Positions 1 to 29,573 of a stretch of DNA of 29,573 bases are shown in pieces. Made by a program: the position numbers and the translations under genes. Below the pieces are notes generated by a model. The model did no database searches. It was not told where the DNA came from and saw nothing but the letters and a program-made list of their open reading frames with translations. The stretch is from a virus (Duplodnaviria > Caudoviricetes). The first letter of the stretch is position 1; the number at the start of each line of letters is the position of its first letter. The stretch lies in the IMG/VR virus record IMGVR_UViG_3300032268_000205, positions 1 through 29,573 of that record, one strand, 5' to 3'.

Positions 1-2
1 AC

Positions 3-776
3 AGCGCTCCACAATTAGCAGCAAAAAGGGCTGCTGCAAACACGCCAACAAATAAAAACGTTTCTGTAGGTAGTAATTACCCTTCAGAACAAGAATTTAG
101 AGATTTTGACCAAGCCGCTGCTTTATACCAAGCTGAAAACATGGCAAAAGCTGCTCCAGCGTCACAGCAAGAAGCGCCTAAATCTCTTCTTGACCAGCAA
201 ATAGAAAGAATGTTGGCTCGTGAAGCAGCTATTGAAAAACAAAGAGGCGATGATAAAAACATGGCTTTGCTCACTGCTGGCTTAGGAATGCTTGGCGGTA
301 CATCTCCGTATGCGTTTGAAAATATTGGTAAAGGCGCTTTAGCTGGCGTTCAAAGCCTTGGAGAAGCCAGAAAACAACGTGGCGCTGAACAAGCTGCTTT
401 AGATAAGAGTATGTTATATGCTACTCGTTATCAAGGCGCAGAAGACATTGCAAGACAGAATGCAGCCTACAACCGTGCTATGAAACAACAACAGTATGAG
501 TTAGATGTTAAAAAACATGGCACTGAACAAGAGAAAATTGCGGTTAACCAATACAACACTCATATTAAAAACCAAATGGATGCTTTGATAGCTAAAAATC
601 CAGCATTAGTTGGCGATGAAGCGGGATTAGCAAAAGCGCTTGATAGAATTAACAATGAAAAAATAACGTTACAACTACGCAAGAAAGCTTTTCCTGATTT
701 ACCAATAGAATCGTCAAGCGGTGTTACGTTTACACCAAAACAAGAGTCTTTATTAAGTAAGTATTTACCTAAGTAA
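3..776 (+). CDS. Internal virion / DNA-ejection-type protein, 5' truncated by the window edge
   Basis: The frame of ORF 141..776 is open back to position 3. The product is Ala/Gln-rich and coiled-coil-like, with a hydrophobic LLTAGLGMLGG..NIGKGALAGV segment. It lies directly upstream of the giant virion-type gene. Confidence 0.6.
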   Translation, partial: SAPQLAAKRAAANTPTNKNVSVGSNYPSEQEFRDFDQAAALYQAENMAKAAPASQQEAPKSLLDQQIERMLAREAAIEKQRGDDKNMALLTAGLGMLGGTSPYAFENIGKGALAGVQSLGEARKQRGAEQAALDKSMLYATRYQGAEDIARQNAAYNRAMKQQQYELDVKKHGTEQEKIAVNQYNTHIKNQMDALIAKNPALVGDEAGLAKALDRINNEKITLQLRKKAFPDLPIESSSGVTFTPKQESLLSKYLPK

Positions 777-780
777 AAAT

Positions 781-3700
781 ATGGCAGAAATAGATGATCT
801 TTTTCTAGCTTTAGAAAGAGCGGATGCCGCTGGTAACAAGGAAGACGCTCGTGAATTAGCCAAGATGATCTCTATGGTTTCTGGCGGAGTTTCTGCTTCA
901 ACAGAACCAGCAGTTAAACAAAACACTAGCAACCTAGGCGACATTGCCACTGCGTTTAAACAAGGTGTTGTTGGAGCTGGTAAGTCCTTAACCGATGTAG
1001 CTGGGGCAGATAACGTTGCTTCTCAGTATCTTGGTGGTATTCAAGAAAGACTGGGAAAACAATATAGACCCCAACGCATTGAAGAAATGCAAAAACGGCA
1101 ACAGATCATAGATGAAGCCGTTAAATCAGGTAGCACCCTCGAAGAAATTAAAGCCTATTTAGGCGGTGTAACTGAAGCTCCAGTTCAATCTATTGCTCAG
1201 GCAGTAGGTTCTTTTGCACCTTACGTGGCGGCAGGTGGATTGGGTGCTGGAGCTAGAGCGCTTAGTTTGGCGGCTCCTAGTGCTAGAGCTGTAAACACTG
1301 GCATTGGTGCGCTACAAGGTACTGGCGCAATTAAAGGTTCTATCTACGAAAACGTTAAAAGAGAGCTTGAGGCTCAGGGCGCAAGCCCAGAAGTGGCGGC
1401 TGAAAGAGCTTTACAAGCCCAATCATATTCAATGGAAAACGCTCCTCAGCTTGGTTTAGGGGCGGTTTTAGGGGCTGCGGCTGGTAGATACGGTGCAGAG
1501 AGTTTGGTAACGCCTGGCGTTGCAACCCGTTTAAACGCTAAAATGCTGCCAAGAGCAGCAATGGCTGCCGCATCCGAAGCTCCATTTGAGGGTCTACAGG
1601 CTGGTCAAGAACAATACGCAACGAATTTAGCTTTAGCTAGAGAGGGTATTGACCGAGATCCTATGCAGGGAGTTATTGGATCTGCCGCCAGAGATGCCGC
1701 CATAGGCGCTATTACAGCCGCCCCTATCGGAGCTATTAGCCGTGGTCAAGCAGCGCCTCCTAAGCCCGTTTTAGAGCCTACAAAGGCACAAGAAAAGGAA
1801 GAATTAGCCAAGCAATCAGACCCTAGCATCTACAACGATGAAGTGAAGCAAAGTGCCCCTCAAATTGCGGCAATGCTACTGCCAGAAATGAAGCGTTTTG
1901 GCTTGGAAAATGTGGGTCTAAAGGTCATGGATTCTATCGAAAACGGTAGAGCCGATGGTATGTGGGCTAATAACCTGATCCACGTAGCCCTAGACAAGCC
2001 TAATCCGATGGGGTCTATGCGCCATGAGTCTATCCATGCGCTACGGGAACTAGGCGGTTTTAAAGACAATGAATGGTCGGCTTTAACTAATAAAGCTAAG
2101 GGCGAGTGGCTAGACACTTTTATTAAAAAAACTGGCAAATACGAAGATTACAAGCAGATCTACCAGAAAGATAACAAGACATTGGCTGGCTTTGACAGCT
2201 ATATCCAAGAAGAGGCTATTGCCGAAGCATTTAGATACTTTGACAAGAATGGCGCTCCAGAGGGCATGATTGGTGCTATCTACGAGAAGCTCAAGCTGAT
2301 GTTTGAAGCTCTCCGTAATGGATTTACTGGTGCTGGATTCCAAAGCGCAGACAGCATCTTTAGAAGCATTGAGTCAGGCACAAGAGCACAAGTGGCTCCA
2401 GCGGGCGAAGTGCTAAACCCCGCCAGATTCTCCAAGCCTGATACCCGCAGATTGGATATGAACTTCAAGGATGTTACTAAGCGTGTACCAGAATTGACTG
2501 AGGCGGCTAAAAAAGTAGAGGCTGGCGAAATGACTGCCGCTCAATACGATAAGCTAGTAAATAGATACAAACCAGTCACTCCGTATGATTTTGTTCCCCA
2601 GCCAGCCACAACAGAAGAAGCAGTCAATGCTTTAGATAAAAACAAAAGAGAGAATTTTGGCAAAGGCAAAGAAATTCCTGCTGGCGAACAAACAGATCTT
2701 CGTTTAGATATTCCCGCCTATAGAGACCACGGAGTATGGGTAAACTCTATACACCGCAAACAGCAACCTACGGTATACGATTCCGTATCTTCTGTCAAAA
2801 ATGCACAGATGATATTGCCAGAGGATAAAAGTTTAAAAGTTGCTACTAATGAAGCAAACAAATCTCCGTTTGGAGTAATTCGTGGAGAGTGGAATCCGCT
2901 TAATGAAAAACAAGCCATTGCACAAGCAAAGAAAGCTTTAAAAGACCCAGCGTGGACGCAAGTAGGCATGGATCCAGAGCGTCATAGTTATTTCTATGAC
3001 CGCAAAACAACACAGCCAATTTTGTCTGCCGATGAGGTTATCCAAATTGGTCCGCTTGTGCTGGCTAAAAACGCTAAGTTTGGCTCAAAGAAAGACTTTA
3101 AGTATTCAATTTCTAAGGTATCCAACTTGCAAGCCGCCGATGAGCTGGCTCGTTCCGCTAACTTTAAGACCAATAGAGATCTAAAAGTAGAGTTGCAAAA
3201 ACGTGCTTTAGACACCGCCAAAAAGAATGGTTTGGATCTGTCATCTATGGATGACAAGACGGTTGAATACTTAAATAAAATTGGCTTAGAGGACGCTGAG
3301 TTTTCTTTACAGAAACAGCCTAACGCAGTTGGCTGGTACGACAAGACCGTAGAAAAAGCCCTAAACATTATTGGCTTAATGCATCCAGAAATCAACACAG
3401 ATCCTGATGCTAAATTTGCCTTTACTTGGGCTTTAGCCGTTACATCTAACGGCATGAAGGTAGATAAAAACTTTGAGCTGGCTGAACAAGCGTATAGACA
3501 GTTTAAACAAACTGGCAAGATGCCTACCAACATACAGGCTGGCGAAGCACAAGAAGCTATTAACCAAGGTTTAAACACTTACAACGAAATGGTAGAGAAA
3601 TACGGAATTGATGATGTACGTCAATTCATGGCTACTGAGTTTACCGTTAACCAGTTAAGAAGAATTACTAACTTGCCGTTGGCAGAAGAACTTGCAGATA

Positions 3701-6700
3701 CCAAAGTATTGGGCGCAGCCATTCTCGGTCCTAAAATTGGTAACGGATTCTTTAGTAACTTAAACGGCATCTTTGACAAGCTAACGATGGATCGTTGGTT
3801 GATGCGTACATGGGGTCGCTGGACAGGATCTTTAATTACTGAGCGTCCAGACATGGTTGCTAAGTACCTTAAAGAAACTAGAGCCGCCTTATCTCAGCTT
3901 AGAACTGATAAAGATTTACGTGAAAACTTAAGTACTGTACTTAAAGAGCCAATCACATCAGAAGCTATTGATGCCATCCTTAAAGATAACGCATCTATTG
4001 CGGCTTTCTCTGAGCGTTTAGCCAAGATATTTGGTAAAAAAGATCTGCGAGAGTATCTAAGCCAGACACCAAGTGGCAATGCTTTACGTCTTTCAGCAAA
4101 CACCCTAAACGGCTACCTTGATGGGCAGAAAGAAGCTCCACAAGGTGGCGGTGAGCGCAACAACATTAGGTTGATTTTTAACAACATCCTAAAAGATTTG
4201 CAGAAAAAAGAATATCCAAACCTTACAATGGCAGACTTACAAGCCGCTCTTTGGTATTCTGAAAGACGTTTGTATGATGCGGCAAAAGAAAGCAAAATAT
4301 CAGAGAACTATACAGATGATGAAGCTCCTGATTATGCAAACGCAGCAGCTAAGTTAGCAAAACAGAATGGTGTACCAGAAGAATTAATTCAAAAAATAGC
4401 AAAGCAAACGGAGGAAGAATATGCTGACAGAACAGGAACAGTACAACGAGGCGGTGAAGAACAACCCGTTGAAACTAGCACCAAAGGAAGAGTTTCAGGC
4501 TTTGCTGGCAAAGAACTCAAGCACTTCCTTGCCAAAGGAATCTTACAATCCTATCGAGAACTCAATGCGGAGACACCCCAAACTTACCGCAGAGGAAGCG
4601 GAAAAGATGGCAAAGGCTTTCGGGTTCTAGGCGAAAGAGCAATTGCAGAGTATTCCCCTGTAATTAAGTTTAAAAATGCCTTAAAGAGTATTGACGTAAA
4701 TGCGCCTAAGTTCTATGAATTTAGTGCGGATTCTGCTCCAGTATTTGAAAAGGCAATTGCTGCCTCTAAAGAAAACAACCCATACGGTGCATCGGTCTAC
4801 GTATATCCAGTAGAAGATTACGCTAATATGCGTATGTTTATGACCGATGATGGCAAAGCTGGCTTTGCGCTAAAAGATAATGACATCGTCTCGGTGTTTT
4901 CACAGCCTCCTCACATAGGTGGTGTAAACGGCATCATGCAGCTGGCAATCCAAGAAGGCGGTAGAAAGCTAGATTGCTTTGATACTGTATTGCCTGACTT
5001 CTATTTCAATAACGGCTTCCAAATTGCGTCTCGTTTAAAGTGGAGCGAAGATCAGAAACCACCAGATTGGAACAAAGAAACATTTAGCAAGTTTAATGAT
5101 GGTGAGCCTGACGTTGTGTTTATGGCTTATGAGCCTACAAACAACAGAAGACCAACCAACGAAACTGGTGTGCTTTATCAAGACTACGATCAAGCTGTTG
5201 AGGCACAGGCTCAAGCGGTTCAGAAGTCACCTAAATATTCTATTTCTGCTCCAGACACCAAAGAGTTTAAACAATGGTTTGGCGACAGCAAGATCACCAA
5301 TGCTGATGGTAGCCCTAAAGTTTACTACCACGGTACTGCACAGGACATTACAGAGTTCAGACCAAAACAAGCTAATGCAATCTTCTTAACAGACAATCCT
5401 AGGTTTGCCGAAGACTTTTCTAACTTAAGTAAGTCTTATATGGAAGCAGTTGCGTTTAATTCTGCTACTCCAGAAGGTCAAATTCAACAATTACAAGAAG
5501 TCAGAAAACTATTGGAGGAAGAAGGCAGAGATACCGACTTAATAGCAAAAGATATTAGAAAACTTAAAAAAGGTGAAAAACTTTCAAGGGGCTTCTACCT
5601 AGATAGCGGCTATTCCGACTTGTTAGATTATGTTAATCGTGATGTATCTGGAGCAAAAAACATTCTTCCAGTATTTGTAAAAGCAAACAATCCTTTTGAT
5701 TATGCAAATCCAGCACACATTGATGCCATAACTAAAAAAGTAAATGAAATGAGGAAAGAAGATTGGCGGGCGCATTCAGTGCTTTCTGACCAAGTTCCTA
5801 ACTGGAGAGGTGATATTAAAGTTGGAAGCTGGCGAGCAATAGAAAATCCTCAATTTCAAAAAGCAATTAAAGCTCTTGGATTTGATGGGTTTTACGTAAG
5901 CGAAGGCGGCAATAAAAACCTTGCGGTATATGACTCAAATCAGATTAAATCCTTTACCAACCAAGCGCCCACAGAATCCAAAGACATTCGCTTCTCTCTT
6001 GCTTTAAACAAGCTAGAGCCTGATACATTCCTGACATCTGATAAGAACCCTAATGCTTTAGGTAACTTAGGGTTTATGCCAGTAAACTCCCCACTTCCTA
6101 AGCGTCCTATCCGCCTTCAAATCGGCACTAGAGGTGATGAAAGGGGCAAAGCCTACGGCGCTAAACATATCCTTGAGCGTGCTTTGACAGACGTGGCTCA
6201 CAGACCAGTAGCGGTTACCAAAGAAGCCCTAGAGGACACCATTCTGCACATTGAGAGCCTTTCCAAGCGCTTTAACCGTGTCTATGCAGACGGCAAACAG
6301 TTCATCCTGTACGACTCACAGACTGACGATGCAATGGTTGTAACCCCAATGAATGGTTTCTATGGTGTCACTACGATGTACAGTAATCCAAACGTACAAC
6401 GTAGATATGGAAACCCTAAGTGGAGCGGCAGAAACATTCAGCCGCCAGTAGAAGAGACAGGGTTAAAGGCTAAAGGCATATCTGTACGTGCTACAGAAGA
6501 GGGCGACATTGTTCAGTCTGAAGTGCCTAAAGCGTTTAAACAGGCAGCTAAAGTTATTAGCCCAGATGAGATCGAAAGACAGGCTGAAAACTTGCCACGC
6601 AAAACTGGCACGTTAGGTGTTAAGAAGAAGCTATCTTTAGTTAACGCTCCTCCACAAGGCACGTTTACAACACTACTGCCAAATGAGACTGCTGGCAAGC

Positions 6701-9309
6701 GTTTAACCGACACCATCACTAACGTTATGAAGTTCTTTAAAGATCCAGAAGAACGGATAAAGGCTCGCATAGCGTTTATTGACCCCAATTCGGGACTAGC
6801 AAGAAGTCTAAGAGATAGCCCAATCTATGATAAGAATGGTGTTCTACGTGCCGATTTGCTGGCTAGAGGCAAAGCTCAGACTATTAACATTATCCGCAAT
6901 GGTTTGCAGACAGGTATCCCCATCATTAATTCTGATGGTACTGTCATCATCCAAAGAGATGACGTAAACAACCTGGCTAACAGCCAGGCAATAGCAGACC
7001 GTTTAAACAATAACCAGTACGTTACCGACTCTGGTTTGAGCGGCAGGGGCTATGTGGCTGAGGTTGCTCGTGCCCTCCGTGGTAAAGAAATCATGGCAGA
7101 AGATGCCGCATTTAACAAAACACAGAAAAATGTTAAGAACCACGTAAACAGAGAAAAACAAATTAAGCCTGAGCAGATTGCGTGGGCAGAACAACAACTT
7201 CAAAACGTCCCTGAGCTAGAGCAAATCTTTGATATCTGGAAAAACGTCAATACTGGCTTGTTAAATCTATGGGAAGAAGTGGGTCTATTAGACAAGAAAA
7301 AAGCTGATGAGTATCGCTCCAAGAAGTACTATGTGTCTTTAGCGGCTTCTAACGCAGACCTAGAAGAGATGATGGAAAACCAACTAGGCTATACCGCCGC
7401 TGGTTTAAAGTCCACTCCCAAGATTCATAAGCTCAAAGGTTCTGCTGAATTAGAGCGCAACATTTGGGAAAACATCGATAAGCAGTACGCATCTATGTTG
7501 GCTGGCGCTTATCAAAATCAAGTGCGCAAGCTTGCGGTAGAGCAATTAATTCTGGCTGAGGCGGCTAGTATTCCATCGAGAATGAAAGGCGGCAAGTTGG
7601 TTGGCGCTCCTTTAACTGAAGGTATCAACCTACGCTACAAAGACCCAACAAATAAGTTGGCAGATAGCGATGGTGTGGTTCATGTCATAGTGGATAACCC
7701 TGTAGACCTAGCCGCCTTTGAGACACATCATTATGAGTTAAGCCCAATACTTAAGTTCTTTGGCGGGGCTACTAACATCCTTCGTGCAGGTGCTTTGATT
7801 AACCCAATGTTCTGGATTCGTCAACTTATTCGTGACCCAATCCATGCGGCTTTGGTGGCTAATAGTGGCATTACAACCCCATTCCATTCAGCTAAAGAGT
7901 TTATCAATGTGCTTGCAAAGAACTCGCCAGAGGCTCGTATATTGGCTGAACGTGGGGTTATTGGGCAGTACGATAGCACCCTAGACCTACAGTCTTACCT
8001 TAACCAAACTGGTAAAGAACAATTGCCAAAAGGCAATTTAAGCAAGATGTTCCACAAGTTAATGCAGATACATGAAGCGTCTGACGCATCTACCCGTGTG
8101 GCTATCTTTAAAAAAGAAAAACAAGCCGCCTTAGACAGAAACATGACCGAAGAGCAAGCCATAAACTTCGCTGTTATGAAAGCCCGTGAGTCTATTAACT
8201 TCATGGTTCATGGCAACTCAGAGACTTTAAACGCTCTGCGCCAGATGATTCCGTTCCTTTCTGCATCCATCACTTCTTTGGATACCGTATACCGTGCGGC
8301 TACAGGCTACAACTTACCGCCAGCAGAGAAGGCTGCTGCACAGAAGCTGTTTAAACAGCGTGCAGCTTTAATGTTTGGCAGCAGTATCGCCTACGCTATG
8401 TTGATGCAAGATGACGAGGAATATCAAAAGTTACCCAACTACATCAAAGACAATAACTGGCTGATCAAAAACCCAACAGGCGAAGGCTTCCTTAAAGTAG
8501 CCGTTCCGTATGAGGTTGGATTCATGTTTAAGACCTTGCCAGAGGTGGCTATACGAGGTTTGGCTGGAAACGCAACAGGCAAAGAGATACTGAAGTCGTA
8601 CAAAGACGGTTTCTTACACAACATACCTACTGGTGGAGTTCCTGTACCGCAGGGTGTTAAACCTGCCTTGGAAGTCATTACTAACTACTCATTCTTTACT
8701 GGCAATCCAATTGAGAGTATTGGCGAAGGCAGACTGCCAGTTGAGATGCGTGGCAGAAACGCTAGTGAAACCGCTAAGTTCCTCAGTCAATCTGGTTTGG
8801 GCGCAATCGGTCTGTCCCCCGCCAAGATCGATGCTTTGGTGCAAGGTTACTTTGCAGAGGCTGGTACATTTACATTCTCCTTGGCTGATCATCTTGTTAC
8901 TACAGTACAGGGCAAAGAGCCTACCTCTAAGAATTTGGCTAAACAACCATTCTTCAAAGCATTCTTAACTGATCCAAACTCAGACAAAGCCGTTGCTGAT
9001 TTCTATCAAATATCACAAGTTGCCAACCAAGTAGCGCAAGAATTTAGCGATATGACAAAGTCTGGTCTGGGCGCACAAGCAGTAGAACTAATGCAAGATG
9101 AAGACAAGCGTAAGCTCATGGCATCCGCTCCCGCCCTGCGTAGGGTGGCTACATCCATGACTGCTATCCGCAAGGCAATTGAAGCCACTAACAACAATCA
9201 AAATATCCCGCCCGATGAGCGTAGAGAAATGGTCAATAAGCTAACCGCTCAATACAACCGAGTAGCACAACAGGGTGTTAAATTGGCAGATACCTTGGGT
9301 ATTCGATAA
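781..9309 (+). CDS. Large polyvalent (virion-delivered) protein, 2842 aa
   Basis: Gly/Ala-rich N-terminus; zincin HESIH..EEAIAE; HhH-glycosylase-like GWY..GPKI..F..NL.G..TMDRW..QAALW; GNAT-like GFAL..DIVSVF..LDCFD..LPDFY..GF; ART-like FKQWFGDSK..YHGT..IFLT..GFDG; PBECR-like IRLQIG..YGAKHI; LPD38-like C-terminus (IPFL.ASI..VPYEVG..NYSFFTGNPIE). Confidence 0.85.
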   Translation: MAEIDDLFLALERADAAGNKEDARELAKMISMVSGGVSASTEPAVKQNTSNLGDIATAFKQGVVGAGKSLTDVAGADNVASQYLGGIQERLGKQYRPQRIEEMQKRQQIIDEAVKSGSTLEEIKAYLGGVTEAPVQSIAQAVGSFAPYVAAGGLGAGARALSLAAPSARAVNTGIGALQGTGAIKGSIYENVKRELEAQGASPEVAAERALQAQSYSMENAPQLGLGAVLGAAAGRYGAESLVTPGVATRLNAKMLPRAAMAAASEAPFEGLQAGQEQYATNLALAREGIDRDPMQGVIGSAARDAAIGAITAAPIGAISRGQAAPPKPVLEPTKAQEKEELAKQSDPSIYNDEVKQSAPQIAAMLLPEMKRFGLENVGLKVMDSIENGRADGMWANNLIHVALDKPNPMGSMRHESIHALRELGGFKDNEWSALTNKAKGEWLDTFIKKTGKYEDYKQIYQKDNKTLAGFDSYIQEEAIAEAFRYFDKNGAPEGMIGAIYEKLKLMFEALRNGFTGAGFQSADSIFRSIESGTRAQVAPAGEVLNPARFSKPDTRRLDMNFKDVTKRVPELTEAAKKVEAGEMTAAQYDKLVNRYKPVTPYDFVPQPATTEEAVNALDKNKRENFGKGKEIPAGEQTDLRLDIPAYRDHGVWVNSIHRKQQPTVYDSVSSVKNAQMILPEDKSLKVATNEANKSPFGVIRGEWNPLNEKQAIAQAKKALKDPAWTQVGMDPERHSYFYDRKTTQPILSADEVIQIGPLVLAKNAKFGSKKDFKYSISKVSNLQAADELARSANFKTNRDLKVELQKRALDTAKKNGLDLSSMDDKTVEYLNKIGLEDAEFSLQKQPNAVGWYDKTVEKALNIIGLMHPEINTDPDAKFAFTWALAVTSNGMKVDKNFELAEQAYRQFKQTGKMPTNIQAGEAQEAINQGLNTYNEMVEKYGIDDVRQFMATEFTVNQLRRITNLPLAEELADTKVLGAAILGPKIGNGFFSNLNGIFDKLTMDRWLMRTWGRWTGSLITERPDMVAKYLKETRAALSQLRTDKDLRENLSTVLKEPITSEAIDAILKDNASIAAFSERLAKIFGKKDLREYLSQTPSGNALRLSANTLNGYLDGQKEAPQGGGERNNIRLIFNNILKDLQKKEYPNLTMADLQAALWYSERRLYDAAKESKISENYTDDEAPDYANAAAKLAKQNGVPEELIQKIAKQTEEEYADRTGTVQRGGEEQPVETSTKGRVSGFAGKELKHFLAKGILQSYRELNAETPQTYRRGSGKDGKGFRVLGERAIAEYSPVIKFKNALKSIDVNAPKFYEFSADSAPVFEKAIAASKENNPYGASVYVYPVEDYANMRMFMTDDGKAGFALKDNDIVSVFSQPPHIGGVNGIMQLAIQEGGRKLDCFDTVLPDFYFNNGFQIASRLKWSEDQKPPDWNKETFSKFNDGEPDVVFMAYEPTNNRRPTNETGVLYQDYDQAVEAQAQAVQKSPKYSISAPDTKEFKQWFGDSKITNADGSPKVYYHGTAQDITEFRPKQANAIFLTDNPRFAEDFSNLSKSYMEAVAFNSATPEGQIQQLQEVRKLLEEEGRDTDLIAKDIRKLKKGEKLSRGFYLDSGYSDLLDYVNRDVSGAKNILPVFVKANNPFDYANPAHIDAITKKVNEMRKEDWRAHSVLSDQVPNWRGDIKVGSWRAIENPQFQKAIKALGFDGFYVSEGGNKNLAVYDSNQIKSFTNQAPTESKDIRFSLALNKLEPDTFLTSDKNPNALGNLGFMPVNSPLPKRPIRLQIGTRGDERGKAYGAKHILERALTDVAHRPVAVTKEALEDTILHIESLSKRFNRVYADGKQFILYDSQTDDAMVVTPMNGFYGVTTMYSNPNVQRRYGNPKWSGRNIQPPVEETGLKAKGISVRATEEGDIVQSEVPKAFKQAAKVISPDEIERQAENLPRKTGTLGVKKKLSLVNAPPQGTFTTLLPNETAGKRLTDTITNVMKFFKDPEERIKARIAFIDPNSGLARSLRDSPIYDKNGVLRADLLARGKAQTINIIRNGLQTGIPIINSDGTVIIQRDDVNNLANSQAIADRLNNNQYVTDSGLSGRGYVAEVARALRGKEIMAEDAAFNKTQKNVKNHVNREKQIKPEQIAWAEQQLQNVPELEQIFDIWKNVNTGLLNLWEEVGLLDKKKADEYRSKKYYVSLAASNADLEEMMENQLGYTAAGLKSTPKIHKLKGSAELERNIWENIDKQYASMLAGAYQNQVRKLAVEQLILAEAASIPSRMKGGKLVGAPLTEGINLRYKDPTNKLADSDGVVHVIVDNPVDLAAFETHHYELSPILKFFGGATNILRAGALINPMFWIRQLIRDPIHAALVANSGITTPFHSAKEFINVLAKNSPEARILAERGVIGQYDSTLDLQSYLNQTGKEQLPKGNLSKMFHKLMQIHEASDASTRVAIFKKEKQAALDRNMTEEQAINFAVMKARESINFMVHGNSETLNALRQMIPFLSASITSLDTVYRAATGYNLPPAEKAAAQKLFKQRAALMFGSSIAYAMLMQDDEEYQKLPNYIKDNNWLIKNPTGEGFLKVAVPYEVGFMFKTLPEVAIRGLAGNATGKEILKSYKDGFLHNIPTGGVPVPQGVKPALEVITNYSFFTGNPIESIGEGRLPVEMRGRNASETAKFLSQSGLGAIGLSPAKIDALVQGYFAEAGTFTFSLADHLVTTVQGKEPTSKNLAKQPFFKAFLTDPNSDKAVADFYQISQVANQVAQEFSDMTKSGLGAQAVELMQDEDKRKLMASAPALRRVATSMTAIRKAIEATNNNQNIPPDERREMVNKLTAQYNRVAQQGVKLADTLGIR

Positions 9310-9379
9310 ATAAATCGCATTTGTCACAAAAGTCATATATGATTTATTGTTGTAATTCAACAATTTACGGAGGCTTTTG

Positions 9380-10375
9380 ATGTCAAATTATTTCGTTTCG
9401 GATGAAGATTTTATCTCCGCTTGGAGAGCTTTAGGATCGCCAAATCTTGTCGCCCAAAGATTCAAAATGGGCATACGTTCAGCCCATTCCCGAAGACGAA
9501 CGTTGGAGTTTAAATACAACATAGAACTCCCAACCACAGACCCACAAAGACCTGGCAATCCCAACAGTCCAGCAAAAATCATCAAAAAGATTGAAGAGAC
9601 TGACGGTCATGTCAGGCGGGGAATAGATATTGAAAAAGGTCGGGTTATTGTATTTAGCGATGCCCACTTCCAGCCTGATGAGGTAACAACTGCGTACAAA
9701 GCCCTGCTGCTGATGATCAAGACGTTTAAACATGAGATTAAAGCCATCGTAGCCAACGGAGATATTTTTGACGGCAGTCAGGTCAGCAAACATCAAAGAA
9801 TTAACTGGTCTCAAACACCCACGGTCAAAGAAGAGCTTGATGCCTGTAAGCTGATGATGGACGGGATTGAAGCCGCCGCCAGTAAAAATACTGAACTAAT
9901 TTGGTGTTTAGGTAATCATGATGCCCGTTTTGAAACATTTCTTGCTAATAACGGTAGCGCCACTTACGAGGGGGTATTAGGGTTTTCCCTTAAAGACCAC
10001 TTCCCTATGTGGAAATCGTGCTGGTCATTTTGGGTAAACGAGGACACCGTAATCAAACACCGCTGGAAGGGTGGTTTTGGGGCAACGAGGGGGAACAGTT
10101 TAAACAGCGGCTGTAATATGGTTACAGGGCATACGCACAATCTCTCCACCTTTCCGATCACTGACTATAATGGAACGAGATGGGGGGTGCAGACTGGATG
10201 CCTTGCAAACCCTAAGTCCGACTGTTTCATACATTACACGGAAGATGCGCCAACTGACTGGCGGTCAGGCTTTGTAATGTTATCGTGGGAAAACGGTAGG
10301 ATGTTGATGCCCGAAATGATTATGGTTTCGGGAGAGGACGAATTTGAATTTCGTGGCTGCATTAATAAGGTTTAA
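9380..10375 (+). CDS. Calcineurin-like metallophosphoesterase
   Basis: Motifs SDAH, NGDIFD, GNHD and GHTH. RBS GGAGG at 9369-9373 supports the ATG at 9380. Confidence 0.85.
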   Translation: MSNYFVSDEDFISAWRALGSPNLVAQRFKMGIRSAHSRRRTLEFKYNIELPTTDPQRPGNPNSPAKIIKKIEETDGHVRRGIDIEKGRVIVFSDAHFQPDEVTTAYKALLLMIKTFKHEIKAIVANGDIFDGSQVSKHQRINWSQTPTVKEELDACKLMMDGIEAAASKNTELIWCLGNHDARFETFLANNGSATYEGVLGFSLKDHFPMWKSCWSFWVNEDTVIKHRWKGGFGATRGNSLNSGCNMVTGHTHNLSTFPITDYNGTRWGVQTGCLANPKSDCFIHYTEDAPTDWRSGFVMLSWENGRMLMPEMIMVSGEDEFEFRGCINKV

Positions 10376-10377
10376 AC

Positions 10378-10731
10378 ATGAAGCTCAACTCAGACGTGGT
10401 ACGCAACTTATACGCTTCTCTGTACTGTTGCTACCCCTTTACCAAGTGGAAAATGCCCCTGCCAGAGGAGGTCGAGTTTATCGTTACGGCTGATCCAGAG
10501 ATAATGGGAACTTACCTCTACGATACTGGGGAAGACTACGAGCATACAGTTACCATCTCATCAGGTCGTTGCGGGCACTACTACACAATGATGACCACGC
10601 TGGCGCATGAAATGATCCACATGAGCTTTTACAGGCAAAAGGGTGACAAGTGGCTACACCACGGCAAGCCATTCAGAGACCGATGCCGCCTAGTAGCCAC
10701 AGAACTGGGCTTCGATCCCTTGGAGCTTTGA
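10378..10731 (+). CDS. SprT-like zinc metallopeptidase
   Basis: TLAHEMIH (HExxH) followed by HGKPF (third His ligand). Starts 2 nt after the upstream stop. Confidence 0.75.
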   Translation: MKLNSDVVRNLYASLYCCYPFTKWKMPLPEEVEFIVTADPEIMGTYLYDTGEDYEHTVTISSGRCGHYYTMMTTLAHEMIHMSFYRQKGDKWLHHGKPFRDRCRLVATELGFDPLEL

Positions 10732-10819
10732 TACCCAAAGGTATATATTTTGTATATACGTTTATGCCCATATGTATAAAAATGTCCTATTTGTGTACAC
10801 AATGAGATACATATTTTTT

Positions 10820-10892
10820 TTTACAAAATGCCCCGTTCGGTAACTTTTGTGTAATTAACTACACATTTCTTTACAAATGCACCGTTCGGTAA
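10820..10892. repeat. Two imperfect 23-24 bp direct repeats
   Basis: TTTACAAAATGCCCCGTTCGGTAA (10820-10843) and TTTACAAATGCACCGTTCGGTAA (10870-10892). Confidence 0.8.
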
Positions 10893-10894
10893 AT

Positions 10895-10920
10895 AAAAAA
10901 GGTTGCAAAAAGCAACCTTT
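10895..10920 (-). terminator. Intrinsic terminator of the leftward operon (possibly bidirectional)
   Basis: AAAGGTTGC-AAAAA-GCAACCTTT inverted repeat with a U-run on the minus strand, between convergent genes. Confidence 0.7.
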
Positions 10921-10939
10921 GGGTACTGATTGGAACTGA

Positions 10940-11068
10940 TTACTTTTGCTTGGGTTTAAACAACTCTTCCCAAGATGACACTACTACGTTGTACCAAAAC
11001 TCATAAGACTCTTTAGTACGCTCGCTTAGTTGTTTGAAATTCTTGTACTGCTCTTCAAATGTAAACAT
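10940..11068 (-). CDS. 42-aa micro-protein MFTFEEQYKNFKQLSERTKESYEFWYNVVVSSWEELFKPKQK
   Basis: Below the ORF-track cutoff. RBS AGGAGA precedes the ATG and a terminator follows the stop. Confidence 0.75.
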   Translation of the reverse strand: MFTFEEQYKNFKQLSERTKESYEFWYNVVVSSWEELFKPKQK

Positions 11069-11086
11069 GGTTTTCTCCTAAGTTTA

Positions 11087-11101
11087 TGTTGCGGTGCAAC
11101 A
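11087..11101. promoter_or_regulatory. Palindromic operator TGTTGC-GGT-GCAACA (PhaR-like TGC-N3-GCA core)
   Basis: Perfect inverted repeat with a 3-nt spacer, just upstream of the RBS of 10940..11068. Confidence 0.55.
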
Positions 11102-11114
11102 ATTGTACAATATA

Positions 11115-11234
11115 TTACACATTTCTGTGGTAAACATCTTTAGGGTTATTAAGCATTGATTTAATAAGCTCATCCATATTAAAGAAGTATTGAATAACTT
11201 TTATACCTTTATGGGTATAAATGGTGAAGCTCAT
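11115..11234 (-). CDS. 39-aa hypothetical protein (MSFTIYTHKG...)
   Basis: ATGA overlap with the upstream gene; co-oriented with the operon. Confidence 0.65.
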   Translation of the reverse strand: MSFTIYTHKGIKVIQYFFNMDELIKSMLNNPKDVYHRNV

Positions 11235-11377
11235 TTAGTAGCAATCAGATAAGCGCCATAATTGGCAAAACAGTAACCAGAGTACATACAAGCAAGCCCC
11301 ATATTACCTTTAAGGGCTTGCTCTAGTGCTATGTAAGCATAGATCAAGCCAGTAACGATGATGAGGTTAGAACTCAT
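11231..11377 (-). CDS. 48-aa two-TM membrane protein (paralog A)
   Basis: MSSNLIIVTGLIYAYIALEQALKGNMGLACMYSGYCFANYGAYLIATK; ATGA overlaps on both sides; paralog at 14045..14191. Confidence 0.75.
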   Translation of the reverse strand: MSSNLIIVTGLIYAYIALEQALKGNMGLACMYSGYCFANYGAYLIATK

Positions 11378-11514
11378 TTTTCTACGATTCCTTTAACCAT
11401 TCCAGCAACAATAGCAAACAAAATCTCTCCTACAATAATTGCCCAAAACAAATTAAAGTACCAGCTAGGAGCATCAAAATGATCTAATAAGAAATAACCA
11501 ATCAGGTATATCAT
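11374..11514 (-). CDS. 46-aa membrane protein (MIYLIGYFLL...)
   Basis: Hydrophobic; ATGA overlaps on both sides. Confidence 0.65.
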   Translation of the reverse strand: MIYLIGYFLLDHFDAPSWYFNLFWAIIVGEILFAIVAGMVKGIVEK

Positions 11515-11738
11515 TTTATAGTCTTCTTAGTTACTTTTTTGGTAACTGCCCTTTTAGTGCTGGGTTGAATAGATATTTCAGCTTCATCGGGTCTAACTTT
11601 GTACTCATCAACTGCTTTGGTAAGCATAGCAACAATACCCCATTGGACGAGGACTTCGAGTCCTCGCTTATCAAACTTAACCTCAGCGTTGGCTGAACCA
11701 TCTTTATTCTCCTTGATTATCTTGACCGCTATCTCCAT
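11511..11738 (-). CDS. Hypothetical protein
   Basis: ORF track; start moved to the ATG at 11738, which follows GGAG. Confidence 0.7.
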   Translation of the reverse strand: MEIAVKIIKENKDGSANAEVKFDKRGLEVLVQWGIVAMLTKAVDEYKVRPDEAEISIQPSTKRAVTKKVTKKTIK

Positions 11739-11952
11739 CGTCATCTCCAAAAGTTAATACTGGTTTATCTAAAGCCTCTAATGCCCACGTCAAATACTGC
11801 CTGACTTCTTCTACATTTTCTCCACCCGCCGTGGCTCTGCAATGACCCATAGGCTTGCCAAGTTGGTCATAATAAACTTCTCTGATTTCAATGTATCGTT
11901 CGTCTTGGCACTCCTCCGCCACCATCTCAACTAACCGTAGATTCCATGTCAT
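11704..11952 (-). CDS. Hypothetical phage protein (WNLRLV..IREVYYD..ALDKPVL)
   Basis: ORF track; motif pattern common in small phage proteins. Confidence 0.75.
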   Translation of the reverse strand: MTWNLRLVEMVAEECQDERYIEIREVYYDQLGKPMGHCRATAGGENVEEVRQYLTWALEALDKPVLTFGDDDGDSGQDNQGE

Positions 11953-12097
11953 CTTCGTTCACCTTTGTATAAACTGTTTCGGTTATTTGCAAAACATACT
12001 GTATGTCGTTTAAACTTAGTTGCCCCAGCAGCTGGAGAATCTTGACTACCGCAATGTCGTTATCTAAGGGTTGCGGTTTTACTATATGTTCAATCAT
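11927..12097 (-). CDS. 56-aa hypothetical protein (MIEHIVKPQP...)
   Basis: RBS GGAGG and ATGA overlap with the upstream gene. Confidence 0.65.
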   Translation of the reverse strand: MIEHIVKPQPLDNDIAVVKILQLLGQLSLNDIQYVLQITETVYTKVNEDDMESTVS

Positions 12098-12261
12098 TTG
12101 TCCTCCAATAAGTCTTTTGCTGATATACCACGCTCTTCTAGAATTTTTCTCATCTTTTCTAGTGCCCTTTTTTGAATGTCACCTACAGTACTCTTATTGA
12201 GAAGCATTGCCTCAGCAATGCTTTCCTGAGTCATTTCATATTGATCTTTTGAATAATTCAT
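12094..12261 (-). CDS. 55-aa sigma70 region 4-like HTH protein
   Basis: MTQESIAEAMLLNKSTVGDIQKRALEKMR fits the sigma region 4 HTH pattern; RBS AAGGA. Confidence 0.7.
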   Translation of the reverse strand: MNYSKDQYEMTQESIAEAMLLNKSTVGDIQKRALEKMRKILEERGISAKDLLEDK

Positions 12262-12273
12262 TTGATTTCCTTA

Positions 12274-12552
12274 TTAGTTTGGTGGCGGGAACTTGACTGA
12301 TACCATTTCCAAGAGTTCCTCTTCTGTCGTTTGAAAGGTGCGCTCAAACAACTTTCTACCCAGTCCGTGAATACTGGAATTTCCTCGGTGATGCTCCGTG
12401 CAGAGCGGGATAACAGGAGACTTGCTTCGTATGCCACCTCGTCTAATGTGATGGATTTCCGCTGGAGTCCCCTCGTAACCGAGCTTGTGGCAGAGCGCAC
12501 ACCCGAATTCCGCAATCTTTCTAAAGTGATCTTTTTCATCTTTGGTTGCCAT
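12274..12552 (-). CDS. Ref-like (RecA-dependent) HNH-type nuclease
   Basis: CALC..AEIHHIR..VIPLCTEHHRG..IH. Confidence 0.75.
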   Translation of the reverse strand: MATKDEKDHFRKIAEFGCALCHKLGYEGTPAEIHHIRRGGIRSKSPVIPLCTEHHRGNSSIHGLGRKLFERTFQTTEEELLEMVSVKFPPPN

Positions 12553-12561
12553 GTTTAAACG

Positions 12562-12828
12562 TTACTTAATGCGTTTGGCTATTTCACGCTGGACGTACCA
12601 AACCGCCTTGCGTAAGTCTTCAACCGCATTGTTTTTCTCGTCTGCCCGCCATATGTATTTCATAGCGTTGCCAAGATTAAATCCCATGTGCTCGGTAATC
12701 TGAATGCACTCTACCCCCGATGGGTGGGTGGTGTAGTGCTTAGGGTGGTTTACAGGGTCGTGCTTGTGCGCAAGAGTATTATCAACAGAATCCATCCAAC
12801 CGCCAAAAGGTACAGGCTCTTTTTCCAT
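12562..12828 (-). CDS. DUF3310 / SaV-like protein
   Basis: DPVNHPKHY..ECIQI..GFNLGNAMKYIWRA..EDLRKAVWY. Confidence 0.85.
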   Translation of the reverse strand: MEKEPVPFGGWMDSVDNTLAHKHDPVNHPKHYTTHPSGVECIQITEHMGFNLGNAMKYIWRADEKNNAVEDLRKAVWYVQREIAKRIK

Positions 12829-12924
12829 TTAGTCCTCGTAGTAAATGATAAATAAAACATAAAGAAAGAAAGACGTTACAACAAGCCCTATCAGGGCAAA
12901 AAAAGTTAGCAGAATTGTGATCAT
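12829..12924 (-). CDS. 31-aa single-TM peptide (MITILLTFF...)
   Basis: Fills the gap between neighbours exactly; ATGA overlap. Confidence 0.55.
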   Translation of the reverse strand: MITILLTFFALIGLVVTSFFLYVLFIIYYED

Positions 12925-13238
12925 TTGTTCACCAAAATAACGACTAACAACGCAAAGGCAAGCACCATTTTGTATGTAAAACTGAGCCAGTATTGCCTTT
13001 TAAGCATTTCTGGATCTCCAATAAGGTAAGACTGTAGCCTTAACATATCAGTATCTTCCTCCACATACTTGGGCGGTTGATAATACTTCCCTATTTGAAT
13101 ACCAGTAGATGTCATGTAGGGTGTGTAACTAGGACTAGACTTTAACAAAGTTTTTTTAGAAACTTTCTTTGAAACACTTTGGAACACATCTTTTAAAGCC
13201 TCTGCGTTTAAACGATCTTCAGTTGTAAATGTTGTCAT
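12921..13238 (-). CDS. Hypothetical protein with C-terminal TM helix
   Basis: RBS GGAGGAG before MTTFTTEDR; hydrophobic C-terminus. Confidence 0.7.
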   Translation of the reverse strand: MTTFTTEDRLNAEALKDVFQSVSKKVSKKTLLKSSPSYTPYMTSTGIQIGKYYQPPKYVEEDTDMLRLQSYLIGDPEMLKRQYWLSFTYKMVLAFALLVVILVNK

Positions 13239-13666
13239 CACTCCTCCAGTTGTTTGCCACATTTAAAAAGTACTTCTTTAGGTACTAAGAAAGCTTTCTT
13301 AGGAGATCTGTCACCAGTCCCAATAAAGTCAACGTACTGCATCTTTTGCTGGAAAATACAATTCACGATACTCATAGGCTTGATCAGCATAAATACGTGG
13401 TCATCATAGAATAGCCAGTAGTCCGCAGTCGTAGTGATCAGGGCAGAGGCTTTGCCATTCATCTCAATCTCAACAACAATGTTGCCTGTTTCGTTGCTCA
13501 TCGGGTCGTACTTCACCTCCACCGATTTATGCAACTCAGGTATCCATATGTCGTAGCCTTTAAATGCCTCAATCAAACTAGCTGAGGGATATTTTTTGCG
13601 TATCACTTCCAAGGCTTTTCTTTCTATAGCCTTGCCACGCTCAAGGTCTTGATGAAAAGTGTTCAT
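13238..13666 (-). CDS. PD-(D/E)XK restriction-endonuclease-fold protein
   Basis: E..YDIW..VEVKYD..TGNIVVE..ADYW. Confidence 0.65.
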   Translation of the reverse strand: MNTFHQDLERGKAIERKALEVIRKKYPSASLIEAFKGYDIWIPELHKSVEVKYDPMSNETGNIVVEIEMNGKASALITTTADYWLFYDDHVFMLIKPMSIVNCIFQQKMQYVDFIGTGDRSPKKAFLVPKEVLFKCGKQLEE

Positions 13667-13875
13667 TCCTTTTGCGCCTTTTCCTTGGTGTTATTCACAA
13701 TAAGATAAACTTTTTCCCCTTCAATCTTGCGACCAGTAACCCATTCTTCTTTTGGGTCTTCAATCATGTGTTCACGCAACGCAATGCGAATAGCTTCTTT
13801 CTCACACCTAGCTTCTACTTCATATAACAACGTATTAAGTTGAGTTTCGTATAAAAGAACTTCGTATTTGTTCAT
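13663..13875 (-). CDS. Hypothetical protein
   Basis: ORF track; ATGA overlaps. Confidence 0.7.
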   Translation of the reverse strand: MNKYEVLLYETQLNTLLYEVEARCEKEAIRIALREHMIEDPKEEWVTGRKIEGEKVYLIVNNTKEKAQKE

Positions 13876-14048
13876 TTTTTATATACCTGTTGTAATTTAA
13901 TTTCAAGCTCACCGTTTGCTATTTTTGTTAAATACATTCTTAAGGCAGAAGATACAGTCAAGCCATTTGCTTGTAATATTTCTTGAGCATCATTAAATAT
14001 TTTTTTATTAACTCGAACCCTGACCATTGCATCTAACAGATTCTTCAT
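13872..14048 (-). CDS. 58-aa RelB/DinJ-like ribbon-helix-helix protein
   Basis: MVRVRVNKKIFNDAQEILQANGLTVSSALRMYLTKIANGE resembles the RelB/DinJ N-terminal DNA-binding domain; ATGA overlaps on both sides. Confidence 0.7.
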   Translation of the reverse strand: MKNLLDAMVRVRVNKKIFNDAQEILQANGLTVSSALRMYLTKIANGELEIKLQQVYKK

Positions 14049-14191
14049 TTAGCCACCATCATATAAGCACCAAAGTTACCTATTACGCTTGAAAAATAGC
14101 AGACTGCCAATGGGGTATTTCCCTTAAGGAATAAGTCAACCGCAAGGCAGGCATAGATAATCCCAAGAACAATGATTAGCGGTATGCTCAT
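14045..14191 (-). CDS. 48-aa two-TM membrane protein (paralog B)
   Basis: MSIPLIIVLGIIYACLAVDLFLKGNTPLAVCYFSSVIGNFGAYMMVAK; 23/48 ungapped identity to 11231..11377. Confidence 0.75.
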   Translation of the reverse strand: MSIPLIIVLGIIYACLAVDLFLKGNTPLAVCYFSSVIGNFGAYMMVAK

Positions 14192-14340
14192 AATAAGTAG
14201 TACCCCGCCATAAACGCATTTGCAATCACCTTAAAGGTTAATCCCATTAGGAATAACCCAATAAAAAATCCAAAAATAAGTACAAACCAAAGGGCAACCG
14301 TGCAGGCAAAATCCCAAAGGGTTTCTAATAATGTTTTCAT
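14188..14340 (-). CDS. 50-aa membrane protein (MKTLLETLWD...)
   Basis: Hydrophobic; ATGA overlaps on both sides. Confidence 0.6.
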   Translation of the reverse strand: MKTLLETLWDFACTVALWFVLIFGFFIGLFLMGLTFKVIANAFMAGYYLL

Positions 14341-15266
14341 AGTAGCTCCAATGATGGTTGTTTTAGTCTTTCTTTTTGTAATGCTTCATACTCAGGGTTC
14401 AGCTCGCTGCCAAGGTACAGCCTGTTTAAACGCTGTGCTACGGCAGCCGTAGTTCCTGATCCCATAAAAGGATCTAGCACAATGTCTCCTACTTTGGTAC
14501 TTGCAAGAACGCAAGGCTCAATTAACTCAGGCGGGTATACGGCAAAATGAGCACCCTTAAATGGCTTGGTAGTAACAGTCCATACAGACCGCTTATTAGC
14601 CATCTCGTAGCTCTTTTCTAGTCCCGAATGGGGACTAAGCCCTGATCCCTCGTTGTGGTACTTGCCATCACTTCTGTCCCTAGTTCCCCAGTCCTCTTTA
14701 ACAGGCTCTTTAATAGCCTCGTTGTCAAAGTAATACTTGGAGTTCTTAGATAGCAGAAAGATATATTCATGGCTCTTGGTGCAACGATCCCGCACAGACT
14801 CAGGCATAGGATTAGGCTTGCTCCAAATGATGTCTTGACGTAGATACCACCCGTCCGCTTGCAAGGCAAAGGCGACCCGCCAAGGGATTCCTATAAGGTC
14901 TTTTTCCTTGAGTCCAGCCTGTTTATTCCCACGTCTAGCACACACCTGCGGTAGGTCTTGAAGATTGTTAGAAACAGTTTGCTTAACCAAAGCCTGACCC
15001 TTGCCACCCCTGTAGTTATAGTAACTATCGCCAAGGTTTAACCAGACCGTTCCATCCTCCGCCAGAATGTCTTTAACCCGTTTAAACACATCGACTATAG
15101 CCGCCACGTATTCATCGACTGTTTGCTCAAGACCAATCTGACCATCAACCCCGTAGTCTCGTAGCCCAAAATAGGGTGGAGAGGTGACACAAGTTTGCAC
15201 CGTGATGCCTTGCTTGTGCCATTCCTCCATGATGGCACGGCAGTCCCCGAACTCAATGCGGTTCAT
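14337..15266 (-). CDS. DNA amino-methyltransferase, beta class (m4C or m6A)
   Basis: Catalytic TSPPY precedes SAM-binding LDPFMGSGTT; IIWSKPNPMPES and HFAVYP also present. Confidence 0.92.
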   Translation of the reverse strand: MNRIEFGDCRAIMEEWHKQGITVQTCVTSPPYFGLRDYGVDGQIGLEQTVDEYVAAIVDVFKRVKDILAEDGTVWLNLGDSYYNYRGGKGQALVKQTVSNNLQDLPQVCARRGNKQAGLKEKDLIGIPWRVAFALQADGWYLRQDIIWSKPNPMPESVRDRCTKSHEYIFLLSKNSKYYFDNEAIKEPVKEDWGTRDRSDGKYHNEGSGLSPHSGLEKSYEMANKRSVWTVTTKPFKGAHFAVYPPELIEPCVLASTKVGDIVLDPFMGSGTTAAVAQRLNRLYLGSELNPEYEALQKERLKQPSLELL

Positions 15267-15592
15267 CTTTGATAACCTATTCTGTTGCCGTTGTTATCGT
15301 AGATGTTGCGAGTGCCCTGACTGTTTCGTACTTCATAGCCAATGCGGTTGCCTTCGTTGTTATAAATGCCGTTCTTGGAATCCAAGTTGTAAGGACTGTT
15401 CTCCCAGTTATATTGACTGTTCTTATAGTTGTATTGACTGTTGTCAAAGTTATAAGGACTGTTTTTATAATTGAGTGGGTTGTTCTCCCAACTGGTTTGA
15501 GCGCAGGCTTTAGTAGCAATCAAAGCCATAAAAGAAAGGATTGCCACAGAGATCAATAGCCCCGCAATTAAACCCATGATCCAATCTTTCAT
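15263..15592 (-). CDS. Exported or membrane-anchored protein with five 7-aa Asn/Tyr-rich repeats
   Basis: N-terminal hydrophobic segment ending ACA, then WENNPLN YKNSPYN FDNSQYN YKNSQYN WENSPYN, then 2x IY.N.GNRIGY. Confidence 0.75.
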   Translation of the reverse strand: MKDWIMGLIAGLLISVAILSFMALIATKACAQTSWENNPLNYKNSPYNFDNSQYNYKNSQYNWENSPYNLDSKNGIYNNEGNRIGYEVRNSQGTRNIYDNNGNRIGYQR

Positions 15593-15777
15593 TTCACGTT
15601 CCTTTTCTTTTTAATTGCAACAATTCCTTGAGGCTCTTCCTTGACCCTACGTGCCTCTAGCATTTCGTCTGCCATCTTGTATGCAGTTTTTGCCACGGAA
15701 TAATCTCTAAGACCGCTAGATAACATTCCATTCATTGCAAACATAGCAAAGCAATCCCGCAAGTCTTGATCATTCAT
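15589..15777 (-). CDS. Conserved small phage protein (LRDxFA..AY.MADEMLEAR type)
   Basis: Motif common in proteobacterial phages. Confidence 0.75.
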   Translation of the reverse strand: MNDQDLRDCFAMFAMNGMLSSGLRDYSVAKTAYKMADEMLEARRVKEEPQGIVAIKKKRNVK

Positions 15778-16099
15778 CTTTATGTTCCCTCAAGAACTTT
15801 TCGATGTCATCGCTAACGACTTTGGCAAACGTCTTGCCCGATGGAAACATCATGGTTGCACCCTCGCAGGAGTTGGTAATACGGATAGCCTCGTTTAAAC
15901 CCTGATTGAATCCCTTGTTGAACGGGTCATTTCCTCCAGCCATCCGCATCTTGAATGCCTCCCTTGCCAATTGACCTACGCTAATATCCGATTTTTCCGC
16001 ATACTTTGTGATACGTTCCTTTTCGGATTGCTCAAGGTAAATCGTTATGGAATTGCGCTCGTTAAAAAGGCTCTTCTTCGATCCATTGCTCATAATCAT
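15770..16099 (-). CDS. Ribbon-helix-helix (CopG-like) DNA-binding protein
   Basis: SITIYLEQSEKERITKYAEKSDISVGQLAREAF. Confidence 0.6.
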   Translation of the reverse strand: MIMSNGSKKSLFNERNSITIYLEQSEKERITKYAEKSDISVGQLAREAFKMRMAGGNDPFNKGFNQGLNEAIRITNSCEGATMMFPSGKTFAKVVSDDIEKFLREHKDE

Positions 16100-16472
16100 T
16101 TACCATTTCATCAAATTTTTGTTGGGCATCTCTGTTGCCATTCAGTTCGGTTCGTGAATTGATACCGCAGATTCTATGAATAGCATCTACTGCATCGTCT
16201 TCGCTATCGACCGTTAGCTCGTTTTCTTTTTTAAGCCACAACTGGAATTGGTGAGAGCGACATAGGATGCCCGCTTTCTTAACACGGTTGTCGTAGTGCT
16301 TGGCAGTCTCGTTGTCTTCGATACGTGCCATCGCCACACCATATCGTGCCCCAACAAAATCCCGCATTAACTCATCGGGGATCTCGTCAGGGTGGATATT
16401 AAGTGTCAGTACGAAACCAGTCTTGTCCTGTTTAAGGGCGATCTTGACTGCTTCAAACTGAAGTGCGTTCAT
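16062..16472 (-). CDS. Hypothetical conserved phage protein
   Basis: ORF track; lies in the operon next to the recombination genes. Confidence 0.75.
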   Translation of the reverse strand: MNALQFEAVKIALKQDKTGFVLTLNIHPDEIPDELMRDFVGARYGVAMARIEDNETAKHYDNRVKKAGILCRSHQFQLWLKKENELTVDSEDDAVDAIHRICGINSRTELNGNRDAQQKFDEMVNDYEQWIEEEPF

Positions 16473-16753
16473 TTTTGTCCTAGCATATGTTCAAGGTAAG
16501 AAATGACTGCTTTGTAACCAATAATTTGATGCTCAAGATTAAGAATCTTTATTTCTTGATCCTTAACTATTTCATCCTTAAGAATTCTTACTGGAATGGG
16601 TGGTATGTTTGGCATAGAGCGTAGACTTTCATCAACCTGTTTAAACGCTTTGCTCTTGCTGCCAACTTTTTTAGCAACCTTTCTAGCACGTTTATCTTTA
16701 GAACCCAAAGGTCTGCCACGTTTTTTAGGTAAATTAGAACTCAATATCATCAT
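16469..16753 (-). CDS. Basic protein with AT-hook-like motif
   Basis: KKRGRPLGSKDK; C-terminal coiled coil. Confidence 0.65.
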   Translation of the reverse strand: MMILSSNLPKKRGRPLGSKDKRARKVAKKVGSKSKAFKQVDESLRSMPNIPPIPVRILKDEIVKDQEIKILNLEHQIIGYKAVISYLEHMLGQK

Positions 16754-17018
16754 CCAACTCCTCTGCTTTAGTTTGTTGTGGTTGTGCTTGTTGCTCTCTT
16801 GGCTTTTGCGCCTTGATTTGTAAATAGGTTAAGCCTGACTTAGCAGTCTGTTTCCATCCCGCCAGTTCAACGCTAATCGTTCCGTTGACTACATCGAATG
16901 CGCTAAGATCTAGCACAATCTTGCCACGATAGTCAGGGGCTTTAGGATTGGTCTTTGTTTTGTTAGCAAAGAACGATCCTGTGTTTGGTTTCTCTTCGTA
17001 TGGTTTATCGTAAGCCAT
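16734..17018 (-). CDS. SSB-like single-stranded DNA-binding protein
   Basis: NTGSFF.N..K..PKAPDYRG..LAGWK; acidic DDDIEF tail; adjacent to ERF. Confidence 0.7.
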   Translation of the reverse strand: MAYDKPYEEKPNTGSFFANKTKTNPKAPDYRGKIVLDLSAFDVVNGTISVELAGWKQTAKSGLTYLQIKAQKPREQQAQPQQTKAEELDDDIEF

Positions 17019-17021
17019 GCA

Positions 17022-17633
17022 TCACTCCTTAAATTTAGATTTATATTGTGCAAATGCTTCCTGCACTTGTTTAAACAACTCAGGCTTCTGCGACTTCATT
17101 CTGTCGATGCCCGCCTGATTTTTCTTCCAAAAACCTGACAACTCTTTTAGGTCTTCGCAAGTACTACCAAAGGTAATCAACACCTCCGCAAGTGGTGCAA
17201 GATCGCCATCGGATTCTTTTGGCACTTCTTTTACTACTGGTTTTACTTCTACTGGTGCAGATCCTGTAACCGCATCAAGCGCATCATGCTCAACAATAGC
17301 CAATGCGGTTACATACAGATAACGTCTTTGGTATGTTTCAACTGCGCCGATGTTTTGAACTTCGTGGCAACCCTTTAACTGGGCAGAACCCATAGGTGAT
17401 GTAAACGTCACGCTACTGCCATCATCTGTGTCGTATATAACCATCGTAGCCAAGTCTTCTGTAAAAGAGATAACGTCACACAAGCCATGCTTGTTAAAAA
17501 GCATTTGAATGGATGGCAAAAAGTCACCCAATTCAAAATACTTGTAACCCGCAAACTTATTGTGACCCGACTTTGATAACGACATTGCTTGCAACTCGCT
17601 ACGTACTGCTACTAACTTTTTATAAACTTTCAT
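17022..17633 (-). CDS. ERF-family single-strand annealing protein
   Basis: KSGHNKFAGYKYFELGDF..QNIGAVETYQRRYLY..I.E.D.LD. Confidence 0.88.
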   Translation of the reverse strand: MKVYKKLVAVRSELQAMSLSKSGHNKFAGYKYFELGDFLPSIQMLFNKHGLCDVISFTEDLATMVIYDTDDGSSVTFTSPMGSAQLKGCHEVQNIGAVETYQRRYLYVTALAIVEHDALDAVTGSAPVEVKPVVKEVPKESDGDLAPLAEVLITFGSTCEDLKELSGFWKKNQAGIDRMKSQKPELFKQVQEAFAQYKSKFKE

Positions 17634-17805
17634 TTTCCTCACTCCTTATTCTTTGTATTAATCTATATTGAACACACTTCAACTGACTCATGGCATCACT
17701 TAAAATGTCCAGTCTGTCTTCATTACTTAACTCAAGAAACTCCTCAGAAAAATTAACTGCCACAGATTTTGAGTCTTCATTAGCAAAAACTGAATACGCT
17801 CTCAT
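17620..17805 (-). CDS. Hypothetical protein
   Basis: ORF track; RBS GGAGG; overlaps neighbours. Confidence 0.65.
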   Translation of the reverse strand: MRAYSVFANEDSKSVAVNFSEEFLELSNEDRLDILSDAMSQLKCVQYRLIQRIRSEENESL

Positions 17806-18689
17806 TCTGTTTCCTCCAACAAGCTTGCTTGATACTGACTACACCATTGCGATACTCCGCAATAATTTCCTGTACAACGTACTGCCTCGCCTTTTCGGAT
17901 CTCTATGAACCCTTTATCTTTCTCAGGCATTTCTTTGAGAAGTTCTTTTGCCTCTTCGTGTGTATCAAACACACGTACCGCAGTCTTGCGACCATCTTTC
18001 TTTACTGCATACTTTGTTTCACGTACCCAACGGTCTTCCTCGGTACACAATGGAAGTTCTTCATTCCAATCTGCGCTTACCTTGGAGTCACGATGCATCT
18101 CGATGCGCTCTTTGATGTAATGCTCGGTGCGGTCAAACGTCCACATCGGAATGTCGATCACTTGGATTTGAGATTGCGGGTAGTTAGGCTTGACCTCTGC
18201 CTCTCTGCGAGACCAATCACGTACAAAGGCGCAGATCTTCAAAGCCTTGACAGGGGTCTTCTTAACCCGCTCGACTAAGTACTTATAGATGTTTTGTTGT
18301 TGTTCCCACTCAGGCTTGTCATGCATCAATGCCCATGCGGATGTGAACTTATAGTCTGTGATTGTGATGCCGTCTGCATCATTCTTTTGCAGATCAATAG
18401 CACCTGAGAGAACGATGTCGTTGATGTCAACAGATAGACGTTCCTCATTGGTGTGACCGTCTACCTCAGAACGCTCGGCTACAACGTGCAGAGCAGTCCC
18501 TAGGAGCATCCAAAGCATATCGGATACATCTTGCTCCATCTCATCGTAATGCTTGCGCCTGAGCCTCTGTATACGTGGCGGGGAGATGATTTCTGTGACT
18601 GAGTAGTCAGATGCGCCCTTAGTGTAGTAGTCTCTACTTGCGAGAGCCACCAACGTTTCGGGAACATTGTGGTTGTTCGTGATCTTCAT
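17802..18689 (-). CDS. PD-(D/E)XK exonuclease (RecB/Cas4-like fold)
   Basis: LGTALH..E..LSGAID..TDYK..Q.NIY; C-terminal Cys cluster; next to ERF; RBS GGAGGCTT. Confidence 0.85.
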   Translation of the reverse strand: MKITNNHNVPETLVALASRDYYTKGASDYSVTEIISPPRIQRLRRKHYDEMEQDVSDMLWMLLGTALHVVAERSEVDGHTNEERLSVDINDIVLSGAIDLQKNDADGITITDYKFTSAWALMHDKPEWEQQQNIYKYLVERVKKTPVKALKICAFVRDWSRREAEVKPNYPQSQIQVIDIPMWTFDRTEHYIKERIEMHRDSKVSADWNEELPLCTEEDRWVRETKYAVKKDGRKTAVRVFDTHEEAKELLKEMPEKDKGFIEIRKGEAVRCTGNYCGVSQWCSQYQASLLEETE

Positions 18690-18742
18690 TAAGCCTCCAA
18701 ATTGTTAATACGAACATAGATGTTAATACAAACTTTTTAAGA

Positions 18743-19102
18743 ATGCAAATGTTATTACTAAAAATATTAGGTGAACCCGCCAGTAAAGCAAACTCACGTA
18801 GGCAGGTCTTCATTCACGGCAAGTCAATGTTTATCAAGTCCGCAAAGGCATTGTCGTATAGCAAGTCGTTTAAACAACAGGCAGAAAGCCAGAAGCAAAT
18901 GTTGTTTTCTGGAGACGTTGCGGTAACGATTCGTATATGGTACGCATCACGCAGACCCGATCTAGATGAATCGTTAATCCTTGACCTACTGCAAGACGTG
19001 GCTTATGCCAACGACCGTCAGGTAAAAGAAAAGCATATCTACTGGATGGGTGTGGATAAAGAGAATCCAAGGTGCGAGATAGAAGTATCCGAGAAGGTAT
19101 AA
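18743..19102 (+). CDS. rusA: RusA-like Holliday junction resolvase
   Basis: GEPASKANSR..RRPDLD..ILDLLQ..YANDRQV..NPRCEI. Confidence 0.85.
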   Translation: MQMLLLKILGEPASKANSRRQVFIHGKSMFIKSAKALSYSKSFKQQAESQKQMLFSGDVAVTIRIWYASRRPDLDESLILDLLQDVAYANDRQVKEKHIYWMGVDKENPRCEIEVSEKV

Positions 19103-19177
19103 AAAAAGCCACCGCTAGGGTGGCTTTCCGACCTACTGGTCTACCAAGTTTCGGAGGCTTAGATCTTCTGCAAGGTT
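19100..19177 (-). ncRNA. Candidate small RNA 1 (~75 nt) with anti-RBS seed UAAGCCUCCGA
   Basis: Minus-strand TATAAT at 19184-19189; no credible short ORF; terminator hairpin and U-run at 19101-19127. Confidence 0.5.
19101..19127. terminator. Intrinsic terminator, probably bidirectional; the longer U-tract is on the minus strand
   Basis: AAAGCCACC-GCTAG-GGTGGCTTT with an A7 run on the left. Confidence 0.8.
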
Positions 19178-19178
19178 G

Positions 19179-19207
19179 TTGTAATTATACACAACTTCAA
19201 ATACAAT
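19179..19207 (+). promoter_or_regulatory. Sigma70-like promoter overlapping a divergent -10 box
   Basis: TTGTAA (19179-19184), 17-nt spacer, TACAAT (19202-19207); opposite-strand TATAAT at 19184-19189. Confidence 0.65.
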
Positions 19208-19212
19208 GAAAC

Positions 19213-19274
19213 CGTTTCTTGCAATCTCCTCACGATGATGGTTTAGAGAGTACTTCGGTACTCTCTTTTTTTTT
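19213..19274 (+). ncRNA. Candidate small RNA 2 (~60 nt) with anti-SD seed AUCUCCU
   Basis: Bounded by the promoter above and the terminator AGAGAGTAC-TTCG-GTACTCTCT-T8 (19245-19274); no RBS or ORF inside. Confidence 0.55.
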
Positions 19275-19395
19275 GTTAGAAGCAAAGACACGTTTAAACA
19301 ACATCTATGCATGGAAGCCGGGCTTACGCCGCCTGGCTGTGACCACACGTTTAAACTTTGTTCGTGAGTAAATACCCTAGGTTCTTAAAATTTAC

Positions 19396-19425
19396 TTGCA
19401 ACCCGCATACAAATTTCAGTAAGAT
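19396..19425 (+). promoter_or_regulatory. Possible promoter for the HNH/primase unit
   Basis: TTGCAA, 18-nt spacer, TAAGAT. Confidence 0.4.
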
Positions 19426-19666
19426 GGAATCCTGTTTCGCTTGACGATGAAAAACGGTAGGGGCGAGACGTGTATTGCTGATACTACGGTTAGTGCATTA
19501 GAGATCAGAAACGGATGGCGAAGAAAGAGTCCGTTGCACGCAAAGTCTTTCGGGTCAATCGATACCATGTGGGCAGAGATTGTGAAGGCAACCTAGTTTA
19601 GGCTAGGTCTGCCCTCCTCCAAGAGGGCAGGTATAGAAACAGTAATAATATATATAGGAACAGGTT

Positions 19667-19948
19667 ATGCCTTTCGTTAACAAACCAAGAAACTACAAAA
19701 AAGAAGAGAAGTACTTAGACTCACCTGAGCAAGTTAAGAATCGTGTTGCAAGAAACAAAGCAAGACGAGAGGCAATCAAGGCGGGCAAAGTAAAAAAGGG
19801 TGATGGCAAAGAAATAGACCACGTCATCCCGCTATCCAAAGGTGGTACTAACTCACCGAAAAATCTACGAGTAAAGTCTGCATCAGAGAATAGATCTTTC
19901 TCAAGGAATAGTGACCATAGTGTTAAAATAAATAAACCCAAGAAGTAA
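19667..19948 (+). CDS. Small HNH endonuclease
   Basis: EIDHVIPLSKGG..NLRV.S.SENRS; basic N-terminus. Confidence 0.85.
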   Translation: MPFVNKPRNYKKEEKYLDSPEQVKNRVARNKARREAIKAGKVKKGDGKEIDHVIPLSKGGTNSPKNLRVKSASENRSFSRNSDHSVKINKPKK

Positions 19949-19962
19949 ATCGTAGGAGGCTT

Positions 19963-21654
19963 ATGAGTGCAGTAGAACAACTAGTATCATCTTTGCACGT
20001 CCCTGATAGCATAAGGGTTGCGTGTCCCGAATGCTCACATGAGCGAAAAAAATATAATCAAAAAGATTTTGACATCACCGCCAAGGCAGATGGATGGAAG
20101 TACCATTGTTTCCATTGCCATATCGGTGGTTTCGTACCATTTTCTAAAACAACAACCTATCGTAGAGCGGAGAGCAACGTGATCCCAATGAGAACATTAG
20201 ACACAACAAAATTACAAGCACAACATTATGATTTTTTAAAGTCGAGGGGAATCTCCGCACAAACTGCGGAGAATATGCAATTATTCCCCGCAGAAAAATA
20301 CTTTCAGCGTTTAGAAAAGAAGACCGATGCAATCGGCTTTCCTTATTTCCGTAATGGGCAGTTTGTTTCTGCAAAGTATCGCTCGATTGAATCAAAAGAT
20401 TTCACGCAAGATGCGGGCGGGGCGCAAGATTTTTTTGGGATAGACAAAATAGATCTGTCATTGCCTGTGATCATTGTCGAGGGCGAGATCGATGCGTTGA
20501 CCCTACTTGAGTGCGGTCTGAAAAATGTGCTTTCAGTACCAAGCGGTGCGCCAATGAAAGTATCTGACGGAAAAGTAGATGCATCGGAGGATAAGAAGTT
20601 TGCATTCGTTTGGAATGCGGTGGACGTTTTGAATAAAGTGCCATACGTTACCATCGCAACCGATACTGATACTGCGGGGCAGGCATTGGCTGAGGAACTG
20701 GCTAGGCGCATCGGCAAGGACAAGTGTCGCATTGCCCACTTTGCCTACAAGGATCTGAATGAGGCTTTCCTAGACAAGGGGAAAGACGTGGTTCTTGAGA
20801 TCATCGAAAAGGCAGAACCCTATCCAGTAGCAGGATTGTCTTCCGCCAGCAAGTTTGCAGATCGTTTAAACGACTTGTGGGGTAAGGGTACGGGCAAAGG
20901 TCTATCAACTGGCTACTCAAATGTCGATGAAATTTATACCGTAGCACAGGGTCAGCTTACCATTGTTACTGGCTATCCGTCATGCGGAAAATCCAACTTT
21001 GTGGATCAGCTAATGATCAACTTAGCCAAAGCCCACGACTGGAAGTTTGGTCTGTGTTCTTTCGAGAACCAACCAGAGATTCACATTTCCCGCCTGATGG
21101 AGATCTACAAAGAGAAACGATTCTTTGACGGCACTAACCGAATGACGGACGCTGATCGTGACGATGCGTTTAAATTCGTTGAAGAGCATTTCCTGTTCTT
21201 AGACTCCGAGGGTGCTGAACCCGCAACAATCGATTCGATCCTAGAGCGGGCGAAGATAGCTGTAGTCCGCATGGGTATTCGTGGCTTGGTGATTGATCCG
21301 TACAACTACATTGAGAACAAGGGTGGTCAAGCGGAGCATGAGTTCATCTCAGGGATGTTGACACGCATACAGGCATTCGCTAAGGCTTATGGGGTGCATA
21401 TTTGGTTTGTTGCCCATCCAAGCAAGATCACTCGATCAGGCATGGATCTGCCAAGACCTGACGGCATGGCGATCAGCGGATCGATGGCATGGTGGGCTAA
21501 GGCTGACTGCGGTATCACTATCCATCGTACAAAGGATCATGGGGTTGAGTTAGCCGTTTGGAAGTGTCGCTATCGTTGGATAGGAACTCAGGGAGAAACT
21601 ACTTTGGGGTACAACAAGGTCACAGGCACGTACTTTGAGCAAGAGGCATTCTAA
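19963..21654 (+). CDS. T7 gp4-like DNA primase-helicase
   Basis: Zn finger CPEC..CFHC; TOPRIM VEGEIDAL..SVPSGA..DTDTAG..KDLN; SF4 helicase TGYPSCGKS, VIDPY, VAHP, ISGS. Confidence 0.93.
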   Translation: MSAVEQLVSSLHVPDSIRVACPECSHERKKYNQKDFDITAKADGWKYHCFHCHIGGFVPFSKTTTYRRAESNVIPMRTLDTTKLQAQHYDFLKSRGISAQTAENMQLFPAEKYFQRLEKKTDAIGFPYFRNGQFVSAKYRSIESKDFTQDAGGAQDFFGIDKIDLSLPVIIVEGEIDALTLLECGLKNVLSVPSGAPMKVSDGKVDASEDKKFAFVWNAVDVLNKVPYVTIATDTDTAGQALAEELARRIGKDKCRIAHFAYKDLNEAFLDKGKDVVLEIIEKAEPYPVAGLSSASKFADRLNDLWGKGTGKGLSTGYSNVDEIYTVAQGQLTIVTGYPSCGKSNFVDQLMINLAKAHDWKFGLCSFENQPEIHISRLMEIYKEKRFFDGTNRMTDADRDDAFKFVEEHFLFLDSEGAEPATIDSILERAKIAVVRMGIRGLVIDPYNYIENKGGQAEHEFISGMLTRIQAFAKAYGVHIWFVAHPSKITRSGMDLPRPDGMAISGSMAWWAKADCGITIHRTKDHGVELAVWKCRYRWIGTQGETTLGYNKVTGTYFEQEAF

Positions 21655-21829
21655 GAACCTGAATGTAGCGTTTAAACAATAGGCATTCAGCATAGTACCC
21701 ATAAGGTGAAACAATTTCAAAATAAATTATTGAAATTTTATTTTGTAATCAAAGCCTTGCAAGCGTTTTTGTGTTTGAAAAGTTCTGCACCGATTAAGAG
21801 CGTTTAAACGGCTTGCACAATTTTAAGAC

Positions 21830-21867
21830 AAAAAAAAAGCCCCCCGATGACCGAAGTCAAAGGGGGG
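21830..21867 (-). terminator. Intrinsic terminator of the leftward early operon
   Basis: Minus strand CCCCCC-TT-TGAC-TTCG-GTCA-TC-GGGGGG-C-T9. Confidence 0.8.
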
Positions 21868-21875
21868 ATCTAGCA

Positions 21876-22097
21876 TCATTTCAAGGTTAGATTGGCTATG
21901 TGTTCCCATACGGTTTCAACATAGCCTTGGATGTCATCGTCAGGGGATTGATCCCTGATGTCTATCAATGTATCAAAAGCTTTATTAAAGTTACGCAAAG
22001 CCTCCTTATCACTTATTGCATTTGTCTCAACTAAATGCTGAATTGACATTACATCTAAAACAACTCGGTTTAGTCTTACTTGATTTTGTGTGTGCAT
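21876..22097 (-). CDS. Hypothetical protein
   Basis: ORF track; RBS GAGGA. Confidence 0.7.
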   Translation of the reverse strand: MHTQNQVRLNRVVLDVMSIQHLVETNAISDKEALRNFNKAFDTLIDIRDQSPDDDIQGYVETVWEHIANLTLK

Positions 22098-22105
22098 AAG
22101 TCCTC

Positions 22106-22381
22106 TTAATAATTTTCAATTGAACGATCAGTCATGCTCGCCACCTCAACATCGAAGATAGAGCGCATGATGGATAAAACGGTTGCATCGTCACCTTTTG
22201 CAAGTGCTTGCATCAACTCACTTTGCAACGGATAAACCTTGTCGTGCAAGTCGCACTCCGCAGGGTTTACACCGAACTGACGAATCTCTTTAAGAACCAT
22301 TTCGTTCTCTTCCTCCCAACGGATTTCGCAGTCTTCCGTATCTTCCGCACAACTTTGTAACCAACGATCAGGATTAATCAT
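22106..22381 (-). CDS. Hypothetical acidic protein
   Basis: ORF track; RBS AGGAG. Confidence 0.7.
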   Translation of the reverse strand: MINPDRWLQSCAEDTEDCEIRWEEENEMVLKEIRQFGVNPAECDLHDKVYPLQSELMQALAKGDDATVLSIMRSIFDVEVASMTDRSIENY

Positions 22382-22535
22382 CGTTCAACTCCTTTGCTAA
22401 GTTAAGCAATTGACTGGGGGTGTAACCATCCAGTACCAACTGCACAAGATTGTCAACGGTAAAGTCAACGAAGTAGTCATACACCCTGACTGCATTGTCC
22501 TCACCTACCAAGTCTTTTAATTGTTCATAAGTCAT
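22374..22535 (-). CDS. 53-aa hypothetical protein (MTYEQLKDLV...)
   Basis: RBS GGAGGTG; ATGA overlap. Confidence 0.7.
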   Translation of the reverse strand: MTYEQLKDLVGEDNAVRVYDYFVDFTVDNLVQLVLDGYTPSQLLNLAKELNDD

Positions 22536-22696
22536 GACTTCACCTCCTCTGTAAGTTTATTAATTAACTGATCAACTTTTTTCCAAGCCTTGTCAGCCTC
22601 CTTATCTAACTTGCCACTCATATGCTCGTTGACGGTGAGTTCGGTGTAGTAAGCAATCTGTGACCGTAACTCAGACGCTATCCATGCTCTATCCAT
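22532..22696 (-). CDS. 54-aa hypothetical protein (MDRAWIASEL...)
   Basis: Start moved to the ATG at 22696, which follows AAGGAG. Confidence 0.7.
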   Translation of the reverse strand: MDRAWIASELRSQIAYYTELTVNEHMSGKLDKEADKAWKKVDQLINKLTEEVKS

Positions 22697-22817
22697 TCTT
22701 ACGCTCCTTAATTTCACGTTCAAGTATTTGTTGAAACAACTTCCAACGTGATGACTTTTTATAGCCCGCACGTTGAGCCTCACGATCTACAACTTTTACA
22801 ACTGGTGTTGGTCTCAT
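22689..22817 (-). CDS. 42-aa basic peptide (MRPTPVVKVV...)
   Basis: Fills the operon gap and overlaps the next gene. Confidence 0.55.
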   Translation of the reverse strand: MRPTPVVKVVDREAQRAGYKKSSRWKLFQQILEREIKERKNG

Positions 22818-22820
22818 TGT

Positions 22821-22910
22821 TTAAACAACCCCACGAATAAAGTTGGCAACGAATACAACCAACACAACATACAAAGCAACATCCCACAAGCGATCAATAA
22901 AGTGTTTCAT
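22821..22910 (-). CDS. 29-aa single-TM peptide (MKHFIDRLWD...)
   Basis: RBS AGGGG; its stop lies inside a GTTTAAAC. Confidence 0.5.
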   Translation of the reverse strand: MKHFIDRLWDVALYVVLVVFVANFIRGVV

Positions 22911-22918
22911 TTTTTCCC

Positions 22919-23137
22919 CTAATGAATGGTTTCATTGCTTGGATCGTTGGACTCATATACCTGAGCCAAAACCCTGTTGACGTACTGCGAAAGCGAATGC
23001 GGTGGAAGACCGCCCATGCAACCCGCATTAGCGAGTAGCAAGGCGAGTACCGACACTACAATGTCCACGTCCTTGCCGTTAATTTGATTGCCCATCAACT
23101 CCATCAGGCTTTCAAACTGAGAACTGTCATCTTCCAT
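22919..23137 (-). CDS. Hypothetical protein (MEDDSSQF...TIH)
   Basis: C-terminal part of track ORF 22919..23254; G-rich RBS before the ATG at 23137. Confidence 0.6.
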   Translation of the reverse strand: MEDDSSQFESLMELMGNQINGKDVDIVVSVLALLLANAGCMGGLPPHSLSQYVNRVLAQVYESNDPSNETIH

Positions 23138-23169
23138 ACTCCCCCCATCGGGGGGCATAGCCCCCCACA

Positions 23170-23976
23170 TTAGCGTAACTCCTTGAGCAGTTTGCCAAAG
23201 GATGCATCGGCTAGATTGTTGACGTTCTCTACGTTTTGAGCAATCTTGAAACATTGCTCAACCTCTGTCTTGCCGACACCGATTGCTATTATTTTAATGC
23301 CTAGCTTGTCGGCAATCCCTTGCAGGTGAACCATGTGCGACTTGGTGTATGAGTCGGCATCAGTCAGGAAGAACAGGATCTTGCGTTGCTCATCCCGCTT
23401 GCTCAACTCCTCCAAGGTTATGGATAGGGCAGAGTAGTCGGGAGTGGAATGCTTTGCCCACCCGCTGATTGATCCAAGCTTGGCAGATGCCTTGGTCAAT
23501 GACTCATTCCAAGTCTTGAATGGAATGAACTCGGTGTACTCTACCGATGCCACGATGGTATCGGTGGTAGCCCCAGTAGCACTCTGACTTGCATGACCAT
23601 ACCCGCCATGAAAGCCAACCACGTTGAATGATGCATTTGCTTTGTCAAGCATCTTGCTCAACTGGATTGCAACCGATTGGGCGGTTTGAATTCTGCGCCC
23701 ATTGCCCATCGATCCTGAGCAGTCAATCAAGATGGTGACCGCAGAGGCTTGCGCCTCAACGTGATGCCGTTTAGAGAAGATCGCAGTACTGCCTGTTGCG
23801 TAGCGTGTAAACGCTTTGCGATCTAACCGCCCTGTCTCCTCATGGGTATTCCAACCGACAAGGTCAAGGCTACGCAAGATGCGTTGGATGGTAGCCTTGG
23901 TAGCACCGAGACCGCTAGGCTCGGAGTTGAACTCGACAGAGTAAGACATCTGCGCTTGTGTTTTATTGATTAGCAT
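23170..23976 (-). CDS. vWA-domain protein (CobT-like C-terminal half)
   Basis: GRLD..; MIDAS ILIDCSGSM; TPD; FFLTDA; own RBS TAAGGAG. Confidence 0.85.
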   Translation of the reverse strand: MLINKTQAQMSYSVEFNSEPSGLGATKATIQRILRSLDLVGWNTHEETGRLDRKAFTRYATGSTAIFSKRHHVEAQASAVTILIDCSGSMGNGRRIQTAQSVAIQLSKMLDKANASFNVVGFHGGYGHASQSATGATTDTIVASVEYTEFIPFKTWNESLTKASAKLGSISGWAKHSTPDYSALSITLEELSKRDEQRKILFFLTDADSYTKSHMVHLQGIADKLGIKIIAIGVGKTEVEQCFKIAQNVENVNNLADASFGKLLKELR

Positions 23977-23984
23977 ACGACTCC

Positions 23985-25040
23985 TTATCGCCACTCGAAT
24001 GTGGCATACGTTGGTTTAGCTGAACTAGGACGGCTATCTAAGCGTGGGTTAAGTTCGGTGCGCTGATCCTTGAGTTCACCCTCGATGAACTCGGATGGCT
24101 CAACATTGCGCCCGCCTGCAAACTCCTTACCGCCACCGTTTTTCTTGCCCTCCTCAGACGATTTATCTCCATCGGTAGGCTCACCCTTATCGGCAGGCTG
24201 ATCGCCTCCCTCAGACCCCTTCTCGCCATCCTGATCGCCCTTGTCACCGTCAGTAGGCTTGTCGGTAGGATCACCATCACCGCCCTTGTCACCGTCCTCA
24301 GTCGGTGGCTTGTCACTAGGCTTATCGCCATGCTCGACAGGCTGATCACCGTCACGCTCTTGGTCACCACCCTCATCCTCGCCATCGGTAGGCTCAGGCT
24401 CAAAGTCCTTGAGACGTTTGAACAATTCGATTGCGATCTCTGCAATGCGGTAGGTGTTGGGTGCTACCTGCGCCTCGGCTAAAGCCCAACGTAGATCAGC
24501 AGACCAAGGGGCATCATCAACAATGCTTGGCGCATCGATGTGGTAACCGTTTAAACGTCTTCCCTCAACAGCGAGTAAAAACGGTACGTTCTTGAGATCG
24601 TCCGCATCAACGTAGCCATGCTTTTTAAGAATCGAATTGAGCAACTCCTCAAACAATGCCTTGGCATTCGGGGCATAGCCTGACTCGATGACCTTGCGCT
24701 CGATGCGAGGATCTTCAAGACCATTAATAAGATTGCCAACGAATTGACCATGCTCATTGCGAGCGGTGTCCCAAGGCTTGTTCTCGGTGAACCATGCATG
24801 ACCGAGTTCATGGATCGCATAGCCGATCAGGTTATTAAAGGTAGAGCGTTTCATCTCCGCACCCTCATCGATGGAGGGGAAGACGATCTTGGCATCCACC
24901 GTATTACCGACACGCTTGAAGATGATGCCTGCGGTAGATCCAGTCCACAGTACTTGCAACTGAGAGAACTCATTGCCTGTCGAACCGAACACACGCTCGA
25001 CAGTAGACTCGACACCACGTTTAGCATTGATTGCTAACAT
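23985..25040 (-). CDS. CobT-like N-terminal metallopeptidase with acidic low-complexity tail
   Basis: HELGH..NGLEDPRIE; D/G/K/P-rich stretch; RBS GGAGGCTT. Confidence 0.8.
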   Translation of the reverse strand: MLAINAKRGVESTVERVFGSTGNEFSQLQVLWTGSTAGIIFKRVGNTVDAKIVFPSIDEGAEMKRSTFNNLIGYAIHELGHAWFTENKPWDTARNEHGQFVGNLINGLEDPRIERKVIESGYAPNAKALFEELLNSILKKHGYVDADDLKNVPFLLAVEGRRLNGYHIDAPSIVDDAPWSADLRWALAEAQVAPNTYRIAEIAIELFKRLKDFEPEPTDGEDEGGDQERDGDQPVEHGDKPSDKPPTEDGDKGGDGDPTDKPTDGDKGDQDGEKGSEGGDQPADKGEPTDGDKSSEEGKKNGGGKEFAGGRNVEPSEFIEGELKDQRTELNPRLDSRPSSAKPTYATFEWR

Positions 25041-25049
25041 AAAGCCTCC

Positions 25050-26522
25050 TTACTTAGTTAAGAATGATTTGAGATTGTTGACATCGATGGTGGCAGAAAA
25101 TACACCACGCAACTCAGCCTCGCAATCAGCGGGGAACTTATTAACGATTGCATTCTCAAAGGCGATGCCGACTGGCACACCCTTGGTAATCGCACGTGCC
25201 CAAGCAAACAACTGACGTAGGCTTGGTGGTTGAGTCAGCACACCTGCTTTAGCTTTCTCACGTGCAACCGTAGCGAACTTGATCAGCACCTCCGAGGCAT
25301 CGACTGGTAAGCCAGTACGCTTAGACACAAGCGAGACCTCATCAGCAAAGGGCAGGTACTCAAAGCGCAACGTGTAACCAAAGCGATCAATGAATGCGGT
25401 GTTCTGATCACGCACACCTGCGAAGTTGCCTGACTGGTCACCGAATCCGTTACTGTTATCGGCACAGAAAAACGCAACGTGCGATGCGACTGCGATGCGT
25501 TCGCCTGTCTCAGCGATAACGATAGAGCGGTGTGGGCTACGCTCACAGAGCGAGTGCAGTACTGCAATTGACTGCGCTCTTGCAAAGCCAACCTCATCGA
25601 GTATTATCAGCGCACCTGTGTGTTGGATTGCTTGAGTGATGACACCCGCTTTCCACACCACGTTGCCATCCTTGATGGTGTTGCCACCGATGAACTCGGC
25701 ACGCTCCATCGCCTCATCGAAGTTGACTCGGAAGAGTCTACGTCCGAGGCGGGATGCAACCTGAGTCACGAACTCGGTCTTACCAGTACCACGCTCACCT
25801 GCAAGCCACACGTTGTCAGGCAGGGGATCATCGAGCGCAACCAAGGCTTGATGCAGGTGCTTAGGATCGAACACGTAGTCATCGACACGTGCGGGAGCGG
25901 ATGGATCGTTCCACACCTCGATGTCCATGTTGCTAAAGTCGATGGTCTCGCCACCGTACTCATAGCTGAGTGCGCCATCGAACACGTCCTTGACCTTGGC
26001 ACGCTTGACGTTCGGTACTGACTGCGCCACCTGAGCGATAACCTCCTTGGTGGCGGTCTTTTTGAATGAGGCAAAAAGCTTGGACACCTCAGCACGAATG
26101 GTGTCTTCAATGACCTTGGGATCAGGCTTTTCAACCGCATCGATCTTGACGTTTAAACGGTCTGCCAAGATCTTGAAGTCCTTGGCAATCTGTGTTGACT
26201 GTTGCAACGCAGAGTCAAGGGATCTGTCAGCAGTCGTGCGTAGTGCATCGACTTGTGCCAAGGCTTTGTCAACCTTGACTTGCGCATCGGTCACCGACTT
26301 GCGGATGTCATCAGGCACACCCTGTAAAACAGATGATGGCTTGGTGTTGCGCACCTCATCGATGGTGACGTAGCCACCGTTGATCAGGTCTGCCACGAAC
26401 TGATTGTCATCAACAGGGTTACCAGTAAAGGCGCAGTTGGGCGCAAGCTTTGCGCCATGTTGGTCAAGCACCACCTGTACTACGGTGCGTGGGAGCAGGG
26501 AAATGATTTTTGGAATATTCAA
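25050..26522 (-). CDS. CobS/MoxR-like AAA+ ATPase with N-terminal coiled coil
   Basis: Walker A GERGTGKT, Walker B IILDE, ADN..G, AFIDRF, SLRQL; TTG start after GGAGGCTT. Confidence 0.9.
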   Translation of the reverse strand: MNIPKIISLLPRTVVQVVLDQHGAKLAPNCAFTGNPVDDNQFVADLINGGYVTIDEVRNTKPSSVLQGVPDDIRKSVTDAQVKVDKALAQVDALRTTADRSLDSALQQSTQIAKDFKILADRLNVKIDAVEKPDPKVIEDTIRAEVSKLFASFKKTATKEVIAQVAQSVPNVKRAKVKDVFDGALSYEYGGETIDFSNMDIEVWNDPSAPARVDDYVFDPKHLHQALVALDDPLPDNVWLAGERGTGKTEFVTQVASRLGRRLFRVNFDEAMERAEFIGGNTIKDGNVVWKAGVITQAIQHTGALIILDEVGFARAQSIAVLHSLCERSPHRSIVIAETGERIAVASHVAFFCADNSNGFGDQSGNFAGVRDQNTAFIDRFGYTLRFEYLPFADEVSLVSKRTGLPVDASEVLIKFATVAREKAKAGVLTQPPSLRQLFAWARAITKGVPVGIAFENAIVNKFPADCEAELRGVFSATIDVNNLKSFLTK

Positions 26523-26542
26523 GGTAAGCCTCCGAGAAAAAA

Positions 26543-27145
26543 TTAATTAGCTAAAACGAATTGCGTACCGCATTGGCACGTAGGTAAACCCTTGTCAGCC
26601 CATCCCTTAGCCACTCGGATGGTGTACTGACTCTTGACTGTGCCGTCAGGCTTGTGCTCAACGCACGTACCGCATACCGCCTTGAGCATACGTGTTGACT
26701 GCACCTTGTAGCTACTGGCTACGTTTAGCTTGGCATGAGGGTAGATCCCAAGCGATTCAAGGATCGGGGCAAAATTCTCACGAAACTGCTTACCCACCTT
26801 GGTTTGAGTCAGACTGCCCTCAAGCCACACCTTGCGGACACAATGTTTAAACTCTGTGCCATGCGATGAGCCTGTGACTGCGTGGCTTAGTTCGTGCATC
26901 AGCACACCGAGCACCTCGACAGAGTCATCGAGTACAGGCGAGATGAAGATCTGATGAGTCGCATCTTCCGATGCATCAGGTGAGAAGTGCTCACCGACAT
27001 TGCGGTACAAACTGCGTGCCCGCTTGGATGGGAAACCGCAAGAGACCCTGACGTGATCAGGGATGGGGAAACCGTTAGCGTGGAAAATGCCACGCACCGA
27101 TGTGACTGCATTGTTGAGCCATTGCTCACGTAAAGCTTGGGTCAT
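26543..27145 (-). CDS. SprT-like zincin with C-terminal Zn ribbon
   Basis: VLMHELSHA..HGTEF; CGTC..CQCG. Confidence 0.8.
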   Translation of the reverse strand: MTQALREQWLNNAVTSVRGIFHANGFPIPDHVRVSCGFPSKRARSLYRNVGEHFSPDASEDATHQIFISPVLDDSVEVLGVLMHELSHAVTGSSHGTEFKHCVRKVWLEGSLTQTKVGKQFRENFAPILESLGIYPHAKLNVASSYKVQSTRMLKAVCGTCVEHKPDGTVKSQYTIRVAKGWADKGLPTCQCGTQFVLAN

Positions 27146-27246
27146 AGAACCTCCTTGTGTTTTTGTTTGCGGGAATACTTGCGGGCGGTGTGGCTACCTG
27201 CACCACAACGCTTTGCGTGCTTTGCTACGAAGTTTCTGATAGGCAT
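27142..27246 (-). CDS. 34-aa basic peptide MPIRNFVAKHAKRCGAGSHTARKYSRKQKHKEVL
   Basis: RBS GGAGGG; ATGA overlap; N.VAK..AG.H..KY.RK.KH pattern seen in small phage proteins. Confidence 0.7.
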   Translation of the reverse strand: MPIRNFVAKHAKRCGAGSHTARKYSRKQKHKEVL

Positions 27247-27254
27247 AAGCCCTC

Positions 27255-27545
27255 CTAATATCCATGTTTATCTGAGTCGAATGAATCGTCACCGTCATAC
27301 CATTGGGTCTGATTCAGTCCCTGTTTGAACACCTGATTTGCCTCTGATTTATGGTGATCAGAACCATATTTCAGGATGAATTTCAAATACTTTTTGCGGA
27401 GCGGGAGCGCAACCTTGTACTCACCCTCTGCGTGTAGATCCAACTCATGTAGGCAAACATAAGCTAGATCGTCAATTGTTTTATGGGAAAAAAAGTCATA
27501 ACTGGTGTTGATTGGTAATGCTTTTAATGCTTTATCGAAGTCCAT
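27255..27545 (-). CDS. Hypothetical early protein (MDFDKALK...)
   Basis: Start moved to the ATG at 27545, which follows AGGAGA. Confidence 0.7.
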   Translation of the reverse strand: MDFDKALKALPINTSYDFFSHKTIDDLAYVCLHELDLHAEGEYKVALPLRKKYLKFILKYGSDHHKSEANQVFKQGLNQTQWYDGDDSFDSDKHGY

Positions 27546-27563
27546 AGGTCTCCTAAATAAATC

Positions 27564-27605
27564 GATGCAAGGCGCATCCTCATGCCCCCAAGGGGAGGCA
27601 TTGAG
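27564..27605 (-). promoter_or_regulatory. Two-hairpin RNA element, copy A
   Basis: CTCAATGCC..GGCATGAG-GATGC-N5-GCATC upstream of an RBS; second copy at 28094-28136. Confidence 0.6.
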
Positions 27606-27615
27606 ATGGGTCTTA

Positions 27616-27714
27616 CTATGAGCTAAGCCACTCATCAAAGCTTTTGGGTGGTGACTCGCTAGTGCAAGCCAAATAGATTTGATACCGTTGCCACAATTTG
27701 CCTTGGAATTGCAT
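27616..27714 (-). CDS. 32-aa peptide MQFQGKLWQRYQIYLACTSESPPKSFDEWLSS
   Basis: RBS AGGAGG; RYQIY..C..PK.FDEWL pattern seen in phage early regions. Confidence 0.7.
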   Translation of the reverse strand: MQFQGKLWQRYQIYLACTSESPPKSFDEWLSS

Positions 27715-27722
27715 AAAACCTC

Positions 27723-27926
27723 CTATTTTTTGTCAACTAATTGTTGGGTCAGTACTACCAACCCCTCGATAAGCCTGTTGGCTCGGACACTTTCGGGAGT
27801 GGTCATCCCATTTTTACGGACATGAAACCAACCATGTGGCTTAACGTCAATGATGCAAGGCTTGCGTTTAACCGCCCGCCAAGCATTTTCATAAGCCTCG
27901 GCTAAAGCCTCATTGTTTAACTGCAT
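27723..27926 (-). CDS. Hypothetical early protein
   Basis: ORF track; RBS GGAGGG. Confidence 0.7.
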   Translation of the reverse strand: MQLNNEALAEAYENAWRAVKRKPCIIDVKPHGWFHVRKNGMTTPESVRANRLIEGLVVLTQQLVDKK

Positions 27927-27937
27927 AAGCCCTCCGA

Positions 27938-28078
27938 TTAAAGAAAGAAGTTAGCGGGAATAGCACCAGTCTCGGTTTCGATTGGGTAAATGCTTTCGTA
28001 TTGCAGGAATACTGGGGTTTTGGTTTTAAAGTCGAGACCGATAAAAGAAAGGATTTGAAAAAATTTGATTGATTTCAT
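27938..28078 (-). CDS. 46-aa first gene of the early operon (MKSIKFFQ...)
   Basis: RBS GGAGGCTT before the ATG at 28078. Confidence 0.65.
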   Translation of the reverse strand: MKSIKFFQILSFIGLDFKTKTPVFLQYESIYPIETETGAIPANFFL

Positions 28079-28089
28079 AAAGCCTCCAT

Positions 28090-28378
28090 AAGAGATGCGG
28101 GATGCATCCTCTTGCCTGCTCATAACAGGCAATGAGAAACACCCTACAAGCCTGATAAGCGCAATCGCTACGGATCACGTCAGGCATCTGTCTATTCGGT
28201 CAGCGGAAAGCCACCGAAATTTAATTGCTTGGTTACGTCCCAAGCGACACTAGATTCTGTCTAGCTACCTCGTTTTTACGTACCCGAGGTCAGGCAAGCC
28301 TTTTCGTGTTCAAACCCATAGTGGATGGGAGAGGATCTGAACTAATGCCATATGGTGGAGGCATAAAACTAAACAACC
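28090..28378 (-). ncRNA. Hairpin-rich ~290-nt leader of the early operon
   Basis: Seven or more consecutive inverted repeats and no credible ORF, downstream of a TATACT -10 box. Confidence 0.45.
28094..28136 (-). promoter_or_regulatory. Two-hairpin RNA element, copy B
   Basis: CTCATTGCC..GGCAAGAG-GATGC-N5-GCATC upstream of an RBS. Confidence 0.6.
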
Positions 28379-28383
28379 CTTGA

Positions 28384-28414
28384 AGTATACACACAATCAA
28401 TTGCAACGTGTAAA
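28384..28414 (-). promoter_or_regulatory. Probable early promoter
   Basis: TATACT at 28384-28389 (minus strand); TTTACA 19 nt upstream (non-ideal spacing). Confidence 0.45.
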
Positions 28415-28859
28415 CACTTTGTATAAATGATTGAGTAATCTGTAGGGTTATTGCCACAAGTCAGCCCTATATATAGGGAAGAATTCAGCCTGTTTTAGGT
28501 CTTATATAAGACCAACCCTGCAAGCCAGTAGATATAAGGGTGCGGTTCACCACGGCATTTTCACGTGTGTACTAATGCACTTGCCTCATGTAGACACAAA
28601 ACGTCTCTAAAGCCCTGTAATGCGGTTTAAACGGTATGTATGGATATACAGTACTGGTGTCGCATTTTTGCAACCGAGCGGGAAAATGTCGAAGACGATC
28701 AGGCAAATGTATGGTAGTTGGCAGAGGCTCATGTAGTGAGCTAGTAAACTTGCATGGGTGACATAGAAGTGAACAAAGTAGAAACATGATTGACAACGTA
28801 GAGCGACAAGCTCATTATGTGAGCTAGTGACGTATTGTTTAAACATAGAGGGGAATCAG

Positions 28860-29477
28860 ATGGGCAAAGCAGAATTACTGGCAGACGTGATTAAAGAGAA
28901 TGTGAACACGCAACCTAAGAATGGTGTAGACATTCCAAAGCGGGGGATTGATAGCGAAGCGAGGCGGACGTATATCGAATCAGTAGAGGTAAAGACTAAG
29001 GTAAACGGACTGCCATATGGATTACATACAGAAGAGACCGATGAACCATCAGGCAGAGACAAGCGATTAACGAAGAGACAGTTAGCATTTGCCAGTAACG
29101 TAATAGATGGCATGACACCTGTAACGGCTTATATGAGTGCATTCAAATGTGACCACCTTACAAGCGCAACGATTCAATCGAGGGTGAACGATCTTCTAGC
29201 TGATGCGAATATCACTTTACTTTTACAACCGCTCACACAAGCCAAGAAAGAGATGATCATTAGCGATGATCGCATGGCACGTAGATACGTGATGAATGAA
29301 TGGTTCAAGCATAGCGAGGATGTCTCAGTCCCAATCAACGTAAGGCTCAGAGCACTAGAGCTGATGGCGAAAGCATCAGGAGTGTTCGAGACGAGAGCAG
29401 AGCAAGTCACCGAGGCGATAGACATCGACACGCTCAAGCAGGAACTGGACAAGTCGATTGCGCTGATCGGAAAGTGA
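28860..29477 (+). CDS. Terminase small subunit-like protein
   Basis: LTKRQLAFA..G.TPVTAY..AF HTH; RLRALELMAKASGVF; RBS GAGGGG before the ATG at 28860. Confidence 0.7.
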   Translation: MGKAELLADVIKENVNTQPKNGVDIPKRGIDSEARRTYIESVEVKTKVNGLPYGLHTEETDEPSGRDKRLTKRQLAFASNVIDGMTPVTAYMSAFKCDHLTSATIQSRVNDLLADANITLLLQPLTQAKKEMIISDDRMARRYVMNEWFKHSEDVSVPINVRLRALELMAKASGVFETRAEQVTEAIDIDTLKQELDKSIALIGK

Positions 29478-29573
29478 GAAACCCTGTGGAACTGTCATAT
29501 AAGGCTCTGCGGGCGACCCCACCCACTCCCACCCCCGTCAATTCGCCCCGTCCTGCGTGCCTTACCTTACACT

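Follow-up and report, generated by a model that had tools for sequence, protein, structure and literature searches.

A palindromic word iterated along a freshwater phage genome and its candidate reader, a SprT-like zinc-ribbon protein

The palindromic 8-mer GTTTAAAC occurs exactly 32 times in the lake phage DNA analysed here (the window: the 29,573 nucleotides of the IMG/VR record IMGVR_UViG_3300032268_000205), i.e. about once per kb, and a SprT-like zinc-ribbon protein encoded by the same DNA is a well-supported candidate reader of this word. These sites are genuine and conserved; they are evenly distributed, are not shared with the candidate hosts, and go together with the SprT-like gene across unrelated replicons. 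We propose, at roughly even odds (about 0.5), that this protein is an autoregulated, stoperator-like repressor or roadblock, which would act through its ribbon at the palindromes.

The array spans positions 954..28844 (unstranded), the last copy occupying 28837-28844, with sites starting at 954, 1529, 3501, 3569, 5265, 6534, 7001, 8349, 9724, 10098, 10370, 10954, 12008, 12553, 13206, 14424, 15080, 15893, 16639, 17069, 18868, 19292, 19349, 20864, 21670, 21802, 22819, 24549, 26151, 26845, 28625 and 28837. Markov models of orders 0 to 3 predict 0.67-1.83 copies, in line with the original prediction of at least 32 copies where about one was expected. In our own gene calls, 22 sites are intragenic (11 read as x-F-K-x and 11 as x-L-N), a further copy (10370) straddles a stop codon, and the remaining nine are intergenic, among which are the pairs 19292/19349, 21670/21802 and 28625/28837, as claimed earlier. 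The two copies previously read as valine-stop fared differently, 10370 overlapping a stop codon and 22819 being intergenic, and copies do adjoin start codons, as had been noticed (10370 and 12553). That selection operates at the DNA level was borne out by synonymous codon shuffling within genes, which left a mean of 2.3 intragenic copies (maximum 8 in 1000 runs) as compared to the 22 observed; furthermore, 22 of the 28 amino-acid contexts able to encode GTTTAAAC do so. The flanks are skewed, with a pyrimidine 5' and a purine 3' of the word in 82% of 1564 distinct contexts.

The variants GTTTACAC, GTTTAAAT and GTTTACAT are part of the GTTTAAAC signal. Pooled over 30 palindrome-class relatives, GTTTACAC and GTTTAAAT reach 4.65 and 2.75 times their expectation, the other near-matches ranging from 0.55 to 1.6 times, and the strand counts in 77 genomes (186/189 for GTTTAAAT, 174/237 for GTTTACAC and 74/63 for GTTTACAT) show no strand polarity. 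Nine sites of the window (728..28415, unstranded; at 728, 4922, 9508, 11059, 17399, 21168, 22265, 23805 and 28408) are one- or two-letter variants, which are likely to be weaker sites for the protein that would read GTTTAAAC.

The window sites are spaced more evenly than random, with a CV of 0.64 (p 0.003) and a longest gap of 1972 (p 0.0014). In nine of 11 unrelated replicons, too, the spacing is even, with CVs of 0.43-0.65 and a combined p of 5e-7, the sites being clumped in pUT1 and the P. viciae plasmid, and the regularity is mild clade-wide (9 of 62 at p<0.05, using the degenerate word). A mutational origin of the kind proposed for HIP1, in which methylation-directed repair or some other bias would generate the word as a side effect, is very improbable. 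Such an origin would suit the N6/N4 DNA methyltransferase gene of the window (14337..15266, minus strand) and the mild depletion of four near-matches (0.55-0.76 times expectation), but the methyltransferase, one of the readers suggested originally, occurs in only 6 of 19 genomes and is missing from motif-rich ones, which excludes it as a general cause. In addition, the permitted variants are enriched rather than removed, the word-permitting peptides amount to 2.2-3.9 per 1000 residues as compared to 0.8-1.3 in word-less genomes, and both the even spacing and the promoter placement described below speak against a mutational origin.

A large clade of freshwater phages of ~60 kb shares the array, and 14 and 3 genomes of our 19-genome comparison set are GTTTAAAC-rich and variant-rich, respectively. 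Relatives retain 75-85% of the sites, as compared to 10-15% of ordinary 8-mers, so that the conservation proposed as a check is indeed observed, and a library artefact is ruled out by independently assembled relatives, in which the same positions are filled, and by the contigs of 4/4 other runs, which cover the region. Among the 2060 clade sites, 1509 are intragenic; the density per kb is 3.8 in convergent spacers, 2.6 in tandem and 2.6 in divergent ones, and 1.0 in genes, which shows that the sites are not promoter-specific in the clade. The density is minimal in head and tail genes and climbs toward the early end, and 48% of the word opportunities are still used in late genes. The enrichment is not shared with the candidate hosts, a point that the original prediction had raised: no such array is present in the 121 genomes covered from the family that probably contains the host, 8 of which exceed their control word (maximum ~0.04 per kb). 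A word shared with the host was rejected as well for two MAGs, the clusters of which sit on phage-like contigs (including L085). A search for a close cultured relative of the window phage found none, the best identity being 31-41%. An integrase occurs in one of two complete genomes partly scanned, and it is not a common cluster in the 19-genome set.

The SprT-like gene is present in 74/74 non-redundant motif-rich early regions of the clade, and three early regions lacking it have background word counts. Two of these three are nested losses of the gene, in L023 (sister to G005, support 1.0) and in G017, and neither lineage has an array. L023 has 3 sites as compared to 15 in its sister over matching spans, its site retention taken alone being borderline (2/7, p 0.009; 2/5 cleanly aligned, p 0.06), and its 'SprT+' call corresponds to a 46-residue ribbon remnant with no visible RBS, the array being gone nonetheless. 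L246, whose early region is incomplete, was not counted among the negatives. Both loss lineages gained ArdC, an anti-restriction gene, which points to defence. The general idea of sites for a phage DNA-binding protein is supported, but not the candidates named at the outset: besides the methyltransferase, the AT-hook gene occurs in 10/19 genomes and is missing from motif-rich ones, the RHH gene is retained in a motif-less genome (G025) and the polyvalent-protein cluster is limited to 6/19 genomes.

The SprT-like protein (26543..27145, minus strand; PHROG 6361; model pLDDT 91) comprises an N-terminal zincin (HELSH) and a C-terminal zinc ribbon (26546..26713, minus strand). Its Pfam SprT-like match is weak (below cut-off in the window; E<=0.1 in 41/71 members), and its model aligns to SPRTN (6mdx) with Z 8.0 and rmsd 2.9 over 95 residues. 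The ribbon, which we infer to be the DNA-binding part, carries a Q-x-T-R-M strand, two Cys pairs and a long beta hairpin, its Q, R, C, R and C residues being invariant in 68 aligned sequences. Among solved folds, none matched the ribbon convincingly, the highest Z being 3.2 (and 2.7, among ties, for a GCM-DNA complex), and its Atlas matches are all <0.9. A homodimer is predicted (score 0.52, best control 0.00, pLDDT 86) at a score mark attained by 20/30 solved homodimers and 1/23 monomers; the runs share at least 92% of contacts, and R177 and P188 touch their mates. In the predicted two-fold dimer, the two ribbons would lie next to each other, each serving one half-site. Judging from the sequences, the protease domain appears dispensable for the array: HExxH is absent in 9/74 members with the same array density (1.52 vs 1.38 per kb), and ribbon-only and protease-dead forms accompany the densest arrays.

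The association of the word with the gene was followed in 15 unrelated replicons picked by their match to the SprT-like protein of the window. Where the ribbon strand is intact, 11/12 show enrichment in the word; the three replicons with an altered strand have no sites. The sites number 17 in R5C (0.52 expected), 18 in the Magnetospira plasmid (0.45), 41 in JackieB (1.62), 23 in Cassia as GTTTACAC (0.91) and 10 in the P. viciae plasmid as GTGTACAC (0.38); the Ralstonia plasmid has 2 sites only. Two further AZ phages have 17 and 18 sites, and three further EB-type phages, with an altered ribbon strand, have 0, 0 and 2. Moreover, Q-x-x-R-H ribbons go with GTGTACAC without GTTTAAAC at 5/5 loci, and Q-x-x-R-M/L ribbons with GTTTAAAC in 16/21 and GTGTACAC in 0/21, the R-H ribbons being probably a single clade. 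A protein-blind scan found a ribbon match in 15/20 strongly enriched loci vs 1/47 non-enriched ones (p 7e-10), and, among the five misses, both complete records do have the ribbon. Unrelated phages and plasmids with the word nearly always carry the gene, so the words are likely binding sites of the encoded protein. A methionine or a leucine after the ribbon arginine shifts the variant shares (p 0.001 and 0.008, by statistics that ignore kinship). Distance correlations and a column scan pointed to no ribbon residue that explains why some lineages of the clade have only GTTTACAY or only GTTTAAAT; TTAA avoidance does not explain the GTTTACAY-only lineages either.

The next gene of the SprT-like operon encodes a MoxR/CbbQ-type AAA+ ATPase (25050..26522, minus strand), followed by a CobT-like N-terminal HExxH peptidase with an acidic linker (23985..25040, minus strand; phrog_1576), which in roughly half of the relatives forms one protein with the vWA part, and by the vWA-domain partner of the ATPase (23170..23994, minus strand; CobT_C, VWA). 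A reader other than the SprT-like protein (the AAA+/vWA pair or some conserved protein of the host), with the SprT-like gene as a mere fellow traveller, is quite unlikely. This reading would account for the presence of the AAA/vWA genes, too, in 74/74 members of the clade, and for the motif class tracking vWA, SprT, exonuclease and RHH about equally (partial rho 0.28-0.36), the class-C phages exchanging modules among themselves. Against it, the AAA/vWA partner gave no tblastn match in 15/15 unrelated replicons, the hosts of word-bearing replicons span Actinobacteria and three proteobacterial classes, and the word shifts along with the ribbon strand. The pair, which we had considered for a SAP-like N-terminus seen by eye, was rejected as the reader, the array occurring without it, and the SAP-like N-terminus has no such Pfam match in 74 members and no Atlas match. 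The ATPase, which appears not to be required for the array outside the clade, is a possible remodeller of the bound SprT-like protein.

Several observations bear on what the SprT-like protein might do at its sites. First, the divergent early/late control region of the window (28200..28860, unstranded) holds three sites (the 28408 variant, 28625 and 28837) and is the densest array part clade-wide, with a total of 169 sites over the 600 bp preceding terS in 74 genomes, as compared to 4-23 per 200-bp bin further upstream. Site 28837 lies between the ribosome-binding site and a putative sigma-70-like promoter ahead of terS (28790..28818, plus strand; terS start 28860), a 10/12 consensus match only, from a search that found 4 promoters vs 2.0 in shuffles; sites overlap promoters of the control region 12 times vs 5.7 expected. 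Second, unrelated cultured phages and plasmids that possess the gene have either the exact word or a form differing by one letter, mostly within the promoter of the gene itself: a site lies <=130 bp upstream of the SprT-like gene in 10/12 intact-ribbon replicons. In the clade, a site lies <=120 bp from the gene in 18/74 only (11.4 expected). Third, a site directly follows the -10 box at four repeated promoters of Cassia (consensus matches only), and likewise in VroomVroom. Fourth, AZ lysogens are immune and their repressor was not identified (10.1101/2020.11.21.392811), and another report describes clear plaques for a SprT-truncated AZ phage and turbid ones for its near-twin (10.1101/2025.05.26.655371). 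Liebe and its twin differ at three further positions, which weakens this plaque comparison.

In the proposed repressor mechanism, the SprT-like protein would be made first upon phage entry and would occupy its own and other early promoters, leading to their shut-down, while protein bound to intragenic sites would damp early and middle transcription. The outcomes could be early shut-off, a quiescent or lysogenic state, and superinfection immunity. In this clade, loading of the SprT-like protein or its removal may be a task of the AAA+/vWA pair. Speaking against the repressor role are the lack of promoter specificity in the clade, the low number of clade members with a site close to the gene, the continued use of the word in late genes, an integrase that is not a common cluster, and ArdC in both loss lineages.

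A protective role, as put forward originally, remains a live rival to this repressive role. The same reader might use the sites as marks of self DNA, and, together with its protease and the AAA+/vWA unfoldase, form an evenly spaced coat blocking or destroying host defence enzymes that move along DNA (type I restriction, McrBC- or SMC-like). We regard this as a tentative possibility, which draws on the even spacing in the window and in the unrelated replicons, the occurrence of sites wherever sequence is free, ArdC in both loss lineages, the early-region location of the gene, the occurrence in phages and plasmids alike and the scarcity of the word in the host family, but which is at odds with the constant placement of sites behind the -10 box of AZ promoters, the clear plaques of the truncated phage, the thin coverage of the late genome half, the mild clade-wide regularity and the often dead protease. 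An unlikely alternative is a DNA organiser, i.e. a partition, compaction or DNA-entry (ratchet) factor anchored on dispersed sites. The SprT-like genes do adjoin rep/parA on plasmids, and even spacing, the gradient from the early end and the ATPase next door would suit it too, but this ATPase partner was not found outside the clade by the tblastn search, the promoter geometry does not fit, and an entry ratchet is unfit for plasmids or for those genes located mid-genome beside integrases. As for nicking, virion-delivered modification or translocation, also suggested originally, nothing supported them, and they are hard to reconcile with the word-gene pairing seen on plasmids as well.

DNA uptake sequences, Chi and KOPS are host-chromosome signals, Chi and KOPS being polar. 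Like them, the present word is short and selected strongly enough to alter amino acids; unlike Chi and KOPS, it is non-polar and not host-chromosomal. Similarly to SPRTN/Wss1, IrrE, CapP and ArdC, the SprT-like protein joins a zincin to a DNA-binding domain, here putative; SPRTN and IrrE are not known to read a dsDNA word. ArdC is a DNA-binding SPRTN-like zincin with anti-restriction activity independent of its protease, and it binds ssDNA without sequence preference (PMC7213743). It resembles the window protein in its dispensable protease and occupies the same genomic slot, but its ssDNA-binding domain is N-terminal, whereas the ribbon is C-terminal. The Cluster A (L5) stoperators are described as asymmetric 13-mers oriented with transcription, mainly intergenic and bound by an HTH monomer, whose binding blocks both initiation and elongation and confers immunity (PMC9283540). 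Both systems have at least 20 sites for one phage protein (here the candidate reader), in and downstream of promoters (consensus matches in the window) and genome-wide, here denser toward early genes. The present sites differ in being 8-mer palindromes or unoriented variants (8/6, 16/7, 19/22), with 22/32 of the window sites intragenic and the word also on plasmids, and the predicted zinc-ribbon dimer fused to a zincin differs from the monomer with HTH and Stoperator domains. HIP1 (PMC5861425, PMC4390886) is likewise a conserved iterated 8-mer palindrome, coding and non-coding, evenly spread; unlike it, the present word is on mobile elements instead of host chromosomes, has no methyltransferase tie (the window's enzyme being in 6/19 genomes) and comes with a candidate reader that varies in sequence along with the word. 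For Lizalica gp46, a Cluster AZ SprT-like protease, a SPRTN-like function is expected and no binding site is given in the report, which mentions unshown repeats near the SprT-like gene (10.1101/2025.05.26.655371); these repeats may be the present sites.

We found no description of the link between the word and the SprT-like protein in the literature within reach. If the reader is right, this would provide a DNA target and a first recognition code for a family annotated only as 'SprT-like protease', found in at least 164 phage and at least 74 plasmid records. It also offers an iterated palindrome with a named candidate reader, which HIP1 still lacks, and, for the temperate AZ and EH phages, which are cultured on harmless hosts, a candidate for the repressor still sought that can be tested directly. 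More speculatively, phages and plasmids might share a widespread, hitherto undescribed self-recognition system. Its zinc-ribbon reader, using a short code of residues to bases, would coat its own word-marked replicon at regular intervals, a tethered protease (here with an AAA+ unfoldase) would clear host defence enzymes from self DNA, and the same binding would account for the immunity of AZ/EH actinophages by supplying their missing repressor. Should the coat prove defensive, it would represent a new, methylation-free self-marking by mobile DNA.

The eight-letter palindrome GTTTAAAC (hereafter the word), which is also the PmeI site, occurs at 32 exact sites in the window (954..28844; 1.08 per kb), in agreement with the original count of at least 32 copies; about one had been estimated by chance, and Markov models of order 0-3 give 0.7-1.8. 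The excess also withstood codon shuffling, with 22 sites inside genes as called here, where 1000 synonymous shuffles averaged 2.3 and never exceeded 8. The word is used at 22 of the 28 amino-acid contexts permitting it in the window genes, and the sites are spaced more regularly than chance would place them (CV 0.64, p 0.003). The window covers roughly half the genome of a ~60 kb phage and comprises a polyvalent protein, middle genes, a primase-helicase, an early operon and terS. The polyvalent protein (781-9309 (+), 2842 aa, ART-PolyVal and LPD38 domains) is highly variable across relatives. Other repeated words are CCAGTA, which is over-represented (40 versus 11.8 expected, both strands), AATGCGGT (ten times in the window), and AAGCCTCC just before genes, GGAGGCTT on the coding strand (18691, 21998, 25042, 26526, 28080; 9369, 19153, 19955), a putative uniform ribosome-binding word over-represented in several relatives too.

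Conservation of the sites was found in relatives at ~75% nucleotide identity, where most aligned sites are intact (11/14 in G016, 8/10 in G018, 6/7 in G021; lowest, 8/14 in L015) and neighbouring 8-mers are kept at 7-16%. Word-permitting peptides are commoner in four motif-rich genomes (2.2-3.9 per 1000 residues) than in five genomes without the palindrome (0.8-1.3), so amino acids were changed for the word. Copies of GTTTAAAC number 16-44 in 18 of the 24 whole records and 0-3 in the other six, four of which are one lineage with GTTTACAC/GTTTACAT in its place; other relatives prefer GTTTAAAT. The complete signal is Y-GTTTA-M-A-Y-R, with no polarity. Several relatives (L175, L188, L190, L202, L009, L067 and L218) are also about tenfold enriched for another repeated word, around GTTCGCA, and the large terminase of L246 (3959-6484) contains a long, intein-like insertion.

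Two explanations raised at the outset failed. The phage methyltransferase, proposed as the cause, is present in 6 of 19 genomes. Enrichment common to candidate hosts was not borne out either: in the family of one MAG, 8 of 121 genomes had more of the word than of the control word, and none passed about 0.04 per kb, as against 1.08 in the window. The two MAGs holding relatives, titled betaproteobacterial or Burkholderiaceae, weakly suggest such a host; neither chromosome is enriched for the word. In the whole record of G006, GTAC is strongly avoided (62 versus 300 expected), which suggests a host restriction site; relatives differ in this respect.

From the following lines of evidence, we propose, at a probability of roughly 0.85, that the word is read by the SprT-like protein (26543..27145 (-)), a zincin with a C-terminal zinc ribbon. 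First, among 77 non-redundant complete early regions, 74 hold the SprT-like, AAA+ and CobT/vWA genes and each is enriched 6-100-fold, whereas the word is at background in the three lacking them. Two of these three are nested losses in the primase tree, both with an ArdC-family gene (recognised by eye in ORF lists, and clustering together). Second, 15 unrelated replicons were chosen across the spread of SprT-like matches (11 from 164 phage records and 4 from 74 plasmids). The Q-x-x-R ribbon strand is intact in 12, of which 11 show enrichment of the word or a variant and the last has two sites, one just upstream of the SprT-like gene; all three with an altered strand have none. Five more actinophages split likewise (altered strand, 0, 0 and 2 sites; intact strand, 17 and 18). 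Third, among 32 further loci, the five with R-H ribbons use GTGTACAC only, and the 21 with R-M/L ribbons never use it, 16 of them having GTTTAAAC; the remaining six ribbons are broken or of other type. Fourth, a protein-blind scan for close pairs of the word, run on 4 of the 64 parts into which the viral collection is divided, gave 77 loci of at least 4 kb; the ribbon was detected in 15 of 20 strongly enriched loci (some on one contig or in the window's clade), in 1 of 10 with intermediate enrichment and in 1 of 47 with none. Of the five misses, two are complete records in which the gene is present and three are fragments 13-31% complete. Fifth, protease-dead or ribbon-only genes accompany several of the densest arrays, and site density is normal in nine clade members lacking HExxH.

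The AAA+/vWA pair, our first candidate, was rejected: the 15 unrelated replicons, most of them word-enriched, gave no AAA or vWA match. Within the MoxR AAA+/CobT/vWA module (23170-26522 (-)), the CobT peptidase and vWA are separate genes in one subclade and a single fused gene in the other, and members swap the module (L337 and L344, with distant primases, share an 87% vWA). A second SprT-like gene (10378-10731 (+), 117 aa, Pfam above cut-off) has no ribbon, and a site adjoins its start codon. Altered-strand SprT-like genes occur in YuA-like and EB-type phages (L458, L459, L460, L666, L667, L670); these proteins may read another word, a few rare AT-rich 8-mers leading their lists. A separate phage group (L578, 5347-15167; L582, L546, L598, L615, L581) has about 4 sites per kb, in arrays beginning at a ribbon-only or protease-dead gene, with nearly none in the terminase-portal part; its amidoligase, glutamine amidotransferase and WhiB-like genes (by eye) possibly make it actinobacterial.

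In the SprT-like model (pLDDT 91), the zincin domain most resembles SPRTN (Z 8.0, rmsd 2.9 over 95 residues), with abylysin and Wss1 tied; the ribbon bears a long hairpin and gave no clear match in structural searching. A homodimer is supported by prediction (score 0.52, best control 0.00, contact agreement at least 92%, pLDDT 86). In calibration, which applies only roughly here, 20 of 30 solved dimers attained the score mark, as did 1 of 23 monomers. In this model the ribbons join on the two-fold axis, the arrangement that a palindrome reader would need; that the protein binds DNA we infer from co-variation.

As to function, we give about even odds to a role as autoregulated repressor and roadblock. 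In 10 of 12 intact-ribbon replicons the SprT-like gene has a site just upstream, and in the cultured phage Cassia four repeated promoters each have one following the -10 box. Sites in the clade are concentrated in the divergent control region, where the window has three; one of these falls between the terS ribosome-binding site and a promoter-like sequence. Site density also climbs toward the early end. AZ lysogens are reported to be immune with no repressor found (10.1101/2020.11.21.392811), and truncation of the SprT gene in an AZ phage to go with clear plaques (10.1101/2025.05.26.655371). Several observations speak against a role confined to promoters: in the clade, convergent spacers carry the highest density and upstream sites are only weakly enriched, the word takes 48% of its chances in late genes, spacing is even in unrelated replicons also, and integrase is sporadic among relatives. 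The replacing gene, ArdC, being an anti-restriction zincin whose protease can likewise be dispensed with (PMC7213743), also counts against that role and favours the main rival, a defensive coat formed on the sites, which we hold to be distinctly less probable than the repressor and roadblock. One complete relative (G006) has an integrase-family gene amid its middle genes (L091, 2696-3550).

The array would work like the Cluster A stoperator system, but lacks its defining features (PMC9283540). It resembles HIP1, but is neither chromosomal nor methylase-linked. For jumbo phages, a review presents SprT-like peptidases and MoxR-vWA-peptidase pairs as factors that cleave host proteins and assemble virions, in passages that mention no DNA word (PMC7824862), and a zinc metallopeptidase to which no function is assigned appears in a paper on plasmids (PMC7414963). 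Our literature search found no description of a link between the word and SprT. New here are the nested losses in which ArdC takes the place of the SprT-like gene, the switch of word with ribbon strand, the ribbon-only cases, the placement of sites at promoters of cultured phages, and the predicted dimer.

Follow-up and report, generated by a model that had tools for sequence, protein, structure and literature searches.

The locus and its tagged ribosome-binding sites

The DNA analysed here (the window, 29,573 nt) is an entire 29.6-kb virus record and represents about half of one phage genome; near-complete relatives measure 56–64 kb and contain a terminase, a portal, a tail fibre and a virion protein of 3000 aa. 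The window begins with the end of the virion genes, continues with a leftward recombination operon (exonuclease first), rusA and a non-coding island, and ends with an HNH gene and a primase-helicase gene, a leftward early operon (small genes, an SprT-like gene, a CobS-like gene and a split CobT-like pair) and terS. Comparison at the DNA level against 50,697 phage records gave no useful match to a cultured relative, and the best match of the primase was at about 31%. We infer a betaproteobacterial host solely from the name of an Rfam motif and the titles of two MAGs. A third related contig is located in an archaeal bin, so the MAG bins of such contigs can be wrong; an hfq gene is found in two betaproteobacterial MAGs that include related contigs and may represent hosts. 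The sequence GGCC is absent from the window and CCGG occurs once, against about 72 expected for each, which suggests avoidance of restriction.

The original prediction had described the region as devoid of a recognisable CI-type repressor. None is encoded in the window; however, the genome does encode small DNA-binding proteins of the RHH (15770–16099) and RelB-like (13872–14048) types. A LexA-type DNA-binding domain, without a peptidase, is located before terL. A tyrosine integrase is present in 2 of 23 relatives and in one of the eight near-complete ones, and both integrase-bearing relatives carry the unit described below. None of the five near-complete genomes tested contains an S24 peptidase, HTH_3, a resolvase or ParA.

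Downstream of rusA, the minus strand carries what is predicted to be a sigma-70 small-RNA gene (19177–19101) with its own promoter and terminator (Table 1). The perfect TATAAT, the poor −35 box, the U7 terminator and the seed complement all lie where they had originally been placed. The 5′ end of the RNA, near 19177, was set at 7 nt below the −10 box. The terminator hairpin may also end the converging rusA transcript.

Table 1. Positions of the predicted sRNA, its neighbours and the tagged ribosome-binding sites (RBSs) in the window.
Feature	Position	Strand	Remarks
RusA-like resolvase	18743..19102	+	Converges on sRNA terminator; marks conserved place of unit
Predicted ~77-nt sRNA	19101..19177	−	Variable 5′ leader, seed, variable spacer, hairpin P1, intrinsic terminator
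−10 box TATAAT of sRNA promoter	19184..19189	−	
Weak −35 box GTTTCA	19207..19212	−	3/6 matches, 17-nt spacer
Seed UAAGCCUCCGA	19151..19161	−	Complementary to extended RBS
Inner hairpin P1 (GACC-AGUA-GGUC)	19130..19141	−	Stem and loop differ across relatives, pairing kept
Intrinsic terminator with U7	19101..19127	−	Hairpin and U-tail
Second, divergent promoter–terminator unit	19179..19275	+	~60 nt, contains CUCCUC; promoter overlaps sRNA promoter
Rfam Betaproteobacteria-1 RNA (RF02932)	19433..19555	+	Same non-coding island as sRNA; covered by one RNA contig
Metallophosphoesterase tagged RBS	9369..9376	+	Gene 9380–10375, late-gene strand
PD-(D/E)XK exonuclease tagged RBS	18691..18698	−	Gene 17802–18689; heads recombination operon
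Primase-helicase tagged RBS	19955..19962	+	Gene 19963–21654; most faithful target across relatives
CobT-like tagged RBS	25042..25049	−	Gene 23985–25040, 351 aa, N-terminal half of split pair
CobS-like AAA+ ATPase tagged RBS (11-nt match)	26525..26535	−	Gene 25050–26522; GGAGGCTT copy at 26526
Bulged variant GGAGGGCTTA	27246..27255	−	Before 34-aa ORF ending at SprT-like gene start
Bulged variant GGAGGGCTTA	27926..27935	−	Before 67-aa early gene (27723–27926)
First early gene tagged RBS	28080..28087	−	Gene 27938–28078, 46 aa

The unit matched no Rfam family, either in the window (at E ≤ 1) or in 15 loci (at the gathering score), and a tRNA scan gave no match on it. The seed of the window is predicted to be only 45% unpaired, compared with a family mean of 68%, and the stretch folds better on the plus strand (z = −3.07) than on the minus strand (z = −1.88), which counts against a minus-strand RNA. 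In one RNA run (containing 7% of the words; contigs only), the only cover within 9600–29573 is a single 154-nt contig at 19425–19567, which falls on the Betaproteobacteria-1 RNA and not on the sRNA unit; the run speaks neither for nor against the sRNA.

The sequence GGAGGCTT occurs in eight copies in the window, where 0.85 ± 0.98 are expected (100 shuffles, largest 4). Six copies are RBSs, one lies in coding sequence (21998–22005), and one, at 19153 inside the minus-strand unit, is not followed by a plus-strand start codon, as had been noted. The original prediction named seven of these copies, all of which are present, and left out the coding one. The six RBSs that it listed do all precede start codons, and so do the two GGAGGGCTTA variants; its description of the targets as early and replication genes fits less well for the phosphoesterase, which is not clearly early because it is on the late-gene strand, behind a 2842-aa virion protein.

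The proposed target set also emerges from a ranking of 54 start regions by duplex energy with an 18-nt seed probe. Seven of the eight predicted targets give the seven best duplexes of the 54 (−20.2 to −14.8 kcal/mol, against a median of −7.45 for the start regions), namely all the exact sites, six in number, together with the bulged one at 27926; the second bulged site (27246) ranks ninth, with one canonical strong Shine-Dalgarno (SD) site ahead of it. At the top seven sites the sRNA duplex is 4–11 kcal/mol stronger than the duplex with an anti-SD motif, whereas at the canonical SD site it is weaker than the duplex with that motif. When a 28-nt probe was used, free duplex folding gave too much noise to rank the targets and was set aside.

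Several other elements lie in or near the non-coding island. The divergent plus-strand unit had been missed in the original prediction. The overlap of the two promoters is found in the clade of the window, and relatives commonly have a plus-strand terminator here, including some without the sRNA unit; many carry CUCC or GCAGUUG. Searches revealed neither a clear target set for the second RNA nor clean pairing between it and the sRNA. A sister clade (L069, L072, L073, L075–L079, L084, L091, L096, L099, L395–L473) has a different minus-strand unit directly after rusA, in which a terminator is followed by the complement of GGAGAG-like motifs and of CAACTGC; this unit resembles the second RNA family turned round, and a search for its targets found none. 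The Betaproteobacteria-1 RNA, described in the supplements of PMC5737381, is here a phage element, located upstream of HNH/primase in 45 of 61 loci with the unit and in 3 of 43 without it.

A further repeat, GTTTAAAC, is present in 32 copies in the window (0.67 expected), often in terminator loops, and in 11–25 copies per locus in several relatives, with others lacking it (L073, L083, L104); a literature search on it gave nothing relevant. The same 11-mer opens palindromes at 9347–9363, upstream of the phosphoesterase gene, and at 19176–19196, across both overlapping sRNA promoters, and it is possible that the palindrome is an operator for a phage regulator. Finally, the leader of the first early gene (28088–28415, minus strand) is about 300 nt long and has several strong hairpins after a sigma-70-like promoter. 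The corresponding leaders of relatives are long but dissimilar, and a GCCUCC motif in the leader of the window was rejected as unconserved.

Conservation of the unit and covariation of seed and tag

Related loci were gathered by a RusA search (147 loci). The terminator–hairpin–seed unit lies downstream of rusA in 45 of the first 50, the remainder being one truncated locus, two close relatives without the unit and two distant ones; overall it is present in 66 of 148 sequences, 55 of them distinct. Statistics were taken over 45 unit copies less than 90% identical to each other. In these, seed positions 1–7 and 9 are 91–100% conserved, compared with mostly 30–60% for the flanks. A minus-strand sigma-70 promoter with at least 9 of 12 matches is found in 38 of the 45 (shuffles: mean 2.6, maximum 8), and the end of the −10 box is 24–31 nt from the seed in 41; no copy has a plus-strand promoter aimed at the seed. 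A U-tail (at least 6 of 8) is present on the minus strand in 43 copies and on the plus strand in none. The −35 box is TTGACA in 25 of the copies, and the weak −35 of the window is peculiar to its own small clade.

Two-sided changes occur in 11 of 12 stem pairs, with 92% of cells paired and none of 500 shuffles doing as well, a test that kinship can inflate; linkers containing P1 fold at −5.85 kcal/mol, compared with −3.15 when shuffled. Calling the strand from G-U pairs in the terminator stems did not favour the minus strand (11 minus, 19 plus). A model trained on 42 unit copies finds one copy in the window and one in each of eight long relatives, mostly training sequences, and has no full-length match in three long relatives without the unit. 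A weak match in a Pandoraea genome was rejected, the terminator and hairpin being present but the seed missing. No copy was found in a clear prophage, and the sole MAG match is a 9-kb contig. Some basal relatives have C-rich P1 loops, and in six loci (L009, L051, L055, L071, L097 and L105) the P1 loop is enlarged to a stretch rich in C and U, which might act as a further anti-SD site. The unit is a real and conserved phage sRNA candidate of which the literature searched gave no description.

The distribution of the tag follows that of the unit. Where the unit is present, 190 of 385 RBSs of the GGAGG type are followed by CT; where it is missing, 13 of 153 are (loci to L115, not dereplicated). 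Starts bearing the genome's own 7-mer, counted by eye, number about 5, 5, 1, 6, 9–10, 4, 4 and 6 in G001–G007 and G009, respectively, G003 having a single full 7-mer site. The tagged starts in the eight long relatives lie in the early/replication arm, and terL, portal, capsid-region and tail genes are essentially untagged, apart from one capsid-region gene in G002 with a different variant. A relative without the unit (G008), whose RusA is 85% identical, has no tagged start in 54 kb.

GGAGGCT is missing from related phages that lack the unit and, in phages that have it, from the late genes. It is also 15–30 times rarer per base in five betaproteobacterial genomes, where GGAGGCT-ATG sites number 34–54 each, or 5–12 per Mb, compared with 5 in the 29.6 kb of the window. 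The tag is therefore phage-private and regulon-specific, and not the generic host RBS consensus that the original prediction had named as its possible undoing. Individual targets turn over: the tag is missing at the primase in L009 and at the exonuclease in L022, L057 and L071. In one complete genome (G004, loci L158–L161), a primosomal protein and a DnaB-like helicase replace the fused primase-helicase, and the sRNA and the remaining tagged genes are retained despite the replacement.

Conservation of the seed and its covariation with the RBS extension had been set as a test in the original prediction, and both are found in the related phages. Opposite the seed of the GGGGGCTT clade stand GGGGCTT at primase and CobS and the bulged GGAGGGCTT at the exonuclease. 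The seeds GGAGGCTCA, GGAGGCTAA, GGAGGCCAA (L047) and AGAGGCTCA (L061) each recur at their own primase RBS, as does GGAGGCTCT in L097 with a 13-nt match; in several relatives the complementarity reaches across the start codon. Exact matches between seeds and RBSs of the same phage were compared with those between phages in dereplicated sets with 20000 permutations. The own match exceeds the other at the primase (10.1 versus 7.3 nt, n = 35), CobS (9.7 versus 7.4 nt, n = 23), the exonuclease (7.9 versus 7.2 nt, n = 44) and the SprT-like gene (6.6 versus 5.4 nt), and these differences were never reached in the permutations. An SSB control showed no effect (3.12 versus 3.12). An apparent effect at the Erf RBS (3.42 versus 3.15, p 0.005) was discounted, the matches being too short to matter and the difference probably due to kinship.

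On a primase tree of 65 rows, the primase RBS is tagged in 53 of 54 rows with the unit, the exception being L009 (which was dropped from the position counts), and in none of the 11 without it. At position 8, all 53 phages show agreement between the seed and the primase-helicase RBS (T in 34, C in 10, A in 9), with six changes in each on the tree; at position 3 the two agree in 52 of 53, and the exception is a U-G wobble. Every pair agrees in an independent-pairs test, but the sign test is not significant because only 2–3 independent pairs sit on well-supported branches. A hold-out set of 77 further loci was then scanned, and the 55 with a rusA region or a model match were counted. All 8 loci with the unit have a tagged primase RBS that matches at position 8, although 3 of the 8 closely resemble earlier loci or one another; of the 47 loci without it, none is tagged. 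Seed and tag still match in one locus (L451) where the unit has the opposite orientation to the usual one, as action in trans predicts. At non-matching sites, RBS position 8 has T 16, A 7 and G 3 for C-seeds and G 9, T 8 and C 5 for A-seeds; this wobble bias is suggestive only, GGAGGTT being confounded by 16S pairing. As a whole, the intermolecular covariation of seed and tag is unusually clean.

Predicted function and its alternatives

A seed followed by a hairpin, a terminator and a U-tail is the layout of Hfq-type sRNAs, and pairing of an sRNA across the SD and spacer is an established mechanism for stopping ribosome loading. Given the anatomy of the unit, its conservation on the minus strand, its complementarity to the tagged sites, their covariation and joint loss, and the early-arm position of the tagged genes, we consider it very probable that the sRNA represses translation of the phage's own genes by pairing. 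The host polymerase would transcribe the sRNA from the start of infection; its seed, which host Hfq may assist, would pair over 8–12 bp with the SD and spacer of tagged mRNAs (over the AUG in some relatives), occluding the ribosome and blocking translation of the tagged early and replication genes. Owing to the CT(T/C/A)A extension, the sRNA would prevail over 16S rRNA on phage messages and leave most RBSs of the host and of late genes unaffected. Because tag and seed change and vanish together, one RNA likely represses all tagged genes together.

A stable sRNA that rises with genome copy number would overtake short-lived early mRNAs and could in this way form a timer or feedback. It seems to us reasonably likely, though far from certain, that the sRNA is a cumulative brake that turns down the early/replication programme as infection proceeds. 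This is the simplest role for a mostly lytic phage with a promoter of host type, and would make the sRNA an RNA counterpart of T4 RegB/RegA; a timer or replication brake is favoured over prophage immunity because integrase, CI and ParA are mostly absent. The trans-acting, RBS-occluding sRNA of the original prediction is thus supported at the level of sequence; of the two predicted roles that it offered, a developmental switch is better supported than immunity. A more ambitious version is that, in a widespread phage lineage, an RNA-only master switch for the early regulon replaces CI, that single-base seed changes give immunity or exclusion groups, and that the divergent second RNA could make a toggle; this we regard as possible but doubtful.

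The same sRNA and the same pairing might serve immunity instead, by silencing a carrier state or prophage or by blocking later related phages, with the seed variants as immunity types, in the manner of c4 in P1 and P7. A consensus promoter of host type could be active in a quiet cell, the targets extend to the first early genes and the primase-helicase, a CI-type repressor is absent, two unit-bearing relatives have a tyrosine integrase, and seed variants arose repeatedly. However, integrase, resolvase and ParA are lacking in most near-complete relatives, and the search for copies found no clear prophage, its one MAG match being the short contig mentioned above. Moreover, around an invariant core the variants differ by 1–2 bases, and foreign tags are still matched over about 7 nt, which is little diversity for immunity groups, and each lytic infection would have to overcome a repressor made from the first minute. 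We consider an immunity role unlikely, and the cumulative brake remains our preferred reading of the sRNA.

A different question is whether the reader of the tag is an RNA at all. GGAGGCT could be a DNA operator (stoperator-like) or the site of a phage translational repressor or nuclease, the copy at 19153 being an extra site or a plus-strand decoy. The sites of one protein would covary too, an RHH protein and an AT-hook-like one are encoded by the phage, the window's unit folds well on its plus strand, and T4 RegA and RegB work on translation-initiation regions (PMC3014915, excerpts). Nevertheless, the sole start-less intergenic copy is antisense within its own promoter–terminator unit, none of the 45 distinct copies has a plus-strand promoter directed at it, and both flanks stay paired in bulged and wobble variants. 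In addition, a search for a protein that tracks the tag found none: RHH proteins turn up in tagged and untagged phages alike, and the AT-hook family occurs in the untagged L010 and is undetected in 16 tagged loci. A protein reader is accordingly very unlikely.

The real targets might instead lie in the host, either mRNAs shut off by an anti-SD RNA or an RNA-binding protein such as Hfq, with the fit to phage genes being secondary. The seed core is anti-SD, each betaproteobacterial genome has its few dozen GGAGGCT-ATG sites, and C-rich P1 loops are added in basal relatives; but this leaves unexplained why the primase and CobS RBSs track seed changes and drop the tag when the unit is lost, and we rate it as most improbable. 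Finally, a generic strong SD next to an ordinary terminator, matched by chance or as the relic of a lost gene start, is hardly credible and already contradicted by the RBS statistics, the covariation and the hold-out loci: a start codon does lie 4–8 nt past the plus-strand site in 18 of the 45 copies, but the frames run for 2–64 codons without conservation across copies, the window has none, and the tag is missing from relatives without the unit and from late genes and far sparser in the five bacterial genomes than in the window.

Comparison with known systems

To our knowledge, most known antisense RNAs of phages have a single gene or operon under their control, and early messages are known to be shut off as a group by proteins such as T4 RegA and RegB. 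Here, a whole regulon is apparently defined by a co-evolving RBS tag that is read by one small RNA. The mechanism is testable in E. coli without phage culture, because four natural seed variants with matching tags amount to compensatory mutants. The arrangement also provides a rule for finding hidden RNA regulators in phage genomes, namely a shared extended RBS together with one start-less antisense copy in a promoter–terminator unit, and it suggests compact, partly orthogonal translational repressors.

The unit has sequence features of a trans-encoded sRNA: its own promoter and intrinsic terminator, no conserved ORF, and a short conserved seed complementary to regions of translation initiation in unlinked mRNAs. 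A literature search, covering few subscription papers, found no description of this family; within that coverage, the class of mechanism is known and its use as a tag-reading regulon switch was not found in print.

The sRNA resembles c4 of phage P1 in logic but is not a member of that family. c4 controls a single antirepressor operon, whereas 4–10 targets in at least four transcription units are predicted here, in phages where lysogeny genes are mostly missing. As described in the available portions of PMC5320573, c4 of P1/P7 is a ~77-nt trans-acting phage RNA that partly occludes RBSs of the phage's own mRNA; RNase P releases it from a precursor, it contains three stem-loops and two separate recognition loops, and its function is in lysogeny. 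Common to both systems, as far as those portions go, are trans pairing that covers a phage RBS and variation in step of RNA and target (here by sequence only). Unlike c4, the predicted sRNA has its own promoter and terminator and one linear seed that is the complement of the RBS; in place of three stem-loops with loops a′ and b′ there is one short hairpin plus the terminator, with the seed 5′ of both, and the Rfam C4 covariance models gave no match on the unit (thresholds: E ≤ 1 for the window and the gathering score for 15 loci). A long c4-like precursor is unlikely because the sRNA's own promoter lies so close to the seed. The temperate repressor/antirepressor context of c4 is likewise absent, as judged from the five near-complete genomes and the rarity of integrase noted above.

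The Cuckoo RNAs of Alphaproteobacteria are cellular and have 2–4 hairpins, each with CCUCCUCCC in its loop (PMC4615179, excerpts). They share with the predicted sRNA a C-rich anti-SD-like motif, and some basal relatives have C-rich P1 loops; in contrast, the sRNA has a single linear seed matched to a private extension, lacks the 2–4 hairpins with CCUCCUCCC loops, and has no Rfam match. VpdS, PreS (PMC12197685) and SviR (bioRxiv 10.1101/2022.04.08.487710) are likewise multi-target sRNAs of phages or satellites: they are short, act in trans and have several mRNAs as targets, which according to excerpts of these papers are host genes, another phage or mixed sets; in the same excerpts, none is described as reading one co-evolved RBS tag over its own early regulon. 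The T4 endoribonuclease RegB reads an extended GGAG motif, and RegA is a repressor (PMC3014915, excerpts). As in that system, so far as the excerpts describe it, early messages of a lytic phage would be shut off as a group through their translation-initiation regions, but RegB and RegA are proteins, while the present tag is predicted to be read by an RNA, the specificity of which can be seen in the genome.

In kind, the tag resembles the start-associated sequences (SAS) of Cluster K mycobacteriophages. 
These SAS are 13 bp long and often joined to inverted repeats (ESAS); in the available parts of PMC3203893 and PMC12699233, the authors leave open whether the partner is RNA or protein and report one reverse start-less copy in four genomes. 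Like SAS, as those parts describe them, the present tag is a phage-private extended RBS that goes beyond 16S pairing and stands before many non-structural genes, to which it is almost wholly confined in the eight long relatives. It differs in that sequence and hosts are unrelated, the tag being an 8–9-mer and not the 13-bp consensus. Among the matches listed for 10 Cluster K records, reverse SAS have two mismatches and a frequency near that of a backwards control (0–3 versus 0–2). Four Cluster K right arms with 74 SAS sites have no start-less perfect antisense copy, and no conserved perfect antisense copy was found in the Cluster K records examined. A reverse SAS in Anaya (59870–59882; L329:33871–33883) lies in the gp96–gp97 gap, just after a strong 16-bp hairpin, with two mismatches, and has no conserved counterpart in four other Cluster K-like records. 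We suggest, by analogy, that the same logic of a shared extended RBS read by one antisense RNA may explain the extended-RBS repeats of other phages, including the SAS of Cluster K.
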